In this document: positions 1-64,000 of the stretch, in pieces
Layout: every line of letters begins with the position of its first letter
Numbering within the stretch: position 1 is the stretch's first letter
Source of the DNA: an uncultured delta proteobacterium
GTDB taxonomy: Bacteria; Desulfobacterota; Binatia; DP-6
Length of the DNA stretch: 64,000 nucleotides
Assembly: GCA_963815115.1 (NCBI GenBank)
Contig: CAWFFN010000008.1
Location: forward strand, 160,001 to 224,000
Direction: 5' to 3'
Notes under the pieces: model-generated
Told to the model about the DNA's origin: nothing
What the model saw: the letters and a program-made list of their open reading frames with translations, nothing else
The model's database searches: none
Position numbers and translations under genes: made by a program

Positions 1-1299
1 GCTCGCAACGAGGACGACCGCAGCAACGTCATACGGCGCGCCATCGACAGCCATCGCGCACGGAACGTCATCATGTTCCTGGGCGACGGGATGGGAGACT
101 CCGAGATCACCATCGCGCGCAACTACGAGAAAGGAGCGGCCGGACGGCTGTCGATGGACTCCCTGGCACTGACCGGTGAGTACACCACCTACGCCGTGAA
201 GCGGGGCACGGCCGGCGTCCCGGACTACGTCACCGACTCGGCCGCATCCGGCACCGGATGGTCGACCGGACACAAGACCTACAACAACGCCATCTCCGTC
301 GATCCCGTCACCTTCGTGCCGCTGCCGACCATCCTGGAGCTCGCGCAGCAGGCCGGCTTCAAGACCGGCAACATCACGACCGCCGAGCTGACCGATGCGA
401 CGCCGGCGGTCCTGGACTCGCACATCACGCTGCGCGGCTGCCAGGGGCCGGCAGACATGGCGGCCTGTCCGACCGAGACCAAGGACGCCGGCGGCCTCGG
501 CTCGATCGCCGAGCAGACCGTGGATCACGGGGTCGACGTGCTCATGGGCGGTGGCAAGCAGCGCTTCGACCAGACGGTGACCGGCGGGCCCTTCGCCGGA
601 CAGACCGTGAGGGCGCAGGCCCAGGCGCAGGGCTATCAGATCGCCACCGACCAGGCCGGGCTCGACAACGCCCTCCCCACGGCGAAGTTCCTGGGACTGT
701 TCGCCGCCGGCAACATGGACCTCGAGTGGACCGGTCCCCTCGCCGCTCCGTATCCGGGCCCCGACCCCGCGAGCTGCATCGAGCCCGATCCTGCACGGCC
801 GGCCACCGAGCCGCACCTCTCCGCGATGACGGCGAAGGCCATCGCGCTGCTGTCGGCCAAGGTGAAGGGGGACAAGCGGAACGGGTTCTTCCTGCAGGTC
901 GAGGGCGCCTCGATCGACAAGCAGGACCACGCCGAGAATCCGTGCGGGCAGATCGGCGAGACCATCGAGTTCGACCGGGCCATCCAGGTCGCCCTCGACT
1001 GGGCGAAGACCAACCCGGACACGCTCATCATCGTCACCGCGGATCATGGCCACACCAGCCAGATCATCGATCCGCAGACGGCGGCCGATCACAGCCCGGG
1101 CGCGATTGCCACCCTGCTCACGAAGGAAGGCCAGCCGATGGTCGTCAACTACGCGACCAACCTGCACGGCCGCTCGCAGAGCCACACCGGGACCGAGGTG
1201 CGGGTTGCGGCGCAGGGCCCGCAGGCCGCCAACGTCGTCGGCATCACCAACCAGACCGATCTCTTCCACACCATGGCGCGAGCGCTGGGCCTCGAGTAG
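1..1299 (+). CDS. phoA: Alkaline phosphatase (PhoA family), 5' end outside the window
   Basis: Frame open from base 1. Motifs NVIMFLGDGMG, active-site TDSAASGT, EGASIDKQDH, TADHGH, SHTG. Confidence 0.9.
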   Translation, partial: ARNEDDRSNVIRRAIDSHRARNVIMFLGDGMGDSEITIARNYEKGAAGRLSMDSLALTGEYTTYAVKRGTAGVPDYVTDSAASGTGWSTGHKTYNNAISVDPVTFVPLPTILELAQQAGFKTGNITTAELTDATPAVLDSHITLRGCQGPADMAACPTETKDAGGLGSIAEQTVDHGVDVLMGGGKQRFDQTVTGGPFAGQTVRAQAQAQGYQIATDQAGLDNALPTAKFLGLFAAGNMDLEWTGPLAAPYPGPDPASCIEPDPARPATEPHLSAMTAKAIALLSAKVKGDKRNGFFLQVEGASIDKQDHAENPCGQIGETIEFDRAIQVALDWAKTNPDTLIIVTADHGHTSQIIDPQTAADHSPGAIATLLTKEGQPMVVNYATNLHGRSQSHTGTEVRVAAQGPQAANVVGITNQTDLFHTMARALGLE

Positions 1300-1320
1300 G
1301 CGCTCGGGGAACGCTGCTCG

Positions 1321-3270
1321 TCAGTGACACCGCAGGCGCGCCGCGTCGCCGTCGCAGCGGGGACGTGGCGCGCCAGGCGGGTTCCAGACCAGCGACGCGC
1401 ACTCGAGCGGCGCGCCGAGCACGACGGTCGTGCGCACCCCCGAGGCCTGCGGCAGCTCGATGCTTCCGCCCTTTCCCTTCACGGTGAAGCGCAGGAGCCC
1501 GTCCTCCCGGCTCGAGCGGTCCTGGACCACGGCCTTGGTGATCCCCGAGACGCTGCCGGTCCGGTCGGTGAACGTCCAGCGCGTGCGGGCGTCGTTCGCG
1601 CGCCAGCGCGAGTCGCCGGGCAGGCTGACGTCGAGTCCACCAGGCCCGCTCGCGGAGTCGATCACGATCCGCAGGCCGTGCGCGGACGGATCGATCGCCG
1701 TCCACGGCTTCGGGATCACCGCCTCACCCTTCAGCCGGAGCGCGAACGGCGTCGCGGCGAGCCGGAGCGACGCCTTGGCGATCGCGATCCCGCTGGCACA
1801 CGCCGCGGGGGTGTGGCACTGGCACCCCTCGCAGACCGTCCCGCCGACGCAGTCGGCGTCGCCTTCGCAGCGCTCGGCGCCGCAGACGAGGCCGTCGCCG
1901 CACACGAGGGGTCGCTGCGCGCAGACACACCCCGCACAGGTCGTGCACGGATCGCCGCACGCGAGACCCGGCTCGCCGCACTGCTCGCCGGGATCCGCAG
2001 TGCCGTCACCGCAGTGCGACAGCTGCAGCTCGTACGCGCCGACGTCGACACCGGCGCCGACCGGGCGCGGATTGCCGTCCAGGTCGGCCGACGGGGCGCC
2101 CGCACCGCTGCCTTTGTCGACGGCAGGGCTGCCGGGGAGCAGGTGGAAGTCCGTTCCCGGCGCGACGAACTCTTCCGCCGGCGTGGTGAGGAAGGAGTGC
2201 GCGTCGTAGCCGAGCCCCTGCCAGCCCGCGAGCCCGAGCACGTGGCTGCCCTGATCGACGCTGAAGCGCCCGATGACGGCATTGTAGTCCGAGACCAGCC
2301 CCGGGCGGCTCGAGGCGTCCACGGCGATCGCGCCGTGCGTGGGATGGAGGTTCAGGAGGATGTTGTTGCGCACCACGTTCCCGGTCGAGCCCGAGTTGAT
2401 GTTGACGCACCAGCGGCCGTCGGCGGCGTTCACGATCGTGTTGTTCACCACCTGGTTGCCGGTCGAGCCGGTGCTGGCGTCGATGCGGTAGAGGCTCACG
2501 CCGCTGGCGTGGTTGTCGTAGAGCAGGTTGTTGCGCACCACGCCGCCGACGCTGCCGTCCATGTTGATGCCCGACCCGCCGCCGGCCCCGTTGCCGTAGA
2601 TCACGTTGCCCTCGACCAGCGCGCCGTCGATCCGGCCGGTGCCGCCCTCGCTCAGGTCGCCGTTGAAGTGGAGGCCGTTGGCGTGGTTGTCGTGCACGAG
2701 GTTGTTGCGCACCACGGGACGCGCGCTGCTGTTGGAGACGTAGATGCCGTGCTCCGCCTGCGAGTCGTGCGCCTCGTTCCCCTCGGCGAGGAAGTCGTCG
2801 ACGAAGCCGGTCAGGATGCCCCAGCGGCCGTTGAACCCGAGCTTGCAGTTGCGCACCGTGACGAAGGACGCGGTCACCGCCCGCACGCCCGTGCGCGTGC
2901 GGCCGTCGACCACGAAGCCGTCGATGACGACGTGCGACGCGCCCTCGAGGTTGATGCCGTCCGGCGTGGTCGGGTTGTCGGCCGTGATGCGGGCGGCGGC
3001 TCCCTCGGCCCGGAAGGTGATCGGGGCGGCGGCCGTGCCGGAGATGGTCAGGTAGAAGCCCTGGTAGCTGCCGTCGAGCACGTGCACGGTGTCACCCGGC
3101 GCGACGCGGGAGGCGGCGTGCGGCAGCGTTGCCCACGCCGCCGCGACCGACGCACCGCTGGCGCCGTCGTCGCCGCCGTTCCTCACCCAGTAGTCGATCG
3201 CGAGCGCCCGCGTCCCGATGACCACGAGCGCTCCGGCGACGACGCACCGGCGCCACCAGGGGGTCGACAC
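1321..3270 (-). CDS. Secreted right-handed beta-helix repeat protein with choice-of-anchor-Q-like segment and Cys-rich C-terminal region
   Basis: GTG start overlaps the upstream TAG. Signal-like N-terminus, PbH repeats (HGIYVSN, NNLVHDNHANG, NNLLYDNHASG), DFHLLPGSPAVDKG..DLDGNPR..DVGAYE, CGDG repeats. Confidence 0.75.
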   Translation of the reverse strand: MSTPWWRRCVVAGALVVIGTRALAIDYWVRNGGDDGASGASVAAAWATLPHAASRVAPGDTVHVLDGSYQGFYLTISGTAAAPITFRAEGAAARITADNPTTPDGINLEGASHVVIDGFVVDGRTRTGVRAVTASFVTVRNCKLGFNGRWGILTGFVDDFLAEGNEAHDSQAEHGIYVSNSSARPVVRNNLVHDNHANGLHFNGDLSEGGTGRIDGALVEGNVIYGNGAGGGSGINMDGSVGGVVRNNLLYDNHASGVSLYRIDASTGSTGNQVVNNTIVNAADGRWCVNINSGSTGNVVRNNILLNLHPTHGAIAVDASSRPGLVSDYNAVIGRFSVDQGSHVLGLAGWQGLGYDAHSFLTTPAEEFVAPGTDFHLLPGSPAVDKGSGAGAPSADLDGNPRPVGAGVDVGAYELQLSHCGDGTADPGEQCGEPGLACGDPCTTCAGCVCAQRPLVCGDGLVCGAERCEGDADCVGGTVCEGCQCHTPAACASGIAIAKASLRLAATPFALRLKGEAVIPKPWTAIDPSAHGLRIVIDSASGPGGLDVSLPGDSRWRANDARTRWTFTDRTGSVSGITKAVVQDRSSREDGLLRFTVKGKGGSIELPQASGVRTTVVLGAPLECASLVWNPPGAPRPRCDGDAARLRCH

Positions 3271-5189
3271 TAGGGCGTGAGGAACGCTCCCGACGGCGAC
3301 GCCGGCCACCCCGGTCGCAGCTCGCGCAGACGAGCCGCCAGCGTGGCGACCGTGCCTGCGTTTGCCGGGTCGGTGACCACGTTCGTCAGCTCGAAGGGAT
3401 CGAGCGACAGCTCGTACAGCTCCGCCTCGCCGGTCTGGTACTCGTTGTACTTCCACGGCGTGCCGCGGACCTCGGCGTAGGTCGGTATCGGGCCGTTCCA
3501 GTGCTCCTCGAGGAAGTCGCTGCGCCAGCTCGGGATCGTGCCGTCCAGCAGGCGAACCATGCTGAGCCCCTCCACCCCGGCATCCGGCGTCGCGCCCGCG
3601 AGCTCCGACAGCGTCTCCCCGTGGTCGATGTTGAGGCCGAAGCCGGCCTCGACGCGCGGCAGCGGAGCCAGCGGCTTGTAGCGGATGGCCAGCGGGACGC
3701 GCATGCACTCCTCGTACGGGCACTGCTTGGGCTCCCAGCGATGCGAGCCCCAGGAGTAGCCGTTGTCCGACGCGAAGATGATCATCGTGTCGTCGAGCTG
3801 ACCGATGTCCTGCAACGCCTGGATCAGGGCGGCGACGGCCTCGTCGACCGCCTGCAGGCTCTCGAGCTGCTTCCGGTCGAACGCGTCCTGGTTGGCCTGC
3901 TTGTTCGCGTTCCACGGCGCGATCGCCTGGACCCAGGCGGGCTTGTCGGACACGTCGGCCTCGTTGTAGTTCGGCGGCCGCCACGGCGGCACGCCCGAGA
4001 AGCTGCCGGCGTGGCGCGGCGCGGGCGTCGCGGGCGCGTGCGGCGCCTTGGGGGCGAAGTAGAGGAAGAACGGCTGTCCGGCCGGGGCGTCGTGAATGAA
4101 CTGGACGGCCCGGTCGCGCAGGACGTCGGTGGAATACTCGGCGTCGGTGCTGCCGAACGGCACCAGGACGCCGTTCTCCACCAGCGTGTAGTCGAAGTAG
4201 GCCACGTTCTTGAAGACGTGCCACTCGTCCCAGCCCGGTGCCTGGTACGGCGCGGCCGGCCCGTAGCCGTTCAGGTACTTGCCGTAGATGCCGGTGTGGT
4301 AGCCCGCGGCGTGGAGCCACACCGGCAGCGTGGAGCTGTCGTCGAACGCTCCGAAGCCGCCGTCCGCCCCGCCGTTGTCGTGCACGCCCGTCGTGTGCGC
4401 GTACTTGGCGGCCAGCAGGCTCGAGCGGCTCGGCGCGCACAGGTCGGTGGTGACGAAGCTGTTCTCGAAGCGCACGCCCTGGCCGACGATCTCGTTCATC
4501 ACGGTGGGCATCACCGGCGTGACCCCGTCCTTCGAGTGCGTCAGGTCGACGGTGTCGAAGCGCTGGTCGTCGGTGAGGATGAAGACGATGTTCGGCCGCA
4601 GCGGCGCGGCATTCGGCCCGACGCGGTCGACCCAGGTCTCGAGCAGGGTGACGAGCGCGTCCGGAAGCGCCGCCGTGTCGACGGGGCTGCCGGGACCGGG
4701 CACCGCCGCGTCGAGCTGCGGTCCGACGTCGGGCACGATGACCCCGCTCGGATCCTGCGCCACGCTCACCACGCACTTGCGCGGGATCTTGTCGATCGAG
4801 CGCCGCGCCTTGAGCTCCGCTTCCGCGGGCGACAGCCCCTGGACGAGGGAGCGGAGCTTCTTGCCGACGAAGTCGACGACCCCCTTGCTGATCTGCTTCT
4901 GACAGGTGATCTGGTCGCGCACGCCGCTGCGGTCGACGGCCGCCGCGGCGGGATTGTTGGCGCCCCAGGCGAGCGCGATCGCGTCTGCCACCAGCGTGCC
5001 CGAGCACGCCGGCGGTGCGCTCGTCTTGCAGGTGATCGCCGGCCCCTTGCGCAGCTTCTTGTAGTTGCAGCTCGCCGCCTGCTTGGCGCTCTTCTGCACC
5101 GCGCTGGCGTCGCTCTTGGTGGTGCATTGCGCGCCGGCGAGCGCCGGCACGACGACCACGCCGAGGAGGACGATCGATGCGCTTCGCAT
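3270..5189 (-). CDS. Secreted Cys-type sulfatase (N-acetylglucosamine-6-sulfatase-like) with Cys-rich N-terminal domain
   Basis: PNIVFILTDDQR, formylglycine motif LCAPSRSSLL (CxPxR), GKYLNGY, SDNG. Signal peptide MRSASIVLLGVVVVPALAGA. Confidence 0.88.
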   Translation of the reverse strand: MRSASIVLLGVVVVPALAGAQCTTKSDASAVQKSAKQAASCNYKKLRKGPAITCKTSAPPACSGTLVADAIALAWGANNPAAAAVDRSGVRDQITCQKQISKGVVDFVGKKLRSLVQGLSPAEAELKARRSIDKIPRKCVVSVAQDPSGVIVPDVGPQLDAAVPGPGSPVDTAALPDALVTLLETWVDRVGPNAAPLRPNIVFILTDDQRFDTVDLTHSKDGVTPVMPTVMNEIVGQGVRFENSFVTTDLCAPSRSSLLAAKYAHTTGVHDNGGADGGFGAFDDSSTLPVWLHAAGYHTGIYGKYLNGYGPAAPYQAPGWDEWHVFKNVAYFDYTLVENGVLVPFGSTDAEYSTDVLRDRAVQFIHDAPAGQPFFLYFAPKAPHAPATPAPRHAGSFSGVPPWRPPNYNEADVSDKPAWVQAIAPWNANKQANQDAFDRKQLESLQAVDEAVAALIQALQDIGQLDDTMIIFASDNGYSWGSHRWEPKQCPYEECMRVPLAIRYKPLAPLPRVEAGFGLNIDHGETLSELAGATPDAGVEGLSMVRLLDGTIPSWRSDFLEEHWNGPIPTYAEVRGTPWKYNEYQTGEAELYELSLDPFELTNVVTDPANAGTVATLAARLRELRPGWPASPSGAFLTP

Positions 5190-5280
5190 CGCTTCTGGTA
5201 GGCGCGGAGTCCGTCCGCTGTCAAGGGAAGAAATCATCGCCGCGTTGCAAACGGCTCGACTTCGCCTCATATCGACGCCC

Positions 5281-6516
5281 ATGTTCCTCGCTCCTGGCCA
5301 GGCCGCGGAGGTCCGCGAGCGCTTCGGCACCCCGTGCTACGTCTACGACCGGCGGACGCTCGAGAGCGCGGCGCGCACCGCCCTCGCCTTCCCGGCCCCG
5401 TTCGGCTTCACCCTGCGCTACGCGATGAAGGCCAACCCGAACGCCGCCATCCTGCGCATCTTCCGCGCCTTCGGGCTGCACCTCGACGCGTCGAGCGACC
5501 ACGAGGTGGAGCGCGCGCTGCGCGTCGGCGTGCCGGGCGGCACCATCCAGCTCACCTCGCAGATGCCGTCGCGCCGGCTGGAGGAATTCGTGGCGCGCGG
5601 CGTGCGCTACAACGCCTGCTCGCTGCACCAGCTCGAGCGCTTCGGCCAGGCGTTCCCGGGCCGCGACGTGACCATCCGCGTCAACCCGGGCCTGGGCAGC
5701 GGCTCGACCAACCGGACCAACACCGGCGGCCCGGGCTCCAGCTTCGGCATCTGGCACGAGGCCCTGGACGAGGCCAAGGCCGCTGCCGCCCGCCACGGTC
5801 TCCGGGTGAGCGGGCTGCACACCCACATCGGCTCCGGCACCGATCCGGCGGTGTGGAAGCGCGTGGCACGCATGAGCCTCGACATCGCGGCGCGCCTGCC
5901 GGACGTCGCCACGCTCAACCTCGGCGGCGGCTTCAAGGTGGCGCGCGTCGCCGAGGAGCGCTCCACCGACCTGGCGGACATCGGTACGCACGTCCGCCAG
6001 GAGCTGCTCGAGTTCCGCGATCGCAGCGGCCGGACGCTCCACCTGGAGATCGAGCCCGGCACGTATCTCGTCGCCAACGCCGGCTGCATCGTCGCCACCT
6101 GCATCGACGTCGCCGATACCGGCGCGGAGGGCTACCGCTTCGCGAAGCTCGATACCGGCATGACGGAGGTCACGCGCCCCTCGCTGTACGGCGCGCAGCA
6201 TCCGATCGACGTGCTCGCCGAGCGCGAGAGCGCCCGGGTCGTCTTCGTCGGACCGTGCTGCGAGTCGGGAGACGTGCTCACCCCGGCGCCCGGCGACCCG
6301 GAGGCGCTGGCGCCACGGCTGGTGCCGCGCCCGGCGATCGGTGACCTCGTCCTGATCGGCGGCGCCGGCGCCTACTGCGCCGCCATGTCCACCATCAACT
6401 ACAACTCGTACCCCCAGGCTCCCGAGGTGATGCGCGAGCTCGACGGCTCGCTGCGGCTCGTGCGGCGCCGCCAGACGCTCGAGCAGCTGCTCGCCAGCGA
6501 GGTGGTCGACGATTAG
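5281..6516 (+). CDS. lysA: Diaminopimelate decarboxylase (fold-type III PLP enzyme)
   Basis: GTPCYVYD, YAMKANPN (PLP Lys), HTHIGSG, LNLGGGF, EPGTYLVA, GPCCESGD, GAGAY. Confidence 0.85.
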   Translation: MFLAPGQAAEVRERFGTPCYVYDRRTLESAARTALAFPAPFGFTLRYAMKANPNAAILRIFRAFGLHLDASSDHEVERALRVGVPGGTIQLTSQMPSRRLEEFVARGVRYNACSLHQLERFGQAFPGRDVTIRVNPGLGSGSTNRTNTGGPGSSFGIWHEALDEAKAAAARHGLRVSGLHTHIGSGTDPAVWKRVARMSLDIAARLPDVATLNLGGGFKVARVAEERSTDLADIGTHVRQELLEFRDRSGRTLHLEIEPGTYLVANAGCIVATCIDVADTGAEGYRFAKLDTGMTEVTRPSLYGAQHPIDVLAERESARVVFVGPCCESGDVLTPAPGDPEALAPRLVPRPAIGDLVLIGGAGAYCAAMSTINYNSYPQAPEVMRELDGSLRLVRRRQTLEQLLASEVVDD

Positions 6517-6892
6517 CAGCTCCCGGCACGCTCCGGCCCGCCGGGGCAGCTTTGCGGCGCGCACCGGGACCGCCACGACGGCCTCGGGACGGGTCCGGCG
6601 GGCGACGGCGCGTGCACTCTGCGCCGGCCATTTCCCGGGCGATCCGCTGCTCCCCGGGGCCGCCCTCGTGGCCCTCATGGCCGAGCTCGGTGCGACGCTC
6701 GGCGGCCCGCGTGCCCGGCTGGTGGCGGTCGAGCGCAGCGTCTTCCGCCGTCGCGTCGGTCCCCATGCCGGCATCGTCGTCAGTGCCCGCCGGGTGCGGG
6801 CCGTGAAGAGGGGATTCAGCGTCCACGCCACCGTGACGGGCAGGACCGACGTCGCGGCGTGGGCGATCCTGCGCTTCGAGGATGCGCGGTGA
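6512..6892 (+). CDS. Hot-dog 3-hydroxyacyl-ACP dehydratase subunit (FabZ/ApeI-like); start uncertain
   Basis: In-frame GHFPGDPLLPGA motif lies upstream of the called GTG at 6668. No ATG/GTG/TTG precedes the motif in frame. Confidence 0.6.
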   Translation: MSSSRHAPARRGSFAARTGTATTASGRVRRATARALCAGHFPGDPLLPGAALVALMAELGATLGGPRARLVAVERSVFRRRVGPHAGIVVSARRVRAVKRGFSVHATVTGRTDVAAWAILRFEDAR

Positions 6893-7281
6893 CGCTTCCG
6901 GCGCCCGGCGTCATGCTGAGACACCGGCCGCCGGCCCTGCTCCTGGGGACGGTCGACGCCCTCGTGGACCGCACGCTGGCCTGCACGGGGATCGACGCGG
7001 GGCGCTGGCCGTGGCCTCGCCTCCTGGAAGGCACCGCGCAGACGGCCGGACTGCTCGCGGGGCTTCAGCCCGGGGGCCCGGGCCGCGATGCGGTGATCGC
7101 CGAGTACCGCGACGTCTCTCTCGGCGTCGAGCGCCATCGCGGGCGCGTCCGCTTCGAGGCACGCCTCGAGCGCCGGCTGGCGCACTTCTGGCGCTGTCGC
7201 TGCGAGGCCCTCGCGGCCGACGGCCGCGTCCTGCTCGCGTCCCGGGTCACCCTGGCCCGCGCGCCGCAGCGCGAGGCGTGA
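6889..7281 (+). CDS. Hot-dog dehydratase subunit (ApeP/FabZ-like)
   Basis: GTGA overlap with the previous gene. LRHRPPALLL and LLEGTAQTAG match the FabZ-type PHRxPxLL / ExxAQ motifs. Confidence 0.7.
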   Translation: MTLPAPGVMLRHRPPALLLGTVDALVDRTLACTGIDAGRWPWPRLLEGTAQTAGLLAGLQPGGPGRDAVIAEYRDVSLGVERHRGRVRFEARLERRLAHFWRCRCEALAADGRVLLASRVTLARAPQREA

Positions 7282-8456
7282 GCATGGCCTCGTTCGCCGT
7301 CGAGCCGCTCGACCCGCGCGCCTACGAGCGCCTCGCGGCCGCGGGTCTGGCGCCGGATCCCTTCAACCCGGCGCAGCATCGCAGCTGCGAGCTGGTGGAG
7401 CGCTACGCCGTCGACACGGCGCTCGACCTGTGCAGCCGGCTGGGCGTCCTCGAGCTGCTCCACGCGCCGCGCTCCGTCCAGGCGCTGTGCGCGGCGCGCG
7501 GCTTCCTGCCGGCCTTCGAGCGACCGCTGCGCTGGCTGCTCGAGCGTCTCGTGGCGGCGGACGTGCTCGCGCGCGCCGGTACGAGCTACGAGCTCTCCGG
7601 ACCACCCCGGGAGCCGGCGCTCGCGGCGCTGCGCGCGGAGGCGCTGGCGGACGACCCGTCGTATGCGCCCGCCTACGACCTGCTCGACGCCGTGGCGGCG
7701 CTCTACCCCGGCGTCGCCCGGGGCGAGGTGCAGGCCGAGCGCGCGCTGTTCCTCCGCGCCCGTCTCTGGGCGGCCTACTTCGACAACGCGAACGGGTACT
7801 ACGCGCTGAGCAATCGGGTGGCCGCGCGCGCGGCGGCGGTCCGGCTCGGCAGCGGCGGCCAGGTGCTCGAGGTCGGCTCGGGCCTCGGCAGCGCCACGGA
7901 CGCGCTCCTCGCCGAGCTGCGGGCACGCGGCGCGCTCGGGCTGGTGACCGCCTTTCGTGCGACCGAGCCAGCGCTCTTCTTCCGCCGGCGCGCCCAACGG
8001 ACGCTCGAGCAGTCGTGGCCCGACGTCGCGCTCACCTTCGATGCCCTCGACGTCAACCGGCCGTGGGCGGCGCAGGGCGTCGAGCCGGGAACGTATGCGC
8101 TCGTCTGGGGCGTCAACGTGTTCCATCTCGCCCGTCACCTCGACGACGCGCTCCGCGAAGCCCGCGCCGCGCTCGTCCCTGGCGGCTGGCTCGTCGTCGG
8201 CGAGGGCATGCGACCCGGGCCCGGCGTCCCGGTCGGCGCCGAGCTGCCCTTCCAGCTCCTGGACAGCTTTCACGACGTCGTGCTCGATCCCGCCCTGCGA
8301 CCGACGTCGGGGTTCCTCACTGCCGAGCTGTGGCAGGATGCGCTCCGGCGCGCGGGCTTCGACGACGTCGCGCTCTTCCCCGACGTGATCGAGCTGCGCG
8401 AGAGCTATCCCGGATTCGTCGCGGCGGCGGCCTGCGGCCGGCGCCCGCGGCGCTGA
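7278..8456 (+). CDS. Stand-alone SAM-dependent methyltransferase resembling PKS C-methyltransferase domains
   Basis: VLEVGSGLGSAT SAM motif; GVNVFHLA..ALVPGGWLVVGE (cMT NVxH...PGGxLxxxE); LTAELWQDALRRAGF. GTGA-coupled to the dehydratase. Confidence 0.75.
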   Translation: MSMASFAVEPLDPRAYERLAAAGLAPDPFNPAQHRSCELVERYAVDTALDLCSRLGVLELLHAPRSVQALCAARGFLPAFERPLRWLLERLVAADVLARAGTSYELSGPPREPALAALRAEALADDPSYAPAYDLLDAVAALYPGVARGEVQAERALFLRARLWAAYFDNANGYYALSNRVAARAAAVRLGSGGQVLEVGSGLGSATDALLAELRARGALGLVTAFRATEPALFFRRRAQRTLEQSWPDVALTFDALDVNRPWAAQGVEPGTYALVWGVNVFHLARHLDDALREARAALVPGGWLVVGEGMRPGPGVPVGAELPFQLLDSFHDVVLDPALRPTSGFLTAELWQDALRRAGFDDVALFPDVIELRESYPGFVAAAACGRRPRR

Positions 8457-8510
8457 CGCGGAACCTGCCGATTCCTTGAATCCGCCGCGAGAGGTCTGTA
8501 CACGCCCGCC

Positions 8511-9266
8511 GTGCGTGCCTCCCGACACCGCGCCGCTGGATGGCTGGCAGCCGTCGTCGTCCTGCTTGGCTGCGGCTCGACCTCGACGACGAAGCCCGGT
8601 GCCCCGGCGGGCATGGTCTACATCCCGCCTGGCGAGTTTCTCATGGGCAGCGCCGCGGACGATCCGGCGGTCTACGACTGGGAGCGGCCGCACGAGCAGC
8701 CGCAGCACCCCGTCTGGGTCGACGGCTTCTACATCGACGACCACGAGGTCACCAACGCCGACTTCGAGCGCGTCACGCCCACCCACCCGCGCAGCAAGCT
8801 GTCGCCCTGCGACGACTGCCCGGTGACCGACGTGTCGTGGTGGGCGGCGGAGTCGTACTGCGCGAGGCAGACGCCTGCCCGGCGGCTGCCCACCGAGGCC
8901 GAATGGGAGAAGGCAGCGAAGGGCGGCCTCCCGGCGTGGGAGCCCGAACCCTTCGAGGAGTACGTGTGGGACGCCAAGAACACGATCAGCCGGGCGCAGC
9001 CCGTGGCGACCAGGAAGGCGAACCCGTACGGGCTCCACGACATGCTCGGGAACGTGCGCGAGTGGACCGCCGACTGGTACGGGCCGGACTACTACCAGCA
9101 GCGGGAATACACGAACCCGAAGGGACCGCCCGGGGGCATACGTCGGGTGGAGCGCGGAGGAGCGTTCTTCCTGCCCAGGCGCGGCGTGACCACGACGATC
9201 CGCTACAACCATCCACCCCACTTCACGCTGTACTTCCTGGGCTTCCGCTGTGCGATGACGCCGTAG
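8511..9266 (+). CDS. FGE-sulfatase (SUMF1) domain lipoprotein, probably non-catalytic
   Basis: Lipobox LLGC; GEFLMGS, EVTNADF, RLPTEAEWEKAA, NPYGLHDMLGNVREW, RGG, GFRCA. The catalytic Cys pair is missing. Confidence 0.85.
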   Translation: MRASRHRAAGWLAAVVVLLGCGSTSTTKPGAPAGMVYIPPGEFLMGSAADDPAVYDWERPHEQPQHPVWVDGFYIDDHEVTNADFERVTPTHPRSKLSPCDDCPVTDVSWWAAESYCARQTPARRLPTEAEWEKAAKGGLPAWEPEPFEEYVWDAKNTISRAQPVATRKANPYGLHDMLGNVREWTADWYGPDYYQQREYTNPKGPPGGIRRVERGGAFFLPRRGVTTTIRYNHPPHFTLYFLGFRCAMTP

Positions 9267-9273
9267 CGCTCGA

Positions 9274-10083
9274 TCAGGCGGGCGGCCCACCTGCGAGCGC
9301 CCGGACGACGGCGAGCGCGTCGCACAGCGCCCGCACGTCGTGCGTGCGCACGTAGTCGGCTCCCTGCGCGGCCGCCCACAGCTCGGCAGCGAGGGTCGCC
9401 GGCGCGCGCCCGCTGACGTCGCGACCCGTGACCGCGCCGAGGAACGATTTGCGCGAGACCGAGATCCACACCGGCCGGCGGAAGCGCGCCTTCAGCTCTC
9501 CGAGTGCGCGCAAGACCACCAGAGAAGCCTCCGGGTCGCCGCCGAGGAAATAGCCCATGCCGGGGTCGAGGACGACGCGCTCCAGGGACACCCCCGTCGA
9601 CTCGAGCGCGGCCAGCCGCGCGGCAAAGAAGTCCCCGATCCGCTCGACGAGCCCGCGCGGGTCGACGGGGTCACGGGTCGCGGTCGGCGCGCGCTGGACG
9701 GAGTGCATCACCACCAGGCGGCAATGAGCCGGCGCCAGGTCCGGGTAGATGGCGGGGTCGGGAAATCCGCGGATGTCGTTCAGGTAGGCGACGCCGCGCG
9801 CGAGCGCGTAGCGCTGCGTCTCGACCTGCCAGGAATCCACCGACACGGCCACGCCGCGGGGGAGGAGCGCGTCGAGGACGGGCTCGAGCCGACGGATCTC
9901 CTCGGCCGAGCTGACGGGAGCGGCGTCCGGGTTGCTGGCCGCGGGACCGACGTCGACCACCGCGGCCCCGTCCGTGACCAGACGCAGGGCATGGGCGACG
10001 GCCTCCTCGGTCTCGCCGAATCGGCCACCGTCCGAGAACGAGTCCGGGGTGAGGTTGACGATGCCGACGACCTGCGGATGCAT
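9274..10083 (-). CDS. folP: Dihydropteroate synthase of the Sul1/Sul2-like (sulfonamide-insensitive-type) group
   Basis: GIVNLTPDSFSDGG, DVGPAASNPDA, YLNDIRGFPDP, VVMHS, DPGMGYFLG, SVSRKSFL, YVRTHD. Confidence 0.92.
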   Translation of the reverse strand: MHPQVVGIVNLTPDSFSDGGRFGETEEAVAHALRLVTDGAAVVDVGPAASNPDAAPVSSAEEIRRLEPVLDALLPRGVAVSVDSWQVETQRYALARGVAYLNDIRGFPDPAIYPDLAPAHCRLVVMHSVQRAPTATRDPVDPRGLVERIGDFFAARLAALESTGVSLERVVLDPGMGYFLGGDPEASLVVLRALGELKARFRRPVWISVSRKSFLGAVTGRDVSGRAPATLAAELWAAAQGADYVRTHDVRALCDALAVVRALAGGPPA

Positions 10084-10486
10084 GGCCCGCGTCAGCGACG
10101 CGGATCCATCGTGTACCACACGCAGGAGATTCGGCGGAGGCGCCGGCCAGGGTCGCGGGGGAGGGACCGACCAGCGCCTCCGCACGGGGATCTGACTGCC
10201 ATCCATGGGCTGTCAGCGCGGCGGAGGTGCTCGTTCTCGGATTCGCAATGATCGCTTGCCCATCTCTTCTCCGCTCTCCGCGCTGCCACGAGACGGCGTA
10301 CGTGACCACATGCAGCGCGCGTGCCGGACCGCTACGTCGGACCCCATCGCCGCGCGAGTCACGCATCCTCGCGGCTTTTCCCCGTTTGCGGCGCGTGCCC
10401 CGGGGCGGCGGCTCCGCCGGCGGCGGGGCACCCTGCCCTGGCCTGGGGCGGAATGCCGCGCCCCGCACCGCGTCAGACGGCGCGAT

Positions 10487-11482
10487 CTACGCGGGGCGTC
10501 TCGCGGCGACGGACGTCCGGATGGCGCGCGCCAGGAGATAGCCGAGTCCCGGCATGACCCAGAGGAGCTCCCGCAGCCGGACCGCGAGTCCGACCGCGAA
10601 GCCCACGTCGGCGGGGTATCCCAGCATGGAGAACAGCCAGAGCTGGCTCCCCTCGAGCACCCCGATGCCGGCGGGGACCGGCATCGAGTGCACCGCCCCG
10701 GTGGCGAAGATCGCCGCCACCACGGCCAGCGGACCCGAGGGCAACCCGAACGCCGACAGCAGGAGCCAGTACTCCAGCAGGACGAGCAGGTGGCCCGCCA
10801 CGCCGAGCGCGAAGGCCAGTCCCACGCGGCGCGGCTGCGCGGCCAGGGCCACCACGTCGCCCTCCGCGGCCCCGATCGTTCCCATGCGCGCACGGATCGG
10901 CCCGAACCGATCGAGCCCGAAGCCGCTCGCGACCGCGGTCACCACTCCCTCACCCCGTCGCAGGCGCCGGATCATGAACCCGACGCCGACGACCAGCCCG
11001 ACCGCGGCCGCACACAGCGTGAAGGCGGCCCCGCGCAGCGCCGGCACCCCCTGCTGCACCAGGACGCTGCCGAAGACGGCGGCGAAGACCGAGCCGCTTC
11101 CCATGTCGAGGGTGCGGTCGACGGCGACGCTGGCGATCGCCTGCGGCGTCGGGACCCCGTGCTGGGCGGCGAGATAGGCGCGCAGGGGCTCGCCGCCCAT
11201 CCGCCCGCTCGGGATCAGCGTCGACAGGCTGTGCCCCGCGGCCCGGCAGGCCATGAGGGTGCCGAGGGCCACGTGCGACCCGAGCGCCGTCAGCAGCACA
11301 CCCCAGCGCCGGCCGCAGGTCGCGAACTCCGCCGCGATGACGAGCACGAACGCCGCCAGCAGCGGCGCCGACGGCGCCCGCGCGAGCAGTGACAGGGCGG
11401 GCTCACCGTAGCGGTGCAGCGCCCACGCGAGCGCGGCGGTGCCCACCACCAGATTGGTTCCGAGGACGACGGTGGCGCGCAC
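10487..11482 (-). CDS. Lysylphosphatidylglycerol-synthase TM / flippase-like membrane protein (UPF0104)
   Basis: Multiple TM segments; RW..LL, PSGRMGGEPLRAY, VDRTLD, PVPAGIGVLEG, R-ELLW. Confidence 0.8.
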   Translation of the reverse strand: MRATVVLGTNLVVGTAALAWALHRYGEPALSLLARAPSAPLLAAFVLVIAAEFATCGRRWGVLLTALGSHVALGTLMACRAAGHSLSTLIPSGRMGGEPLRAYLAAQHGVPTPQAIASVAVDRTLDMGSGSVFAAVFGSVLVQQGVPALRGAAFTLCAAAVGLVVGVGFMIRRLRRGEGVVTAVASGFGLDRFGPIRARMGTIGAAEGDVVALAAQPRRVGLAFALGVAGHLLVLLEYWLLLSAFGLPSGPLAVVAAIFATGAVHSMPVPAGIGVLEGSQLWLFSMLGYPADVGFAVGLAVRLRELLWVMPGLGYLLARAIRTSVAARRPA

Positions 11483-11495
11483 GCCGGGCGCGGCC

Positions 11496-12667
11496 TCAGG
11501 ACGAGCCGGCGGGCTCGAAGCAGTCGATCGTCGCGCCGGCCTCGAGGTACTCGCCCAGGATCGCCTCGATGGGCCGGTGGTCGAGGACCTCGAACTGGCT
11601 CGCCTCGAGGTCGAAGCGCGCGCCGCTCTCGGTGTACGGCGCGACGCCCGGAGAGCCGGGCGTGAGGACCCCGATCACCGGCACGAGCCGCCGTTGCATG
11701 CGTGCGGGCTCGCGCGTCGAGATCACCACCTTGGCCCGCGGTGCGGCGAGCGCCAGGACGGTGACCAGGCGGCACAGCCGATCGTCGTCGACGCCGGCGG
11801 GATACGGCGTCCCGCTCGCCCGGCGCAGCCGCGGCAAGCTGACGTAGACCTCCATGCCGCGCGCCTCGAGGTGGCGGACGTGCGCGAGCAGGGCGAGCAG
11901 CTCCCAGGCGACGTCGGAGTTGAGGCCGAGGAGCACTCCGGGGTTCGCCACCCACATGCCGGCATCGCAGGCGCGATCGAAGTTCAGGAGCCGCCGCGCG
12001 TAGTCGCTGCGGGGGTTCTCCGGGTCCGTGCCCATGAAGCGTCCGTAGACCTCCGGCTGGTAGGTCTCCTGGAAGGTGCACATGGTGAGGCGCGGCGCGA
12101 CGCGGCCGTCCCCGATCCTGCGCGACCCCGTCGAGGAGGAGGTCGTAGTCGGGGGCGTCGAGCGAGCCGATGTTGACCAGGACGTGGCGGAAGCCGCGCG
12201 CCAGCGCCGCCCGCAGCGCCGCCGCGGCGCGCTCGATCATCGCCTGCCGTCGTGCGCCGTGGCGGTACTCGCCGCTCAGGATGGCCACGGCGCGCAAGCC
12301 ACGACGATGGAGAATGTCGAGCTGGGATTCCACCGTGGTCTCGTCCGCCGACTCCCGGACCAGCTCGGCATTGGAGCGCCGCATGCCGCACATCAGGCAC
12401 GCCGCGTCGCACTCGTTGGTGATGTAGAGCGGAGAGAAGGTCTCGAAGCGGAGGCGATCGTCGCTGCGTCGCGCACGGGCGAGCGCGATCAGCTCGTCGG
12501 TGCCGACGTCGGTCGGCGAGGAACAGCGTCGCGGCCGCCTCGTCATCGAGCGTCGCTCCCGCGCGCGCGAGGTCGGCGATCGCCCTGCCCTCTCCTGCCT
12601 CGGCACGCGCGGTCGCGCGTGCGCGCATCGCGCCGAGCGTCTCGGTCTCGAGGCGGAACCAGGCCAT
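11496..12667 (-). CDS. Radical SAM aromatic amino acid lyase, NosL/NocL-like (ThiH/HydG family); about 2 frameshifts
   Basis: Assembled from three overlapping ORFs: TFSPLYITNECDAACLMC, LSGEY, NIGS, MCTFQETY, NPGVLLGL, SLPRLR, ISTRE, TPGSPGVAPY, SQFEVLDHR. Confidence 0.8.
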
Positions 12668-12682
12668 GGCGGCGGACGTATA

Positions 12683-14078
12683 TCAGCGCGTTCGCGAGCG
12701 CTCCAGGGTGCGGGCGAGACGCCGCCGCCGCGCGGCCGTGCGGAACGTCCGTCCGAGCCAGCGCCAGGTCTCGCCCGCCGTGGGCCGCGGCCACTCGATC
12801 ATCCCCTGCATCAGCGTGAGCACGTGACGCCCGGGCCGCGTCCAGTCGCTCAGCACGATCGGCTTGTAGACGTGCGGACTGCGTCCGAGGAGCTCGACGT
12901 CGAGCAGCTCGTCACGCGGCACGGTCTCGATCTCGACGGGCAGGTCGCCGAGTGCCGCATGCAGCGCCGCCGAGGCCTCGGCGGTGGCGCTGCGGCCATC
13001 CGTCTCGACGCGCACCAGGAGCCGATCCGGCAGCACGACGGCGAGGAAAACGGCGCTGTCGAGCGCGTCCGCCGCCGCGGCCGCGGCGTCCACGAGCAGG
13101 TGCGCGTGCAGGCGCCGGCCCGCCAGCGTCACGACCTCACCGGCCCGGCCGAGGACCACGATGCCCGGCCGCGTGTCGCCGCAGGCGCACGGGGGCAGTC
13201 GCCGTACCACGTCGCCCGTGTCGAGCCGGATGAGCGGGCTGCCCTCGACGCCGAGGGTGGTCACGACGAGTCGGCCCTCGTCGCCGTCAGCCGACCGGAC
13301 TCCCCGTCGCGTCGAGCACCTCGCAGTACGCCAGGGAGGTCTCGAGATGCAGGGTCCCGGCCGGGCAGGAGGTACCGAGCAGCATGGTCTCGGTCGAGCC
13401 GTAGAGCTCGATCACCTCGACGTTCCAGGTCCGGGCGAGGCGCCGCCTGAGGGCCGGCGGAAGCGCGGACCCGCCGAGGAGAAAGGTGTCGAAGGCAAGC
13501 TCCCGGCGCACGTCGAGGCCGCGGCCGCGCGCGATCTCGCCGAGCACGACCGGCTCGAGGGGGAGACCGGCGAGCACCTGCGCGCCGGTGCGGTGTGCCA
13601 GCTCGAGCGCGCGGGGAAAGGGCACGTCCCAGTTGATGTTCCCCGCGGGGATCGACACGCCGCCGCCCTGCTGCGCGACGAGCTGGATCAGGTGCGCGGG
13701 AGCGGCCATGAACGGGAACCGGTTCAGGATGATGCGGCCCGGAGCGAAGACCGTCGGGTGCGCGGCGCGCAGTGCGCGCGCGTCACGCTCGAAGTCCGCG
13801 GTGGTGAGCCAGGTCGAGTTGGTGCCGCCGCTGGTCCCCGACGATTCACCGTAGTGCGCGACCTCGCCGAGCGGCACGGCGCGCGTGCCGTGCGGGCCGA
13901 CCCGTTGCAGATCGGCGCGCGTGGTGATCGGCAGGGCACGCAAGTCCTCCAGGGACCGGAGGCGTACGGTGGCGAGGCGCTCGGCGTAGAGGATGCTGCC
14001 CCGGGCACGATCGATGGTGGCCTCGAGAGCGGTCAGATCGCCCTCGGCCGCCGCCTGCGTGGAGAGGACCTGCGACAC
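12683..14078 (-). CDS. Phenylacetate-CoA-ligase-like (PaaK family) adenylating enzyme; frameshift near 13285
   Basis: LPITTRADL, ESSGTSGG P-loop, ELYGSTET, then after the shift TTL..SPLIRLDTGDVV..CACG..VLGR. Confidence 0.82.
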
Positions 14079-14111
14079 TGCCGCCGCCAGCCTGTGTCGG
14101 ATGCGAGCCGC

Positions 14112-14133
14112 GAGTCAAGGACGAGATTGACTC
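14112..14133. promoter_or_regulatory. Palindrome GAGTCAA-N8-TTGACTC: back-to-back -35 boxes or an operator between divergent genes
   Basis: Perfect 7-bp inverted repeat placing TTGACT on both strands in the intergenic region. Confidence 0.45.
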
Positions 14134-14156
14134 CCGCGGGCGCCGCGACTACAGGG

Positions 14157-14324
14157 CGAGCCGAGACTCCGACTCGGCTCGGGACGCGGAGCGAGAATGA
14201 AGCGCGATGACCCGTGCGCACGTCGTACCCGCGCCGGCTTCGCCGGCCGCGGCATGGCGTGCGCGCGATCCACCGACCGCCACGTCCTCGCCCCGCTTTC
14301 GACCCGAGACGGAGTCTCCCGTCG
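14157..14324 (-). repeat. Three-hairpin REP/MITE-like element, copy 1
   Basis: Terminal hairpins cgagccgagactccgactcggctcg and cgacccgagacggagtctcccgtcg. 14229-14259 is the exact reverse complement of 21347-21377. Confidence 0.75.
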
Positions 14325-16029
14325 CGCCCCCTGGCGTATCGCGTGCGTCCCGGGCGTGCTCGCGCTGCTGCTCGCCGCCCCGAATCTGGCGGCGGCCGGC
14401 TCCTGGGAGGTGACGCGCAAGACCGTCATCGACCCGCTCAACTCGGAGCTCCACCGCCATCTTCCCACCTTCGTCCGCCAGCGCGACCTGGACGGCATCA
14501 TCGGGCTCTACGCGGTGGACACGGGCGGCGGGCTCACCTGGGACGGCGCGCAGCCGGCCTACCCCGAGCGCGAGGAGCGGATGCTGCGCTGGGCCGGTCC
14601 CGCGGGTGCCGAGCGGATCAAGGAGCGCTGGGAGCACCTCCTCGCCCTCCTCCCGACCATCGAGAAGGCGGAGCTGCGCATCGGGCGGGTCGGCTGGCGC
14701 GACGCCGACGAGCGCGGCTACCCCGCGGGCGTCCGTCTCCTGGTGCGCGGGACCTGCGCCGATGGCGCCCGCTGTCAGCTCGACCAGCACATGACGCTGC
14801 GGGTGCGAGCCGAGGGCAACCGCTGGGTGATCACCAACGAGGACGTCACGGCACGCGAGCTGGTCTCCCGCATCGACCCGCGCTTCGCGCTCGTCACCGA
14901 GGCTGCCGGGATCGCGAACGTCCACGCGAGCGGGCCGTCGCCCGCCTTCCAGCTCTTCGGCGGCGCCGACCAGAGCCCGGTGCAGGCCAGCGGCGGCAGC
15001 GCCGTCGCCGACGTCGACGGCGACGGCTGCGAGGACGTCCTCCTCGCCGGATCGCCGGAGGCGGCGCTCTACCACAACAACTGCGACGGCACCTTCACCG
15101 ACGTGACCGCCGCGTCCGGCCTGCCCCGTCCCTATCCCGCCGCCGCCACCGGCGTCGTGTTCTTCGACTACGACGACGACGGCGACCCCGATCTCTTCGT
15201 CGCCGCGGTCGTGGGTGGCGACCGCCTGTTCCGCAACGACGGCGGCGGCCACTTCACGGAGGTCACGGCGGCGGCCGCCATCCCGGCGTCGCGCTGGACG
15301 AGCATGCCCGCCGTGGCCGACTACGACCGTGACGGCTTCCTGGACCTCTACCTGGTGCACATGGGCGATCACGAGAAGACCGTTCCCGAGCCGAGCTACG
15401 CCGCCCGCAACGGCGTCCGGAGCGTGCTGCTGCACAACGAGCGCAACGGCACCTTCCGCGACGTCACCGCACACGCGGGCGTCGGCTTCCACGGCTGGGG
15501 CCTCGCGGGCGCCTGGGGGGACTACGACGGGGATGGCTGGCCCGATCTCTACGTCGCCAACGAGTTCGGCTCGAACGCGCTCTATCGCAACCGCCACGAC
15601 GGCACCTTCGAGGAGGTCGCGGCGCGCGCCGGCGTGACCGACGGCGGCGCGGGCATGAGCGTCGCGTGGGGCGACTACGACGGCGACGGCGACCTCGACC
15701 TCTACGTCTCGAACATGCACGCCAACTCGGGCTGGGCGCTGTTCCATCCCGACTTCCCCCTGCCCATTCCCACCGCCTTCCGCGTGCTCGGGCTCCTCAC
15801 GTCCGAGGTGCGACGGCGAGGCGAGGCGATCACCGATCGGCTGCTGCGCGGCAGCACCCTGTTCCGCAACGACGGCGGCGGTCGCTTCACCGACGTCAGC
15901 GACGCCGCCGGCGTGCGCGACGCGCAATGGGGCTGGTCGGCGGAGTTCCTGGACTACGACAACGACGGCACCCTGGACATCTACGCCACCAACGGGTTCA
16001 TCTCCGGACCGATCCTGGACGATGTGTGA
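14197..16029 (+). CDS. Secreted FG-GAP/VCBS repeat protein (CRTAC1 family), N-terminal part; true start may be downstream (e.g. 14254 or 14356)
   Basis: Repeated DxDxDGxxDL / LFRNxGxGxFxDV units. Ends at an in-frame TGA directly followed by the ASPIC-UnbV ORF. Confidence 0.85.
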   Translation: MKRDDPCARRTRAGFAGRGMACARSTDRHVLAPLSTRDGVSRRAPWRIACVPGVLALLLAAPNLAAAGSWEVTRKTVIDPLNSELHRHLPTFVRQRDLDGIIGLYAVDTGGGLTWDGAQPAYPEREERMLRWAGPAGAERIKERWEHLLALLPTIEKAELRIGRVGWRDADERGYPAGVRLLVRGTCADGARCQLDQHMTLRVRAEGNRWVITNEDVTARELVSRIDPRFALVTEAAGIANVHASGPSPAFQLFGGADQSPVQASGGSAVADVDGDGCEDVLLAGSPEAALYHNNCDGTFTDVTAASGLPRPYPAAATGVVFFDYDDDGDPDLFVAAVVGGDRLFRNDGGGHFTEVTAAAAIPASRWTSMPAVADYDRDGFLDLYLVHMGDHEKTVPEPSYAARNGVRSVLLHNERNGTFRDVTAHAGVGFHGWGLAGAWGDYDGDGWPDLYVANEFGSNALYRNRHDGTFEEVAARAGVTDGGAGMSVAWGDYDGDGDLDLYVSNMHANSGWALFHPDFPLPIPTAFRVLGLLTSEVRRRGEAITDRLLRGSTLFRNDGGGRFTDVSDAAGVRDAQWGWSAEFLDYDNDGTLDIYATNGFISGPILDDV

Positions 16030-16596
16030 ATGGACATGTTCGAGGGCGTCGGTCGACGCTCAGAGCACAGCACCGGGCGGTTCCTCAACATCGGCCAGCA
16101 CAGCCTGAACGGCTACGAGCGCAAGGTGCTCTTCCGCAACAACGGCGACGGCACCTTCACCGACGTGGCCTACGTCAACGCCGCCGACCGCGTCGAGGAC
16201 GGCCGCGGCCTCTCGATCGCCGACCTCGATCGCGACGGCGAGCTCGACCTCGTGCTCCGCAACTACCACCAGCCCGCCCAGGTCCTGCGCAACCAGGGCG
16301 GGCCGGCGCACTGGCTGCAGCTCGTGCTCGTCGGCACGCGCTCGAACCGCGATGCCGTGGGCGCACGGGTTCGGCTCCGCACCGGGCAGCACTGGCAGAC
16401 CCGTGAGGTCCATGCCGGCTCCGCCTACCTGTCCCAGCAGAGCCTGGTGCAGCACTTCGGCCTCGGTGACGCGCGGCGGGCCGACGAGGTGCAGATCGCG
16501 TGGCCGTCCGGCGCGCGCAGCACGCTCGGCCCGCTCGATGGCGATCGCCGGTGGCGGGTCGTCGAGGACGGCGGCGTGGAGCCCGTCGGTCGCTAG
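16030..16596 (+). CDS. ASPIC/UnbV domain (C-terminal part of the CRTAC1-family protein, possibly joined by UGA read-through)
   Basis: SLNGYERKVLFRN, DGRGLSIADLDRDG, HWLQLVLVG..SNRDAVGARV, GSAYLSQ..HFGLG..IAWPSG. Same frame as the upstream ORF. Confidence 0.85.
   Translation: MDMFEGVGRRSEHSTGRFLNIGQHSLNGYERKVLFRNNGDGTFTDVAYVNAADRVEDGRGLSIADLDRDGELDLVLRNYHQPAQVLRNQGGPAHWLQLVLVGTRSNRDAVGARVRLRTGQHWQTREVHAGSAYLSQQSLVQHFGLGDARRADEVQIAWPSGARSTLGPLDGDRRWRVVEDGGVEPVGR
16044..16061 (+). promoter_or_regulatory. Candidate bacterial SECIS hairpin
   Basis: Stem GGGCGTC/GACGCTC with a GGTC loop whose first G lies 22 nt after the in-frame TGA at 16027-16029. Confidence 0.55.
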
Positions 16597-16639
16597 CGGA
16601 TGCACGGCGGCTGCCTCGCGCCGATCGGACGAAATGGCG

Positions 16640-16668
16640 TTGACACCCTCCGGTGCCGCCGCCATCAT
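16640..16668 (+). promoter_or_regulatory. Sigma70-like promoter
   Basis: TTGACA-17 bp-CATCAT, ending 14 nt before the ATG at 16683. Confidence 0.45.
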
Positions 16669-16682
16669 CGCGCGGCCGCACG

Positions 16683-18044
16683 ATGCGCATCCACCTGATC
16701 TCGCCGACGCACTACCTGCCCGACGGGCGCCTCCACAAGACGACGCGCTACTGGACGAGCGGTACCACGCTGCCGTACCTGAAGGCGCTCACGCCGCCGG
16801 GGCACGAGGTCTCGTTCACCGACGAGCTGATGCGCGACCTCGACGTCGAAGGCATCGCGCGCGACGCCGACGTGGTCGGGCTCACCGCCATGGGGCCGCA
16901 GATCCGCCGCGCCTACGACCTGGCGGACGATTTCCGCGCCCGCGGCAAGCGCGTCGTGCTCGGCGGGACCTGGGTGACGCTCACCCCCGAGGAGTCGCTG
17001 CGCCATGCCGACGCGGTGGTCGCCGGCGAGGCCGAGGAGGTCTGGCCGCGGGTGCTCGCCGATCTCGCGGCTGGCCGCACCGGAAGCATCTATCGCGCCG
17101 CCCGCTGGCACGACCTGCGCGGCCTGCCCGCGATCGATCCCTGGACGCTGCCGCTCTTGAAGGCCGACGCCTTCCGGCGCAGCTGGCTCTACCGCATGTA
17201 CTTCTTCTGGCCGGTCTTCTTCTCCCGCGGCTGCCCGCATCCCTGCGAGTACTGCGCGGTGCAGACGTACTACCAGCGCACCTTCCGCACGCGCCCGGTT
17301 GACGAGTTCGTCGCCGACGTGCAGCGGATGACCGCCTTCGGCGCCCGGCGCTTTCTCTTCATGGACGACAATCCCTTCGCGCACCCCGAGGCCGCGAAGG
17401 AGATGCTGCGCGCCCTCGTCCCCCTCCGCATCCAGTGGGTGAGTCAGGCCACCATCAACGTGGCGCGCGACCCCGAGCTGCTCGATCTGGTGGCGCGTTC
17501 CGGCGCGCGCGTGCTCTCCATCGGCTTCGAGAGCCTGTCCGAGGAGAGCCTGGCGTCGGTCTCGAAGCAGTTCAATCGCCCGAGCCGCTTCAAGGACGAT
17601 CTCGCCCGGCTGCGCGCGCGCGGCATCCAGGTGATCGCGCTGCTCATGGTCGGACTGGACGGCGACACGCTCGAGACCTTCCCCGGCATGCTGCGCTGGC
17701 TCGACGACAACAAGATCAGCTTCCTGAAGCTGTTCACGCCGGCGCCCTATCCCGGCACGAAATTCCATGCCGACATGGACGCCGCCGGCCGGCTTCTCGG
17801 CGCCGACTGGGGCCGCTACGACTACGGCAGCCCGAACGTACGCCCGCTGCACATGACCACGGACGAGATGCTCGACGGCTTCCGCTCCGTCTACTCGGGC
17901 TTCTACTCCGTGCGGAGCATGCTGCGGCGATTCGTGCCGCCGCCACGACGCCACCTCCTCGAGTCGCTCGCGATGCTGGTCGCGAACGCCAAGGTGCACG
18001 GCTATCTCCGGCGCAACCCCGAAGCCTGGGGCACCATCTCGTAA
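16683..18044 (+). CDS. Cobalamin-binding-domain radical SAM enzyme (class B-like)
   Basis: B12-binding-like N-terminus (DVVGLT..VVLGG..GEAE), FSRGCPHPCEYC, FMDDN, IGFES, TPAPYPGT. Confidence 0.85.
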   Translation: MRIHLISPTHYLPDGRLHKTTRYWTSGTTLPYLKALTPPGHEVSFTDELMRDLDVEGIARDADVVGLTAMGPQIRRAYDLADDFRARGKRVVLGGTWVTLTPEESLRHADAVVAGEAEEVWPRVLADLAAGRTGSIYRAARWHDLRGLPAIDPWTLPLLKADAFRRSWLYRMYFFWPVFFSRGCPHPCEYCAVQTYYQRTFRTRPVDEFVADVQRMTAFGARRFLFMDDNPFAHPEAAKEMLRALVPLRIQWVSQATINVARDPELLDLVARSGARVLSIGFESLSEESLASVSKQFNRPSRFKDDLARLRARGIQVIALLMVGLDGDTLETFPGMLRWLDDNKISFLKLFTPAPYPGTKFHADMDAAGRLLGADWGRYDYGSPNVRPLHMTTDEMLDGFRSVYSGFYSVRSMLRRFVPPPRRHLLESLAMLVANAKVHGYLRRNPEAWGTIS

Positions 18045-18958
18045 GCGGCCGCGCCCTCCTCGACGGCGGCAGCCGTCTCGCCCCAGACCTCCTCGAACAT
18101 GAGCCACTGCGACGGGCGCTCGCGCACGATCCCCTCGTAGAGCCGGACGGTCGCGACCAGCGCCGCGACGCTGTCGGCCGGCGTGCGCGGATCGAAGCGG
18201 GCCGCGACACGCAGCTCGTAGCGCCGGATGCCGGTGCGCACGGCGAACACCGGCACGATGGGCGCGCGCGCGACCCGCGCCACCGCGAAGGGGCCGAGCT
18301 GGAACCGCGTCGGCCGGCCGCAGAAGTCTACCTCGTGGCTGCCGCGCTTGGGCCCCCACGGCTCGATCTGCATGCCGACGATCTCGTGGCGGCGGAGCGC
18401 GTGCAACGCGGGCAGGCCGGCGAACAGCGAGCGGTCCGAGTAGAGCACGGTGAACCCGTGCCGCGTCCGCATCGAGTGCAGGAAGTCGTGCACCGTGGGG
18501 TTCTGCTCGTGCGCCGTCACCAGGTTGACCGGGCGACCGAGCCGGTTGAGGACGCGCGCCCCGATCTCCCAGGAGCCGAAGTGGCCGGTGAGCACGACCA
18601 GGCCGCGGCCCTCCGCCAGGGCGCTCTCGAAGAGCTCGCGCCCGTCGATGGTGAGCTCGACCGGGCGCGGATGAGGGCCCCATTGCTCCATCCCCTCTGT
18701 CATGGAGCGGGCGAGCTCGGCGAAGACGCGGTAGGCGTCCCAGCGCTCGCGGAGCCAGCTCCGCGGTCCCTGGACCTGGCGCTGGTTGTGGAGGACGCTC
18801 TCGCGCCGCGACCGGGCGACGCCGAAGAGGATGGCCGCGATCGCCGGCGGCGCGCCGCGCTTCCACCACTCCGGGCCATAGACGCAACCCAGTTCCGCGA
18901 AGCGGCGCCACGCCCCGCCGTCGAAGCGCAAGGCGGCTCGAAGGCGCCCCGGGTCCAT
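18002..18958 (-). CDS. Lysophospholipid acyltransferase, LpxL/HtrB-like
   Basis: GRGLVVLTGHFGSWE, FCGRPTRFQLGPFAVA..APIVPVF, ERPSQWLMF. Confidence 0.85.
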   Translation of the reverse strand: MDPGRLRAALRFDGGAWRRFAELGCVYGPEWWKRGAPPAIAAILFGVARSRRESVLHNQRQVQGPRSWLRERWDAYRVFAELARSMTEGMEQWGPHPRPVELTIDGRELFESALAEGRGLVVLTGHFGSWEIGARVLNRLGRPVNLVTAHEQNPTVHDFLHSMRTRHGFTVLYSDRSLFAGLPALHALRRHEIVGMQIEPWGPKRGSHEVDFCGRPTRFQLGPFAVARVARAPIVPVFAVRTGIRRYELRVAARFDPRTPADSVAALVATVRLYEGIVRERPSQWLMFEEVWGETAAAVEEGAAAYEMVPQASGLRRR

Positions 18959-19036
18959 CCGGCTGACTTATCGGAGCGCTGGAGGCGCCTCAAGATACGT
19001 TGTCACGGGGCGCGAAGCGGCGTAGGGCTCTCCCCC

Positions 19037-21385
19037 ATGGACACGATCGCGACGCACTATCGCACCTGCTCCCTGTGCGAGGCCACCTGCGGGCTCGAGA
19101 TCCGGACTCGCGGCCCGGAGATCGTGAGCATCCGGGGCGACGAGGCCGACCCGTTCAGCCGCGGCTACCTGTGCCCCAAGGGGCCGGCGCTGAAGCACCT
19201 GCACGACGATCCCGATCGCCTGCGCGAGCCGATGATCCGTCGCGGCGCCACCTGGGAGCGGGTCGGCTGGGGCGAGGCGTTCGCCGAGATCGACCGCCGG
19301 CTGCCGCCCATCATCCGCACGCACGGGCGCGACGCGGTCGCCGTCTATCTCGGCAACCCGTCGGCGCACCTCCTCTCCGCTCATGCTGTACCCGCGCGCG
19401 CTGCTGCGCGCCTCGGCACGCGCAACCTCTTCTCGGCCAGCACCGTCGACCAGATGCCGAAGCAGGTCGAGCGCGGGCTCATGTTCGGCACGCGCGCTGA
19501 GCGTGCCGGTGCCCGACCTCGACCGCACCGTCGTTCCTGCTCGTCCTCGGCGCCGATCCCGTGGTGTCGAACGGCAGCCTGATGACGGCGCCCGACGTGA
19601 AGGCGCGCCTGCGCGCCATCCGCGCACCGCGGCGGCAAGCTGGTGGTCATCGACCCGCGCCGCTCGCGCACGGCGGAGGAGGCCGACGAGCACCACTTCA
19701 TCCGCCCGGGCACCGATGCGCTGTTCCTCTTCGCCCTCGTCCACACGCTGTTCGCGGAGAACCTCGTCCGGCTCGGCCGCCTCGCACCGCACGTGGCCGG
19801 CGTCGAGGCGGTGGAGCGCGCTGGCGCGCGAGTTCACGCCCGGAGGCCGTCGGCGCCGCCTGCGGCATCCCGGCGGACACCATCCGCCGGCATCGCACGC
19901 GCGCTCGCCGCGCGCCGAGTCGGCCGCGGTCTACGGTCGCGTCGGCACGTGCCAGCAGGAGTTCGGCACCGCTGGCGAGCTGGCTCGTCGACGTGCTGAA
20001 CGTGCTCACCGGCAACCTCGACCGGCCCGGCGGCGCGATGTTCACCAAGGCGGCGGCCGGCGCCAGCAACACGCGCGGCGAGCCCGGACGCGGCAAGGGC
20101 GTCCGCTTCGGACGGCGCGACGAGCCGCGTGCGCGGGCTGCCCGAGGTCTTCGGCGAGCTGCCGGTCGGCTGCCTCGCCGAGGAGATCGAGACGCCGGGC
20201 GAGGGCCAGATCCGGGCGCTCATCACCATCGCCGGCAATCCGGTGCTCAGCACGCCGAACGGCGCGCGGCTGTCGGCCGCGCTCGGCTCGCTCGAGTTCA
20301 TGGTGAGCCTCGACATCTACCTGAACGAGACGACGCGCCACGCGGACGTGATCCTGCCGTCGCTCTCGCCGCTCGAGTCGTCGCACTACGACCTCGGCGC
20401 TCTGGCAGCTCGCCATCCGCAACTACGCAAACTACTCGGCGCCCGTCTTTTCTCCGCCGTCGGGTCGGCCGACCGACTGGGAGACCGTCCTGCGGCTGAC
20501 CGGCATCGTCATGGGTCAGGGACCCGACGCCGACACGGACGCGCTCGACGACTTCGTCGCCCTCCAGCAGGTGGAGAGCGCCGTCGGGGCGGCGGGCTCC
20601 TGCGTGCAGGGACGCGCACCGGCCGAGCTGATGGCCGCGCTCGCCCCGCGACGCGGCCCGGAGCGCCTGCTCGACCTGATGCTGCGCACCGGGCCGTACG
20701 GCGACGCATTCGGCGCGCGGCCCGACGGGCTCTCCCTGCGGCGCTCGAGGCGACCCCGCACGGGATCGACCTGGGCGCGCTCGCGCCGCGCATCCCCGAG
20801 GTCCTGCGCACCCGCTCGGGCATAGATCGAGCTGGCGCCGCGCCGAGATCACCGCCGACGTCCCCCGGCTGCGCTCGCGTCTCACGCGGCCGGAGGGCGG
20901 CATCGACGCTCGTCGGCCGCCGGGACCTGCGCTCCAACAACTCCTGGATGCACAACATCGAGCCGCTCGTGCGCGGCGAGACCGCGCTGCACCCTGTGGG
21001 TGCATCCCGACGACGCCGCGCGCCTCGGGCTCGCCGACGGCGCCGCCGGCGCGCGTGCGCTCGCGCGCCGGGCGCCTCGACGTGCCGGTGGAGGTCACCG
21101 ACGCGATCATGCCCGGCGTGGTGAGCATGCCGCACGGCTGGGGCCACGACGCGCCCGGGATGCGCGTTGCGCGTCGCGTCCGCCAACGCCGGCGTGAACA
21201 GCAATCTGCTGGCCGACGAGCTGGCGATGGATCCGCTGTCCGGCAACGCGGTGCTGAACGGCATCCCCGTAAGCGTGTGTCGAGCCGAGACCTCGTCTCG
21301 GCTCGAAGGGGAAGGCGAGCGTGTGGCGTCCGGTCCCTCAGGCGACCGCCATGCCGCGGCCGGCGAAGCCGGCGCGGCAAAATAG
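19037..21385 (+). CDS. Molybdopterin-dependent oxidoreductase with N-terminal Fe4S4 motif; many frameshifts
   Basis: RTCSLCEATCG..LCPKG, DPDRLREP, YLGNP, GNPVLSTPN, DIYLNETTRHAD, SNNSWMHN, PGVVSMPHGWGH, NGIPV spread across frames. Confidence 0.8.
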
Positions 21386-21479
21386 CGCGCCGCGGCCCGA
21401 CCGGAGCGCTCCGCACCTCTGCCGCGCCGGCGCCGCATGCTCGCCGTCCGTCCCGACCCGAGACGAAGTCTCGGGTCGG
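21281..21479 (+). repeat. Three-hairpin REP/MITE-like element, copy 2 (inverted relative to copy 1)
   Basis: Perfect hairpins cgagccgagac-ctc-gtctcggctcg, gccggc-gaa-gccggc and ccgacccgagac-gaa-gtctcgggtcgg. Lies between convergent genes. Confidence 0.75.
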
Positions 21480-21481
21480 CC

Positions 21482-21895
21482 TTACCGGGGCTGGGCCAGC
21501 GTGAGCCGCCCTTCGGCGCACAGCCGCCCGTCGACCAGGGCGCGGCCGCGCAGCTGCGTCGCGGCCTGGAAATGGCGCAGCACCTCGACCTCGATGCGGA
21601 GGACGTCACCGACCCGCACCGGATCGAGGACCCGGAAGTCGTCGACGGCCGCAAGGTAGCCCGGCTGGGGCGCGTCGTCCTTCAGGGCCGAGAGGAGCGC
21701 GCCCCCACCCTGGGCGAGGGTCTCGAGGAGGAAGGCCGCCGGCAGCGTGCCATCCGCTGCCACGCAGGGATCCGAGGCGGCCACGTGCTTCAGGAAGACG
21801 CCGCAGCGGTCGCCGATCTCGAGCACCCGGTCCAGGAGCAGGAAGGGGGCGGCGTGCGGAAGGCGGGGAAACGGAGTCCGCAGCTCGCTCATCAC
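21482..21895 (-). CDS. 3-hydroxyacyl-ACP dehydratase (FabZ/ApeP-like)
   Basis: LPHAAPFLLLDRV, LLETLAQ, GYLAAVDDFRV..PVRVGD. Confidence 0.85.
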   Translation of the reverse strand: MMSELRTPFPRLPHAAPFLLLDRVLEIGDRCGVFLKHVAASDPCVAADGTLPAAFLLETLAQGGGALLSALKDDAPQPGYLAAVDDFRVLDPVRVGDVLRIEVEVLRHFQAATQLRGRALVDGRLCAEGRLTLAQPR

Positions 21896-23013
21896 GCTGC
21901 CTCTAGCCGGAGCGGCCGACACGCGCCACCCCGGGCGAGACCGTCGACCAGCACCCGGCGGACGGGCATCGCGCGCGCCGCGCCCGTGACCACGTCGAGG
22001 CCGCGGGCCGCCCCAGCTGGCCAGCCGATCGTGGGCGGCACGAGCGCGTGCGACATCGCCAGCGCGGCCGCCGCCACGGCGAGCGCTCCCGCGGCACCGA
22101 AGCTGCCCGTCGTGCCGCGCGGCGCCGTCACCGCCACCGGACGCCCGGCGAACGCGCGCGCGAGCGCCTCGGCCTCCAGCCCGTCCAGCACCACGTCGCC
22201 GTTCGCCGCCGCGACCACGAGGTCGACGTCGGCGGCGAGCGGTGCGAGGCGGCGCGCCAGCTCGCCCGCGTCGGCGGGCCACCCGTGAACCGGGGCCGGG
22301 ACACCGAAGCCTGCGTGCGGCACGAGACGCGCGTAGCGGCGCGCGCCCCGACGAAGTGCGCGCGCCGACGACTCCAGTACGAGCACCGCGGCGCCTTCGC
22401 CCGGAGTCGCGACGGCGCCCGACGCACGGCGCGCCGCGCGCTCGAGGCCCGGAAGGGCCGTGGCGAGCTCGTCCGCCGCGCCCGCCAGGCAGACCTCGGC
22501 CGTACCCTCGCCGACCTGTCGCGCTCCCCACCCGATCGCCGCCTCCCCCGAGGCCTCCTGCTCGGTCACCATCGCCGACGGTCCCGTGATGCCCAGCTCG
22601 ATCGCCAGGTAGCTGAGCGGCGCGTTCATCACCAGGTTCGGGAAGAGGAGCGGGTTGCCGGTGCCGCGGTCGAAGATGCGATCGAGAAAGGTGATCGTCT
22701 CCTCGACGTTACCGAATGCGGAGCCCAGCGCGAGCGCCGTGCGCGGCGGCGCCAGTGCCTCGGGCTCGAGACCGGCGTCGGCCAGGGCGAGCCGTGCGGC
22801 CGCCAGGGCCAGCAGCGACGTCCGATCGATCCGGCGTCCCTGCGCCGAACGAACCCAGCGGCGCGCCTCGAGGCCCTCCACCCGCGCCGGCGCGGCGGAT
22901 TCTCCGGGTGCGCGAGCGCCGCGGCCTGCGACGACCGCCTCCCAGAACGGCTCCACGCCGACACCGAGCGCGCTCACCACGCCGATGCCGGTCACGGCCA
23001 CGTCACCGATCAC
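21892..23013 (-). CDS. Non-catalytic ketosynthase-like chain-length factor
   Basis: KS fold (VAVTGIGVVSALG, NPLLFPNLVMNAP, GEGAAVLVLE). Catalytic Cys replaced (TEQEASG); His motifs absent. Confidence 0.8.
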   Translation of the reverse strand: MIGDVAVTGIGVVSALGVGVEPFWEAVVAGRGARAPGESAAPARVEGLEARRWVRSAQGRRIDRTSLLALAAARLALADAGLEPEALAPPRTALALGSAFGNVEETITFLDRIFDRGTGNPLLFPNLVMNAPLSYLAIELGITGPSAMVTEQEASGEAAIGWGARQVGEGTAEVCLAGAADELATALPGLERAARRASGAVATPGEGAAVLVLESSARALRRGARRYARLVPHAGFGVPAPVHGWPADAGELARRLAPLAADVDLVVAAANGDVVLDGLEAEALARAFAGRPVAVTAPRGTTGSFGAAGALAVAAAALAMSHALVPPTIGWPAGAARGLDVVTGAARAMPVRRVLVDGLARGGACRPLRLEAA

Positions 23014-24230
23014 GCGTCTCGTCCCAGCACGAGGGTGACGTTGTGCCCGCCGAAGCCGTACGAGGAGGTGAGTGCAATCCCGAGCGCCTGCCGGCGGCCC
23101 GCGGCCGGCACCAGGTCGAGGTCGCTCCACGCCGGATCGGGATCACGCAGCGTCGCCGTCGGCGGCAGGAGCGAGCCGTCGAGCGCGAGCACCGTGGTGA
23201 CCGCTTCGACCGCCCCCGCGGCACCGAGGCAGTGGCCGAGCTGCGACTTGGTGGAGCTGACGGGAACGCGCGGCAGGCGGGCTCCGAAGACGGCGCGCAG
23301 CACGCGCACCTCGACCTCGTCGTTCTGCCGCGTGCCGGTCCCGTGGGCGTTGACGTAGTCGACCGCGTCGGGCGGCACCGCCGCCGCGTCGAGCGCGCTG
23401 CGCACCGCGGCCAGCGCCGCGCGGCCCTCGGGATCGGGAGCGGTCACGTGGTGGGCGTCGGTCGTCGTGCCGTGCCCGAGCACCCGCGCGATCACGCGCG
23501 CGCCGCGCGCCCGCGCGTGCGCCGCGTCCTCGAGCACGAGGGCAGCCGCCCCCTCCCCCAGCGTGAGGCCGGCACGGTCACGGTCGAAGGGCCGGCAACC
23601 CTCCGGGTCGAGGGCCTGGAGGGCGTCGAAGCCTGCATGCGTGATGCGGCAGAGCCCGTCCGTCCCCAGCGCGATGGCCAACGCGAGCGTCCCCGACGCG
23701 ACGGCCCACGCGGCCTCGGCGATCGCCAGCGCGCTCGACGAGCATGCGGTGGAGAACGTGGCGCGCGGCCCGTGGATGCCGAAGGCCTGGGCGATCGCCG
23801 CCGCGCTGGTCGACAGCGGCGTCCCGAGCAGACGCGACAGCCGGTAGTGCCGGTCCTCCCCCGAGCGGTGGCGGCGATAGGCCTCTTCCGTCTCGGCCAT
23901 CCCGCCCACGGTGGCGCCCACGAAGATCCCCGCCGCTTCGAGGCGCTCGGTCTCGAGGCCAGCCTGCCGGTACGCCTGCTCGACGGCAGCGAGCGCGAAC
24001 CGGTCGGGACGCGACAGGCGCCGCACCGTCGCGGGCGGCAGCAAACCGAACGCCGCCACGGGCGGAGCGAGCTCCCGTACCTCGGCCGCGAGATGACAGC
24101 GGCCGCCGTGCGGAAACCGCGTCAATGGACCGACCGCGCAGCGGCCATCGGCGAGGCCGGCAGCGAGCGCCGCCACGTCCGCGCCGAGCGCCGTGATGGC
24201 GCCCACGCCGGTCACCGCGACCTGCCGCAC
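23010..24230 (-). CDS. Beta-ketoacyl-ACP synthase (FabF-like)
   Basis: STACSSS, NAHGTGT, KSQLGHCLGAAG, SYGFGGHN. Confidence 0.93.
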   Translation of the reverse strand: MRQVAVTGVGAITALGADVAALAAGLADGRCAVGPLTRFPHGGRCHLAAEVRELAPPVAAFGLLPPATVRRLSRPDRFALAAVEQAYRQAGLETERLEAAGIFVGATVGGMAETEEAYRRHRSGEDRHYRLSRLLGTPLSTSAAAIAQAFGIHGPRATFSTACSSSALAIAEAAWAVASGTLALAIALGTDGLCRITHAGFDALQALDPEGCRPFDRDRAGLTLGEGAAALVLEDAAHARARGARVIARVLGHGTTTDAHHVTAPDPEGRAALAAVRSALDAAAVPPDAVDYVNAHGTGTRQNDEVEVRVLRAVFGARLPRVPVSSTKSQLGHCLGAAGAVEAVTTVLALDGSLLPPTATLRDPDPAWSDLDLVPAAGRRQALGIALTSSYGFGGHNVTLVLGRDA

Positions 24231-24238
24231 ACCGACTC

Positions 24239-24499
24239 CTACGGCTGGCGCTCCGCAACGATGAAATCGACCAGCGACCGCACCGAGGCAAAGGCTCGCT
24301 TGCCCACCTCCTCGTCCGGAATGGAGACCCGGAATCGATCCTCCACCAGCACGACGAGCTCGAGCGCGTCGATCGAATCGAGACCCAGCCCGTCGCCGAA
24401 GATGGGCGAGTCCTCGGGGATGTCGCTCGGCGGACGGTCGAGCCGAAGCCCGGTCACCAGGAGCTGCTTCACCTCCGCGGCGAGCGCGTCGCGATCCAT
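24239..24499 (-). CDS. Acyl carrier protein (aryl-polyene/ladderane type)
   Basis: 86 aa, acidic; IFGDGLGLDSIDALELV phosphopantetheine Ser motif. Confidence 0.92.
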   Translation of the reverse strand: MDRDALAAEVKQLLVTGLRLDRPPSDIPEDSPIFGDGLGLDSIDALELVVLVEDRFRVSIPDEEVGKRAFASVRSLVDFIVAERQP

Positions 24500-24510
24500 C
24501 GCGCGCCTCT

Positions 24511-25269
24511 TTAGAGCATCGTGAGACCGCCGTCCACGTGGAGGGTGGTCCCGGTCAGGTACGAGGCCGCCGGTGAGGCGAGAAAGAGAACGGCGCTGGC
24601 GATCTCGTCCGGCTCTGCGAAGCGGCCGAGGGGAATCTGACGTTCGAGATCCCGGCGCTCGGCCTCGGCCAGCTCGCGGATCAAGCGGGTGTCCACGAAG
24701 CCGGGGGAGACGGCGTTCACCGTGATGGCGTAGCGAGCGACCTCGCGCGCCAGCGACTTGGTGAGCGCGACCACTCCTCCCTTCGCCGCCGAATAGGCGG
24801 CGGCGCCTTCCTTGCCGAAGAAGGCTGCCGGCGAGACGACGTTGACGATGCGTCCCCACCGTCCGCCGATCATGCCGCGGAGCGCCGCCTTGCTGCACAG
24901 GAAGACGCCCGTCAGGTCGACGTCGAGCACGCGCCGCCAGCCGCTCTCGGGCAGCATCATCAGGAGGCCGTCGTGCGTCACCGCGGCGTTGTTCACCAGC
25001 ACGTCGGGCGCGCCGCCGAGCGCATCACGCAGCGCGCCGAAGAGCCGGCTCACGGCCTCGGCATCGGCGACGTCGGCCTGCACGGCGTGCGCCCGCGCGC
25101 CGGTGGCGCGTAGCGCGACCAGGGTCTCGTCGGCCTCGGCGTCGTCCTCGTCGCGCGAGTAGTTGAAGGCGACGGCCGCGCCCGCACGCGCAAACCCGAG
25201 CGCGACGGCTCGGCCGATACCGCGCGAGCCGCCGGTGACGAGCACGCGATGGCCGGCGAGCGCGCTCAC
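24511..25269 (-). CDS. fabG: 3-oxoacyl-ACP reductase
   Basis: TGGSRGIG, NNAA, YSAAK, VNAVSPGFVDT, VDGG. Confidence 0.9.
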   Translation of the reverse strand: MSALAGHRVLVTGGSRGIGRAVALGFARAGAAVAFNYSRDEDDAEADETLVALRATGARAHAVQADVADAEAVSRLFGALRDALGGAPDVLVNNAAVTHDGLLMMLPESGWRRVLDVDLTGVFLCSKAALRGMIGGRWGRIVNVVSPAAFFGKEGAAAYSAAKGGVVALTKSLAREVARYAITVNAVSPGFVDTRLIRELAEAERRDLERQIPLGRFAEPDEIASAVLFLASPAASYLTGTTLHVDGGLTML

Positions 25270-26228
25270 ACGGGACCCGGACCGGCCGCCACGAGCGCCC
25301 CGACGTGTCCGCTCGGGCAGACGTCGAGCACCAGGAAGGGGGCCGGGGTGGCGCCGGCAAGCGCGGCGACGAGCGCCAGCGGACAGGCCGCGGCAAAGGT
25401 CTCGCCGTACGCCGCCGAGGGATGCTGGATGCGCGGCTGCGTCCCGTCGAGGACGGCGTACAGCGCGCGCCGAGTCCGCTCCGCGGTGCTCGGCGCATCC
25501 CGCACGATGACCAGCGCCAGGTCCGTCTGCCGTACGCCCGCGTCCGCCAGCGCTCCCTCGATGGCGGACTGCACGCCCGCCGCTGCGCGATCGCGCTCGG
25601 GCGTGAACCCGGCCGCGTGTCCCATGATCCGGCCCCGAACCACCGCACCACGCCGGCGTGCCGCCAGGACCGGCTCGAGCACGACGATCGCGGCGCCGTC
25701 CCGCGGCGGCGCCTCCCCCATCGCGAGGCCGCCGTCCGCGAGCCAGCGCTCGAGGGTCGCGTCGCAGGCGTCCATTCCGCCGGCGACCATGGCGTCTGCC
25801 CGCCCGGTGGCGATCAGGTCCGCCGCGTGCGCGATCGCCAGCAGGCCCGCCGCACCGCCGGCGGTGAGGGTCACCGCCGGACCACCCAGGCGGAATCCGA
25901 TGCCGACCTCTCCCGCGGCCGCGTTCGAGACCGTCGCGGCGAAAAGCCGCGGGCTCGCCGCCTTGGGACCGTCGGCCGCGACGCGCCGCTGATACGCGGC
26001 GTTGGTGAGAAAACACCCGAAGGCGGTGCCGAGCGCCACGCCGACGCGGGGACGCGGAGCACCATCGGTCACCGCGAGCCCGGCCTCCTCGAGCGCGCGC
26101 CCGGTCGCGGCGAGGGCGAGCTGGGTCACGCGCTCTGCGCGCACGGCCCGCGCACGGATGGCATCGGGTAGCTCCCCGAGCTGGCCGTCGACGGCGGCCG
26201 CGGCGCCGGTGATCGCGATCTCCGTCAT
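25266..26228 (-). CDS. Second non-catalytic ketosynthase-like chain-length factor (short)
   Basis: GVALGTAFG, SPRLFAATVSNAAAG; LTAGGAAG lacks the catalytic Cys. Confidence 0.78.
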   Translation of the reverse strand: MTEIAITGAAAAVDGQLGELPDAIRARAVRAERVTQLALAATGRALEEAGLAVTDGAPRPRVGVALGTAFGCFLTNAAYQRRVAADGPKAASPRLFAATVSNAAAGEVGIGFRLGGPAVTLTAGGAAGLLAIAHAADLIATGRADAMVAGGMDACDATLERWLADGGLAMGEAPPRDGAAIVVLEPVLAARRRGAVVRGRIMGHAAGFTPERDRAAAGVQSAIEGALADAGVRQTDLALVIVRDAPSTAERTRRALYAVLDGTQPRIQHPSAAYGETFAAACPLALVAALAGATPAPFLVLDVCPSGHVGALVAAGPGPV

Positions 26229-27412
26229 GCGCGTCCCAGGACCAGGGCGGTGTTCGCGCCGGCGAAGCCGGACGAGGTCGAGATCGCCACGCGCACATCA
26301 CCCCGCCGCGCCTCGCCGTGCACCAGATCGAGGCCCTCGCAGGCGGGATCGGGATGCTCGAGTCCGACCGTAGGCGGGATGCACGCCTCGTCCAGCACCC
26401 CGCTGCACAGCACCGCCTCGAAGGCGCCCGCCGCGCCCAGGGTGTGGCCGATCGCTCCCTTGATCGAGTTCACCGGCACCGGACGGTCGCCGAAGAGCCG
26501 CCTGAGCGCGCGCGCCTCCATGGCGTCGTTGAAGGGGGTGCCGGTGCCGTGCGCGGAGACGAAGTCCACCGCGTCGGGATCGACGGCGGCATCGTGCAGA
26601 GCGGCCAGCACGGCCCGGACCAGGCCGCTGCCCTCGCGATCGGGAGCCGTCATGTGCGTGGCGTCGGCCGCTGCGCCGGTTCCGAGCACGCGCGCGCGCA
26701 CGCGCGCGCCGCGACGAGCCGCGCGCGCCGCTTCCTCGATCACCAGAACGGCGGCGCCCTCGCCGAGCACGAGGCCGCGCCGGTCGCGGTCGAAGGGACG
26801 CGCGACGTCGGCGGTCGCGTGCAGGCAGTTGAAGCCCGCAACCACGAACCGGCACAGGAGATCGGCGCCGCCCGCGAGGACCACCTCGGCGCGTCCGGCA
26901 CGCACCCAGTCCGCCGCCAGCGCCACCGCCGCGCTCCCGGAGGCACAGGCGAGCTGCGGCGTCACGACCGGACCGCGCGCGCCGATCGCCTCCGCCACGC
27001 GGGCGGCGGGCGCGTAGTACGGGATGCGCTCGAGGGAGCCAGGGGACGGGCTCCCCGCGGCCGCCGCGGCGTCCCACGTCTCGAAGATCCCCATGCCGCC
27101 GAGCGTGGTGCCGAGCGCCACGCCGACCCGGCCAGGCTCGAGCTGCTCGGGCGAGATCCCCGCCGCTTCCAGCGCCTGGGCTGCGGCCGCGAGCGCGAAA
27201 GCCCCCGCCCGGTCGGGGTCCCGATCGTCCTGATCGGTCACCTCGGCCGCGCTCGCCGGCTCGAGATCGTCGGCCGGGAATCGCCGGATGGGGGCGACCG
27301 CGGAGCGGCCCGCAATCAGGCCGCTCCAGAACGCCCCGACGGTGCGCCCGAGCGGGGACACCACCCCGCAGCCGGTGATGACAGCGGCACGTGCAGATCC
27401 AGCCAAGACCAC
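26225..27412 (-). CDS. Beta-ketoacyl-ACP synthase (FabF-like)
   Basis: QLACASG, SAHGTGT, KGAIGHTLGAAG, SSGFAGAN. Confidence 0.92.
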   Translation of the reverse strand: MVLAGSARAAVITGCGVVSPLGRTVGAFWSGLIAGRSAVAPIRRFPADDLEPASAAEVTDQDDRDPDRAGAFALAAAAQALEAAGISPEQLEPGRVGVALGTTLGGMGIFETWDAAAAAGSPSPGSLERIPYYAPAARVAEAIGARGPVVTPQLACASGSAAVALAADWVRAGRAEVVLAGGADLLCRFVVAGFNCLHATADVARPFDRDRRGLVLGEGAAVLVIEEAARAARRGARVRARVLGTGAAADATHMTAPDREGSGLVRAVLAALHDAAVDPDAVDFVSAHGTGTPFNDAMEARALRRLFGDRPVPVNSIKGAIGHTLGAAGAFEAVLCSGVLDEACIPPTVGLEHPDPACEGLDLVHGEARRGDVRVAISTSSGFAGANTALVLGRA

Positions 27413-27467
27413 CGCAACTTAGCCCAGGACGTCGGGTGGTGCACGACGCTGGCCGGCGGCGGCGACG

Positions 27468-27932
27468 TCAGCTGTCGAAGCCCTGATCGTGGCTGGGAGG
27501 GCGGGACCCCGACGGATCGGGGGCCGCCGGATCGTCACCCTCGTGGGGGGCAGCCAGCGGGGCCCCGGCGAAGGAGAACGACTCCTCGCCCTGGATCATC
27601 GACGGCGTCAGGAAGTACGTCCCGAACAGCGACGGATCCCAGATCGCCTCCGCCGTCTTCGTGTCGCCGCCCGTCAGGCCGAGGGCCAGGCCGCCCGTCA
27701 GCCCGCCGATGCCGGCGTATGCCAGCTTCGCGGGCACGTAGACGACGTTCGCCAGGCCCGTCAGCACGCCCCAGCCGACGGTCGACCAGGTGTCGCTCTC
27801 GCCCGCCGCGGCGGTCTCGCCCGGGGGGGTCGTCGACCAGCCTTCGGTCTCGTCCCCGGCCCGCACCGCGCCGGCCACCAGCAGGGTCCCGGCCCCGAGG
27901 GCCGCCACGGCCACCAACCTCCACCCCTTCAT
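27468..27932 (-). CDS. Hypothetical exported/membrane protein
   Basis: RBS gaggagg, signal peptide, Gly-rich hydrophobic core (VYVPAKLAYAGIGGLTGG). Confidence 0.7.
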   Translation of the reverse strand: MKGWRLVAVAALGAGTLLVAGAVRAGDETEGWSTTPPGETAAAGESDTWSTVGWGVLTGLANVVYVPAKLAYAGIGGLTGGLALGLTGGDTKTAEAIWDPSLFGTYFLTPSMIQGEESFSFAGAPLAAPHEGDDPAAPDPSGSRPPSHDQGFDS

Positions 27933-27992
27933 ACGTCCTCCTCGGGAGCCCGCGCTCCCCGGCAGACGTCTAACCCAAAGCCGCGAGCGGCG

Positions 27993-28727
27993 CTACTCGG
28001 TACGGACCACGGCCTCGGGCGGCAGGAGGCCCAGGAGGTGAGCCAGGGCACGCTCGACGTACTCCGGGTCCTTCGATTCGAGCGTCAGCTTCACGGCGTA
28101 CTCCGGGTTGGCGAGCTTCGGATACGAGCCCAGGAGCAGGTCGGGGAAGGCGGCCAGGGTGGAGTTGAGATGCTCCGCGATGGAGCCCTCTCCTTCCCGC
28201 GTGTAGACCACCCGCAGCGTGTACGGCGTGGCCGCGAAGCGCTCGCGCAGGGTCTCGAACTTCTGCTCGAAGAGCTCCGGGATGCCGGGCAGGATGTAGA
28301 AGTTCTCGCACTTGACGGTGGGAAAGCCGAGCCGCCCGTCGACCAGCAGCTCCGAGCCCTCGGGCACCTCGGCCATCTTGAGGCGCGCGTCGTTGACGTG
28401 CTCCTTGTAGAACTCGCGCAGCCGGCTCTCGATCGCGGGATGGCGGACGATGGGGCGTCCGAGTCCCCGCGCGATGCCCTCCATCGTGACGTCGTCGTGG
28501 GTCGGGCCGACGCCGCCGGAGGTGAAGACCACGTCGTAGCGCGGCCTGAACTCGCGCACGGCGGCCGCGATGTCGTCGATCTCGTCGGGGATGGTGAGGA
28601 TGCGCTTCAGGGTGACGCCGATGGCCCGCAGCTCGCGCGTCAGGAAGGGTGCGTTGGTGTCGACGACCTTGCCCGAGAGGATCTCGTTGCCGATGACGAT
28701 GATCGCTGCCAGCAGATCGCGCGGCAT
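27993..28727 (-). CDS. CinA-like molybdopterin-binding protein
   Basis: IGNEILSGKVVDTN, SGGVGPTHDDVT, LPGIP. Confidence 0.88.
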   Translation of the reverse strand: MPRDLLAAIIVIGNEILSGKVVDTNAPFLTRELRAIGVTLKRILTIPDEIDDIAAAVREFRPRYDVVFTSGGVGPTHDDVTMEGIARGLGRPIVRHPAIESRLREFYKEHVNDARLKMAEVPEGSELLVDGRLGFPTVKCENFYILPGIPELFEQKFETLRERFAATPYTLRVVYTREGEGSIAEHLNSTLAAFPDLLLGSYPKLANPEYAVKLTLESKDPEYVERALAHLLGLLPPEAVVRTE

Positions 28728-28736
28728 GGCCGGACT

Positions 28737-30390
28737 CTAGACCGAGATGGCGTCCTTGCGGAAGTCGCTGCGCCCGATCTTCACGTTGACCACCGCCGGC
28801 TTGCCGGCCGACAGGGCGCGCTCGAGCGCCGGGCGGATCCGGTCCGGCGTCTCCACCCACTCGCCATGGCCGCCGAGCGCCTCGATCATGAGATCGTAGC
28901 GGCTGTGGGTGAGCTTGCACGCCGGGGTGCGGTCGGGGCCGTACATCTGCTCCTGACCGCGCAGGATCTGCATCCACGCCGCGTCGTTGCCGATGACGCC
29001 GACGATGTTGATCTTCTGGCGGATGCAAGCCTCGAACTCCATCATGTTGAGCCCGAAGGCCCCGTCGCCGTACATGATGATCACGTCGCTCTTCGGGCTG
29101 GCGAGCTTCGCCGCCATGGCGTAGCCGGGCCCGGTGCCGAGCGTGCCGAGCGGCCCGGCGTCGAGCCAGTGGCCGAAGCCGCGCGGGCGCAGCACGTTGG
29201 CCGCCGAGCCGACGAAGTCGCCCCCGTCGCCGATCAGGATGGTGTCGGGAGTGACCAGCCTGTCGACCTCGGCGCACACCCGCAGCGGGTCGATCGGCAC
29301 CTGGTCGGAGGCGAGCTGCGGGCGGAGCTTCTCCCACTTTCCGGTCTCGAGCGCGCGGAGCTCCTCGAGCCACGCCCGCGACAGCACGGGACTCCACTTG
29401 GCGCCGCGCGCGCACCCGGTGAGCGCTTCCATGACCAGCCCGGTGTCGCCGATGATGCCGACGTCGCAGCCGCGGTTCTTGCCCAGCTCGCTTGCCGTCG
29501 AGGTCGACGTGGATCAGCTTGGCGGCGGGATTGATGTGCGAGCTGCGGCCGTAGCCGATGCGGAAGTCGAGCGGCGTACCGAAGATCATGACGACGTCGG
29601 CGCTGCTTGAGCGCGTCCTTGCGGGTCTGCGAGGAACCAGTGCGGATCGCCGGGGTCGAGGCTGCCGCGCGCCTGCCCGTTGACGTACACCGGCATGCCG
29701 AAGGTGCGCACGAACTCCGGATAGGCCTCGCGCCGGCGCGACCAGAAGAGCTGGCTTCCGACCAGGCAGACCGGGCGCTCGGCGCCGCGCAGCAGCTCGA
29801 AGGCCTTCTCGACGAAGCGCGGATCGGGCCCCACGCCCGCCTCGGTGCGGTAGTGGGCGGCTCACCACGACGTCGTCGTCGTTCACCGTGTCGAAGAGGA
29901 AGTCGAGCGGCATCTCCAGGAAGACCGGCCCCGGCACGTTGGTGGTGGCGACGCGGAAGGCCGTGGAGACGTACTCCGCCGAGGCGGCGGGCGCTCGGCA
30001 CCGACACGGCCCACTTGGTGATCGGGCCGCATCAGCTCGACGTGGTTCATGTCCTGCAGCCCGCCCATGTCCTGGAACAGGCGCGGCGCCTGGCCGCCGA
30101 TGATGACCATCGGGATGTTGGCGCGCCAGGCGCGTGGCGACGCCGGTCACCGCGTCGGTCAGCCCGGGACCGGCGGTCACCACGGCGACCCCGGGCTGCC
30201 CGGTGACCCGCGCCCAGCCGTCCGCGGCGTGCGCCGCCGTCTGCTCGTGGCGCACGTCGATCACGCCGATGCCCTCGTCGAGGCAGCCGTCGTAGATCGA
30301 CATCACGTGCCCGCCGCAGAGCGTGAAGATGAAGGGCACGCTCTCCTGCTTGAGCGCGCGCGCGACGATCCGTCCTCCGTGCATCGGCAT
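28737..30390 (-). CDS. Thiamine-diphosphate enzyme (acetolactate synthase-like / 2-hydroxyacyl-CoA lyase family); frameshifted
   Basis: FTLCGGH, DVRHEQTAAHAADG, TAGPG, WLDAGPLGTLG, GDGAFG..GND TPP motif. Confidence 0.85.
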
Positions 30391-30407
30391 GGGTCCCCCG
30401 CTCGGCT

Positions 30408-31421
30408 TCAGGAGCCGATCTCGATCTCCCTGATGTCGGGGATCTGCTCGCGCAGATAGGCGCCGAGACGCTTCTTGAGGCGCGCCTCGATCTGCCGAAC
30501 CCGCTCGCGGCTGATGCCGTACTCGTCGCCGATCTCCTGCAGCGTGACCGGCTCCTCGTCGCGCATCAACGCCTCGAGGCGTCGCTCGAAGATCACCAGA
30601 TCCTTCCCCGTGAGCGTCTTCTCGAACTCCACCGTCTTCTCGCGCACGAGGCGATGATACTCCTCATCGGCGACGGTCTCGGCAGTCTGCGTAGGGCCAG
30701 GCAGAAAATCAAGCAGCGTCGCGTCGCCGCCCTCGTCGAGCGGCGCGTCGACCGAGAGGTCGCGGCCCGCGAGGCGCTGCTCCATCTCGACGACTTCCTT
30801 CTCCTTCACGTCGAGGCGCTGGGCGATCAGCCGGGGCTCGGCGGTGAAGCCCTCGCGCTCGAGGCGCTCGCGCTCCTTCTGCAGGTTGAAGAACAGCTTG
30901 CGCTGCGCTTGCGTCGTGCCGAGCTTCACCATCCGCCAGTTGTTCATGATGTAGCGGATGATGTAGGCGCGCACCCACCACACCGCGTAGGACGGAAAGC
31001 GCACGCCGCGGTAGGGGTCGAAGTTCTTGACCGCCTCCAGGAGGCCGATGTTGCCCTCCTGCACCAGGTCGAGCAGGTTGTGCACGGCGCGCTGGTACTC
31101 GCGCGCGATCATCACGACGAGACGCAGGTTCGAGGTGACCAGACGCACCACCGCCGCGCGGTCCTGGTGCTCGTGCCAGCGCACCGCCAGGGCGTGCTCC
31201 TCCTCGCGCGAGAGCAGCGGGATGCGGCGGATCTCGGTGAGATAGCGCTGCAGCGTGTCGGCGGTGGGGACCGGCACCGCGGCGCCGGCGTCGGGCTCCT
31301 CGGCCGGCGCGTCGATCACCATCGGTTCGCCAGTGTCGCCGTCCGCCAGCACCTCGTCCGGCTCGACGGCCTCCTCGGGTTCGACGACCTGGGGCAGGCG
31401 GCTCTCGACGTCGTCCGCCAC
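30408..31421 (-). CDS. rpoH: RNA polymerase sigma factor, sigma-32 family
   Basis: NLRLVV, DLVQEGNIGL, RpoH box TTQAQRKLFFNL, TLQEIG..SRERVRQIE. Confidence 0.88.
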   Translation of the reverse strand: MADDVESRLPQVVEPEEAVEPDEVLADGDTGEPMVIDAPAEEPDAGAAVPVPTADTLQRYLTEIRRIPLLSREEEHALAVRWHEHQDRAAVVRLVTSNLRLVVMIAREYQRAVHNLLDLVQEGNIGLLEAVKNFDPYRGVRFPSYAVWWVRAYIIRYIMNNWRMVKLGTTQAQRKLFFNLQKERERLEREGFTAEPRLIAQRLDVKEKEVVEMEQRLAGRDLSVDAPLDEGGDATLLDFLPGPTQTAETVADEEYHRLVREKTVEFEKTLTGKDLVIFERRLEALMRDEEPVTLQEIGDEYGISRERVRQIEARLKKRLGAYLREQIPDIREIEIGS

Positions 31422-31428
31422 GGCTCTC

Positions 31429-32499
31429 CTACAGGCTCAGGTGCGCGCGCGGGTCTTCGCCGTAGGCACGCTCGAGCGCCGCGAGCGCATCGGCGAGCCG
31501 CTCTGCGCTGTCGGCGGGTGGCACCTGCACCATGAGGCGCGCGTAGAGATCGCCCGGCTCGCCGCCCTTCGGGTCGGGCGCGCCCTTGCCACGCAGGCGC
31601 AGGCGCTGCCCGCTCTGACTTCCCGCTGGGACCTTGAGCTGCACCCGGCCGTGCAGGGTCGGCACCGTGATGGTCGCACCGCGCACGGCCTCGGGGACCG
31701 TGATCGGCACCTCGATGGTGAGGTCCTTGCCGTCGCGCTGGATGAGCGGATGCGGCCGCACGCGGACGATGAAGTAGAGGTCGCCCGGCTTGCCGCCGTT
31801 GCGACCCACGCCGCCCTTCCCCGCCACCCGCACCCGCGATCCGTCGCCGACCCCGGCGGGAATCTTGACGCTGAGGCGCTCGCGGGTCTCGACGGTGCCG
31901 GTCCCCCCGCAGGTCGTACAGGCGCGCCGCCCCACGCGTCCGGTTCCCTTGCAGGTGGCGCACGGCGTCGGCCGCCGCACGCTGACCGAGGTGCGCGTAC
32001 CGCGGAGCGCGTCGAGCAGATCGACCTCGATGGGATGCTCGATGTCCTGGCCACCCTGGTGGCGCGTTTCCTCGGCCGCGCCGCCGAACATCTCGTTCAG
32101 GATGTCGGCGAATCCGCGGTCGTCGCCGCCGCGCTGCCGGCCGCCACCGAGCGACCCGAAGTCGAACTCGACCCCGGCGTCGCCGCCCCCCGCGCCGCGG
32201 CGGAAGGAGAAGCCGTGCCCGCTGTCGGCCCAGCGCTTGTACTCACGCGCGCGCGCCGGATCGAAGCCGGCTTGCAACCCTTCCATCCCGAACTCGTCGT
32301 AGAGGGCCCGCTTGTGCTCGTCGGACAGCACGTCGTTGGCGAGCGACAGGTCCTTGAAGCGCTCCTCGGCCTGCTTGTCCCCCTGGTTCACGTCCGGATG
32401 GAACTTGCGAGCCAGCTTGCGGTAGGCCTTGCGGATCTCGTCGGCCGAAGCGCCCTTGGAGAGCCCGAGGATGGCGTACAGATCTCGCTCTTGCGCCAT
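31429..32499 (-). CDS. DnaJ-class co-chaperone (J domain, partial Zn finger, C-terminal domain)
   Basis: YRKLARKFHPD, CATCKGTG/CTTCGGTG, GDLY. Confidence 0.9.
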   Translation of the reverse strand: MAQERDLYAILGLSKGASADEIRKAYRKLARKFHPDVNQGDKQAEERFKDLSLANDVLSDEHKRALYDEFGMEGLQAGFDPARAREYKRWADSGHGFSFRRGAGGGDAGVEFDFGSLGGGRQRGGDDRGFADILNEMFGGAAEETRHQGGQDIEHPIEVDLLDALRGTRTSVSVRRPTPCATCKGTGRVGRRACTTCGGTGTVETRERLSVKIPAGVGDGSRVRVAGKGGVGRNGGKPGDLYFIVRVRPHPLIQRDGKDLTIEVPITVPEAVRGATITVPTLHGRVQLKVPAGSQSGQRLRLRGKGAPDPKGGEPGDLYARLMVQVPPADSAERLADALAALERAYGEDPRAHLSL

Positions 32500-32519
32500 C
32501 GTCGGTCAGGCGAGACTGC

Positions 32520-32711
32520 TCACTCGCCGTACTGCAGTCGGACCTTCGTGTCGGCAACCTCGCGCAGCGCGGTGACGATCTCTTTGTTGTCCGACTCGAC
32601 GAGCGGACGAGCGCCCTTCAGCAGCTGCTTCGCCCGGCGGGCGGCGAGCAGCACCAGCTCGAAACGGTTGGGGACCTGCTCGAGGCAGTCCTCGACGGTG
32701 ATGCGTGCCAT
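32520..32711 (-). CDS. rpoZ: RNA polymerase omega subunit
   Basis: [31 protein letters not shown]. Confidence 0.95.
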
Positions 32712-32786
32712 GATCGGGACATTCCTAACCGAAAAGGCGAGGGAAGGGAACCGTCCGGAGGACGGCTCCCGGGGGCCGCCGAGACC

Positions 32787-33575
32787 TCAGGCGCCGTACG
32801 GCGGAAAGCCGGTGACGCCGAGTCCGGCGGTCAGGCCACCGTCGGCCACGATCGCGGCGCCCGTGATCGCCGACGACTCCTCGCTGGCGAGAAAGAGCGC
32901 CACGTTGGCGATCTCGTCGGGCCGGAGGCAGCGGCCCAGGGCGTGCTCCGCGGCCAGCTGGGCGCGCGGCTTGGGGGCGAACTGGCCGATGAAGTCGAGC
33001 AGCGGGGTCTCGACCGCACCGGGGCAGATGCAGTTCGCGCGGATGCTCTTGCGGCCGTACTCCACGGCGACCGTCCGCGTGAGGTTGATCACCGCCGCCT
33101 TGGCGGTCGCGTAGGGCGCCGCCATGATCTCGCCGAACAGCCCGTCGACCGACGAGGTCGTGATGATCGAGCCGCCGCCGCGGGCGAGCATCGCCGGGAT
33201 CGCCGCCCGCATGCCGTAGAAGACCCCGGTGAGCGAGACCTGGAGGCTGCGGTCCCACACCGCGGGATCGATGTCGGCAACGTAGCCCCCGCCCGTCCAC
33301 ACGGCGTTGTTGTGCATCACGTCGAGCCCGCCGAAACGCTTCACGGCGCAGGCGACCGCGGCCTCGAGATCGGCCAGCACGCCGACGTCGGTGCGCTGGA
33401 ACGCCGCCCTGCCGTTTCCCGCTTCGATCTCGGCCACCACGCGCGCGCCGCCGGCCTCGTCGATGTCGGCGCAGACGACGGCGGCGCCCTCGGCCGCGAA
33501 CCGGCGCAGCGTCGCCGCGCCGATGCCCGACGCGCCGCCGGTCACGATCGCCACCTTGCCTTCGAGTCGTGCCAT
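32787..33575 (-). CDS. SDR family oxidoreductase
   Basis: TGGASGIG, NNA, YATAK, NCICPG, ADGG. Confidence 0.9.
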   Translation of the reverse strand: MARLEGKVAIVTGGASGIGAATLRRFAAEGAAVVCADIDEAGGARVVAEIEAGNGRAAFQRTDVGVLADLEAAVACAVKRFGGLDVMHNNAVWTGGGYVADIDPAVWDRSLQVSLTGVFYGMRAAIPAMLARGGGSIITTSSVDGLFGEIMAAPYATAKAAVINLTRTVAVEYGRKSIRANCICPGAVETPLLDFIGQFAPKPRAQLAAEHALGRCLRPDEIANVALFLASEESSAITGAAIVADGGLTAGLGVTGFPPYGA

Positions 33576-33655
33576 CGGCGGTCGCATAGCGCACGCCCGC
33601 CGGGGAGTCACCAGCTTGACTTCCTGGGCATCGCCTCGATACGAGCCAGCGGCGC

Positions 33656-34111
33656 ATGGGACTGCTCTCGCGCCTGCTCGGCACCGCCGGACCTCGCGAC
33701 CTCCTCGCCGACCTCGTGGAAGCGTACCGGGCCGAGGCGGAGCAGGCGGCGCGGCTGCGCCAGCACGCCGAGCACGCGCGCTACGCGCAGGTGGCGACGG
33801 CACTGCGCGACCTCGCCGAGGTCGAGGATCGCCACGCCGGCTGGCTGCGCGACGCCATCCTCGCCCGCAATGGCGGCGTGCCCCCGGTGGCGCCGGCGCC
33901 GCCCGTGGCGCGCAATCAGTGGGAGCGCGCCGTGGGGTCGCGCCAGGAGGCGCAGCGCAAGCGGCGCCGGCTGGTCGAGCTCTTCGGGCGCTGGGATCCC
34001 GACGAGGTGGAGGCGGCCGACCTGCTGCGGCGGATCGAGCGCGAGGATGGCCAGACGATGGGGGCCTACGAGGAGCTCGTCATGCGCGCCGACCCGCACG
34101 CGCTCGGCTGA
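33656..34111 (+). CDS. Ferritin-like four-helix protein
   Basis: All-helical; E..EDRH motif in the first half, second ExxH degenerate (EREDG). Confidence 0.55.
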   Translation: MGLLSRLLGTAGPRDLLADLVEAYRAEAEQAARLRQHAEHARYAQVATALRDLAEVEDRHAGWLRDAILARNGGVPPVAPAPPVARNQWERAVGSRQEAQRKRRRLVELFGRWDPDEVEAADLLRRIEREDGQTMGAYEELVMRADPHALG

Positions 34112-34143
34112 TCGGCCGGCGCTGGCTCGGCCAGGCGCGCGCC

Positions 34144-34884
34144 TCAGTCGGACCGTGCGAGCCAGAGGAACACCTCGCGGTTCCCCTTCGGTCCCGGCAG
34201 CACGGAATCGGCCTCGCCGCGCGCCGTGAGGCCGAGCGCCTGCGCCGCCGCGCGCACGCGCGCCACCGCCGCCGCGCGCACCGCCGGCTCCCGCACGACG
34301 CCGCCCTTGCCCACCTGGCCGCGCCCGGCCTCGAACTGCGGCTTCACCAGCGCGATCACGGTCGCCGCCGGCCGCAGGACCGCCGCCACCGCCGGCAGGA
34401 CGATCGCGAGCGAGATGAAGGAGACGTCCACCGTGGCCAGGTCGGGAGCCTCCGGCAGCATGCTCGCCTCCAGGCGGCGCGCGTTGGTACGCTCCAGCAC
34501 CGTCACGCGAGCATCCTGGCGCAGCGCCCAGGCGAGCTGCCCGTAGCCGACGTCGAGCGCGAACACGCGCCGCACGCCACGCCGCAGCAGGCAGTCGGTG
34601 AAGCCGCCGGTCGACGCGCCCACGTCGAGCGCGACCTGGCCCGCGACCTCGAGACCGAAGGCGTCGAGGGCCCCGGCGAGCTTCTCGCCACCGCGGCTGA
34701 CGTAGTCCGACGCCGGCCTGCGCAGCCGCAGCGCCGCGTCCGCGGCCACCAGCGCGCCCGGCTTCGTCGCCGGCCGGTCCCCGACCAGGACCTCGCCCGC
34801 GAGGATCAGCCGCTGGGCTCGCTCCCGGCTCGGCGCGAGTCCGAGATCGACGAGCAGGCGATCGAGGCGGACGCCGGCTCCCAC
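34144..34884 (-). CDS. tlyA: TlyA family rRNA methyltransferase
   Basis: [46 protein letters not shown]. Confidence 0.93.
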
Positions 34885-34893
34885 GGCACGCCC

Positions 34894-35794
34894 TCAGCCT
34901 GAGCGTGCCGACGGCGCCGGCTGGTCGAGCTGCGCCACCACCAGACATGCGATGGCGCGCAACGCCTCCGCCCGCGCACCGAGCGGCGCCAGGGCCGCCA
35001 GCGCGCGGTCGCGCGCCTGCTCGGCATGGCGTGCGCGCGCGGGCCATCCCGAGCACCGCCGGATAGGTGGCCTTGCCGAGCGCGGCGTCGGTGCGCCCGT
35101 CCCCGGCTTGCACCGCGTCCATGATGTCGTCGACGATCTGGAAGGACAGGCCGAGCTGCTCGCCGTACGTCGTGAGGCGGCGCACCAGCGGCGGGCGAGC
35201 GCCGCCCACCAGCGCGCCCACCCGTGCCGCGGCCGTGAACAGCGCGCCCGTCTTGCCACGATGGATGGCACGGATGCGCGCCAGCGTCGCGGGATGTCCC
35301 GCCGCGGCGAGATCGAGGGCCTGGCCGCCCACCATGCCGGCCTCGCCCGCGGCGCGGGCCAGCTCGCCGACGGCGGCGAGCGCGCGCCGAGGCGCCACGG
35401 TGGTCGCGGTGGTCATGAGGCCGAAGGCCTCGGTGAGGAGCGCGTCGCCCACCAGGATCGCGACGCCCTCGCCGAAGACGCGATGGCTGGTGGGGCGCCC
35501 GCGGCGCAGGTCGTCGTCGTCCATGGCGGGGAGATCGTCGTGCACCAGCGAGTAGGTGTGGACCAGCTCGAGGGCGCAGGCGAAGGGCATGACGGCGCGC
35601 ACCGACGCGCCCGCCACCTCTCCCGTGGCGAGTGCGAGGATCGGGCGTAGCCGCTTGCCGCCTCCCAGCAGGCTGTAGCGGATGGCCCGGCGCAGCGCCG
35701 GGCCGCGCGCCGGAAAGCGCCGCGCGAGCGCGCTCTCGACGAGCCGCCGCCGCGCGGCCAGGTAGCCGTGGAGGTCCAACTCACCTGGGCTCAC
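34894..35794 (-). CDS. ispA: Farnesyl-diphosphate synthase / geranyltranstransferase; frameshift near 35040
   Basis: [50 protein letters not shown]. Confidence 0.9.
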
Positions 35795-36037
35795 TCCTCC
35801 TCGTCCCGGAGCGGGCGGGTCAGCAGCGAGCCATCCGAGGTCGCGCAGCAATACCTCGACCCGCTGCGCGACGTCCTCGAGGCGAGCGGCGAGCAGCCGC
35901 ACGAGCGCCATGCCCCGTTCGAAGGCGGCCAGCGACTCCTCGAGCGGCAGCTCGCCCTGCTCGAGACGGCGCACGAGGGCCTCCAGCTCGGCCATCGACT
36001 CCTCGAACGGCGGGCGCTCCTCGCGCGGGTCGCTCAT
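35791..36037 (-). CDS. xseB: Exodeoxyribonuclease VII small subunit; frameshift near the 3' end
   Basis: FEESMAELEALVRRLEQGELPLEESLAAFERG; position after xseA. Confidence 0.9.
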
Positions 36038-36092
36038 CGCGGCTCCGTGAACGGCGGGCGCTCGTCACGCGGCTCGCTCATCGTGGCTCCGT
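36005..36092. repeat. 44-bp tandem duplication spanning the xseA stop / xseB start
   Basis: 36005-36048 vs 36049-36092, 4 mismatches. Confidence 0.85.
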
Positions 36093-37433
36093 GCGTTCCA
36101 CCCGGCCGATGGCGCGGCCGCGGGAGAGCACCAGCGCGACGGCGTCGCCCGGTTTGAGGGCCGCCGCATCCCGCACCACTGGGCCGTCCGGGCCACCATG
36201 GCGGACGATGGCGTACCCGCGTTCGAGGCAGGCGAGCGGGGAAAGTGCCGTCAGAGCGCGCTCGGTGCGCTGGAGCGGTCGCGCGCGCTTCCGCCAGACG
36301 CGCGGCGACGCCGACCTGCAGGCGCTCGCTGGCGACCGCCAGCCGTCCCCGCGCGGCGTCCACGCGAGCGGTCGGCCCATTCCCCTCGAGCCGACGCGCG
36401 AGCATCGCCAGCTCGCGGCGCTCCCAGGCGACACGCCGTCTCAGCGAGCGCTCGAGGCGCTGGGCGAGGTCGTCGAGGCGCACGCGGAGATCGTCGAGCC
36501 GGCGCTGCGGGCCGGAAAGACGGCTCGCACAGGAGACCACGCGCTGACGCGCCTCCCGCACCCGGCGCCCCAGCCCGGCCACCAGCTTGCCGCGCAGCCC
36601 GGCGACCTCCGCCAGCAGGCGCGTACGCTCCGGCACGACGGCGGACGCTGCGGCGGTCGGCGTCGGCGGCGCGCAGGTCGGCCACGAAGTCGGCGATCGT
36701 GAAGTCGATCTCGTGCCCAACCCCGCTCACCACGGGCACGCGCGACGCGGCGATGGCGCGCGCCACCACCTCCTCGTTGAACGCCCACAGGTCCTCGAGC
36801 GACCCGCCGCCGCGGCCCACGATGAGCACGTCGACCGCGCCGAACGCGGTTCAGCTCCGCGATCGCCGCCGCGATGTCCTTGCGCCGCACCGGCGCCCTG
36901 CACGACGCACGGGACGCACGATCACGCGCGCCGCGGGCCAGCGCCGGCGGAGCGTGGTCAGCATGTCGTGCACCGCGGCGCCGGCGAGCGCCGTGACGAT
37001 GCCGATGGTGCGCGGAAACGACGGCAATGGCCGCTTGCGTGCCGGATCGAACAGCCCCTCGGCGTCGAGCCGGTCCTTCAGCTGCTCGAACGCCAGGCGC
37101 AGCGCGCCGAGCCCGCGCGGCTCCAGGTGGTCGACGATGAGCTGGAGCGCGCCGCGTGGAGGATAGAAGCCGATGCGCGCGCGCGCGACGACCTCGAGCC
37201 CATCGGTGGGGTCGAACGGCAGCGTCTGGGCAGCCGCTGCGGAAGAGCACCGCCGCGAGCTGGCTGAGATGGTCCTTGATGGCGAAGTAGACATGGCCGG
37301 AGGACGCCCGTCGCACGACGACAGCTCCCCCGCGACCCAGACCGCGCCCACCGACTCGGTCGAGGGCGTCCCGGATGGCGCCGGCGAGCTCCGTCACGGT
37401 CAGGATGCGCGGCCGGACGGGCGAGCCGAGCAT
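36078..37433 (-). CDS. xseA: Exodeoxyribonuclease VII large subunit; several frameshifts
   Basis: [76 protein letters not shown]. Confidence 0.9.
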
Positions 37434-37447
37434 CGGGCGCTCGCCGC

Positions 37448-38830
37448 TCACTCGGTGCGCTGCGCGACCGTCGTCTTCTGGACCTGACCGCTCTTCAGCA
37501 GATCGAGCGCCTTGTCGAGCTGCGGGTCGTGGCCCAGCTCGCCTTCCTTGACGTCCGGCGGCGCGATCTCGCCCGGCGTCGTCGCCGTCCGGCGAACCCC
37601 CGTCGGGATTCGGCTCGTCTTGCCTTCTCCCGGGATGATGCGAGGTGGCGCGGCAGGTTGGCCTCGCGCAGCATCGTCCCGCTCGCGTCGCCGTTCCTCT
37701 CGCCGTTCTGGCCACCTGCTTGCCCTGCTCCATGATGATGTCGGGCGTGATGCCGGTCGCCTGGATCGAGCGGCCGTTCGGCGTGTAGTAGCGCGCCGTG
37801 GTGAGGCGCAGCGCCGACGTTCTCGTCGAGCGGCAGGATCGTCTGCACCGAGCCCTTGCCGAAGGTCTGCGTGCCGAGCACCAGCGCGCGCTTGTGGTCC
37901 TGCAGCGCGCCGGCGACGATCTCGGAGGCGCTGGCGCTGCCGCCGTTGACCAGCACCACCATCGGGAAGTCGGCCTGCGTGCCGGCCTTGTGCGCGAAGT
38001 ACTTCTGCTTCTGGTTCTCGAGGCGGCCGTCGGTGTAGACGATCAGGCCCGAGTCGAGGAACACGTCGGAGACCTTGACCGCCTGGGTCAGCAGCCCGCC
38101 CGGGTTGTTGCGCAGATCGAGGACCAGGCCGCGAAGTGCCGCCGGTGTCCTTCTCGAGCTGGCGAGCGCCTTCTCGACGTCGTCGTCGGTGCGTTCCTGG
38201 AACTGGGTGATGCGCAGGTAGCCGTAGCCTTTGCGGCAGGACCTGGCCTTCACGCTCTGGATCTTGATGACCTCGCGCGTCAGCGTGACGTCGAGCAGCT
38301 CGGCGGCGTTCTCGCGCCTGATGGTGAGGCGGATCTTGGTGCCCTTCGGGCCGCGCATCTTCTTGACGGCTTCCACGAGCGGCATGTCCTTGGTGAACTC
38401 GTCGTCGATCTTGATGATCTGGTCGCCGGGCCTTGACGCCGGCGCGCGACGGCGGGCGTGTCCTCGATCGGCGACGACGACCGTGAGCACGCCGTTGCGC
38501 TTCGTGATCTCGATGCCGAGGCCGCCGAAGCTGCCCCGCGTGTCGACCTGCAGCTCCTTGTAGAGTTCGGGCGTCAGGTAGGCGCTGTGCGGATCGAGCG
38601 AGGCGAGCATGCCGTTGATGGCGCCATCGATCAGCTGCTTCGTGTCCGACCTCGTCGACGTAGTTCTTCTGGACCATGGCGAGGACGTTGGTGAACGTCT
38701 CCAGCTCCTCGTACGAGGCATTCGGGGCGGCCCCCACACGCTCTGCTCCGCGGCCGCCCGAGAAGAGGACGGCCAGGAGAATGGCCAGAGGGACCGCCAG
38801 TGCCAAACCGGTGCGCCGATTTCCGTTCAT
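37448..38830 (-). CDS. ctpA: S41 carboxy-terminal processing protease; frameshifted
   Basis: LDPHSAY, GGLGIEI, PDZ domain, LDLRNNPGGLL, SASASEIVAGALQD, TFGKGSVQ. Confidence 0.9.
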   Translation of the reverse strand: MNGNRRTGLALAVPLAILLAVLFSGGRGAERVGAAPNASYEELETFTNVLAMVQKNYVDEVGHEAADRWRHQRHARLARSAQRLPDARTLQGAAGRHAGQLRRPRHRDHEAQRRAHGRRRRSRTRPPSRAGVKARRPDHQDRRRVHQGHAARGSRQEDARPEGHQDPPHHQARERRRAARRHADARGHQDPEREGQVLPQRLRLPAHHPVPGTHRRRRREGARQLEKDTGGTSRPGPRSAQQPGRAADPGGQGLRRVPRLGPDRLHRRPPREPEAEVLRAQGRHAGRLPDGGAGQRRQRQRLRDRRRRAAGPQARAGARHADLRQGLGADDPAARRERRRCASPRRATTRRTAARSRRPASRPTSSWSRASRWPERREERRRERDDAARGQPAAPPRIIPGEGKTSRIPTGVRRTATTPGEIAPPDVKEGELGHDPQLDKALDLLKSGQVQKTTVAQRTE

Positions 38831-38886
38831 GCACCCCTCGCGATGACCGTACTATACGTGCCCGGGCGAGCGGAGGGAAATCTGCC

Positions 38887-39441
38887 TCAGGGGGCTGCTC
38901 CGGTCCCCGCCGCGGCAACGTCCGTCGGCGCCCTGAGGAGCGCCTCCAGCGCCTCCACCTGTGCCGGAGCATCCCACTGCCGGGGACCGATCACCCGCTC
39001 CACCACCCGTCCCTCGCGGTCGATGATGAAGGATTCGGGATAGCCCCACACCTGGTAGCGGTCGCCGACCTGGTGCTCCGGGTCGACCAGCACGGGGAAG
39101 GTCAGCCCGAGGTCGCGCACGAAGGGGGCCACTGCCGCCTTGCCCGCCTCGTCCTGGCTCACCGCGAGCAGGACGAAGCCCCGATCGCGCAGCTGCCTGA
39201 ACAGACGCTCCATTGACGGCATCTCCTCGCGGCAAGGCGGACACCAGGTGGTCCAGAGATTCAGCAGGACGACCTTGCCGCGCAGGTTCGACAGCCGGAC
39301 GGCTTGACCGGCGAGGTCGGGGACCGCGAAGTCGGGGGCGAGCGCGGGGGTACGGCCGTGGAGCGCGCCGACGGCCAGCACGGTGGCCACTCCGAGCCCC
39401 ACGGTCACCAGCGCGATTCTCAGGCCTCGGCTGCGCGCCAT
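38887..39441 (-). CDS. TlpA/ResA-family thiol-disulfide oxidoreductase
   Basis: N-terminal TM, APDF, WTTWCPPCREEMP, GYPESFIID. Confidence 0.9.
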   Translation of the reverse strand: MARSRGLRIALVTVGLGVATVLAVGALHGRTPALAPDFAVPDLAGQAVRLSNLRGKVVLLNLWTTWCPPCREEMPSMERLFRQLRDRGFVLLAVSQDEAGKAAVAPFVRDLGLTFPVLVDPEHQVGDRYQVWGYPESFIIDREGRVVERVIGPRQWDAPAQVEALEALLRAPTDVAAAGTGAAP

Positions 39442-40187
39442 CTTCCCTGCGCCAGCAGCCGGGTACCGCCGACGACGACGAGCACCAGGCTGGCGAGCTG
39501 TGCGGCAGTCAGGTTGCCCATGACGACCGGATTGACGCGCACGAATTCGACCAGGAACCGCGCCCCGCTGGCGAGCACGAGGTACCAGCAGAAGATGGTC
39601 CCGTCGGGCTGGGGCGATCGCCGCCGGCGCCACAGGATCGCGAAGATGGCGAAGTAAGCGAGCGACTCGTAGATGGGTGCCGGATGCACCCGGATGCCGG
39701 GAGGATACGGCCATCCCACCACTGCATACGGGTACGCCATGCCCCAGGGCACCGTCGTGACCGTGCCCCAGTCACCGTCACCCGAGAGCTGACAGCCGAT
39801 GCGGCCGATCGCCTGGCCGATCACGAGCGCCGGAGCCACCGCGTCCGCCCCGCGCCACCAGGGAATGCCGTGGCGCCTGAAGAAGAGCGTCATCGCCAGC
39901 GCGCCGCCGACCAGGCCGCCATAGAAGACGAAGCCGCTGCCGGTGAAGAGCAGGCCGAAGGGATCGCGCAGGAACCCCGGCCAGTCCTCGAAGACCAGCC
40001 ACAGACGCGCGCCCACGAGGCTGCCGACCGCACACCACAGCACCGCCGACGACGCGAGGTCGCCGCTGTATCCCTTGCGCTCGAGCTCCAGCCCCAACAC
40101 GTGCCCCGCCGCCATGAAGGCGATCGCGAGCATCATGCCGAAGAGGTGAATCGGGATGGGGCCGAGGTGGAGGACGTCCGGTATCAT
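39420..40187 (-). CDS. lgt: Prolipoprotein diacylglyceryl transferase
   Basis: [34 protein letters not shown]. Confidence 0.92.
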
Positions 40188-40263
40188 CCGGGTCTTCCAT
40201 CCTAGCCGAGCCACCAGGTCACTGCCACTCGCGCCTCCCGAACGATCGTGCTTTAACGCGCGC

Positions 40264-40719
40264 GTGCGAGCCGTGGTGCAACGCGTGCGCGAAGCGCAGG
40301 TTGCGGTCGCCGGCGAGGTGATCGGCGCCATCGGCCACGGTCTCTGCGTTCTGGTGGGCGTCGCGGCGGGCGATTCGGCGGCGGAGGCCGAGCTCCTCAG
40401 CCGCAAGGTGCTCGCGCTGCGCGTCTTCGACGACGACGCGGGACAGATGAACCGCTCGCTGGACGACGTCGGCGGAGCGCTCCTCGTGGTGTCGCAGTTC
40501 ACGCTGCACGCCGACTGCCGCCATGGCCGCCGCCCCTCCTTCACCGCCGCCGCGCCCGCCCCGGCGGCGCGCGCACTGTACGAGCACTTCGTCGCCGCGG
40601 CGCGCGTGGCCGGCGCGACGGTGGAGACCGGACGGTTCCAGGCGCGCATGACCCTCGCGCTGGTGAACGACGGCCCGGTCACGCTGCTGCTCGACACGGC
40701 CGAGCTCCGAGCCGCCTGA
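40264..40719 (+). CDS. dtd: D-aminoacyl-tRNA deacylase
   Basis: RAVVQRV, VSQFTL, GRRPSF, NDGPVT. Confidence 0.95.
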
Positions 40720-40720
40720 G

Positions 40721-41185
40721 ATGCCGCGCGCGGGATTCACGGCCATCCACGCCGGCCGCATCCGCTTCGGCAAGGACGGCTGCTGGTACTGCGACGACGA
40801 GCCGATCGCCAACCGCGCCATCTGCCGGCTCTACGCCCGCGCGATGACGATCGGGCCGGACGGCCAAGCTCGCCTCACGCTCGGGGAGGATCGCGCCGAG
40901 GTCGAGATCGAGGACACGCCCTGGGTCGTGATCGGGATCGAGGGCGATTCGGAGCATGGCTTCACGCTCGTCCTGAACGACGAGACGCGCGAGCCGCTCC
41001 ACCCCGGAGGTCTGCGCCTGAGCCCCCAGCACGTTCCGTACTGCCGGGTGAAGGGCGGCCGTTGCGAGGCCCGCATGCTGCGCAACGCCTACTACGCCCT
41101 CGTCCGCCACGCCGAGCCCGGACCGGACGGCACCTGCATCCTGCCGGTCGCCGGCCGGCGCATCCCGCTCGCACCGCCGTCCTGA
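40721..41185 (+). CDS. DUF1285-like protein
   Basis: IRFGKDGCWY..PI, VEIEDTPWVV, LNDET, PYCRV. Confidence 0.6.
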   Translation: MPRAGFTAIHAGRIRFGKDGCWYCDDEPIANRAICRLYARAMTIGPDGQARLTLGEDRAEVEIEDTPWVVIGIEGDSEHGFTLVLNDETREPLHPGGLRLSPQHVPYCRVKGGRCEARMLRNAYYALVRHAEPGPDGTCILPVAGRRIPLAPPS

Positions 41186-41191
41186 GCGACC

Positions 41192-41644
41192 GTGCACGTC
41201 GTGCTCGTGGCTCCCGAGATCCCGCCGAACACCGGCTCCATCGGCCGCCTCTGCGTCGCCACCGGCACGCCGCTCCATCTCGTCGAGCCACTCGGGTTCA
41301 CGATCGACGACCGCCAGCTCCGGCGCGCGGGGCTCGACTACTGGCCGCACGTCGAGGTGCATCGCTGGGCCACCTGGGACTCGTTTCTCGCCGGCCGTCC
41401 GCCGGGGCGGCTGCTCTGCTTCGCCGCCCGCGCGCCGCGCGCCTACACCTCGCTCGCCTACCGCGCGGACGATCTGCTGGTCTTCGGCGGCGAGAGCCGC
41501 GGGCTGCCGGCCGCGGTGCGCGAGACCCATGCCGACGCGACCTACGCCATCCCGATCGCGAGTCCCCACGTCCGCAGCCTCAACCTCGCCACCGCGGTCG
41601 CCATCGTCCTGTTCGAGGGTCTGCGGCAGCTCGGAGCCGCGTGA
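41192..41644 (+). CDS. trmL: tRNA (cytidine/uridine-34 2'-O)-methyltransferase
   Basis: PEIPPNTG, RRAGLDYW, FGGESRGLP, RSLNL. Confidence 0.93.
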   Translation: MHVVLVAPEIPPNTGSIGRLCVATGTPLHLVEPLGFTIDDRQLRRAGLDYWPHVEVHRWATWDSFLAGRPPGRLLCFAARAPRAYTSLAYRADDLLVFGGESRGLPAAVRETHADATYAIPIASPHVRSLNLATAVAIVLFEGLRQLGAA

Positions 41645-42475
41645 GGCCGGCCCGTCCCGCCGCCGTACTCGTCCTGACGCTGCTGGCGGCATGCGCGCCG
41701 ATTCCCGCTGCCGCGCCAGTCGACCTTCCATCCCTCGGACGCCGACCTCGCCGTCACGCGCATCGTCCACGGCTCGTTCGTGCTCGAGCTGCACGGGACG
41801 CGGCTGCTGGTGGATCCGTGGTTTCACTCCAGCTGGCTGATTCGCCAGCGCGAGGCGCTCGGACTCACGCCCGCCACCCTGCCGAAGCTCTCCGCCGTGC
41901 TGCTCACCGGCGACGACGTCACACGGCTCGATCCGGATGCATTGCACGAGCTGGCGGCCAATACCCCGCGCGCGGTCGTGCCCCCGGCCCTGCGCGAGCG
42001 CATCCTCGCCCTCGGGTTCCATGACGTCACCGGTCTCGCCTGGTGGGAGCGCGCGGACGTCGACGGGGTCACGATCACCGCCGTGCCCACGAGCGCCGGG
42101 CCGCGCGAGAACGGCTACGTCGTGGTGTCGCACGACACCCGGCTCTACTTCGCGGGCGACACCAAGCCCTTCCCCGATCTGGTCGACGTGGCGACCGCGT
42201 TCCCGCACCTCGACGTCGCCGTGCTGCCGATCGGCGGCCGGCGCAGCTTCGGCATGGCGCGCCAGATGACGCCCGAGCAGGCCGCCGACGCGGCGGCCCT
42301 GCTGAAGCCCGCGCGCGCCATCCCGAGCGGCTTCGGAGCCGTCAGCGGCTCCCCGTTCATCTCGTTCCCCGAGGATCCGGTGGGCGCGTTCCGCAAGGCG
42401 ATGGAGCAGAAGGGGCTCGGCGACCGGCTTCTCATCCTGGAGCCGGGCGAGAGCTGGCACTACGCCAAGCCCTGA
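41641..42475 (+). CDS. Metallo-beta-lactamase-fold lipoprotein with degenerate metal motif; frameshift near 41740
   Basis: Lipobox LLAAC; LLVDPWF, YFAGDT, AVLPIGG, MTPEQAA. HxHxDH is replaced by TGDDVTR. Confidence 0.7.
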
Positions 42476-42658
42476 GGTCGGGGAGCGCCCCAGCGTTGAG
42501 GTCGAGACCATACCGGGCGCAACAACTCGAACGTGTGCGGCTTTGAGCTTGGGCTCTGCCCGGCGGCTCGTGAGCGGCGGTTGGTCTCAGCCGTGTGATC
42601 GGCAGCGTACCGCACGCTCACCCGGGAAGGGTGGACGCGGAGGCGACATCGTCGTCCC

Positions 42659-42934
42659 GTGCTCGAGCTGCCTGTCGACCATGACGACGGCCGGCGCAAA
42701 GGGCACTTCGTCTTCGTGGGCGATCGCGTTGCTGCCCGGGACCGAGATCGACTGCTGGCGTGGATGGTCCACGGCGCGTCTCTCGAGGACAATCGTCTGG
42801 TGTGCCGGCCGACACCTCGTGAGCGCCCTGCCCTTTGGAGCCACTTCTACCTCGACGACGACGGCCGCGTGAGCGCACCCGGCTGCGTGCCGCAGGGGGT
42901 GGCGCTGGAGCGCTTCGTGCGGAAGCTGCAGTAG
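42659..42934 (+). CDS. Small hypothetical protein or gene fragment
   Basis: 91-aa ORF with plausible composition; no family recognised. Confidence 0.3.
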   Translation: MLELPVDHDDGRRKGHFVFVGDRVAARDRDRLLAWMVHGASLEDNRLVCRPTPRERPALWSHFYLDDDGRVSAPGCVPQGVALERFVRKLQ

Positions 42935-42992
42935 GTCGACGCCGGAGGTCGTCGGCTGGGTCCGGGTTACGGCGAGAGCCGGCGTGCGAACC

Positions 42993-45059
42993 TCACCGTC
43001 GATGGGTTCCGGGCTCCCAAACCGCAACGTAGATCCGCGTTTCATCCTGTCGCTCGATCGTTCCCTGAAGGCTTCCGACGCTGAACCCGGCCTGGCGCGC
43101 CCCCTGTTCGCCCACGCTGGCCAGTGCTCGTCGGGCGCTGCCGCTCACGCTCCTGCCGGCCATGCGAGCAACCACGTTCGCGATGTAGTCGACGCTGGCC
43201 GAGCCAGGAAGAGTGGCCTCCGCCTGTCGCACGCGGAGCGTCCGCGTGTCGTAGAGATAGGACAGCGAGAGCGAACCGGGGACCACCTCGGGGAACATGT
43301 CGATCGTGGTGTTCGCCCAGTAGCCACGATCCTTCTCGTAGCTGGGTCGTCCCAGGCGGGCGCGTATCTCCTGACGACTCGCTCCCACCGCGAACGGGAG
43401 TCCGCTCGGTAGCGGACCGCCCAGTGATGCCGGGGAACCCGCAGCGCCTTGGCCTGGACTCGGCGATTGGGCGCCGGCCGGCACCATCGGCCCTGCGTTG
43501 CTCCCTCGCAGGTCGACGATCGACCAGGGGTCACCGGGCACGAGGCGAACCGACAGCGCCCAGTTCGTGACGACGAGCTTCTTCTGTTTGTCGACTTCCT
43601 CCGTTCGCAGCGCCAGGTCGACGCCCTCGGTGTCGGTGTTCGTGATCGCGATGTCCGTGATGCGGAAGGCGGAACTGGCCTTCTCGCACTGCGCTCGCTT
43701 GTCGTCCTGCCTCACACCCCACATGGCTGCCGCGGCCGCACAATCGCCACGCGAGAGGTTCTCGTAATACCTGCGCACGAAGCCGACGGCGCAGCGTGGC
43801 GGCGCCGACCTCCAATCGTCGCACGTGTCGCTCGGGGGCGGCTCTCTCTCGACCTCGACCCGCCGCGGCTCGACCCGCGGGGCAGCGGGCGTCGGCGGCG
43901 GCGCAGGCAGGTCTCCCTGCAGCCCGATCGAGACCGCGTCATCGGGTGCGAGCGCGTGCGCGGCCATTGCCAAGCGCCGCGCGTCATCCCAGGCTCCGGC
44001 TCGCGTCGCTTCCCGGGACGCCGCGGCCAGCTTCTGCAGTTGCTGCGGAACTGCGGCGGTCGCGCTCTCGACCAGATCGGGTCCCTCGCTGACGCTCATC
44101 GTCAGATGGAGATCCGGAAACGACCCGGCACCCGCGCCCACCACGAAGCGCATGATGGGTATGGGCACCTTGGGCGCCGTCACGAGGGCGAGGGATCCTG
44201 GGCGCGCCAGGAACTGGCGAATCTGCGCTCGCATCGTGGCATCGACGCCTGGCGCATTGTTCAGGGCGTCCTCGACCCCGTCGCTGAGGCGGCGTGCAGC
44301 GCTGGGCGCGGACTGTTGCGACTGGAGGGCGGCGGCCATGACCAGTCGCGGGAGCAGCCCGTGATCCTCGTAGCGCAGCTCCGCACGCGCGAGCGCCGTG
44401 TCGTGGAGCGCCGCCAGCACTGGACCTGCCAGGCTGGCGAGCACGGCAGCCGATGTGGCCGGGTCACCGAGCTTGCTGAGGTCGAGTCCGGGCAGAGCAC
44501 TGGGGACCTCGAAGCTCACGCCCGCCACGTGTGCCGACAAGGTGAGCGCTCCGAGATCTTGCAGCGCGAGGCCGATGTGCTCGACGTCGAGTTCCCGACT
44601 CGTCGCCTCGTAGCGATAGGCAACGGTGACGTCGCCGACGAGCGGGCGGTCGAGGGCGCTTGCCAGTGCCCAAGGCATCGGCGGCATCTGGGGGGGAAGA
44701 TCGGCGGTCACATCGCGCAGCGAGAGGTCCATCGCGAGAGGCGCGAGAGCACCTTCGGTGAACTTCCGGACGGCGACGTCACCGACACGAAGGGTGAAGC
44801 CAGTGGCGACCGGCCGTATCGTCAGGGCGTGGACGTGCGCCACGGGGGGGAGGATGTCGACGTCGACGTTCTCGTAGTCGACGTCGGCGTAGGCGGCGGC
44901 ACGCTTCAGCACCTCGTTTGCCCGTGCGCGGGCCGTCTCGGTGAGCCAGCGCTTGGCGGCGATGGCTCCGGCCACCAGCACGATCGCCAAGGCGATGCCC
45001 GCCAGGACGAACCCGACCAGCCGCGATGCCCGAGAGCGGGAAGACGACTCGTTCGGCAT
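42993..45059 (-). CDS. Membrane-anchored multidomain hypothetical protein
   Basis: N-terminal TM, beta-rich region, Pro linker, NTF2-like segment (FVRRYYENL), and a C-terminal domain resembling the tail of cyanobacterial Ser/Thr kinases. Confidence 0.7.
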   Translation of the reverse strand: MPNESSSRSRASRLVGFVLAGIALAIVLVAGAIAAKRWLTETARARANEVLKRAAAYADVDYENVDVDILPPVAHVHALTIRPVATGFTLRVGDVAVRKFTEGALAPLAMDLSLRDVTADLPPQMPPMPWALASALDRPLVGDVTVAYRYEATSRELDVEHIGLALQDLGALTLSAHVAGVSFEVPSALPGLDLSKLGDPATSAAVLASLAGPVLAALHDTALARAELRYEDHGLLPRLVMAAALQSQQSAPSAARRLSDGVEDALNNAPGVDATMRAQIRQFLARPGSLALVTAPKVPIPIMRFVVGAGAGSFPDLHLTMSVSEGPDLVESATAAVPQQLQKLAAASREATRAGAWDDARRLAMAAHALAPDDAVSIGLQGDLPAPPPTPAAPRVEPRRVEVEREPPPSDTCDDWRSAPPRCAVGFVRRYYENLSRGDCAAAAAMWGVRQDDKRAQCEKASSAFRITDIAITNTDTEGVDLALRTEEVDKQKKLVVTNWALSVRLVPGDPWSIVDLRGSNAGPMVPAGAQSPSPGQGAAGSPASLGGPLPSGLPFAVGASRQEIRARLGRPSYEKDRGYWANTTIDMFPEVVPGSLSLSYLYDTRTLRVRQAEATLPGSASVDYIANVVARMAGRSVSGSARRALASVGEQGARQAGFSVGSLQGTIERQDETRIYVAVWEPGTHRR

Positions 45060-45269
45060 CCTCGTGCCCCGCAGGTAGAAAGGCCGGATACGACCCCGGC
45101 GGAGGGTACGTCAAGACGCTCTCGGCCCATCCGCGCAGGCATGGAGCAGCGCGCTGCTCAGCCGAGAATCGCTGGTCGTGACACGGGAGAGGGCGAGCAG
45201 ACGTCGTCCCACAGAACCGTGGCGTGGGAATCCGTAGCCCGACCTATCGTACCAGGCCGCCACGCGACC

Positions 45270-46295
45270 GTGATCGGTCGTCTCGTGCTTGCCGTGCTCG
45301 CGATCGCACGGCTCGCGACCGCGGCAACCATCGATGTGAACGCCGTCGAGGGTGGCGCCAGCGCGATCGTCGTCGTGACCGGGCGTCTGGAGGCCGTCGA
45401 CGGAGACCGGTTCATCTCGGCCGTTTCGAGATACGAGAATGCCACCATCGTGCTGAACAGCAACGGGGGAAGCCTGATCGCCGGTCTCCAGATGGGCAAC
45501 GTGATCCGCGGTCGACGGTACACGACGCTCGTTCCCGACGGAGTGCACTGCGCATCGGCCTGCGCCGTCGCATGGCTGGGCGGCACTCGCCGGCTCATGG
45601 GGCCGGACGCGCGGATCGGGTTCCACGCCGCCTACACGATGGAGAACGGGCAACCGGCAGAATCGGGTGTCGCCAACGCTCTCGTCGGAGCCTACCTCGC
45701 GCGTATCGGTCTTCCGGACCGAGCCGTGGTGTACATCACGCACGCCGCTCCCACCGACATGACATGGCTCGACGTGGACGAAGCCCGGGCGGAAGGGATC
45801 GACGTCGAGCTGCGGCTTCCCCCGAGCGCCAGCGCGCATGCCCCCGTCGCTCCGCCCACCACGTTTCCATCGGTCACCGCGAGGCGCCCGACAGCCGGTG
45901 ACGCGATCGCACTCGCCAACGAGTACTGGCTGCGGTGGTCCGGAAACGACCAGGAGGCTCTGACGTTCCTCGCGAGGACCTACGCTGGGGACGTCGAGTT
46001 CTACGGACGACACCGTTCCCGCCACCTGGTGATGGAGGAGAAACGCCGCTTCGTGGAACGGTGGCCAGAGCGGGTCTATTCCGTGCGTCCGGCGTCGCTG
46101 TCGGCCCGGTGCACCCCGGATAGTTCGATCTGCATGGTCGACGGGATCGTCGACTGGGACTGTCGGAGCACGCGGCGAGCAGCAGTGCGGTCGGTCGGGG
46201 CCGCGAGCTTCACGTTCCAGATCGCGCTGTCGACGACAGGTACGGCCATCATCGGTGAATCGGGGTCGCTGATCCAGCGCCGGATCGGTCACTGA
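45270..46295 (+). CDS. Secreted protein with ClpP/crotonase-like (COG3904-type) N-domain and NTF2-like C-domain
   Basis: LNSNGGSL..G, CASACAVAWLGG, IGFHAAY; YAGDVEFYG..KRRFVERWPER. Confidence 0.7.
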   Translation: MIGRLVLAVLAIARLATAATIDVNAVEGGASAIVVVTGRLEAVDGDRFISAVSRYENATIVLNSNGGSLIAGLQMGNVIRGRRYTTLVPDGVHCASACAVAWLGGTRRLMGPDARIGFHAAYTMENGQPAESGVANALVGAYLARIGLPDRAVVYITHAAPTDMTWLDVDEARAEGIDVELRLPPSASAHAPVAPPTTFPSVTARRPTAGDAIALANEYWLRWSGNDQEALTFLARTYAGDVEFYGRHRSRHLVMEEKRRFVERWPERVYSVRPASLSARCTPDSSICMVDGIVDWDCRSTRRAAVRSVGAASFTFQIALSTTGTAIIGESGSLIQRRIGH

Positions 46296-46980
46296 GCATC
46301 TTGGTTCCCAGCTGACCGACCCGCAGGTGCGGAACCGCGGACCCGACGTCATCGACTGAACGCTCCGGCCGCGCCATCTGCCGATCGACGCCTCCGATCA
46401 CCGTTTCCGGGTGCCTTCGATCATTGCGCCCCGGTCGCGAAGCCGAACTTGTTGCTCTTGATCTTGAAGTGGGCGGGGTCCGGTCGAAGGTCGTTATCGC
46501 CGCATCGGGCGGACCGTAGCCGAGCACGGTGTTGCCTGAGATCGTGTTGTTGCGGATGGTTTCCGCGGGGGCGAAGCTGAGTCCGACGCATCTGGCGCGG
46601 TAGGACCGCCGGCGGCCCACGTTTCGCTCGACTATTCCGCATCGTCTATGGGAGACACGGGAACGTGCGGATCGGCCCCGTCGTCTGTCTCATGGGTGAG
46701 CTGCTTCTGATGTCCGCCGAGGCTCAGGCCCGAAGGCGCTCGCGCCCAGGTGCCGCACGGGCCGGTTCGTGACCTCGACCGGCGGCCTGCTGGCCGGCGG
46801 GGGCGCCACCGGCGCGTCGAGCGACACGATCGTGCTGGATGCGCAGGGGAACGCGGACGTCACGAACCGCTGCACGATGATCGACCTCGTCGCCCACCGC
46901 CACGAAGGTGGCTTCCACGCCGCAGATCCGCGTGGATGTCTTCGGGGGGACAGTCCAGCAGCTGGCTCTGGAAAAGGAGA

Positions 46981-47445
46981 ATGGACATGATCACCGAGGT
47001 CATCGAGCAGTGGCATCGCTACCTCAAGGGCGAGTTCCCGGAGGCGCTCGACGAGCTGCTCGCCGACGACGTCGTCTTCTACTCGCCGGTCGTGTACACC
47101 CCACAGGCCGGTAAGGAGATCACCAAGCTGTACCTGCAGGCCGCGGCCGTGGCGCTCCCGGGGGGTGCCGACGGCTCGTCCGGATCGCCCGCCCCGGCAG
47201 GGTCCGACAGCTCTCGACGGTTCCGCTACACCAGGCAGGTCCTCGCCGGCGACACTGCGGTGCTCGAGTTCGAGACCACCGTCGAGGGCAAGTACGTCAA
47301 CGGGGTCGACATCATCCGCGTCAACGACCAGGACAAGATCGTCGAGTTCCGGGTGATGATCCGCCCGCTCCAGGCGGTCAACGCGGTCCATGCCCAGATG
47401 CGATCGATGCTCGAGAAGCTCGGCGGGACCGGCACGTCGCGCTGA
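46981..47445 (+). CDS. NTF2/SnoaL-like protein
   Basis: RBS aaaggaga; LLADDVVFYSPVV, VLEFET, NGVDII, VMIRPL. Confidence 0.85.
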   Translation: MDMITEVIEQWHRYLKGEFPEALDELLADDVVFYSPVVYTPQAGKEITKLYLQAAAVALPGGADGSSGSPAPAGSDSSRRFRYTRQVLAGDTAVLEFETTVEGKYVNGVDIIRVNDQDKIVEFRVMIRPLQAVNAVHAQMRSMLEKLGGTGTSR

Positions 47446-47491
47446 CCGACACGTCGGGACGGCGGGCTCGTGAGACCATGACGACCTGGAG

Positions 47492-49264
47492 GTGGGACCA
47501 TGCGGGGAGGCTCGCCTGACGAGGCTGCGCACGCTCGGCGCGCTCTGCGCCCTCGTCGCCGCCGCCACGGGCTGTACGAGTCGCGACCCCCCGCCCCCTC
47601 CGCCCTACAACATCGTCGTCGTGCTCTCCGACGCGCTCCGCGCCGCGAGCCTGCCCATGTACGGCTATCCGCGCGACACCGCGCCCCATCTCGCGGCGCT
47701 CGCGCGCGAGAGCCGGCTGTTCGCGACCCATCTCGTCCACTACCCGGGCACGACGACGTCGCTGAGCCAGCTCTTCACCGGCCGGCTCGTCCCGCCGCTC
47801 CTGCTCGGCAACAAGGCGATCGCGGTGCCAGTCGACGCGATTCCCGCCGATCTCTTCGTGCTGCCGGAGGTGCTCCGGGCGCACGGCTATCGCACCGGGA
47901 TCGTCACGTCACACTACTGGTTCACGGAGGGAACGCCGCTGCTGGCGGGCTTCGAGAGCCGCACCGTCGTGCCAGGCGGCGATCGCTCGTATGCGCCGTT
48001 CGAGGAGCTCATGCCGCCGATCACGGCGTTCATCGACGCGGCGCGCACGGATCCGCGCCCGTTCTTCCTCTACGTCCACTCCCTCGACACGCACGCCCCC
48101 AACGACTACCACCCCGGCTTCGACGGCTTCCGCGACGCGCCGGGCTTCTCCGACGCCTACAACCGCTACGACGCGGAGATCCTCTACACCGACCACTGGG
48201 TCGACGAGCTCGTCGCCCTGCTCCGCCGCGCCGGCCTGCTCGACCGCACGGTGTTCGCGTTCACGGCCGACCACGGCGAGGAGCTCGGCGAGCTCGGTCC
48301 CGAGCGCTGGAACCGCGATCACGGCCTCACCGTCCGCCGCGTCCTGCTGCACGTGCCGTTGCTCATCCGCTTTCCCGGCGATCCGGCGCGCGGGCGGCGC
48401 TACGACGCCCTCACCCGGCACATCGATCTCGCGCCGACGCTGATCGGGCTCGCCATGCCGGGCTTCGCGTTCGACGGCTACCGCATCGACGGCGAGGACC
48501 TGAGCGGCGCGCTCCGCGCCGGCGACGACGGCGGGAAGACGTCGCGCACGAGCATCTCGTCCAGCCCGCGATACCGGGGCATCGACGTGGGCGACCTGGA
48601 GCTGCACTACGATCAGTGGGAGGACACGTTCTCGCCGCTCTACCGGCCGGCCCCCGACGCGCACAACTACCCGATGCTCCGCGAGGTCGACGACGCGAGC
48701 ACGCGCGACCGCCTCGTCGGCGAGCTCCGGCAGGAGATGGAGCGCCGTGACCGCGAAGGCGCGGCGCTCCCCCCCAGAGCCGACCTCCCCGACGACGTCC
48801 AGATCCCCGTCCCGACGACCGTCGCGGCGGAGAGCGCCAGCAGGCCCACGTTCACCGACGCCGCCGAGGATCAGCGCTGGACGCACACCGGCGCGCTCCT
48901 CTCGTGCGCTCCCGGCGAGCATCCCGGCTCCCTCACCGTCGCGACGCGCTGGGTCCCGGGCGTCTACCGCGTCGCGATCAACCTGCACGCGGGCCTGCTC
49001 CGCCAGGGGTACCGCGACGAGTTCACGGTCGCGCTCGGGCGCGACGGCGATCCGCCGCAACGTGTCCGCGGCGCCGACGCGGACGCTACGGGATGGGTGG
49101 ACCTGGGCGAGCACACGATCGGTCGCGAGCTGGTCCTCACGATCGGCACGCCGGACGGCGGGGTCGCGATCGGCGGACTGCGGCTGCGGCGCGCCGCCGG
49201 GCCGCCATCCGACCAGCCGGACGACGGAACGCGCGGACGCCTGCGGTCGCTCGGCTACGAGTGA
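47492..49264 (+). CDS. Sulfatase-like hydrolase/transferase (alkaline phosphatase superfamily), probable lipoprotein
   Basis: NIVVVLSDALRA, GTTTSLSQLFTG (no CxPxR), HSLDTHAP, YDAEI, TADHGEE, HVPL. Confidence 0.8.
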   Translation: MGPCGEARLTRLRTLGALCALVAAATGCTSRDPPPPPPYNIVVVLSDALRAASLPMYGYPRDTAPHLAALARESRLFATHLVHYPGTTTSLSQLFTGRLVPPLLLGNKAIAVPVDAIPADLFVLPEVLRAHGYRTGIVTSHYWFTEGTPLLAGFESRTVVPGGDRSYAPFEELMPPITAFIDAARTDPRPFFLYVHSLDTHAPNDYHPGFDGFRDAPGFSDAYNRYDAEILYTDHWVDELVALLRRAGLLDRTVFAFTADHGEELGELGPERWNRDHGLTVRRVLLHVPLLIRFPGDPARGRRYDALTRHIDLAPTLIGLAMPGFAFDGYRIDGEDLSGALRAGDDGGKTSRTSISSSPRYRGIDVGDLELHYDQWEDTFSPLYRPAPDAHNYPMLREVDDASTRDRLVGELRQEMERRDREGAALPPRADLPDDVQIPVPTTVAAESASRPTFTDAAEDQRWTHTGALLSCAPGEHPGSLTVATRWVPGVYRVAINLHAGLLRQGYRDEFTVALGRDGDPPQRVRGADADATGWVDLGEHTIGRELVLTIGTPDGGVAIGGLRLRRAAGPPSDQPDDGTRGRLRSLGYE

Positions 49265-51810
49265 GATCCGTCGGCGCGCGGCTCCGCGGGTCCCGCACCT
49301 GCTGCGCCGATCGTCACCAGCACGCCGGGCGCGCCCGACGTCACCCGGGGCGCGACCTGCACGCGCGCCGCGGGGTAGCGCGCGCGCAGCTCGGCGTCGA
49401 CCCGCGCGGCCCGCGCCTGCGCCAGCGCCGCGAGCGCTCCCGGCGCCGGGGACACCGTGCGCCCGAGCTGCGCCAGCCGCCGGGCCTGCTCCCGCGTGAG
49501 CGCCGGCGGCGGGTCCGGTGCCGGGTCGACCGTCGCCCGCAGATGCTCCACGAGCGCACGCCATTGCGGCGTCTCGGGCTGGCTGCCGAGCGCGTCGAGG
49601 ATCGCCCGCGCCCGCAACACGGCGACGTCGGCCTCCCCGCTCCGTCCCGCGAGCGTGACGGCGCGCGACGGCTCGCGGGCCAGGAGCACCGCGAGCCGGT
49701 CGAGCGTCTGCACGGCCGCCGGGTCGAGCGCGTCGCCACCCGCCGGGGACGCGATCGTCACGGCGCCGGCCGCGGGCAGCGAGCGCAGCGCGGCCTCGGC
49801 CAGCGCGTCCCGGAACGCGGTGCGAACGCGCGCCGCGGTGTCGGACACCGGCGCGTCGAGCGCGCCCGCGATCGCGAGGTCGAGGACGGCGGGACCGCCG
49901 CCCTCCTGCGCCAGCGCGAGCGCGCGATCGAAGGGGACGCCGGGAGCAAGGGCGAGCGGGTCGCCGTCGCTGCGCTTCTCGGGCGACACGCCGTCCAGCA
50001 CGATCCGCGTCGGCGCCCTGAACGCCCGTCCCTCGAGGTCCACCGTGCTCGTCAGCGTCAGCGTGCCGGCCGCCGCGCCCCAGCCCGTGGCGCCCGCCAG
50101 GTACGGGTGCAGCGCAGCCAGCGGGATGTCGCGCATGCCGAGCTCCACGCGCTTTGCGGGACCGAGCTCCGCCGCCACGTGGAGCGACGCGCGATCCATG
50201 CGCGTCGCGGCCGTGACATCGGTGCGCCGCGGTTGCGGTCCGCCGGCACGGTGCAGGACGACGTGCACGTCGCGGAAGGTGGCCTGGTAGAGCGGCTCGA
50301 CCACGCGGTCCTCGAAGAAGAGCGTCCCGTCCTGCGCCTCGACGGTCGACTCGAGCTCCTCGGGCGGCGGCGGCGCGTCGCCCGCGGCGGCCGCCACGGG
50401 CAGCAGCGCCGCGAGCCGCCGCATCGCCGCGAGCCCGCGGACGTCGCGGCGCAGCACCAGGTACGGCGCGTCGACGACGGCATGCCGGAAGGCGGCGTGG
50501 CGCGGCGCCAGCGTGAAATGTGCGACGTCGGTCGCGAGATGCTGCCAGCCGAGGATCGGCTCGCCGTCGACCGTCACGGACACGTCGTCGAGCGCGAGCG
50601 TGCCGTCCGAGAGGACGACCGGCAGTCCGGTCACGGCGAACGCGCCGCTCACCGCGCCGGCGATGGCGAGCCCGGACGGGAGCGGCGCCAGGAGCGCCGC
50701 GACCTCGACGCCGTCGAGCTTCACGCGTCCCTCGACGGCGCGGCGCGCGACGTCGATCGTGCCGCGCGCGCGCACCCGCCCGGCCGCGCCGACCCGGGCG
50801 CGCGCGGCGACCGTCGCCGGCCCGGCCGTCGACACGCCGCGCGCGACGAGACCCGTCACGTCGAGCGGAGGCCACCCCTCAGGGCGAATGCGCACGCCCG
50901 CCAGCGACAGCACGTCGATCGCGCCGCCCCAGCCGAACGGCGCGGCGCGGGGCGCGTCGATCCCGCCGTCGCGCATCGAGAGCGCGCGCATGCGCATCAT
51001 GCCGCCCTCGAGGTCCGCATGCACTCGTGCGAGTCGCACCGCGCCGAGCCGCGCGCGCCATCCGCTGCGATCCGCCAGCCGCAGGCGCTCGATGCGGAGG
51101 TCGCCGTCGAGCCGCGCACTCGAGGCGTCGGCGGATCGGCGGTAGCCGACGCGACCCGTCGCGCTGCCAGCGCGGACACCGGCCGGCAGCAACGACGCGA
51201 CCGGACGGAGGTCGAGACCGCTCGCCGCCGCCGTCAGCCGGAGCCCTCGCGTGTCTCGCCGGCCATGGAAGCGCCCGCCCTCGACCTGACCCCGGAATCG
51301 GAGCGGCGTCCGTCCGCGGCCTCCCCACACCGCCACCGACGACGCCGCGACGTCGTGCAGGTGCGTCGTCCGTCGCGCGAGCCGGCGGACGTGGCCGGCG
51401 GTGACGTGCAGCTCGCCGATGCGGAGCGACGTCCACCGCCACGCCCCCGCGCCGTGTGCGACGGCTCCGTCGACCCATCCACGCTCCACGTCGACACGCC
51501 GGAGACGGAGCTGCCGGCGGACGAGCGCCATGAGTGGCGCCTCGATCCGCACCCGGGCGGCGTGCAGCACCGGGCGGCCCCGGTGCGCCGACGTCACGTG
51601 GACATCGCCCAGGTCGAGGGCGAACGGCCGCCACTCGATCCCGAGGCGCCCGATCTCGACCGGCCGGCCCGTCGCGCGCGTGAGCGTCCACCCGAGGAGC
51701 GCGGCGCCCGCGGTCGGCAGCGCGAGCCACGCGGTGACGACCACGCTCGCGACGAGGAGCGCCGTCCACGCCCCTCGACGCGCCGCACGGCTCGGGCGGC
51801 GGTCCGGCAT
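49255..51810 (-). CDS. DUF748/AsmA-like membrane-anchored protein
   Basis: N-terminal TM, TGRPVEIG, FEDRVVEP, LAALHPYL, ALALAQ..G...LDLAIAG.LD.P. Confidence 0.65.
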   Translation of the reverse strand: MPDRRPSRAARRGAWTALLVASVVVTAWLALPTAGAALLGWTLTRATGRPVEIGRLGIEWRPFALDLGDVHVTSAHRGRPVLHAARVRIEAPLMALVRRQLRLRRVDVERGWVDGAVAHGAGAWRWTSLRIGELHVTAGHVRRLARRTTHLHDVAASSVAVWGGRGRTPLRFRGQVEGGRFHGRRDTRGLRLTAAASGLDLRPVASLLPAGVRAGSATGRVGYRRSADASSARLDGDLRIERLRLADRSGWRARLGAVRLARVHADLEGGMMRMRALSMRDGGIDAPRAAPFGWGGAIDVLSLAGVRIRPEGWPPLDVTGLVARGVSTAGPATVAARARVGAAGRVRARGTIDVARRAVEGRVKLDGVEVAALLAPLPSGLAIAGAVSGAFAVTGLPVVLSDGTLALDDVSVTVDGEPILGWQHLATDVAHFTLAPRHAAFRHAVVDAPYLVLRRDVRGLAAMRRLAALLPVAAAAGDAPPPPEELESTVEAQDGTLFFEDRVVEPLYQATFRDVHVVLHRAGGPQPRRTDVTAATRMDRASLHVAAELGPAKRVELGMRDIPLAALHPYLAGATGWGAAAGTLTLTSTVDLEGRAFRAPTRIVLDGVSPEKRSDGDPLALAPGVPFDRALALAQEGGGPAVLDLAIAGALDAPVSDTAARVRTAFRDALAEAALRSLPAAGAVTIASPAGGDALDPAAVQTLDRLAVLLAREPSRAVTLAGRSGEADVAVLRARAILDALGSQPETPQWRALVEHLRATVDPAPDPPPALTREQARRLAQLGRTVSPAPGALAALAQARAARVDAELRARYPAARVQVAPRVTSGAPGVLVTIGAAGAGPAEPRADGSHS

Positions 51811-51887
51811 CCCCGCCGACGCTCGCAGACCCGGACGCCAGGCGCAACACTTGACAGCGCGTGCCGCCGGCGCGAAGGGCGAGCCCC

Positions 51888-52706
51888 ATGCGCCGCGCCG
51901 CGAGCGTGCTCGTTCTCGCCTGTGGCGCCGCATCGGTGGCGGACACCGGCGGTCTCACGACGTCGTTCCCCGCGTGTGAGGTCGTCGTGCCGGCGGTCGC
52001 CCGCGCCGCGTCCTGGCTCGCGGCATTCCCGCAGGAGGAGCTCCGCTTCGACGCGGCGATCATGCTGAGCCAGCTCCGCCGCACGATCGACGGGAACTCC
52101 CTGGCGGCGGCGTTCGACACGGCGCGTGTCGTCGCCGACCACGACGACGACAATCCCCAGCGCCGCTTCTGGCTGCCGGACTTCGCCTCCCCGCCGGAGC
52201 ACACGGCGCGCTGGACGGTGCCGTCCGACGGGACGACGCGGGTCAACACGAACCGGGTCCTCATCGAGGCGCTGCACTGCGCCGAGAACGGCTGGCGACG
52301 GGAGACGATGGCCTACGTCTGCGGACCGATGCGCGACGGCGGCGGCTACGAGTCGACGCACGCGCTGTGGGCGCTCGATCTCGCGCGCCGCCGCGGCTGC
52401 GTCACGCGCGCCGAGTTCCATCGCTGTGCACGGCCGATCGCGGTCGAGCTCGACGCGGCCGAGCGCGCACCGCGCGCGCCGGCACGCTCGCTCGACCTCG
52501 ATCTGTTCGCCGAGCGCCTGCTCGTGCTCGCGATGGCAGGCTGGCCGGCGGATCGCCTCGAGCCGTGGGCCCACGAGCTGCTCCGCCGCCAGCAGCCCGA
52601 CGGCAGCTGGACCGTCCCCGGCGCCGACGAGCCCGCGTATCACCGCTATCACGCCACCGCGATGTCGGCCTGGGCGCTCGCCGAGTGGTGCCGGAGGCTG
52701 CGCTGA
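51888..52706 (+). CDS. Secreted alpha-helical protein with a QW-like repeat
   Basis: Signal-like N-terminus; GGYESTHALW, RRQQPDGSW, YHATAMSAWAL. Confidence 0.55.
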   Translation: MRRAASVLVLACGAASVADTGGLTTSFPACEVVVPAVARAASWLAAFPQEELRFDAAIMLSQLRRTIDGNSLAAAFDTARVVADHDDDNPQRRFWLPDFASPPEHTARWTVPSDGTTRVNTNRVLIEALHCAENGWRRETMAYVCGPMRDGGGYESTHALWALDLARRRGCVTRAEFHRCARPIAVELDAAERAPRAPARSLDLDLFAERLLVLAMAGWPADRLEPWAHELLRRQQPDGSWTVPGADEPAYHRYHATAMSAWALAEWCRRLR

Positions 52707-54199
52707 GACCGGCGGGGGACCTGGCGCGCCGCGTCCTCGGCGCCGACCTGCGGGCGCTCGCCGTCCTGCGCATCGGACTCGGCATGGCCGTCCTCGCCGA
52801 TCTCGCCGTGCGGGCCGGCGACCTGTACGCCTTCTACACCGACGCCGGCGTCCTCTCGCGCAGCGATGCGCTCGTCCTGTTCGGCTGGCTGCACGCGTGG
52901 CCGCTCTGCGTCCACATGGCCGGCGGCAGCTCCTGGAGCCAGGCGCTGCTTTTCCTCGTCGCAGCGGCCGCGGCGGCGGCGCTCGTCGTCGGCTGGCGCA
53001 CGCGGCTCGCGACCGCCGTCACGTGGCTCCTCACGATGTCGGTGCAGCTGCGCAACCCCTTCGTCGGTGCCGGCTACGACCAGCTGCTCCGCATGCTGCT
53101 CTTCTGGGGCTGCTTCCTGCCGCTGGGCGCCCGCATGTCGGTCGACGCGATCCGCCGGCCCGCGTCCACGACCGCCTGCCTGTCGGTGGGCACGGTCGCG
53201 CTCCTGGCGCAGGTCGTCATCGTCTACGCCAGCGCCGGCATCGCCAAATGGGTCCAGCCCGCCTGGCACGACGGGAGCGCGCTGCTCTCCATCCTCGACG
53301 ACGACTTCCGCGTGACCGCGAGTGGCCTGCTGCTCGCGCGTGCGCCGGATCTGGCGCGGAGCCTCGGACGGGCCGTGCCCGTCCTCGAGATCGGCGGCGC
53401 GACGCTGCTGCTGGCGCCGAGCGCCCTCGTGCGAACGGCGACCGTGGCCATGCTCTGCGCGATGAACGTGCTGTTCGGGCTCTGCCTCGACATCGGATTC
53501 TTCCCGTGGGTGGCATCCATCGCGCTCCTCGGGCTCCTGCCGTCCTGGGTCTGGGAGCGACCCGTGGTCGAGCGGTGGGTCGTGCAGCCGATCGACCGCG
53601 CCGCGGCGTGGGGTGCGCGCCGGCTTCCGGCCGGCGCGCCGCGGCCGGTGCGGCGTGTGGCCGTGCTCGAGGCGGTGTGCGCCGTCTTCCTCGCCTACGT
53701 CGCCGTCTGGAGCGTCGGAGTCGCGCGCGATTCGGCGTACCGCCCGCGACCCGGAATCGGATGGCTGGGGAGCACGTTCTTCCTGCAGCAGGACTGGCGG
53801 ATGTTCTCGGTGCCGCCGACGCGGAGCGGCTGGATCGTCATCCCGGGCCGATTGACCGATGGTCGCGAGGTCGACCTGCTGCACGCCGGAGGTCCCGCGC
53901 CCCGCGCGGACGCCAGGAGCGTGACGCCGGTCGCCTGGGAGAAGCCGGCCGTGCCATCGCGCCTCTACCGGAACGATCGCTGGCGCCTCTTTCTCGCGCG
54001 ATCCGTCCACGGCCCGGGCACGGAGGAGTGGCTCCGGCACTACGGCCGCTACCTCTGCCGCGAGTGGAATGCGGCCCCGGCCGGCGTGCCCCAGCTCGAA
54101 AGCTTCCAGATCGTCTTCATGGTCGCGCCGGTGCCCGCGCCGGCGGGCTCCCGCGTCCACCGGCGCGAGATCGCCTGGACCCATCGCTGCCTCGAATGA
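52685..54199 (+). CDS. HTTM-domain membrane protein
   Basis: DLRALAVLRIGLG, FYTDAGVL.R, RNP..GYDQLLR.LLFW..FLPLG, K..PAW.DG, QDWRMF. Confidence 0.75.
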   Translation: MVPEAALRPAGDLARRVLGADLRALAVLRIGLGMAVLADLAVRAGDLYAFYTDAGVLSRSDALVLFGWLHAWPLCVHMAGGSSWSQALLFLVAAAAAAALVVGWRTRLATAVTWLLTMSVQLRNPFVGAGYDQLLRMLLFWGCFLPLGARMSVDAIRRPASTTACLSVGTVALLAQVVIVYASAGIAKWVQPAWHDGSALLSILDDDFRVTASGLLLARAPDLARSLGRAVPVLEIGGATLLLAPSALVRTATVAMLCAMNVLFGLCLDIGFFPWVASIALLGLLPSWVWERPVVERWVVQPIDRAAAWGARRLPAGAPRPVRRVAVLEAVCAVFLAYVAVWSVGVARDSAYRPRPGIGWLGSTFFLQQDWRMFSVPPTRSGWIVIPGRLTDGREVDLLHAGGPAPRADARSVTPVAWEKPAVPSRLYRNDRWRLFLARSVHGPGTEEWLRHYGRYLCREWNAAPAGVPQLESFQIVFMVAPVPAPAGSRVHRREIAWTHRCLE

Positions 54200-54307
54200 C
54201 GCGAGCCCGAATTTTCTTGACCCTCACACTGCAGACTGGTAGCCCAGCGCAGCCTGTCGGCTGTGGCCCGCGGGTCTCCGGTGCAGAGTCGATCTTTGGA
54301 GGTGTCG

Positions 54308-56422
54308 ATGAGCGCTTCTAAAACTGCCATCGGGCTCGCGTTCTTGCTCGCCGTCTTGCCACGGCCGGCGGGCGCCATCCCGAGCGGGGACGCCAAGTGC
54401 CGCAAGAGTCTCGGCGCCGGCGTGAAGAACGCGATGAACGTGGTGCTGAAGGAGCAGCAGAACTGCTTCAAGTCCGTGATGGCGGGGCGGCTCGCCGGCG
54501 TGAACTGCGATGACGTCCACGACCCCGCCTTCCCCGGTGCGCTCAAGGTCCAGACGGCCGCGAACAAGGCGGTCAAGCTCGCCGCCAGCGGCTGCGCGCT
54601 CGCATCGACCCCGCAGACCAACGGCTACGTGTTCTGCCCGTCGCCGTGCGGCGCGATCTCGATCTCGGGCTACGCCGACGTCGCGAACTGCCTCGTGTGT
54701 CTGACCGAGTCCGAGTCGAGCATCGCGGACAACAGCGCCTACGGGACGCCGCCGCCGGCGCTCTCGAGCGACGATCAGCGGTGTCAGATCCGCGTCGGGC
54801 AGGCGCTCCGCAAGTACGGCCTCGTGCGCGCGAAGGCCCAGCAGACGTGCCAGTACTCGGAGGACATCTCGCCGCTCGGCACGAACTGCCGCATCGCCGA
54901 TCCCAAGGGCACCGTCGCGAAGGCGGTCATCAAGCTGAAGCTGTCGATCGCGAGGTGCGCCGACGCGGATCTCGCCGGCCTCACGAGCTGCGCGACCAAC
55001 GTCAACGGCGAGCAGAGCTGCATCCAGGGTGCAACCGAGCTGATGGTCGACGACCTGTTCGCCGACGTCTACACGCCGGCCGGGACGAGCGCCGTCTTCG
55101 TCTCGTCGAACACCGGGTCGCCCGGCGGCACGGGAACGATCGCCGATCCCGTCGATACGATCACCGGCGGCCTCAGCGTCGCGATCGGCAGCGGCGCGGC
55201 CAACGTCTTCATCGACGGCGGCGCCTACAGCGAGTCGCTGTCGCTCGTGAGCGGGATCAACCTGGTCGGCGGGTTCAACTCCGCCGGCGGCTGGATCCAG
55301 GACGGCTCCGCCACGACCGTCTTCGGCGGCACGACGGGCATCCTCGGCGCGCTCGTGGCCGACGTCGTCGTGGATGGGCTCACCGTGCACTCGGCCGGGA
55401 ACGGCTCCACGGGCGGCAGCTCGTACGGCATCCGGCTGGTCGGGTCGACGAACGTCATGATCAAGGGCGGGACGATCGTCGCCGGCAGCGGCGGCCCCGG
55501 CGCGAACGGCGGCAACGGCGGCAACGGCTTCGCCGGCGGTGGTGGCGGCAACGGCGGCAACGGCTGCGAGGACTCGTCCATCTTCTGCGACAGCTGCGCG
55601 CGACCCGGCGGCGGGAGCAGCGGCCCCGGCGCCATCTGCAACGGCGGCACCGGCGGTGGTGGGGGCGGCGGCGGACTGTCCGGGAAGGACACGTCGTCGG
55701 GCAACCCCGGTGGCGGCGGCGGCAACGGATCGGGAGCGGCGGGCTCGAGCGCGGGCGGCTCGGGCGGCTCGGGCGGCGGCGCCAGCAGCATCGGCTTCCA
55801 CGGCAACGTCGGCTCCCCCGGCAACGCAGGCTCCGACGGGTCCGGCGGCGCCGACTTCGGCGGCGGGGTGAGCACGTACGCGCCGGCCGGCGGCGGCGGC
55901 GGCGGCAACGGCTCGGCCGGTGGCGGTGGCGGCGGTGGCGGCGGTGGCGGCGGCGGCAGCTCGGTCTGTGACAGCTGGGGCGGCGGCGGCGCCGGTGGCG
56001 GCGGTGGCGGGTGCGGCGGCGGTGGCGCCAGCGCCGGGACCGGCGGGGGCGGCTCGTTCGGGATCTGGATCGACGGCGGCAATTCGACCGTCGTCGGCGT
56101 CACCATCCAGACCGGCACCGGCGGCACCGGCGGCAGCGGCGGCGCGGGCGGCACCGGCGGCGGCGGGGGCGGCGGCGGCGCGGGCGGCGGCGGCGAGGAC
56201 GACTCCGGCGCCGGCGCGGGCGGTCGAAACGGCGGGAACGGTGGCCGCGGCGGACACGGCGGTGGTGGCGGTGGCGGTCCGTCGATCGGGATCGCGTGCG
56301 TCAGCGGCGGAACCGCCGCGACGAGCTCGAACGTGTTCACGATCGGCGCCTCGGGCTCGGGCGGCAGCTCGCCGGCGAGTCCGGGCGCGACGGGTCGCAA
56401 CGCGAACACGTCGGGCTGCTGA
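54308..56422 (+). CDS. Secreted protein: Cys-rich helical N-domain, DUF1565-like region and Gly-rich (PE-PGRS-like) tail
   Basis: RBS ggaggt, signal peptide, GTIADPVDTITGG..GAYSESL, long GGN repeats at ~55480-56280. Confidence 0.8.
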   Translation: MSASKTAIGLAFLLAVLPRPAGAIPSGDAKCRKSLGAGVKNAMNVVLKEQQNCFKSVMAGRLAGVNCDDVHDPAFPGALKVQTAANKAVKLAASGCALASTPQTNGYVFCPSPCGAISISGYADVANCLVCLTESESSIADNSAYGTPPPALSSDDQRCQIRVGQALRKYGLVRAKAQQTCQYSEDISPLGTNCRIADPKGTVAKAVIKLKLSIARCADADLAGLTSCATNVNGEQSCIQGATELMVDDLFADVYTPAGTSAVFVSSNTGSPGGTGTIADPVDTITGGLSVAIGSGAANVFIDGGAYSESLSLVSGINLVGGFNSAGGWIQDGSATTVFGGTTGILGALVADVVVDGLTVHSAGNGSTGGSSYGIRLVGSTNVMIKGGTIVAGSGGPGANGGNGGNGFAGGGGGNGGNGCEDSSIFCDSCARPGGGSSGPGAICNGGTGGGGGGGGLSGKDTSSGNPGGGGGNGSGAAGSSAGGSGGSGGGASSIGFHGNVGSPGNAGSDGSGGADFGGGVSTYAPAGGGGGGNGSAGGGGGGGGGGGGGSSVCDSWGGGGAGGGGGGCGGGGASAGTGGGGSFGIWIDGGNSTVVGVTIQTGTGGTGGSGGAGGTGGGGGGGGAGGGGEDDSGAGAGGRNGGNGGRGGHGGGGGGGPSIGIACVSGGTAATSSNVFTIGASGSGGSSPASPGATGRNANTSGC

Positions 56423-56436
56423 CGACGGAATCCCGG

Positions 56437-59036
56437 ATGGACCGCATGACGCGACGGCGCACCGTGTCGCTCGTACTGGTCCTGGTGGCGGGCGGGCTCG
56501 CGACGGCCGACGCCACCGTCCTCACGTGCCGGAAGAGCGCCGGCTCGAAGGCGGCGGCGCTCTACAAGTCGGTCGCCAAGACGTACGCGAGCTGCGCGCG
56601 GTCGCTCGCGGGGGGGAAGACCTGCGACAAGGGCGTGCGCGACGCCCGCGCGTCGGTGGCCCTGTCGAAGGCACGCTCCGCGGTGCTCGGCGTCTGCGAT
56701 GCGACGACGGCCGCCGGCCTCGGCTTCGCCAGCAACGGCGATCTCTCGGTCCGCCTCGCGGGGACGGCGGCGGGAGAAGGCCGCCAGGCCACGGACGGCG
56801 CCTACGGCCGCGACGCGACGGTGATGACCGATACGCTCGCGCGCTGCGCCAAGGTGCTCGCCACGCGATCCGCCAAGGCCGGCTCGTTGCTCGTGAAGAC
56901 GCTCACGCCGTGCGTCACGACCTGCCCGCCCGCGACGACCGCGAAGGTCGATGCCGCGTTCGCGAAGGCCGCCACCTCGGTGAGCCGTTCCTGCGCGCCT
57001 GCCGATCTGATCACGCTCGCCGGCACCGATCTCACGACGTACCTGGCGACCGTCCGCACCGGCGCGGAGCGGGTCGTCAACGCCTTCCATCCCGGCTTCA
57101 ATCCCGCGCTGAGCGTCGTCTCGCCGACGCCGTCGACGATCCTCTCGCCCGGCTCGCTGCCGACGACCGTCGACGTCGTGTCGCTCGTGGGCGCCATTCC
57201 ACACGCCGGCTACGTCATCGACGTCAGCGTGGCGGGCCTCGTGTCGAGCTTCGACACGGCCACCAACCACTTCACCCGCACCATCTCGGTGCCGACGCCG
57301 GCGGTGCCCGCCCTGAAGGCGACCGTGCCCGTCTCGCTCAAGTCGCACACGACCCTCGGCACGATCTCGACGACGGCGAACCTCCACTTCAACCTGGCGA
57401 GCCTCGCCCCGTCGGTCGTGATCGACACGCCCACCAGCGGAACGATCACGCCGTCGGGCTCGGTCACGGTCTCCGGGCAGGTGCTCGGCAACCTGCCCCA
57501 GGCCGACGTCCTGACGGTCGGCGGGACCGCCGCGTCGTTCAATCCCGCCACGGGCGCGTTCTCGACGTCGGTGGCGCTCGGCCACGCGGTCAACGTCATC
57601 GAAGCCACCGTGCAGTCGATCGGGCTCGGCACGTCCGACACCGACTCGGTCGTCGTCCTGAAGGGCGCCGCGCTCGGGCTCGGCACGCGCGTCCCGACCG
57701 GCAACTTCAACCGACTCAACAACTCGGGCTTCGTCCACGTGCAGAGCGTCATCCAGAGCAAGCTCGACCCGGCGTTCGACCCCTCGCAGTTCGTGGGCAT
57801 GTCCTTCGGCGGGCACGAGGTCCTCGGGTTCTCCACCGGCGCCAAGTCGGCGACCGTCGCGGGCGGTGGCGCGCACACGGTCGCGACGACCATCTCGATC
57901 AGCAACCTCCACCTCGACGCCGACGCCGGCAGCGGCTGCACCGTGCACTACGATGCCGCGAACGTCACCATCAACGCACCGGCCGACCTGCTCCCCGACG
58001 CGATGGGCGACCTCTCCGCCAGCGTCGACCCGATGAACGTGCAGGTCACCTTCACGGGCGATTCCGCCTCGGTGTCGGGGGGATCCTCTGCTCCATCGGC
58101 TCGTTCTTCACGGATGCCCGCGCCGAGATCCGCGCGGCGCTCCAGCCGGGCATCGCCGGCCGCATGCAGGACGCCTTCTCGTCCGCGCTCGCCCAGATCG
58201 ACGTCGGCGGCCCGATCGGCCAGGGGCTCGATGCGACGATCGACGCGATCTACGACGACATCGTCGAGGACTCGCAGGGCGTCACGTTCATCGTCGACTC
58301 GAACATCACCGCGAACAGCCCGATTCCCGATGCCCCCCCGATCACCCAGACGCTGAACCCGACGCCGGCGGGACCGCCGGTCCTCGGGCCGACCATCCCC
58401 TCGACGGCGACGCCGTACGACCTCGGGTTCTGCCTCACCGACGCCTTCGTGAACCGCGCGATGGCGGCCTTCATGCTCCAGGGGCAGTTCAACCTGTCCG
58501 TGACGCAGGTCCCGGTCGGGATGACCAACGTCTCGCTCACGACGGCGCTCGTGTCGGCGCTGCTCGGGGACCCGACCTACGATACCGCGTGCCCGAACTG
58601 CCCCGTCACCCTCGTGCTGAAGCCGAGCGCCGCGGCGGTCGCCCGCGGGCCGCTGGGAGGCGAGACCGGAACGGTCGTCCTGACGGTTCCCAACTACCAC
58701 CTCGACGCCGTCGCCGAGCAGGGCGGCGTGCCGCTCGCGCTCATCAGCGCCAACGTCACCTTCGACCTGCCCGTGACGCTCAACGTCTCCGGCGCGCAGA
58801 TCGCGCCCGTGGTCGGGGCCATCGACCTCACCAACGTCCGGGTGACGGACGATCCGATCGGCGCGGACCCGACCAAGTTCGCCACCGGCGTGACCACGCT
58901 GTTCCCGCTCGCCGCGCAGGCGCTCGGCGGCCTCTTCGCCGCCATTCCCCTGCCGTCGTTCGAGGGCCTCTCGGTCGCGGGCGTGGGCTCGAGCTACAAC
59001 GTCGGCTGCGCGGCGATCTATCTGAACCTGAACTGA
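56437..59036 (+). CDS. Large secreted protein: Cys-rich N-domain, Ig-like domains and possible BPI/LBP-like C-region; frameshift near 58080
   Basis: Signal peptide; VVIDTPTSG..VTVSGQV Ig-like segment. C-terminal half continues in the frame ending at 59036. Confidence 0.7.
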
Positions 59037-59058
59037 GCTGAGCCGTGCCGTGCCCGCC

Positions 59059-59445
59059 TCACTCCTCGGTCGCGGCGATCAACCACTGGCTCTCCAGCCC
59101 CGCCGCCCGGTGCGTCCCGATCTCCTGCACGTGCGGATCCGTCGCGATCGCCACGAAGGCCTGCCGTGAGGGGTATTCCACGAGCCCGATCATGTGGAAC
59201 CCCTCCCCGCCCGTGCCGATGACCTGTGAATCCACCCGCCCCACCCACAGGAACCGCCCGCCCTTCGACTCGACGAACGCCCGCATCGCCTCCGCGTAGC
59301 GCCGGTACGCCTCCTCTCCCGACACTCCCTCGTCCGCCCCGTCCGCGCGGCGCTTGAAGCGCAGGAGGTTCACCATCACCACCGGCCGGTCCGCGGGACC
59401 GGCCAGCAGGGTTTCGATCTGCTGCGGGGTCGGGTAGAGCGCCAT
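59059..59445 (-). CDS. DUF1330-family protein
   Basis: PVVMVNLLRF, AYRRY, LVEYPSRQAF, HRAAGL. Confidence 0.8.
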   Translation of the reverse strand: MALYPTPQQIETLLAGPADRPVVMVNLLRFKRRADGADEGVSGEEAYRRYAEAMRAFVESKGGRFLWVGRVDSQVIGTGGEGFHMIGLVEYPSRQAFVAIATDPHVQEIGTHRAAGLESQWLIAATEE

Positions 59446-59499
59446 CGCAGTCCTCCCTGCATTCGGATCGTGGCATTCGCGACGTCGCGCTTGGGCATT

Positions 59500-59913
59500 T
59501 CACTCCAGAGCCCGAGGAGCGTGCAGGGTTATCGGGAGTACTCGCGCATAGTGCTGGAAGTCGCCGTCAGTCGTCAGAATGCCAAGCCCGCGTCTGTGCC
59601 CGATCGCGCACAGGAGGAAATCCGCGTTTGATCCCTGGATCCCGCGTGATCGGCATAGGTTGTAGAAACTGGCCGCATCTTCGTAGTCGGCTGTGCTGAG
59701 GGGGAGGTCCGGGAACGCCCGAAAGCGCTCGCGAAGGAGTTCGAACTGCTCGCGCGCTCTCACGCCCGACAGCAGCTCCTGGCGGATCGGACCGATCACG
59801 GCGGCACGCCCCTCGCCGATCAACTCCTGCAGCTCACGGCGGAAGGGACTGTCCTGTTCTTTCTTCCGGCGCAGCGCGAGCGACCATACCGGCGTGTCGA
59901 CCAGGATGTTCAC
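59500..59913 (-). CDS. vapC: PIN-domain toxin
   Basis: ILVDTPVW, QELLSG, DFLLCA, TTDGDF. Confidence 0.9.
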   Translation of the reverse strand: MNILVDTPVWSLALRRKKEQDSPFRRELQELIGEGRAAVIGPIRQELLSGVRAREQFELLRERFRAFPDLPLSTADYEDAASFYNLCRSRGIQGSNADFLLCAIGHRRGLGILTTDGDFQHYARVLPITLHAPRALE

Positions 59914-60110
59914 GAACGGCGGCGTTGTTTCTTGTAGTCCCAGTGCGGATCGAACTCGATCGTGCCGAACAGATCGAGGATCTTCGACTGGCGCCTGCGC
60001 TGGACGTATTCCTGCAGCGCTTGGGTGACCGTCTCCTTCTTCGTCCGGTGGCCACCGATGGCGCGCGCCTCTTCGAGGAGCCGGTCGTCGATCGCCAGAT
60101 TCGTCGGCAT
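59910..60110 (-). CDS. vapB: VapB-family antitoxin
   Basis: MPTNLAIDDRLLEEA..TKKETVTQALQEY; 4-bp overlap with the toxin. CACAC-N6-GTGTG palindrome at 60122-60137 upstream. Confidence 0.88.
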   Translation of the reverse strand: MPTNLAIDDRLLEEARAIGGHRTKKETVTQALQEYVQRRRQSKILDLFGTIEFDPHWDYKKQRRRS

Positions 60111-60319
60111 GCGCATACTCTCACACAGGTCGGTGTGTAGCACAACCCATCCCGAGTCATGGCATCAGCAACGACACCATGTGCATGGCCTTCCCCCCAC
60201 GAGCCACGCCGACGGTCCGGGCGCATTGCATCGCGGCGGAAACTGGTGTGGCGGCGGAGTCTTCACGCTGTTCGACTTCCTCCCGTCGCAGGTGAGGGTG
60301 GACTCGGGGTTCCGCTGTG

Positions 60320-61856
60320 TCTCACTTCGGAGCTCCCTTTGGCGCGCGGGGATTGCGTCGGATAAGTTGCTCATGGCCCCTGCGGCCCCACCCTGGCGCA
60401 CGAAACCGTGGTACGCTGGAACGCCACGGCGGCGGAGAGCTCGGGAAATGGAGTGGTGCCTCCGAGCCCGTCGATAAGTTTGAGCCAGGGACCTTGCGAG
60501 CACCCCGGACGGTCGCCACGGCGACGTCGCTGTCGCCAGAGCACGCGTCCCAGGCTTCGATGACGCGGGTCCCGCGCCGCCGTCGCAGAAGGAGGGCCAC
60601 ACGATGGAGGTGTTGCCTGCCCGCTGTGCCGGCCGCGACGTGCATCAAGCGACGGTCGTCGCCTGCGTGCGACGCGCCACGCGGAAGGCGGTGCGCCGGG
60701 AGACCCGGGAGTTCGGGACGTGCACGCGGGACCTGCTCGCGCTCGGGGACTGGCTGCGCACGCACGAGGTCACCCACGTCGTGATGGAGTCGACCGGGGT
60801 GTACTGGAAGCCCGTCTGGCACGTCCTGGCCGGGTCCGTCGAACTCGTCCTCGCCCATGCGACCGCGGTGCGCAACGTGCCTGGGCGCAAGAGCGCCGTC
60901 CGCGATGCGGCGTGGTTGGCGGATCTGCTCGCGCATGGCCTGATCCGGCCGAGCTTCGTGCCCGCCGCGGCGACGCAGGAGCTCCGGGGGCTCACGCGGA
61001 CCCGGACGCAACTCGTGCGCGAGCATACCCGGCACGCGCAGCGCGTCCACAAGGTCTTGGAGGACGCCAACCTCAAGCTCGCCACCGTGTTGGCGGACGT
61101 GTTCGGCAGCGCGGGGCGCGCGATCCTGGCGGCACTGGTGGACGGGGAGACGGACCCGGCGCGCCTGGCCGCGCTGGTCACCACCCGGGTCCAGGCCCCG
61201 CGGGCCGCGCTGACCGCGGCGCTGCACGGGACGGTCACCGACTACCATCGGTTCGAGTGGCGCCTCCACCTCGAGCGCATGGCCCAGCTCGATCACGCCA
61301 TCGCGGAGGTCGAAGAGCGCATCACCCATGCGCGCGCCCCCTTTGCGCTCGTCGTCGAGCGGCTCACGACCATCCCCGGGATCAGCCCGACGACGGCGCA
61401 TATCCTGCGCGCCGAGATCGGCCGCGACATGACGCGGTTTGCCACGGCTGGGCACCTGGTGGCGTGGGCCGGCCTCTGCCCCCGCCTCGACGAGAGCGCC
61501 GGCAAGCGCCGCTCTGTCCGCGTCCGCAAGGGCGGCCGGTGGCTCAAGACCGCGCTCGTCCAAGCGGCCTGGGCCGCCATCAAGGTGAAGGACTCCTACG
61601 TCCAGGCGCAGTACGTGCGCCTCAAGGCGCGGCGCGGGCCGAAGCAAGCCATCATCGCGGTGGCCGCCTCGATGCTCGTGGCCGCCTACCACATGCTGCG
61701 CGACGCGACCAACTACTGCGACCTCGGCGCTCACTACTTCGACCGCCGCGACACGCGCCGCGTCGCCGCCCGCCTCGTGCGCCGCCTCACCCAACTCGGC
61801 TACGCCGTCGAACTGCGGCCCGCCGCTTGAGGTGTGCCGATCAGTTTCGTACCAGG
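60320..61856 (+). mobile_element. IS110-family insertion sequence (boundaries approximate)
   Basis: IS110 transposase with a ~280-bp non-coding 5' end, a short 3' end and no obvious terminal inverted repeats. Confidence 0.65.
60604..61830 (+). CDS. IS110 family transposase/recombinase
   Basis: GRDVH, MESTGVYW, PGRKSAVRDA, TIPGI, AEIG.DM.RF, WAGLCP..ESAGK. RBS aaggagg. Confidence 0.93.
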   Translation: MEVLPARCAGRDVHQATVVACVRRATRKAVRRETREFGTCTRDLLALGDWLRTHEVTHVVMESTGVYWKPVWHVLAGSVELVLAHATAVRNVPGRKSAVRDAAWLADLLAHGLIRPSFVPAAATQELRGLTRTRTQLVREHTRHAQRVHKVLEDANLKLATVLADVFGSAGRAILAALVDGETDPARLAALVTTRVQAPRAALTAALHGTVTDYHRFEWRLHLERMAQLDHAIAEVEERITHARAPFALVVERLTTIPGISPTTAHILRAEIGRDMTRFATAGHLVAWAGLCPRLDESAGKRRSVRVRKGGRWLKTALVQAAWAAIKVKDSYVQAQYVRLKARRGPKQAIIAVAASMLVAAYHMLRDATNYCDLGAHYFDRRDTRRVAARLVRRLTQLGYAVELRPAA

Positions 61857-62211
61857 CCTTTTCCGTCACCTTTCACGAAAAGGGCGTTCATGGCGCCTAT
61901 GTCCTGATCGTCGGGGCGGCGTATGCGATGCCCTCGGGCTCGATGCCGGCGTGCTCGCCGCCGCCGTGCGGGCGCGGTCGCCCGCGTGATCACGCCCGGC
62001 GTCACTCGTCGGCAAACACATCTGGTTCCTTCCGCCAATCGTCCAAACTGATCCTGAAATCGGGCGGAAATTTTCTGAGACGGCGGTGCTCACCGGCCTT
62101 CTTCAGTCGCGCATTCTCGTCCCATGCCCGCCTGTCCGACCCAACCCGCTGACTGCTGAATAGAGCGTCCGGGCGGGGGAGCACCAAGATGCAGAAGCAG
62201 GCCCGCGCGGG

Positions 62212-62531
62212 TCAGAGTCCGAGTGCCACGAAGTTGTCGCACAAGGCGACTGCGCTTATGGTCCCGTCGGCTGCGAAGCCGAGGGGGACCCCGCAATGCA
62301 CCTGTCCCAGTCCCCCCTCGTCGGTGAAGACGAAGCCCGGTTGGTCGGGCACCAAGAGCTCGTGGCATACACACGCGACCTTCATCTTGGCATGCTCCCC
62401 GGGGCTAATTGGGGAGCGACCTTCCCGATCAGCCTGTTGAACGTGTCCTGGTCGGTGGCGGCAGCAGGCCTCGCGGTGACCCCCCCCGCCAGCACGGCCA
62501 GCAGCCCGAGTGTCCAATACCGATGTGTCAT
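62212..62531 (-). pseudogene. Small secreted Cys-containing protein, frameshifted
   Basis: RBS aaggag; MTHRYWTLGLLAVLAGG..PAAA signal peptide, continuing in another frame as KVACVC..HCG..LCDNF. Confidence 0.35.
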
Positions 62532-62680
62532 TGGCGCATCCTCCTTACTGTCTCCGGCCGGCGACCTGCTCGTCGGCGTTCACTCCGGGGGCGTTCAAAC
62601 CGATCGAACAATGTACGGTCCGGTCCGGGTCGCGGGCCCGCGCCACGACAGTCGGCTACCAAGCGGCGGCGCGTCGACGC

Positions 62681-62928
62681 GGGTCCTTTCCTAGGCCCAG
62701 GCCGGCGGCGTGGCGGAGCGTGCTGGTGGTCACGGGCGACGCGCTCGAGGGCGAGCAGGTCATCGCGCGCGCGCACGTGCTCGCGGACAGCGACGTGCGA
62801 CGGGCGGGGCAGCGCGGCACGTTGCGCGTCACAAGCTGGCTCGCGGCGCGGCTGGGCGTGGCCTGTGCGGGCCCTACCGGCGGCGCCCCGGCGACGGGTC
62901 CTTCCCGGGCGGCCGGCCCGGCGTGGCG
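62681..62928 (+). other. Two lambda cosQ-like motifs, each followed by GGCGTGGCG
   Basis: GGGTCCTTTCC at 62681 and GGGTCCTTCCC at 62896; GGCGTGGCG at 62707 and 62920. Confidence 0.45.
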
Positions 62929-63017
62929 ACGCCCCGCAAAATACGCCCAGCGGGTGGGCGCTGCGAGGGTTTTTGGTGGTTGTTGCCCGAGCCGGGTTGC
63001 GCTAGCGGGCACGGAGC

Positions 63018-63525
63018 ATGCCAGGCGAGCTGATGTCGCAGGCCGCGTACGGCCGCCGCCGCGGGATCTCGCAAGCGGCGGTCTGGAAGCGGACGACGGC
63101 GGCCGGCGGGCCGATCCCGGTGCACGGGCCGAAGAAGCTGATCGACGTCGCGGAGGCCGACGCGCTGTGGGAGGCCACCCGCACGGTGCAGGGCGAGGCG
63201 GGGGCCGAGACGGCGCACGAGGCGCCGACGTTCCCGTCGGGCAGTGACCTGTCGCGGGCGCGCGCCGCGGCGCTGGTGGTCGACGTGCAGACCAAACGGC
63301 TCGCGCTCGAGCAGCGCCGCGGCGCCCTCATCTCCCGCGACCGGGCGGTCACCAGGGCGTTCAGCTTCGCCCGCATGCTGCGCGACGCCTGGCTCAATTG
63401 GCCGACGCGGATCGGCCCGCCGCTCGCGGCGGACCTCGGCGTCGAGCCGGCCGTGCTGGTACTCGCGCTCGAGGAGCTCGTACGCGCACCTCCAAGAACT
63501 GGCGAGCGAGCGCTGCGAGTTCTGA
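63018..63525 (+). CDS. Phage small-terminase (Nu1-like) protein; frameshift near 63486
   Basis: N-terminal HTH MSQAAYGRRRGISQAAV..IDVAEADALW; coiled coil ..RRGALISRD..ARMLRDAWLNWP.R..LAADLG..HLQELA. Confidence 0.65.
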
Positions 63526-64000
63526 ACGAGGGTTACCGACGATCAGGGTACGCTACGGTTCGCCCGCGCGGAGAGCGCGCGAAGCCGGATGAGTGCTCCA
63601 GAGCCGCGCCGGTAGAGGAAACTCCCTCTAGCGGCGACCATGGAAATTGCGGGCGTTGACCCATGGGGACGGTACCAGCGATACGCACGCGGCGGTACGC
63701 GAGCGGGCCGGTCGGGCTTCCAGGGCTTGCGATGGTCCGCGCGCCAGCATTCGAGCAGGTGGCAAATCGGCGCCAGGATGGCGGTGAAGCAAACTGCGCA
63801 AACGTAGGCTGTCAAAATGGCGCAGCACATTTTCCTTTCCCTTACCGGGCGCTGCGCTCGGACTGGACCACCCCCAGGCTAGCGGAGCAGACTTACGATC
63901 CAGGGTAGGAACGGCACGACGTTCGTATCCCAGCTGAGGATGCCGGAGCAGTTCGCATCGCCGCCTGAGGTCACGCCAGCGAGTGTATCTCCGACTAAGA

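Follow-up and report, generated by a model that had tools for sequence, protein, structure and literature searches.

The window (the whole 64,000-nucleotide stretch of DNA that was analysed) holds the right-hand two thirds of a biosynthetic cluster of about 47 kb that is conserved in Candidatus Binatia and is a variant of the aryl-polyene and ladderane-like kinds of cluster. An indole-bearing, unusual membrane lipid may be the product of this conserved, fatty-acid-like polyketide cluster of an uncultured soil bacterium. Three related Binatia genomes (G003, G006 and G017) keep the same gene order, so the arrangement is not due to chance, and all the genes named in an earlier note on this DNA are present at or near the same coordinates.

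The reading that we favour, tentatively and at a little short of evenly balanced, is that of a single pathway, in which (i) two KS/CLF heterodimers, a ketoreductase (KR), an acyl carrier protein (ACP), a FabZ-like dehydratase (DH) and an ApeI/ApeP-like pair would extend an ACP-bound acyl chain, (ii) B12 radical SAM enzymes, a methyltransferase and a flavin-dependent halogenase encoded upstream would decorate the product, (iii) LpxL-like acyltransferases would attach the chain to a membrane lipid, (iv) a NosL-like enzyme would turn tryptophan into an indole carboxylate, which a co-transcribed PaaK-like ligase would adenylate and link to the pathway, and (v) a flippase-like protein would move the finished lipid across the membrane. 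As for the acceptor of the ligase, the indole acid might be joined as an ACP-bound starter, as the earlier note had it, which is plausible if rather improbable, or it might cap the lipid, or a phenol, through an ester or amide bond, which we think slightly less probable still.

The chain-building genes had been described as a coupled KS-CLF-KR-ACP-KS-CLF-DH operon at 21482-27412, and all seven are indeed present on the minus strand (Pfam; NCBIfam on the orthologues), with one further gene just upstream of KS1:

27471..27932, minus strand: small conserved protein whose start resembles a signal peptide and which has a Gly-rich hydrophobic stretch
26225..27412, minus strand: KS1 (Pfam), Cys-His-His intact in the alignment
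25266..26228, minus strand: CLF1 (KS-like), Cys position Gly and both His lost in the alignment
24511..25269, minus strand: ketoreductase, FabG-like SDR (adh_short_C2, E 2.6e-61)
24239..24499, minus strand: acyl carrier protein (PP-binding) with a GLGLDSIDALE motif; NF006617 64 bits, cutoff 70
23010..24230, minus strand: KS2 (Pfam), Cys-His-His intact in the alignment
21892..23013, minus strand: CLF2 (KS-like, without active site), ketoacyl-synt domains, Cys position Glu and both His lost
21482..21892, minus strand: FabZ-like 3-hydroxyacyl-ACP dehydratase; FabZ NF000582 69 bits, cutoff 113

By ORF coordinates, neighbouring genes either share bases or directly adjoin; the stop of KS1 overlaps the start of CLF1, and the stop of CLF1 the start of KR. 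The small protein has no Pfam match; four orthologues were aligned, and its position is kept in G001, G003, G006 and G017. The top PDB matches of KS1 are 9s5h_B (250 bits), the ketosynthase 6kxd_A (246 bits) and FabF (about 240 bits), and those of a KS2 orthologue are FabF proteins (252 bits). A KR orthologue scores 247 bits as FabG and 208 bits as FlxB, each under its cutoff (NCBIfam), and the DH carries the motifs LPHAAPFLLLD and LLETLAQ. No enoyl reductase is encoded among the scanned ORFs of the window and the upstream part of the cluster, so the chain, a putative polyene, is expected to remain unsaturated or hydroxylated. The presence of just one ACP in the window part of the cluster counts against the single-pathway reading.

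At 6512-8456 the frame plot gives three successive coding frames, in keeping with the two hot-dog genes and a methyltransferase proposed before. A single 539-aa frame across this region was also considered and is ruled out, as the plot has three frames for the window and likewise for G006, a cleaner assembly.

6512..6892, plus strand: hot-dog dehydratase A, short, ApeI/FabZ-like, with the catalytic-His motif HFPGDPLLPG (frame plot, translation, alignment)
6859..7281, plus strand: hot-dog protein B, with LRHRPPALLL and LLEGxAQ motifs and without the HFP motif (frame plot)
7281..8456, plus strand: SAM-dependent methyltransferase; Methyltransf_12 31 bits (cutoff 30), Methyltransf_23 24.7 bits (cutoff 27)

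Orthologues of A match FabA-like (9/9) and ApeI-like (6/9) models, all below threshold, and its N-terminus is unsettled, since the first ATG/GTG/TTG start of the frame in the window does not come before 6668. None of ten B orthologues has a Pfam match, and B is predicted with confidence to adopt a hot-dog fold (AlphaFold2 pLDDT 86.9), its Foldseek matches being FabZ, amxFabZ, hot-dog thioesterases and the ApeI:P chain 6qsr_B (rank 15, E 7.8e-5, TMq 0.73). Together A and B are predicted to form a heterodimeric pair: the modelled complex scores 0.89 against 0.01 for the best control, a mark attained by 116 of 157 complexes of solved structure and by 2 of 215 mismatched pairs, with 100% contact agreement between runs and a partner pLDDT of 88, although this pass may stem from likeness to solved hot-dog dimers. 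The start of the methyltransferase was set by frame plot and ORF translation; its NCBIfam matches are weak throughout, and while it can be called a methyltransferase, the label ‘PKS-type C-methyltransferase’ of the earlier note is not established.

The description of the cluster as aryl-polyene-like holds for its parts and fails for several hallmarks. Specifically, it shares with aryl-polyene systems two KS/CLF pairs, ACP, KR, an LpxL-like acyltransferase, a methyltransferase and the predicted heterodimeric hot-dog pair, whereas a thioesterase, a glycosyltransferase, LolA/MMPL export genes and a lone KS were not found in the cluster.

The putative aromatic branch lies at 10487-14078, where the expected PaaK-like ligase, NosL-like radical SAM enzyme and flippase-like protein were all identified (Pfam; NCBIfam on the orthologues), the flippase-like gene closing the operon:

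12683..14078, minus strand: PaaK-like adenylating ligase (AMP-binding, Pfam)
11496..12680 (start approximate), minus strand: NosL-like radical SAM aromatic-amino-acid lyase, frameshifted fragments aligning to intact orthologues
10487..11482, minus strand: flippase-like membrane protein, LPG_synthase_TM/HpnL-like (PF03706, E 8.7e-30)

Two of these genes are broken in the window, by one surplus base at each of three sites: 12121 and 12511 in the NosL-like gene and 13294 in the ligase. Short-read contigs have one base fewer at each site (for 12511 and 13294, contigs of a relative about 94-95% identical only), so the frameshifts are probably assembly errors and both genes are probably intact in reality.

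The NosL-like protein has the cluster motif CDAxCxMC, and its identity is borne out by a match to NosL (258 bits, E 1e-75) far ahead of those to HydG and ThiH (75-79 bits) in the PDB. Its orthologues score 262-278 bits for TIGR04158, 137-142 for ThiH and 92-94 for HydG (NCBIfam); as even 278 bits is under the equivalog cutoff of 400, the reaction may differ from that of NosL, and 3-methylindole-2-carboxylate, the acid named in the earlier note, would be one candidate product. In the STRE motif the protein keeps the Arg that binds the substrate. Two markers of tryptophan versus tyrosine lyases, as given in PMC9046217, are ThiH R306, typical of tyrosine lyases, and strand beta-8; at the first, the protein has Gln, as in NosL, and through the second it aligns with NosL free of gaps.

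Orthologues of the ligase score 138-141 bits as BagE/FevW, 108-115 as DVU_1553, 96-97 as PaaK and 79-85 as FlxY, all under the cutoffs, and its PDB matches are 9s3l (148 bits), AjiA1 (142 bits) and the PaaK-like ligase 6siw (129 bits). The nearest named families (BagE/FevW, PaaK, FlxY, AjiA1 and 6siw) act on aromatic acids, and the enzyme falls in an aryl-acid-adenylating branch, in agreement with the earlier note. The flippase-like protein scores 65 bits for TIGR00374 (cutoff 43.2) and 80 bits for HpnL (cutoff 196).

The earlier note had proposed that separation of the NosL-like and KS genes in related genomes would speak against a joint pathway; in all eight related genomes with both orthologues on one contig, 9-17 kb lie between the NosL-like gene and KS1, so the joint pathway is not refuted in this way. 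Among 64 other loci with NosL-like homologues, the gene usually adjoins a PaaK-like ligase (within 600 nt in 38/64, and in 31 of the 50 with room upstream) and a flippase-like protein (within 600 nt in 33/64), and KS/CLF, KR, the ladderane-type B12 radical SAM gene and the halogenase are often nearby. Where at least 8 kb is available on both sides (24 loci), KS/CLF genes occur in 14, at least one of KS, KR and a TIGR04072-like gene in 18, and halogenase-like genes in 16. No cluster gene stands beside the NosL-like gene in 6/64 loci; in the two examined (L067 and L073) its neighbours are a methyltransferase and a 4HBT thioesterase.

These loci bear on the thought that the ligase, NosL-like enzyme and flippase form a self-contained lipid-modification module, a mere neighbour of the PKS-like operon, in which the ligase would put the NosL-derived acid on the head group of a phospholipid, to be exported by the MprF-type flippase domain. 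The three genes of the triad do recur together (in 32/64 loci neither ligase nor flippase is more than 600 nt from the NosL-like gene), LPG_synthase_TM is the Pfam name for the family of the lysyl-phosphatidylglycerol synthase flippase domain, and three loci (L058, L077 and L084) have the NosL-like gene and ligase without KS genes. However, co-localisation with KS, KR and B12 radical SAM genes holds in rearranged and distant loci, a distant subgroup (about 50% identity) having CLF-KS-KR-B12 radical SAM-CLF-KS directly adjoining the NosL-like gene, and presence of the NosL-like gene tracks that of the TIGR04072-like gene (31 related genomes, which are non-independent samples: both in 17, neither in 11, discordant in 3). 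We regard pure head-group chemistry as very unlikely.

The cluster extends beyond the window on its upstream side, where it encodes a halogenase of the CndH type, a TIGR04072-like radical SAM enzyme, an MIO lyase and another LpxL-like acyltransferase. The halogenase, the ladderane-type B12 radical SAM enzyme and the MIO ammonia-lyase/aminomutase were absent from the earlier note. The flavin-dependent halogenase has the WxWxIP motif (GWFWYIPL) and matches CndH (3e1t) with 344 bits, features that fit an electron-rich aromatic substrate.

An aromatic acid might also come from the MIO enzyme, which has the ASG motif, is syntenic in G000, G003, G006 and G017 and occurs in 13/64 loci. This conserved member of the cluster could supply an aromatic starter, as in flexirubin, which counts against the single-pathway reading. 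In a flexirubin- or xanthomonadin-like logic its product would prime the KS/CLF enzymes, the halogenase (CndH/CmlS-like) would decorate, and the NosL-like triad would be accessory, for example esterifying on a second aromatic piece, as in bagremycin or the dialkylresorcinol ester of flexirubin. Consistent with this are the scores of the MIO enzyme as FlxA TAL (393 bits) and tyrosine aminomutase (458 bits; also its top PDB match, 360 bits) and the closest characterised relatives of the ligase (BagE, AjiA1 and the 6siw ligase), which are ester-forming. Furthermore, G001 keeps the MIO enzyme, halogenase and KS operon and lacks the triad. In that slot G001 has an ANL ligase and a carrier protein that look like a starter-loading module, which speaks for the single-pathway reading; against that reading, both G001 and G014 keep the KS operon with no NosL-like gene, so the PKS part works without the NosL-like enzyme. 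Against the flexirubin-like logic, histidine ammonia-lyase is the family for which the MIO enzyme scores highest (534 bits, exceeding the subfamily cutoff of 524), and Ser-His stands at its substrate-switch position, so its product may be urocanate. In addition, the sole ligase seen in the cluster of this genome is the NosL-coupled one, and in the distant subgroup the KS genes are adjoined by the NosL-like gene and not by the MIO gene. This logic appears unlikely.

Equally unlikely, in our judgement, is a ladderane-like or polyunsaturated-hydrocarbon FAS II, in which KS/CLF, the TIGR04072-like enzyme and the PaaK-like ligase would produce an unusual membrane-lipid fatty acid and activate it, the NosL-like chemistry having nothing to do with an indole acid as building block. 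The TIGR04072-like gene, 3.6 kb upstream of the first base of the window, scores 342 bits (cutoff 360) and its group-2 relatives exceed the cutoff (397-408 bits); the top solved match of KS1, 9s5h_B, is a heterodimeric FabF-like entry, and that of the ligase, 9s3l, a ‘phenylacetate-CoA ligase’. Support also comes from the make-up of the ladderane-like FAS II clusters of Kuenenia and Desulfotalea, which, in the excerpts of Rattray et al. (PMC2649909), comprise FabF paralogues without active sites, radical SAM enzymes and a PaaK/F390-like ligase proposed to act on a fatty acid, polyunsaturated hydrocarbons having been found in Desulfotalea. A PaaK-like ligase is thus already known from such clusters, whereas a NosL-like gene is not reported there in those excerpts (PMC2649909). 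On the other side, no phytoene-desaturase-like gene is present in the scanned ORFs of the window and upstream part, the tight coupling of the ligase to the NosL-like gene, together with the halogenase and MIO enzyme, indicates an aromatic component, and the Trp-type markers of the NosL-like enzyme favour an aromatic amino acid as substrate.

The remaining genes include a B12 radical SAM gene, an LpxL-like acyltransferase and an ASPIC-UnbV protein, all noted before and all seen by Pfam:

5065..6516, plus strand: DAP-decarboxylase-like (LysA-like) protein (Pfam Orn_Arg_deC_N); TIGR01048 264 bits, cutoff 298
14197..16596, plus strand: FG-GAP repeat protein and UnbV_ASPIC protein (Pfam), an in-frame TGA (16027-16029) between them
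16653..18044, plus strand: B12-binding radical SAM enzyme ‘B12a’ (Radical_SAM and B12-binding, Pfam)
18002..18958, minus strand: LpxL-like (lysophospholipid/lipid A family) acyltransferase (PF03279, E 2.3e-24)
18990..21290, plus strand: molybdopterin oxidoreductase, frameshifted in the window, matching its G006 orthologue in alternating frames

An FG-GAP homologue is a frequent neighbour of the NosL-like gene (15/64 loci), and a B12a homologue occurs in as many (15/64). B12a has no close named family, its top NCBIfam scores (BchE 89 bits, HpnJ 86 bits) being far under the cutoffs, and the acyltransferase also scores under the cutoffs (NF005919 56 bits, NF006487 51 bits). The molybdopterin oxidoreductase (804 aa in G006, with Molybdop_Fe4S4, Molybdopterin and Molydop_binding domains) is a variable insert between DH and acyltransferase, found in 5/64 loci and not at the same spot in G017. 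The LysA-like gene is the sole TIGR01048 match in the whole genome, is syntenic in close relatives only, and is probably the housekeeping lysA, embedded in the cluster and outside the pathway.

The genome of the window (G000; 6.9 Mb, 70% GC, 12 contigs), whose nearest relatives are MAGs titled Candidatus Binatia or 'uncultured delta proteobacterium', leaves nearly every reading frame open at such GC (in the window's first 32 kb, 160 ORFs are 70 aa or longer), and genes were therefore called from third-position GC, Pfam and NCBIfam matches, and comparison with three related genomes (G003, G006 and G017). Called in this way, every gene listed in the earlier note is present in the window (ORF coordinates, Pfam, NCBIfam), and the in-window B12 radical SAM, LpxL-like acyltransferase and FG-GAP/UnbV_ASPIC genes are as described there (Pfam). 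The observation is confirmed and extended, and its interpretation is in part supported. What emerges is a genuine and widespread cluster variant, not yet characterised, in which aryl-polyene (APE) and ladderane-like features meet a NosL-type enzyme. It spans roughly 47 kb, reaching upstream past 6512 and beyond the window start, and its features include the following (the window is G000:C8:160001-224000; bare coordinates are window positions).

Features of the cluster
27412-21482, minus strand: KS1, CLF1, KR, ACP, KS2, CLF2 and FabZ-like DH (Pfam; boundaries overlap or abut)
18002-18958: LpxL-like acyltransferase (PF03279; best NCBIfam match below cutoff)
14078-10487, minus strand: triad of PaaK-like ligase, NosL-like radical SAM protein and flippase-like membrane protein (Pfam, NCBIfam)
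G000:C8:155090-156442: TIGR04072-like 'lipid biosynthesis B12-binding/radical SAM protein' (342 bits, cutoff 360)
G000:C8:148138-149742 (L027 8138-9742): MIO ammonia-lyase/aminomutase
Between G000:C8:145000 and the window start: SRPBCC protein
Between G000:C8:145000 and the window start: B12 radical SAM enzyme of 634 aa
Between G000:C8:145000 and the window start: second LpxL-like acyltransferase (Pfam; best NCBIfam match below cutoffs)
Between G000:C8:145000 and the window start: flavin-dependent halogenase (GWFWYIPL, a WxWxIP motif; CndH 3e1t 344 bits, CmlS 308 bits)

In the KS operon, alignment finds Cys-His-His intact in KS1 and KS2, and the Cys position occupied by Gly in CLF1 and Glu in CLF2, both without the histidines (the CLF reading uses the window rows only; the G006 rows, partly out of frame and Arg-rich, were excluded). 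The ACP carries the motif GLGLDSIDALE, and the FabZ-like DH carries LPHxxPFLLLD and LLETLAQ. The solved structures matching KS1 are nearly equal in score, namely the heterodimeric FabF-like 9s5h_B (250 bits), the ishigamide ketosynthase 6kxd_A (246 bits) and FabF (about 240 bits), and the best PDB matches of KS2 are FabF; these scores do not separate the APE, ladderane and FabF groups, and therefore no subfamily call is made from sequence. The cluster shares with the highly reducing ishigamide type II PKS the logic of KS/CLF, KR and DH without an enoyl reductase, and since the match of KS1 is no better than that to ordinary FabF, no specific affiliation follows. Directly upstream of KS1, a small conserved protein (27471-27932; signal-peptide-like start, Gly-rich hydrophobic segment, no family match) is found in each of the five Binatia genomes compared (G000, G001, G003, G006 and G017). 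In G006 the operon is closely preceded by an additional B12 radical SAM C-methyltransferase, KedN5-like and 881 aa long (L013 4831-7473; 266 bits, cutoff 700), which has no counterpart at that position in the window.

The region 6512-8456 had been read as two hot-dog dehydratases and a methyltransferase, and three genes are indeed there, visible as three successive coding frames in the window and in the cleaner G006 assembly (frame plot). A single 539-aa 'DH-DH-MT' protein at 6837-8453 was rejected as an open-frame artefact of 72% GC DNA with the three genes beneath it (frame plot); the tblastn query 'DHDHMT' is this artefact frame, and its matches chiefly reflect the methyltransferase part. 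The third gene encodes a Methyltransf_12 protein (Pfam, 31 bits, cutoff 30). Hot-dog A carries the catalytic-His motif HFPGDPLLPG, and its orthologues match FabA-like (9/9) and ApeI-like (6/9) Pfam models, always below threshold; none of 10 hot-dog B orthologues matches any Pfam model, ApeP-like included. The predicted fold of hot-dog B is a hot-dog (pLDDT 86.9) resembling FabZ, anammox FabZ and hot-dog thioesterases; the ApeI:P heterocomplex does not appear among the matches before rank 15, with its chain B (6qsr_B; E 7.8e-5, TMq 0.73). Hot-dog A and B are adjacent small genes with complementary motifs, and their predicted complex scores 0.89 (best of three controls 0.01; contacts agree 100% between runs; partner pLDDT 88). 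Of 157 solved complexes 116 attain this mark, as do 2 of 215 pairs that were mismatched; the high score may stem from likeness to solved hot-dog dimers.

Other genes lie among the blocks of the cluster. A block of about 9 kb separates the upstream cluster genes from a lysA-like gene in G000, with a guanylate-cyclase-domain gene upstream of the window and alkaline phosphatase, beta-helix and sulfatase genes within 1-5336, and in 8457-10212 the methyltransferase and flippase-like genes are set apart by an FGE-sulfatase and folP (DHPS 256 bits, cutoff 163). The inserts of 1-5336 and 8457-10212 are absent from these spots in G003, G006 and G017, where the same blocks stand in the same relative order without sulfatase inserts. 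The lysA-like gene itself (5065-6516; DAP-decarboxylase-like, TIGR01048 264 bits against a cutoff of 298) is the sole TIGR01048 match in the genome, which is rated 100% complete, and is therefore probably housekeeping. FG-GAP and UnbV_ASPIC domains usually form one protein; in the window an in-frame TGA followed immediately by ATG (16027-16032) lies between the two, and G003 has a stop at the same junction.

The NosL-like gene is single-copy in the genome, the window holding the sole copy, and it is interrupted there (see below). Its intact orthologues, of approximately 386-394 aa (database homologue lengths), score 262-278 bits against TIGR04158 (3-methyl-2-indolic acid synthase), 137-142 against ThiH and 92-94 against HydG (NCBIfam), and the PDB match to NosL (E 1e-75, 258 bits, about 355 residues) is likewise far above those to HydG and ThiH (75-79 bits), which upholds the NosL-like identity given to this radical SAM protein. 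The TIGR04158 scores are below the curated equivalog cutoff of 400 bits, and therefore the enzyme is not an equivalog by the NCBI standard; the two fragments in the window score 159 and 92 bits. According to Amara et al. (PMC9046217), two primary markers select tyrosine over tryptophan in these lyases, and the tryptophan-type markers used here, taken from the same paper, are (i) a residue other than Arg where ThiH has R306 and (ii) no one-residue beta-8 insertion. In alignment, the Binatia protein keeps the substrate Arg of the STRE motif, shares with NosL a Gln at the R306 position (Arg in ThiH and both HydG structures), and aligns with NosL without gaps from STRE through GSPxVAPY, the beta-8 region included. 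These NosL-type markers make tryptophan the likely substrate, or at any rate one other than a phenolate-bound tyrosine.

The NCBIfam matches of the partner ligase run from BagE/FevW (138-141 bits) through DVU_1553 (108-115), PaaK (96-97) and FlxY (79-85) to F390 synthetase, all far below cutoffs (520 bits for FlxY, 800 for BagE), and its best solved relatives are 9s3l ('phenylacetate-CoA ligase', 148 bits), AjiA1 (142) and the PaaK-like ligase 6siw (129). Its best named relatives are PaaK-like aryl-acid ligases from benzoxazole and bagremycin pathways (6siw, AjiA1, BagE/FevW), at scores that stay far from the family cutoffs (BagE 141 of 800). We take AjiA1, the 6siw enzyme and BagE to adenylate aromatic acids and form esters, and a capping role therefore has a place beside ACP loading. 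Tentatively, and a little short of calling it probable, we favour a pathway in which the NosL-like enzyme would turn tryptophan into an indole acid, and the adjacent ligase would activate this acid for incorporation into the lipid-bound product of the cluster. The earlier note had cast this acid as the starter unit that primes the PKS, a version that we rate as somewhat unlikely; a version with the acid as an ester or amide cap is unlikely.

The interruptions of these genes would most simply be assembly indels. The NosL-like gene lies in two frames split at about 12121, with its N-terminus garbled beyond about 12511, and the ligase gene is split at about 13294. At 12121, Logan contigs of public soil and peat sequencing runs have exactly one base fewer, as seen in an X5 contig of about 99% identity (2 other letters in 151) and an X2 contig of about 95% identity; at 12511 and 13294 one base fewer is found, each time in one X2 contig of about 94-95% identity, so that the support at these two sites comes from a relative only. 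Contigs of runs X1 and X3 span none of the three sites. Further split genes in the window are a TPP enzyme (28740-30390) and a molybdopterin oxidoreductase (18990-21290).

The NosL-like gene is widespread. A scan of the genome collection with the NosL-like alignment returned 64 loci (46-100% identity), all in MAGs or unnamed assemblies labelled by their depositors as Binatia, Myxococcota, Deltaproteobacteria, Thermodesulfobacteriota, Spirochaetaceae and others, and at least 759 environmental proteins match at E <= 1e-20; proteins and loci alike are all from uncultured bacteria. In tblastn searches with the cluster proteins, the 64 loci gave matches to the ligase (41), the flippase-like protein (43), KS/CLF (21), KR (19), the TIGR04072-like protein (30), the halogenase-like protein (23) and the MIO enzyme (13). 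The contigs are in many cases short; where the sequence extends 8 kb or more to each side (24 loci), the ligase is matched in 17, the flippase-like protein in 17, KS/CLF in 14, the halogenase-like protein in 16, and any of KS, KR or the TIGR04072-like protein in 18. In a subgroup of about 50% identity (e.g. L059, L068, L090), the NosL-like gene directly abuts CLF-KS-KR-TIGR04072-like-CLF-KS, with the ligase, flippase-like gene, acyltransferase and halogenase within 8 kb. No query matched in two of the 24 loci (L067, L073), where the NosL-like gene adjoins a methyltransferase and a 4HBT thioesterase.

Among 31 related genomes, 18 have the NosL-like gene and 19 the TIGR04072-like gene (both in 17, neither in 11); the discordant genomes are G007 (NosL-like alone, a fragment at a contig end) and G012 and G029 (TIGR04072 alone). 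These genomes are kin, and therefore the association is given descriptively, without a statistical test. As for the physical linkage on which the earlier note had staked its proposal, a distance of 9-17 kb separates the KS1 orthologue from the NosL-like gene in all eight genomes that carry both on one contig (G002, G003, G004, G005, G006, G010, G013 and G017), and seven further genomes have both on separate, mostly short contigs. That the triad is a self-contained head-group module merely adjoining the PKS is, to our mind, improbable.

Two genomes of high completeness, G001 (95%) and G014 (99%), keep the KS operon and have neither the NosL-like nor the TIGR04072-like gene, and G001, of the same genus as the window's genome (L092 11400-18562, G001:C19), also keeps the MIO enzyme and the halogenase, with no triad. 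The slot of the triad in G001 is filled by a polysaccharide deacetylase, a standard ANL ligase, a 446-aa protein, a carrier protein, a UbiE-like methyltransferase and a second halogenase-like flavoprotein. This swap suggests that the slot supplies a variable building block, and it makes the PKS-like core independent of the NosL-like enzyme. An aromatic starter could instead come from the MIO enzyme, with the triad in an accessory role, as the retention of that enzyme in G001 would allow. The enzyme scores highest with the HAL subfamily (534 bits, cutoff 524), followed by tyrosine aminomutase (458) and FlxA TAL (393); among solved structures it matches a tyrosine aminomutase best (360 bits), and its RSHATG presumably sits at the substrate switch. 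We consider a MIO-derived starter doubtful.

The first comparison is with aryl-polyene clusters, in which the KS-CLF pair is ApeO:ApeC and the dehydratase ApeI:ApeP. The cluster has in common with APE, flexirubin and xanthomonadin clusters the KS/CLF heterodimer logic (KS with inactive CLF), ACP, KR, a predicted two-protein hot-dog dehydratase, an LpxL-like acyltransferase, a methyltransferase, an adenylating ligase, a nearby halogenase and the lack of an enoyl reductase. APE clusters also have thioesterase, glycosyltransferase, LolA-like and MMPL export genes; none of these was found among the ORFs scanned here (the window and 20 kb upstream), and no enoyl reductase either. It also differs in having two KS/CLF pairs and no lone KS, no unpaired ApeR-type KS being found from G000:C8:140001 to window position 36000, and, unlike APE and flexirubin clusters, in its PaaK-like ligase with the low FlxY score, while the ApeI/ApeP Pfam models find its hot-dog proteins below threshold or not at all. 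Its extras over APE are three B12 radical SAM enzymes, the NosL-like enzyme and the flippase-like protein. Ape gene names other than ApeO, ApeC, ApeR and ApeI:P (the last from the title of PDB entry 6qsr) are used as general background; ApeO, ApeC and ApeR are named in PMC8358021. From gene content, the absence of an enoyl reductase would give the product polyene character, and lipid anchoring and flipping may likewise be expected.

The second comparison is with the ladderane-type FAS II clusters of anammox bacteria and Desulfotalea psychrophila, whose typical parts are a TIGR04072 B12 radical SAM enzyme, amxACP, amxFabZ and FabF2/FabFmut. Shared features are a FabF-like KS with inactive partner, a dedicated ACP, a FabZ-like DH, a TIGR04072-like B12 radical SAM enzyme, a PaaK/F390-like ligase and SAM methyltransferases, and the product is unproven in both. 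PMC2649909 describes, for Kuenenia and Desulfotalea, SAM radical enzymes, a phenylacetyl-CoA ligase/F390 synthetase-like gene and FabF paralogues without active-site residues, and gives polyunsaturated hydrocarbons, not ladderanes, as the Desulfotalea product. A 2026 preprint (10.64898/2026.05.19.726425), which mentions neither PDB code 9s5h nor 9s3l, shows the two anammox FabF proteins to form a KS/CLF-like heterodimer, and according to a 2026 review (PMC13459092) the enzymes that install the ladderane rings are still unidentified. The host here is an aerobic-soil-type Binatia MAG, in contrast to the anammox bacteria of the ladderane system, and the TIGR04072 score of G000 is just under the cutoff (relatives 334-357 bits, two class-level relatives 397-408). 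A phytoene-dehydrogenase-like gene was not found in the cluster, whose sole FAD enzyme found is the WxWxIP halogenase, and the additions over ladderane-type clusters are the NosL-like enzyme, the halogenase, the MIO enzyme, the LpxL-like acyltransferases and the flippase-like protein. A ladderane-like or polyunsaturated lipid pathway with a ligase that acts on a fatty acid would account for the shared core and less readily for the NosL-like enzyme, the halogenase and the MIO enzyme, and we hold it to be unlikely.

Compared with NosL/NocL of thiopeptides (nosiheptide), the Binatia enzyme is alike in fold family, cluster motif, substrate Arg, the Gln in place of the tyrosine-lyase Arg, the lack of a beta-8 indel and an adenylating enzyme encoded alongside. 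It is unlike them in its sub-equivalog score, its PaaK-like partner ligase, the lack of thiopeptide precursor or maturation genes, and a lipid/PKS-like context in Binatia, Myxococcota-labelled and other MAGs. Neither APE nor ladderane-like clusters have been described with a NosL-like enzyme, and searches of an open-access collection returned no paper with both NosL and aryl polyene and, in looser form, none on such a combination, in line with the earlier note, whose author knew of no described cluster with this set of genes. To our knowledge, NosL chemistry (tryptophan to 3-methylindole-2-carboxylate) has so far been confined to thiopeptide antibiotics, and here a close NosL relative belongs stably to a polyketide cluster of the lipid type. 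At its fullest, the proposal would be a novel membrane-lipid class in Binatia, Myxococcota-labelled and other uncultured lineages, in which a NosL-type indole carboxylate, possibly halogenated and methylated, primes KS/CLF, and the unsaturated chain is reworked by ladderane-type B12 radical SAM enzymes and attached to a lipid by LpxL-like acyltransferases; we regard this as possible, if rather doubtful. If true, it would be (i) the first NosL-type role outside thiopeptides and (ii) a tractable, widespread handle on TIGR04072 enzyme function. We know of no demonstration of the long-suspected ladderane role of this B12 radical SAM family, and ladderane-type enzymology could become testable in a system outside anammox bacteria whose product would be aromatic, possibly UV-visible and halogen-tagged. 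It would also tell what the Binatia, an abundant soil lineage, make as pigment or membrane lipid.

Rfam gave no match in the window, and an IS110-family transposase gene lies at 60484-61830. Outside the window, a second cluster on another contig of the genome (G000:C5:378000-398100) has at least six KS-like and four B12 radical SAM genes and is without a NosL-like gene, because the window has the only copy.

Follow-up and report, generated by a model that had tools for sequence, protein, structure and literature searches.

A radical SAM gene in the window (the whole 64,000-nucleotide stretch of DNA analysed here, from an uncultured soil bacterium of the Binatia) encodes a protein that belongs to the NosL branch of aromatic amino-acid lyases and not to that of ThiH and HydG, as its sequence, its tree position and its fold all indicate. 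The gene is the middle member of a conserved cassette that runs from an adenylate-forming ligase through the radical SAM gene to a flippase-like membrane protein, and the cassette sits within an aryl-polyene/flexirubin-like lipid-pigment cluster. The reading favoured here, at a probability of about one half, is that the gene is intact, that it represents a subfamily sister to NosL, and that its product makes an aromatic acid from an amino acid for the ligase and a polyene lipid. The cassette and the two apparent breaks in its middle gene, in window positions, are:

12667..11496, minus strand, NosL-branch radical SAM aromatic amino-acid lyase homologue, about 389 aa when read through, with CxxxCxMC and BATS
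12683..14078, minus strand, PaaK/FlxY/BagE-like adenylate-forming ligase by profile matches, one frame change near 13294
10487..11482, minus strand, flippase-like membrane protein (LPG_synthase_TM, TIGR00374), starting 13 nt after the radical SAM stop
12511, no strand, extra single base at the first frame change, probably an assembly error
12121, no strand, extra single base at the second frame change, probably an assembly error

Placement in the NosL branch

TIGR04158, the NosL model, is the best match for both pieces of the protein (94.6 and 161.4 bits); the same pieces score 47.6 and 91.9 bits with ThiH and 22.5 and 80 bits with HydG. The ThiH profile (TIGR02351) reaches 150 bits against a cut-off of 380, and over the whole genome its sole match, below that cut-off, is the window locus. 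The HydG profile (TIGR03955) reaches 108 bits against 312, in a match limited to positions 36-378 of 470 for a protein of 389 aa, so that the C-terminal auxiliary-cluster domain of HydG (profile about 380-470) is not matched. A sequence search of the PDB returned NosL at 260 bits, HydG at 111 and ThiH at 86. The structure model (pLDDT 85.6) has NosL chains as its five best fold matches in Foldseek, with TM scores of 0.88-0.90 at 39-41% identity, against TM scores of 0.79 for HydG and 0.78 for ThiH. In a tree with NosL, ThiH and HydG rows the protein did not group with ThiH or HydG, and the NosL branch is set apart from these with support of 100/100. A sequence-only reading of this DNA had placed the protein nearer NosL than either ThiH or HydG, and on all four counts this holds.

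The wording of that reading, “NosL/NocL-type”, goes too far. Three intact orthologues score 273.3, 263.4 and 259.7 bits on TIGR04158 and the family representatives about 252, all under the cut-off of 400; the one true NosL representative reaches 573.5. The window protein's family (15 rows) is monophyletic with support of 96/95, and its sister is a clade of NosL and nine NosL-like representatives (99/98), in a tree that held just one NosL row above the cut-off. By score and tree position the protein is classed not as a NosL equivalog but as a member of a separate, uncharacterised sister clade, and with a score under the equivalog cut-off and a position outside the true NosL clade its product need not be 3-methyl-2-indolic acid. 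Nor is it classed as ThiH or HydG, with scores under their cut-offs and no tyrosine-phenolate signature.

Every motif listed from sequence alone was found in the three reading-frame pieces, which together hold CDAACLMC, PLY, GEY, NIGS, MCTFQE, YGRFMG, NPGVLLGL, TRE, PGSPGVAPY and SQF. The remark that Met precedes the last cluster Cys, as in NosL, is likewise borne out: CDSECKMC of NosL itself is seen in the PDB alignment, and in a 50-row alignment (25 NosL-branch and 25 ThiH/HydG rows) this residue is Met in 23 NosL-branch rows, with one row each for Ile and Val, and Tyr in all 25 ThiH/HydG rows. The BATS domain is matched at 27.6 bits (cut-off 22.2), and the Radical_SAM profile matches the middle piece alone, at 19.8 bits, below its cut-off of 29.5. 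The CxxxCxxC motif, the TIM-barrel core of the model and the BATS domain place the protein in the radical SAM and BATS (BioB/ThiH-like) superfamily.

Active-site residues and predicted substrate

The accessible parts of two papers provide the reference residues: R323, Y90 and S340 in the active site of Streptomyces actuosus NosL (PMC9046217, PMC9850924), and, for ThiH, R306 as the Arg that stabilises the tyrosine phenolate, with the beta-8 insertion and E158 as further tyrosine markers (PMC9046217). Equivalents of R323 and Y90 are invariant across the window protein's family. The S340 position is Thr in 11 of its 15 rows, the window protein included, and Ser in the other four. Arg at the R306 position is present in all 25 ThiH/HydG rows and in none of the 25 NosL-branch rows; every NosL-branch row also lacks the extra beta-8 residue and has Asn at the E158 position. 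In each of its seven barrel-strand motifs the protein is nearly the same as S. actuosus NosL, and a four-residue insert ahead of the TMCTFQETY strand is specific to the window protein's family. Since R323 and Y90 are conserved in ThiH and HydG too, the evidence on specificity comes down to the negative tyrosine markers and the Ser-to-Thr change at S340. The predicted substrate is most likely tryptophan.

Set beside NosL and NocL (3-methyl-2-indolic acid synthase; PDB 4R33, 6HTK, 6HTO; TIGR04158), the protein shares the fold, CxxxCxMCGMR, the R323 and Y90 equivalents, PGSPxVAPY, the Asn of the NIGS strand, a Gln at +6 after the TRE Arg, the lack of a beta-8 bulge residue and an adenylating enzyme encoded alongside. 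It differs in its family's scores (252-273 bits) and separate clade, in the Thr found at S340 in it and its close kin, in the insert before the FQETY strand, and in a locus that lies in a polyene-lipid cluster without thiopeptide machinery. With ThiH (2-iminoacetate synthase, PDB 7PD1) and HydG (PDB 4WCX, 4RTB) it shares the superfamily branch of amino-acid lyases, the N-terminal helical domain, the full TIM barrel, the BATS domain and the PLY and TRE residues. It departs from them in having Met for Tyr before the last cluster Cys and in lacking R306, the beta-bulge insertion and E158 or its HydG substitute, and from HydG also in lacking the C-terminal cluster domain.

The cassette and its polyene-type cluster

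The ligase stop codon occupies 12683-12685 and the radical SAM gene begins with its ATG at 12667, which agrees with the 15-nt gap given in the sequence-only reading. The pairing with an adenylating ligase that it pointed to is conserved, with the ligase present in 49 of 70 related loci by tblastn and the flippase-like gene in 44; the latter is missing from the locus type in which the ligase is convergent. Where polyene genes are missing, the ligase is the sole broadly shared neighbour (10 of 15 loci). Its best profile matches are BagE/FevW (131 bits), the DVU_1553 family (108) and FlxY (97), all far under their cut-offs. The flippase-like partner falls in an MprF/HpnL-type family; a hopanoid (HpnL) reading of it was rejected at 79.9 bits against a cut-off of 195.65, with no hopanoid genes seen. 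Around the cassette lie the following genes:

5065..6516, plus strand, PLP-dependent decarboxylase, LysA-like (264.5 bits, cut-off 297.9), syntenic in close relatives
6882..8456, plus strand, SAM-dependent methyltransferase, in 11 of 70 loci, convergent on the cassette in relatives
16644..18044, plus strand, B12-binding radical SAM protein, this paralogue in 19 of 70 loci
18002..18967, minus strand, LpxL-like (lipid A / lysophospholipid) acyltransferase, in 18 of 70 loci
21895..27418, minus strand, type II FAS/PKS-like set of two KS/CLF pairs, ACP and KR
21895-23142, minus strand, CLF-like, part of the type II set
23013-24230, minus strand, KS, part of the type II set
24260-24442, minus strand, ACP, part of the type II set
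24517-25254, minus strand, KR, part of the type II set
25269-26297, minus strand, CLF-like, part of the type II set
26228-27418, minus strand, KS, part of the type II set
C8:148165-149667 (contig positions), tyrosine ammonia-lyase (TAL), just upstream of the window

The type II set at 21895-27418 lies inside the window and had been overlooked from sequence alone. Just upstream of the window the genome also encodes a halogenase like CmlS and a B12 radical SAM protein of TIGR04072 type; as a whole the cluster covers roughly C8:146.8-188 kb. The KS/CLF pairs, ACP, KR, ligase, LpxL-like acyltransferase and TAL together identify the context as aryl-polyene/flexirubin-like. With flexirubin FlxA (tyrosine ammonia-lyase) and FlxY (PaaK-like acyl-CoA ligase) and with bagremycin BagA/BagE the locus shares its lyase and ligase matches, as well as a setting in which type II KS/CLF genes go together with a halogenase and an LpxL-like acyltransferase. 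The lyase of one related locus scores 438 bits with the BagA/FevW TAL model and 316 with FlxA, far below the family cut-offs. An aryl-acid ligase, an LpxL-like acyltransferase and the KS/CLF, ACP and KR genes are likewise features of aryl-polyene (APE) clusters, and a TIGR04072-like B12 radical SAM protein, at 345 bits against a cut-off of 360, is the link to TIGR04072 “lipid biosynthesis B12-binding/radical SAM” clusters. Unlike both, the window locus has the NosL-like radical SAM and flippase-like proteins in addition, and dehydratase, glycosyltransferase, MMPL and LolA-like genes were not identified within the window.

Across the 70 related loci, B12 radical SAM genes occur in 36, halogenase-like genes in 26 and MMPL in five. 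Of the 34 loci of at least 15 kb, 17 have KS genes within 10 kb; the other 17 have none at that distance, so the association with polyene synthesis does not hold throughout.

Proposed role and alternatives

What would a NosL-like enzyme do in a polyene locus? Its role, as predicted from residues and gene neighbourhood, is most likely the making of an aromatic, probably indolic, acid for activation by the ligase. The radical SAM protein would bind a free aromatic L-amino acid, most likely tryptophan, from which a 5'-deoxyadenosyl radical would abstract an amino hydrogen; C-C fragmentation and rearrangement as in NosL would follow, to give an aromatic (indolic) carboxylic acid. The PaaK/FlxY-like ligase could adenylate this acid and hand it on to CoA or to the ACP of the cluster, the activated acid could serve as the starter or as a decorating acyl unit of a polyene lipid, and the flippase-like protein may carry the lipid-linked product across the inner membrane. 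A more specific version, put forward tentatively, has a Trp-derived indole carboxylate (3-methylindole-2-carboxylate or a relative) as KS/CLF starter or head group, leading to halogenated, methylated “indolyl-polyene” membrane lipids that are exported by the MprF-like flippase.

The TAL of the cluster offers a counterpoint, as it could supply the ligase with 4-coumarate, as in flexirubin initiation; a ligase fed in this way would leave the radical SAM protein without an assigned step.

Could the NosL fold have been put to other chemistry altogether? The substrate might be an amino acid without an indole ring, or an intermediate in amino-acyl or lipid-linked form, and the cassette a self-contained membrane-lipid modification module that just tends to lie beside polyene genes. 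We regard this as possible but doubtful. It would fit a sister clade under the NosL cut-off with its own four-residue insert, the half of the long loci that have no KS within 10 kb and only the ligase in common, a partner of the MprF/HpnL-type family, and a TAL that may account for the ligase's substrate. Against it, the barrel strands are those of S. actuosus NosL almost residue for residue, the Arg and Tyr that hold the free alpha-amino acid are invariant, and one locus type dispenses with the flippase-like gene.

A tyrosine lyase of the ThiH/HydG type, which cuts tyrosine between C-alpha and C-beta to give p-cresol and dehydroglycine, is quite improbable. The superfamily and BATS domain are the same, the ThiH and HydG profile matches are weaker but significant, and the cluster is tyrosine-related through its TAL; against this stand the tree separation at 100/100, a ThiH score far under its cut-off, the lack of the HydG C-terminal domain, and the absence of E158, of the extra beta-8 residue and of an Arg at the R306 position, whose marker roles are given in the accessible part of PMC9046217.

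On the favoured reading, in which an aromatic acid is made for the ligase and a polyene lipid, a conserved NosL sister subfamily that keeps company with an acid-activating ligase, and often with polyene-lipid genes, points to a second, lipid-linked use of NosL-type chemistry, in a phylum-level lineage without cultured members. “Indolyl-polyene” lipids, if real, would be a class of pigment lipid not yet described, made by uncultured Binatia-type soil bacteria. The subfamily is a clean target for enzymology (substrate amino acid, bond cut, product) and a handle on the membrane contents of widespread soil bacteria.

Apparent breaks in the gene

In the assembly the radical SAM frame (12667..11496) is split into three frames by two extra single bases. 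Indels had been suspected near 12510 and 12110, and DNA alignment with eight intact orthologues shows exactly two one-base extra columns, near 12511-12517 and 12119-12121; bases 12511 and 12121 are each missing in all eight. A near-identical short-read contig (X5 record 21, 151 nt, two other differences) is without base 12121, and a contig of a relative about 95% alike (X2) is without 12121, 12511 and 13294, the last being the base of the ligase frame change. Near-identical reads cover neither 12511 nor 13294, where short-read support comes from the 95% relative only, and the read runs X1 and X3 span neither of the two radical SAM break sites.

It is very improbable that the radical SAM gene and the adjoining ligase are genuine pseudogenes in this strain. 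Real frameshifts could be argued from three single-base insertions inside 2.9 kb, two of them at positions that no near-identical read covers, in an assembly in which rpoB, rpoC, dnaE, uvrA and ileS are unbroken; the reading was weighed because rpoB is intact. It was dropped on other broken genes: secA, an essential gene that lies 21 kb upstream on this contig, is in six pieces, a dnaE paralogue is in five, and a Mo-oxidoreductase-like neighbour has two frame changes. The fragmented secA and dnaE paralogue mean that indel errors come in regional clusters in this assembly, which leaves a pseudogene reading of the frameshifts unwarranted. The radical SAM gene also has a dN/dS of 0.21-0.28 against three orthologues, none of its frame pieces contains a stop codon created by substitution, and 24 of the 30 listed differences from the X2 relative fall at third codon positions. 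The extra bases are thus probably assembly errors and the bacterium most likely carries a real, unbroken gene, as judged by comparison with its relatives. A SECIS-like hairpin after an in-frame TGA was discarded, being as stable as shuffled sequence (z = -0.02).

Thiopeptide context and distribution

Least probable of all is a true NosL orthologue whose product is precisely 3-methyl-2-indolic acid, destined for a cryptic thiopeptide or some other peptide: NosL structures are the most similar and the paired adenylating enzyme recalls NosI, but the score is below the TIGR04158 cut-off, the position is outside the NosL clade, the neighbours are lipid and polyketide genes, and YcaO has no match in the whole genome, estimated 100% complete, in keeping with the absence of thiopeptide context noted from sequence alone. 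A genome search for Lant_dehydr_N gave no match, and its controls were equally silent.

To our knowledge, carbon-chain fragmentation and recombination of the NosL type has been described for no pathways other than those of the thiopeptides nosiheptide and nocathiacin, and we know of no flexirubin or bagremycin scheme that includes a radical SAM amino-acid lyase. Literature searches found nothing that joins aryl polyenes, radical SAM enzymes and NosL. On aryl polyenes in Binatota or Binatia they gave nothing beyond an unrelated survey preprint, and on sequence similarity networks of NosL, ThiH and HydG nothing that deals with the window protein's family.

The family occurs in 70 loci among 185,579 species, represented by one genome each, and a search of 1.84 billion representatives gave 22 clusters at E<=1e-30. 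The two nearest clusters in the ESM Atlas are labelled “hypothetical protein”. The clade was seen only in MAGs labelled Candidatus Binatia, Deltaproteobacteria or Myxococcota, whereas NosL and NocL are found in actinomycetes.

Family placement

The radical SAM gene is made up of three successive minus-strand open stretches, each in a different frame, and all the motifs named in the sequence-only reading are found in them:

Pieces of the radical SAM gene
12667..about 12512, minus strand: piece 1, starting MAWFRLETE
about 12510..12124, minus strand: piece 2, holding SPLYITNECDAACLMCGMR, LSGEY and VNIGSL
12119..11499, minus strand: piece 3, holding MCTFQETY, YGRFMG, NPGVLLGL, SLPRLR, STREP, PGSPGVAPY and SQFEV

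Profiles, structural database searches, phylogeny and a model fold agree with the earlier proposal that the encoded protein belongs to the NosL branch rather than with ThiH or HydG. Of the NCBIfam models, TIGR04158 (3-methyl-2-indolic acid synthase, NosL) fits each of the two large pieces best (94.6 and 161.4 bits, against 47.6 and 91.9 on ThiH and 22.5 and 80 on HydG). For intact orthologues the same model gives 273, 263 and 260 bits, with ThiH at about 150 and HydG at 103-116. A PDB sequence search ranks NosL (6HTK, 4R33) at 260 bits, followed by HydG (4WCX, 111; 4RTB, 89) and ThiH (7PD1, 86). For an AlphaFold2 model of one orthologue, built on 12 aligned sequences (mean pLDDT 85.6, pTM 0.89), the top five Foldseek matches are NosL chains (TM 0.88-0.90, 39-41% identity), and HydG (TM 0.79) and ThiH (0.78) come next. 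In a maximum-likelihood tree (50 rows, 386 columns kept, LG+C20+F+G4), the NosL branch is supported at 100/100. The rows of the tree comprise the window protein (X at both breaks), 11 locus orthologues, 3 family representatives, 1 NosL, 9 NosL-like, 8 ThiH, 8 ThiH-like and 9 HydG proteins, hand-chosen from a search of representatives and leaving aside fragments, most ThiH/HydG matches, CofH, FbiC and MqnE. All 15 rows of the window's family form one clade (96/95), whose sister is NosL plus the NosL-like representatives (99/98), as in a quick tree.

The orthologue scores fall below the TIGR04158 cut-off of 400 bits, so the NCBI equivalog rule would withhold the NosL name. What the sequence-only reading observed is confirmed, and its interpretation is partly supported: it holds for the NosL branch, the lack of thiopeptide context and the ligase pairing, but not for the protein being a NosL equivalog. 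Queried exhaustively with the C-terminal piece, 1.84 billion cluster representatives gave 508 proteins at E<=1e-3 and just 22 at E<=1e-30, so the family is small. When 72 full-length proteins chosen among the 150 matches listed were scanned together with 3 orthologues, one of the 72, the representative P0021, exceeded the NosL cut-off (573.5 bits); nine more had NosL as best model at sub-cut-off scores, and the remainder were ThiH, HydG or ThiH-like. These nine representatives point to a wider radiation of NosL-like proteins, none evidently characterised among the matches listed. Another representative, P0041 (711 aa), is a natural fusion of an N-terminal half resembling a mycofactocin-maturase radical SAM protein (95 bits, sub-cut-off) and a NosL-like domain at residues 379-690 (246 bits). 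The two nearest ESM Atlas clusters (51 and 52 members) are labelled "hypothetical protein", and literature searches turned up nothing on such an enzyme, whether from polyene clusters or from Binatia. The protein is rated as a NosL-sister subfamily whose lipid-linked context is new.

Active site

An Arg facing the substrate amino group, R300 in ThiH and R323 in NosL, is described as strictly conserved, and R306, beneath the beta-8 insertion, and E158, which touches the Tyr carboxylate and is Asn in HydG, are given as ThiH markers (PMC9046217). The NosL active-site residues reported as mutated include R323, Y90 and S340, with S340A accepting N1-methyl-Trp (PMC9850924); aligning the PDB sequence recovers all three in 6HTK chain numbering. 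In an alignment of 50 rows (25 NosL-branch, 25 ThiH/HydG), the family keeps the amino-acid-anchoring residues and lacks the tyrosine markers. The equivalents of R323 and Y90 are invariant within the family, and that of S340 is Thr in 11 of 15 rows, the window among them, and Ser in 4. The ThiH R306 position, +6 after the TRE Arg, is Arg in 25/25 ThiH/HydG rows but in 0/25 of the NosL branch, and is Gln in SaNosL and all 15 family rows. Every NosL-branch row lacks the extra residue after the GS of beta-8 and has Asn at the E158 position (25/25 each). The residue before the last cluster Cys is Met (23/25), Ile or Val (2/25) in the NosL branch and Tyr in 25/25 ThiH/HydG rows. The family's barrel-strand motifs (LTGEY, NIGS/A, MCTFQETY, NPGVLLGL, SLPRLR, STREP, PGSPGVAPY) are nearly identical to those of S. 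actuosus NosL. A 4-residue insert directly before the TMCTFQETY strand is specific to the family. Judged from these residues, the protein has no tyrosine-phenolate site and probably holds a free alpha-amino acid in the manner of NosL; for the substrate, tryptophan is the most reasonable guess.

Genomic context

The neighbouring genes and their family matches, taken together, indicate an aryl-polyene/flexirubin-like lipid-pigment cluster and no peptide cluster. YcaO has no match across the whole genome, which upholds the assignment outside a thiopeptide context, and genome-wide no other gene scores as ThiH.

Cluster genes (C8, the contig containing the window; other coordinates are window positions)
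C8:148165-149667: aromatic amino-acid ammonia-lyase, just upstream of the window
C8:153750-155066: CmlS-like halogenase (347 bits), just upstream of the window
C8:155087-156505: B12 radical SAM, just upstream of the window
5065-6513, plus: LysA-like PLP decarboxylase
6882-8453, plus: methyltransferase
10490-11482, minus: flippase-like protein
11499-12667, minus: radical SAM
12683-14078, minus: ligase
14131-16593, plus: FG-GAP/ASPIC protein
16644-18041, plus: B12 radical SAM
18005-18967, minus: LpxL-like acyltransferase
19037-21277, plus: Mo-oxidoreductase-like gene
21895-23142 and 23013-24230, minus: CLF-like + KS
24260-24442, minus: ACP
24517-25254, minus: KR
25269-26297 and 26228-27418, minus: CLF-like + KS

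From about 28 kb onward the genes are housekeeping ones. An orthologue of the upstream B12 radical SAM protein scores 345 bits against a 360 cut-off on TIGR04072 ("lipid biosynthesis B12-binding/radical SAM protein"). On C8 itself, the upstream B12 radical SAM and halogenase genes adjoin a second LpxL-like paralogue (C8:152226-153101; window -7774..-6899), 63-71% identical to relatives' copies. The Mo (molybdopterin)-oxidoreductase-like gene sits between the LpxL-like and KS genes and is a conserved member of the cluster. Between the methyltransferase and flippase-like genes lie a formylglycine-generating-enzyme-like gene (8457-9263, plus) and a dihydropteroate-synthase-like Pterin_bind gene (9277-10212, minus); since the two flanking genes are adjacent in relatives (e.g. 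loci L002, L003 and L010), 8457-10212 looks like a local insertion. The FG-GAP/ASPIC gene contains an in-frame TGA at 16027-16029, flanked by conserved protein (...GPILDDV * MDMFEGVGRR...) in three genomes (L039 near 6774-6776, L020 near 15003-15005). The genome has a tRNA-Sec (C12:592973-593068), and the TGA may be the selenocysteine site of a CRTAC1/ASPIC-type protein; a hairpin beginning 17 nt downstream shows no stability beyond that of shuffled sequence (z = -0.02).

Gaps of 15 nt from ligase stop to radical SAM start and of 13 nt from radical SAM stop to flippase-like start make this a tightly packed operon. The dedicated, MprF-like membrane protein encoded last reaches 105.8 bits on LPG_synthase_TM and passes the TIGR00374 cut-off. 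With the C-terminal piece as query, the radical SAM gene is present in 22 of 41 genomes searched, own included: 19/24 others of the same taxonomic family, 2/2 of a second, and none of 14 spread over nine other families of the class. When 185,579 species were scanned, each by a single genome, 70 distinct loci came up, all in MAGs; most are titled Candidatus Binatia, Deltaproteobacteria or Myxococcota, and a few are labelled otherwise.

Neighbours at the 70 loci (tblastn; many loci lie on short contigs)
Ligase: 49/70
Flippase-like: 44/70
TIGR04072-like B12 radical SAM: 36/70
FAD halogenase-like: 26/70
Second B12 radical SAM: 19/70
LpxL-like acyltransferase: 18/70
Methyltransferase: 11/70
Decarboxylase: 5/70

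The proposed pairing with an adenylate-forming ligase is thus borne out and conserved. At the 34 loci that reach 15 kb or more, where a type II KS/ACP lipid cluster is a frequent home, B12 radical SAM occurs at 20, KS and halogenase-like at 17 each and KR at 16. In a second locus type the ligase is convergent, polyene genes are absent nearby, and the ligase is the sole broadly common neighbour (10/15 loci). Its retention even there makes radical SAM plus ligase the durable unit; the flippase-like and polyene genes are frequent yet non-universal companions.

Proposed role

With an aromatic L-amino acid as substrate, Trp being the likeliest, the enzyme would cleave SAM and abstract an amino hydrogen, and NosL-type fragmentation and recombination would set free an aromatic carboxylic acid. 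The ligase could then adenylate this acid for loading on CoA or ACP, as polyene starter or acyl decoration. Tailoring of the aromatic head may fall to the halogenase, B12 radical SAM enzymes and methyltransferase; the LpxL-like enzyme would anchor the product to lipid, and the flippase-like protein would carry it outward.

The main weak point of this mechanism is the cluster's tyrosine ammonia-lyase (TAL). By analogy with flexirubin initiation, the cluster TAL could feed the ligase with 4-coumarate, and the radical SAM enzyme would then have no assigned step. For the homologous lyase of the related locus L039, 39% identical to the C8 region, BagA/FevW TAL gives 438 bits and FlxA 316, and TAL occurs at 7 of the 34 longer loci; the ligase's own top families are BagE/FevW (131 bits), the DVU_1553 family (108), FlxY (97) and PaaK (95), all far under cut-offs. 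The radical SAM product may also differ from that of NosL, as the family's distance from NosL allows.

Frameshifts

The sequence-only reading had left room for the frameshifts being real; orthologues, reads, other genes and dN/dS agree that they are probably artefacts. All 8 aligned orthologues are open, and 22/22 strong matches (E <= 3e-77) from other genomes likewise read as open frames of 307-562 aa with no stop inside. Aligned as DNA with the 8 intact orthologues, the window has one base too many at exactly two places, near 12511-12517 and near 12119-12121; further indels occur only at the ends. The ligase gene is also split once, near 13294. When Logan contigs from four runs were compared with 11300-14200, a 151-nt contig with just 2 other differences from the window had one base fewer at 12121, and contigs of a relative about 95% alike had one base fewer at each of 12121, 12511 and 13294; no near-identical contig in these runs spans either of the last two.

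Elsewhere in this assembly (12 contigs, 6.9 Mb), the essential, single-copy secA (C8:136576-139709, ~21 kb upstream of the window) lies in six pieces of alternating frames and a dnaE paralogue (C9:584396-588245) in five. The Mo-oxidoreductase-like gene matches its orthologue in three pieces (frames 1, 2, 1), hence two more frame changes. Set against intact rpoB, rpoC, dnaE on C7, uvrA and ileS, these indicate regionally clustered indel errors, with the window inside one such cluster, and pseudogene calls for broken genes of this assembly need reads first. A genuine pseudogene is very improbable here. Read in three frames, the radical SAM gene has dN/dS of 0.21-0.28 against three orthologues, and within 11499-12119 third codon positions take 24/30 of the differences listed to the ~95% relative; a further 92 differences to it lie outside that listing.

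Follow-up and report, generated by a model that had tools for sequence, protein, structure and literature searches.

Bacterial selenoprotein genes of the E. coli fdhF type combine (i) an in-frame UGA, (ii) a GC-rich hairpin within the open reading frame (ORF) just downstream, and (iii) a host that encodes selA, selB, selD, and tRNA-Sec. The fdhF hairpin, or SECIS, has an apical loop of the GGUC type, bacterial SECIS elements follow a spacing rule of 16-37 nt, and selenocysteine (Sec) is inserted by the SelB route. A homologue with Cys at the Sec column is the usual, but not obligatory, criterion for a selenoprotein. According to the reviews, Cys homologues exist for nearly all selenoproteins.

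Proteins of the CRTAC1/ASPIC-UnbV family consist of an FG-GAP β-propeller followed by a UnbV_ASPIC β-sandwich, and their described members include no selenoprotein. Selenoprotein candidates of this type from planctomycetes are nevertheless entered in a supplementary table (Kim et al. 2016, PLoS One, PMC4807772, S9 Table). As that table describes them, these ASPIC/UnbV FG-GAP candidates have an FG-GAP part and a UnbV_ASPIC part with a single TGA between them, and the annotation treats the two parts as distinct genes. In two of its rows, the closest match has G at the site, and a SECIS is given as “yes” in one and “no” in the other.

The window analyzed here is a 64,000-nucleotide stretch of DNA from an uncultured delta proteobacterium. 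On its forward strand, positions 14197-16596 (799 codons and a TAG stop) very probably constitute a single selenoprotein gene, in which the in-frame UGA at 16027-16029 would be decoded as Sec at residue 611. Conventional reading divides the gene into a 610-residue FG-GAP ORF at 14197-16029, with TGA as its terminal codon, and a 188-residue UnbV_ASPIC ORF at 16030-16596 that continues in the same frame. The codon context is GPILDDV-TGA-MDMFEG. The coordinates, shared frame, and context agree with the initial annotation, which had proposed a Sec codon with a SECIS-like hairpin at this position. That annotation also placed the break between the FG-GAP region and the UnbV domain. The two are indeed in one frame and separated by one TGA, but the second ORF carries a further FG-GAP_3 repeat in addition to UnbV_ASPIC (PF07593, E 5.6e-20), and thus the TGA interrupts the repeat array rather than the junction between the domains. 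The first ORF matches FG-GAP_3 (PF13517, E 1.7e-51) and FG-GAP (PF01839, E 1.9e-18). The start is uncertain, with candidate codons at ATG 14197 and ATG 14254, and the alignment with orthologues begins only at about residue 42-56.

The predicted product is a pre-protein of ~800 residues with a putative signal peptide region at 14329-14397 (…WRIACVPGVLALLLAAPNLAAAG / SWEV), as read by eye from translations, which indicates that the protein leaves the cytoplasm. At the same position, translations of orthologues L003 and L007 contain AxA-type cleavage sites, while several others have a lipobox Cys, the lipobox-like motifs being LVGC, ASGC, LPGC, LSGC, VGGC, and VAGC in L118, L119, L123, L124, L126, L134, and L135. 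An α+β domain at 14398-14916 (residues 68-240) follows and is confined to the window subgroup. It has no Pfam family, even at E ≤5, and its matches in the protein atlas are unnamed clusters only; it is well folded in the AF2 model. The FG-GAP β-propeller with its DxDxDG loops occupies 14980-16296 on the basis of Pfam and the AF2 model, and invariant Asp and Gly columns are found among the orthologues. The UnbV_ASPIC domain assigned by Pfam (16354-16554; residues 109-175 of the second ORF) lies 3′ of the Sec codon. No NCBIfam family matches the read-through protein.

The AF2 model (pLDDT 90.6, pTM 0.90) has a CRTAC1-like fold. Among the names that its relatives bear in the source databases are “CRTAC1 family protein” and “enediyne biosynthesis protein E4”. 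The best fold match in the PDB with Foldseek is murine CRTAC1 (9etn_A; E 1.4e-29, TM 0.73 on the target, 22% identity), and 9etn is also the sole PDB match of the family profile (E 3.4e-45). The Sec codon falls in an insertion of ~35 residues in the sixth blade (blades counted from the DSSP string of the AF2 model), and this insertion lies outside the alignment to 9etn. Residue 611 opens a short helix within this flexible segment in the model, and residues 616-620 of the Sec loop are poorly modelled (pLDDT <50). The window protein shares its recoding elements with the fdhF-type genes, yet as an exported β-propeller it is unrelated to the molybdopterin enzyme that fdhF encodes.

The hairpin downstream of the UGA spans 16044-16061 with the sequence GGGCGUC-GGUC-GACGCUC. 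Its 7 bp upper stem pairs 16044-16050 with 16055-16061, the GGUC loop occupies 16051-16054, and the first loop G is 22 nt past the A of the UGA; this spacing is the one initially annotated. A possible lower stem within 16037-16067, in which 16037-16041 pairs with 16063-16067, comes from a single-sequence fold only. The minimum-free-energy fold (-16.5 kcal/mol, z -2.75) contains the hairpin, and its stability is equalled by 3 of 200 shuffled sequences. Rfam, searched in E-value mode with 15900-16200, returned chance-level matches only (E ≥3).

MAFFT alignments misplaced the distant hairpins, and pairing was therefore scored on an alignment anchored at the loop, which comprises 32 sequences, 23 of them distinct. 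In it, 90.7% of cells are paired versus 67.0% after shuffling, none of 500 shuffles reaches the observed value, and all seven pairs vary on both sides (covariation score 0.602 versus 0.171), although the alignment was set in register by hand on the GGUC loop and the kinship of the sequences means that the shuffle control overstates significance. The distance of the loop varies. Counted from the U of the UGA, it starts at nt 25 in the main group, at nt 28 in a subgroup of 47-54% identity with the stem AACGUC/GGCGUU, and at nt 21 in a group of 35-42% identity, in which GGUC stands in another codon phase and encodes other residues. The resulting range of nt 21-28 compares with nt 22 in the formate dehydrogenase of the host, in whose alpha gene a single TGA precedes GGUGCCC-GGUCU-GGGCGCC.

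Constraint on the nucleotide sequence is also evident from codon choice. Among 19 orthologues, 152 columns combine an invariant amino acid with degenerate codons, and just 16 of these columns use a single codon. Four of these 16 frozen codons, G617, V618, G619, and R621, are among the five that make up the hairpin. The frozen codon of Gly619 is GGT, which accounts for 11% of Gly codons in seven window genes; CGA makes up 7% of Arg and TCA 3% of Ser codons in the same genes, which bears out the earlier remark that the hairpin runs through rare codons. The same constraint extends to metagenomes, which were scanned with a pattern based on the protein motif in which the Sec codon was written as NNN and each synonymous position as N. 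Among the matches listed, all 77 distinct sequences use GTC and GGT where the pattern would have accepted any GTN and GGN. The GGTC loop is likewise present in all 77 distinct sequences among the matches listed, in which the stem retains 7/7 pairs in 57 sequences and 6/7 in 20.

The UGA itself is likewise conserved, being kept in all orthologues compared. In a first look at 41 related genomes, the TGAs of all 12 loci fell into a single column of the alignment. When 301 genomes of the class were sampled, 28 of 28 site-spanning matches of at least 46% identity carried it (25 genomes, eight taxonomic families), and it stands at the residue-611 column in all 32 distinct orthologue and paralogue sequences. 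The metagenome scan gave TGA in 120 of 120 cases among the matches listed, which number at least 120 and comprise 77 distinct sequences. The column thus never shows TAA, TAG, or another residue in either set, as a Sec codon would predict. This recurrence excludes a base-call error, which the initial annotation had entertained, and the finding goes well beyond coincidence, since every orthologue examined has the same TGA and hairpin. An altered genetic code can be dismissed because the same gene terminates in TGA in 19 of the 32 sequences. A search across the phylum (401 genomes, E ≤1e-40), whose sample contained a single other member of the same taxonomic family, returned the window's own genome only, and a pattern search of genome contigs, dominated by the generic NNGDGTFT pattern, listed relatives of at most 41% identity among its matches. 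With at least 120 contigs, the family appears to be common in soil metagenomes. One soil run contains a 274-nt contig identical to the window over 15846-16119; it may derive from the source sample and is therefore not independent.

An arrangement of two genes, in which translation stops at the TGA and restarts at the adjacent ATG by translational coupling, with the FG-GAP and small UnbV proteins assembling later, is very improbable. The window does have an ATG directly after the TGA, and public protein sets list the pieces separately: P0033, P0072, P0085, and P0120 are N-terminal, and P0250 is a C-terminal piece of 201 residues that starts right past the site. However, the codon after the TGA is not ATG in 15 of the 32 distinct genome sequences (CTG, CTC, ATT, ATA, AGC, AGT, or ACG, the last three in the distant group) or in 31 of the 77 distinct metagenome sequences among the matches listed. 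The break would also fall inside a propeller blade, with the second piece opening on a partial FG-GAP repeat. Finally, a restart leaves the frozen synonymous sites, the covarying stem, and the exclusive use of TGA as the stop (never TAA or TAG) without explanation.

A single polypeptide containing Sec would account for these observations, and the genome has the means to make it. The host encodes selA (548.9 bits), selB (351.7 bits), and selD (372.5 bits) on one contig as well as a tRNA-Sec (65.8 bits), all above curated cut-offs, which completes the machinery that the initial annotation had proposed to look for. selA is found in 23 of 25 carrier genomes, and the remaining two have tRNA-Sec over the cut-off; neither selA nor selB was found in two carriers, G009 and G529, whose genomes are 99% and 87% complete, respectively. 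This co-occurrence adds little because selA is widespread in the class (247 of 301 genomes, including two unpublished ones, G594 and G599).

Ordinary read-through, in which a near-cognate tRNA or local recoding inserts Trp, Cys, Arg, or Gly at the UGA and the hairpin merely aids read-through or pausing, is equally improbable. Downstream structure can stimulate stop-codon read-through, and the selenium reading rests on sequence. Yet the hairpin shares its GGUC loop type and spacing with the SECIS of the host's own Sec-containing formate dehydrogenase, the Sec machinery in the genome is complete, and ordinary read-through should have left a sense codon in some of the metagenome matches, where it is found in none of the 120 listed. 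A broken gene or assembly error deserves next to no credence: frame shifts in the nearby AMP-binding-like gene (13276-13299) and molybdopterin oxidoreductase (about 19034-21500) indicate that the assembly or genome does contain defects, but the same TGA recurs in orthologues from 25 genomes of eight families and in at least 120 metagenome contigs, and protein identity among orthologues remains at 61-86% in frame on either side of it.

With the conserved TGA, the covarying hairpin, and the Sec machinery taken together, the TGA can with high confidence be regarded as a Sec codon served by a bacterial SECIS hairpin, and the central proposal of the initial annotation is upheld. By the SelB route, the hairpin 15 nt past the UGA (a GC-rich stem of 6-7 bp with a GGUC loop) would bind SelB, which would bring Sec-tRNA(Sec) and hand it over upon arrival of the ribosome at the UGA. 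Translation would then carry on, taking in the final propeller blades and UnbV_ASPIC.

Neither a word-indexed search covering 5.8 billion proteins nor an exhaustive one covering 1.84 billion representatives turned up a Cys-form orthologue, and within this scope the window family has no Sec/Cys pair of the usual kind. The closest stop-free homologues are at most 49% identical in both protein searches. At the residue-611 column, stop-free homologues have E, D, L, F, R, S, gaps, and others, with Cys in 1 of 120, and the nearest stop-free neighbours in the tree have F, R, and E. Within the 21 Sec-clade proteins, residue 611 is the sole invariant Cys-like column, and neither a CxxU or UxxC motif nor a conserved partner Cys is found. 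Cys278 and Cys296 were considered as Sec partners and rejected, as just 10 of the 21 proteins have the former and 12 the latter. Three other residues, W491, M507, and D609, are common to all the Sec clades and are not shared by the remaining homologues.

A distant group within the class, comprising L011, L012, and L141-L143, has a TGA in register with residue 611 and, after it, a hairpin with a GGUC loop. Two of its members, L012 and L143, carry a fused AhpC/TSA-Redoxin domain with WCKAC or WCAAC, assigned in L143 by Pfam (AhpC-TSA, E 7.5e-8) and in L012 by reading the translation. The window protein, unlike this fused group, ends after UnbV_ASPIC and has no thioredoxin or TPR part. The window subgroup is further distinguished by (i) its N-terminal α+β domain, (ii) its own motif, DD[VIL]-U-[MLI][DE]MF.GVGRR, (iii) the different codon phase of its SECIS, and (iv) its B12 radical SAM neighbour. 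A FastTree tree separates the window subgroup from the fused group; the deep branching order is not settled by the tree.

The analysis shows the recoding signal and how well it is kept, the presence of the Sec machinery, the fold of the protein, and its export signal, whereas the function is a matter of inference. Sec611 presumably serves as the reactive center of an exported redox or metal-dependent enzyme, given that it is the sole invariant Cys-like residue, that no Cys form was found, and that distant Sec-containing sisters have a fused thioredoxin-type CxxC. Because the clade itself has no CxxU/UxxC motif and no conserved partner Cys, the redox reading leans on these distant fused relatives alone. 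A more specific proposal is speculative and, on balance, unlikely: selenium may be strictly required, with Sec611 acting as nucleophile or as metal ligand in a new active site on the CRTAC1/UnbV scaffold and with a substrate made by the adjacent B12 radical SAM and fatty-acid/polyketide-type genes. Such selenium-requiring chemistry would explain the lack of a Cys form among billions of database proteins. If true, it would provide the first biochemical function for the whole UnbV/“enediyne E4”/CRTAC1 family.

The claim that this is a new selenoprotein is correct in part only. The window family is absent from the 119-family table of a 2026 review, and neither a 2022 review nor the deep-Sep and BSepDB papers mention it in their main texts. 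On the other hand, the planctomycete candidates with the same two domains are already among the entries of the S9 Table of PMC4807772. The family is an exception to the rule that a Cys homologue exists for almost every selenoprotein, and methods that search for Cys/Sec pairs are blind to it because no Cys homologue was found. Gene callers split the protein into two products in databases, and analyses of these soil bacteria consequently meet two truncated proteins. The presence of Sec in a CRTAC1/UnbV scaffold is a strong hint of a reactive site in widespread proteins akin to a vertebrate cartilage protein and the enediyne “E4” proteins.

The genes surrounding the selenoprotein gene resemble type II FAS/PKS systems and include two ketosynthase-type genes, a short-chain dehydrogenase, acyltransferases, an AMP-binding gene, and a B12 radical SAM gene. 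The “PKS cluster” of the initial annotation is a loose term for such genes, which do not form a modular PKS. Directly downstream, the B12-binding radical SAM gene (16653-18044, forward strand) is assigned by the Pfam families Radical_SAM and B12-binding. In 8 of 13 loci, a homologue is located at a distance of about 6 kb or less, and the host genome has 14 B12 radical SAM genes in 6.9 Mb. Upstream, a divergent AMP-binding-like gene (12752-14093, reverse strand), with a frame change near 13276-13299, is kept in this position in the bacterium's own taxonomic family; the forward-strand ORF at 12984-14210 is its shadow. The selenoprotein may share a pathway with the adjoining B12 radical SAM and lipid/polyketide-type genes. 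Farther downstream, the molybdopterin oxidoreductase at about 19034-21500 contains several frame breaks.

The gene at window positions 14197-16596 (+) comprises two open reading frames that share one frame, a first of 610 residues (14197..16029) ending at the TGA at 16027-16029 and a second of 188 residues (16030..16596). The initial annotation had described a gene split only by this in-frame TGA, and both the ORF coordinates and the junction sequence (GPILDDV-TGA-MDMFEG) agree with that description. In Pfam, the first ORF matches FG-GAP_3 and FG-GAP, and the second matches UnbV_ASPIC plus one further FG-GAP_3 repeat, which places the TGA within the FG-GAP repeat array. The G+C content of the window is 72.2%.

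The TGA is strictly conserved. Searched against 41 related genomes, the read-through protein matches ten orthologues at 61-78% identity, nine of them full-length and one truncated at the end of its contig, as well as two distant relatives (38-42% identity); exactly one TGA occurs within each match, and its column is identical in all 12 aligned loci. Among 301 sampled genomes of the class, all 28 site-spanning matches of at least 46% identity (25 genomes, eight families) carry the TGA, as do four more at ~42% identity, while stop-free matches reach at most 51% identity and mostly cover the UnbV part only. Public metagenome contigs were scanned with a pattern back-translated from D-D-[VIL]-x-[MLI]-[DE]-M-F-x-G-V-G-R-R, with NNN at the Sec codon and N at synonymous positions. 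At least 120 stretches were recovered; TGA is present in 120 of the 120 matches listed (77 distinct 48-mers), and TGC, TGT, or any sense codon is absent at the Sec position among them. This pattern demands the surrounding motif, such that a Cys form with a different one would escape it, a gap filled by two large protein searches. In a word-indexed search of 5.8 billion proteins, matches above 80% identity are solely N-terminal fragments ending at the TGA, and stop-free matches are all at or below 45% identity. Among 1.84 billion representatives searched exhaustively, the sole close match is a 201-residue protein that starts right after the site, and no stop-free protein exceeds 49% identity. 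The Sec column of stop-free relatives holds E, D, L, gaps, and many other states, with Cys in one of 120. Whether this column is Cys, a conserved TGA, or another residue had been raised at the outset; it is a conserved TGA, and no close Cys-form orthologue was found in the two protein searches or among the metagenome pattern matches listed.

An assembly or base-call error at the TGA merits consideration because the window holds genes with shifted frames, an AMP-binding-like gene upstream and a molybdopterin oxidoreductase downstream, but it is excluded by the recurrence of the TGA across orthologues. The AMP-binding-like gene (12752-14093, minus strand) changes frame near 13276-13299 and is a single 631-aa ORF in the related genome G013; a plus-strand ORF (12984..14210) running into the 5′ end of the selenoprotein gene is a mere shadow of the AMP-binding-like gene. 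The molybdopterin oxidoreductase (19034-21500, plus strand; Molybdop_Fe4S4 and Molybdopterin domains) has several frame breaks, with real-looking stretches alternating with Arg/Ala-rich out-of-frame text, and is either a pseudogene or a series of assembly indels. It is absent from the orthologous cluster of G013.

Translation that stops at the TGA and restarts at the adjacent ATG is likewise excluded, since the following codon is ATG in just 17 of 32 distinct genome sequences, the remainder having CTG (6), CTC (1), ATT (2), ATA (1), AGC (2), AGT (2), or ACG (1). In the 77 distinct metagenome sequences listed, this codon is ATG (46), CTG (19), CTC (5), ATT (4), ATC (2), or ATA (1). Read-through by an altered genetic code is excluded because 19 of 32 of these genes terminate with TGA, which still works as a stop in these organisms.

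Decoding of the UGA as Sec via SelB and a SECIS is the strongly favored reading. The hairpin GGGCGUC-GGUC-GACGCUC (16044-16061, plus strand) forms the core of the minimum-free-energy structure predicted for the 44 nt downstream of the UGA (-16.5 kcal/mol, z -2.75), in keeping with its original description as SECIS-like. The rarity of its codons also holds, with GGT and CGA accounting for 11% and 7% of their own codon families in seven window genes and the following TCA for 3%. Sec-type sequences form three groups that are distinguished by motif, stem, and the first loop nucleotide, counted from the U of the UGA. G1 (25 sequences, 60-100% identity to the window) has the motif DD[VIL]-U-[MLI][DE]MF.GVGRR, the stem GGCGUC/G(A/G)CGCC, and a loop from nt 25. 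G1b (L134 and L135, 47-54% identity) is one codon longer, with a stem (AACGUC/GGCGUU or GACGU) in which two G-C pairs are replaced by A-U and a loop from nt 28. G2 (L011, L012, and L141-L143, 35-42% identity) has the motif VD[TI]-U-[ST][DQ][WY]WR.V, stems such as GCGUGC/GUGCGC, CGCAC/GUGCG, and CGCGU/ACGCG, and a loop from nt 21. The GGUC tetraloop of G2 lies in another codon phase and encodes other amino acids; thus, protein-level conservation cannot produce its retention.

In an alignment of 32 hairpin sequences (23 distinct) whose register was set by the loop, a choice of the author, standard pairs occupy 90.7% of cells versus 67.0% in shuffles; none of 500 shuffles reaches this value, a control that overstates significance because the sequences are mutually related. 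Both sides change in seven of seven pairs, the covariation score is 0.602 versus 0.171, and shifting the 3′ arm by 1-3 columns lowers pairing to 24-57%. Synonymous sites in 19 G1 orthologues provide a measure independent of this alignment. Only 16 of 152 columns with an invariant amino acid and degenerate codons use a single codon; five of these encode four- or six-fold degenerate residues, and four of the five are the hairpin codons G617 (GGC), V618 (GTC), G619 (GGT), and R621 (CGC). R620 is encoded by CGA or CGG only, retaining a U-A or U-G pair, and nearby Gly columns vary among three or four codons. Among the 77 distinct metagenome sequences listed, all have GTC and GGT, despite a pattern permitting GTN and GGN, and all have the GGTC loop, with seven of seven stem pairs in 57 and six in 20. 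Conservation and covariation of the hairpin, on which its initial annotation had been made to depend, are thus both found, and these comparisons of sequence indicate that it is an RNA element.

SelB is recruited by a SECIS hairpin with GTP and Sec-tRNA(Sec). By analogy, the hairpin would recruit SelB with both and lead to Sec insertion at residue 611. The decoding machinery is present in the window's genome, as the annotation had asked: selA, selB, and selD are adjacent to one another, likely as an operon (G000:C12:419444-423705), and the tRNA-Sec gene is found at a distance of ~170 kb on that contig (G000:C12:592977-593068), all above curated thresholds. The same genome encodes a classical formate dehydrogenase alpha, a textbook selenoprotein (L159, G000:C9:1744540-1747661), with one Sec TGA at contig position 1744998 and the SECIS GGUGCCC-GGUCU-GGGCGCC; its loop is of the same kind as that of the window hairpin and starts at nearly the same distance (nt 22). 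The co-occurrence of selA in 23 of 25 carrier genomes is weak evidence because selA is common in the class (247 of 301 genomes, a tally including the unpublished G594 and G599). In families with patchy selA (f10, 4/19; f116, 14/24; f7, 13/20; f11, 12/17), eight of nine carriers are selA-positive. Two carriers, G009 (99% complete, 280 contigs) and G529 (87% complete, 450 contigs), have no selA or selB matches; their tRNA-Sec scores are 81.4 and 70.2 bits.

A FastTree phylogeny recovers G1, G1b, and G2 as separate clades, each with 100% support. G1 and G1b fall together with three proteins that lack the stop and have F, R, or E in this column (support 97), and G2 sits apart on a long branch, with deep nodes unresolved; the Sec site may have arisen once or several times. 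The G2 members L012 and L143 carry a C-terminal AhpC/TSA-Redoxin domain with WCxxC, unlike the window's subgroup, and two rows in S9 Table of Kim et al. (PMC4807772) match their architecture. In place of this domain, L142 (G562:C101) and L011 (G037:C3) have a C-terminal extension of ~300 residues with no Pfam match. The FG-GAP/UnbV/CRTAC1-type family (including PF07593, PF13517, and PF01839) is absent from the 119-family Table 1 of a 2026 review, and FG-GAP/ASPIC/CRTAC1 propeller proteins are not mentioned in a 2022 review, the deep-Sep paper, or the BSepDB main text. A full-text literature search returned no relevant paper tying selenoproteins or selenocysteine to FG-GAP, ASPIC, or CRTAC1. 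The recoding mechanism is ordinary and the family barely documented; as far as these searches reach, the subgroup with its own architecture and without a Cys form is new to print. Some genomes hold a second gene copy (G020:C244, G008:C408, and G432:C7; loci L116, L144, and L145). The G020 copy has an extra interruption, a TAG near residue 500, and the G432 copy, with a SECIS stem mismatch (GGGGUC) and an upstream stop, may be decaying.

The AlphaFold model (86 aligned sequences; pLDDT 90.6, pTM 0.90) is a confident one. It comprises a disordered N-terminus, a hydrophobic helix starting at residue 50, an alpha+beta domain (~residues 68-240) that matches nothing in Pfam, the FG-GAP propeller, and the UnbV beta-sandwich. 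The best solved structural match is murine CRTAC1 (9etn_A, E 1.4e-29), also the sole PDB entry matched by the family profile, in an alignment that skips the Sec loop. Residue 611 is predicted to be the first of a short helix (611-614) within ~35 residues inserted between sixth-blade strands; the model is poor at residues 616-620. Orthologue N-termini, read from translations, have the form of signal peptides and contain either AxA sites or lipobox-like Cys motifs, from which the protein is predicted to be exported. Residue 611 is the sole invariant Cys-like column in 21 Sec-clade proteins. W491, M507, and D609 occur in every G1/G1b (21/21) and G2 (5/5) protein but are minority residues in 65 other homologues. 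More tentatively than its insertion, Sec611 may be a redox or metal center, as suggested by its invariance, the lack of a Cys counterpart, and the thioredoxin domain fused in distant sister proteins.

Eight of 13 loci have a B12-binding radical SAM gene within ~6 kb, upstream or downstream and mostly on the same strand, a pattern seen in five families. With 14 such genes in the 6.9 Mb of the window's genome, chance proximity to a given gene is ~3% by our arithmetic, which is no formal test since the loci are related. The set conserved in the window's taxonomic family comprises genes for a methyltransferase, an LPG_synthase_TM protein, an AMP-binding protein, the selenoprotein, the B12 radical SAM enzyme, an LpxL-type acyltransferase, two proteins of ketosynthase type, and a short-chain dehydrogenase. 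Together with an unassigned ORF, it occupies 6837-25998, recurs in G013 and in part in G009 and G003, and resembles a pathway for a lipid or a type II polyketide. Three loci of family f2 have unrelated neighbors (enoyl-CoA hydratase, carboxyltransferase, Usp), so the radical SAM/lipid linkage is not universal. A functional tie to these radical SAM and lipid/polyketide-type neighbors is conceivable and is the most tentative of the proposals made here. A Pterin_bind domain protein (9274-10206, minus strand, E 4.2e-66) adjoins the LPG_synthase_TM gene.
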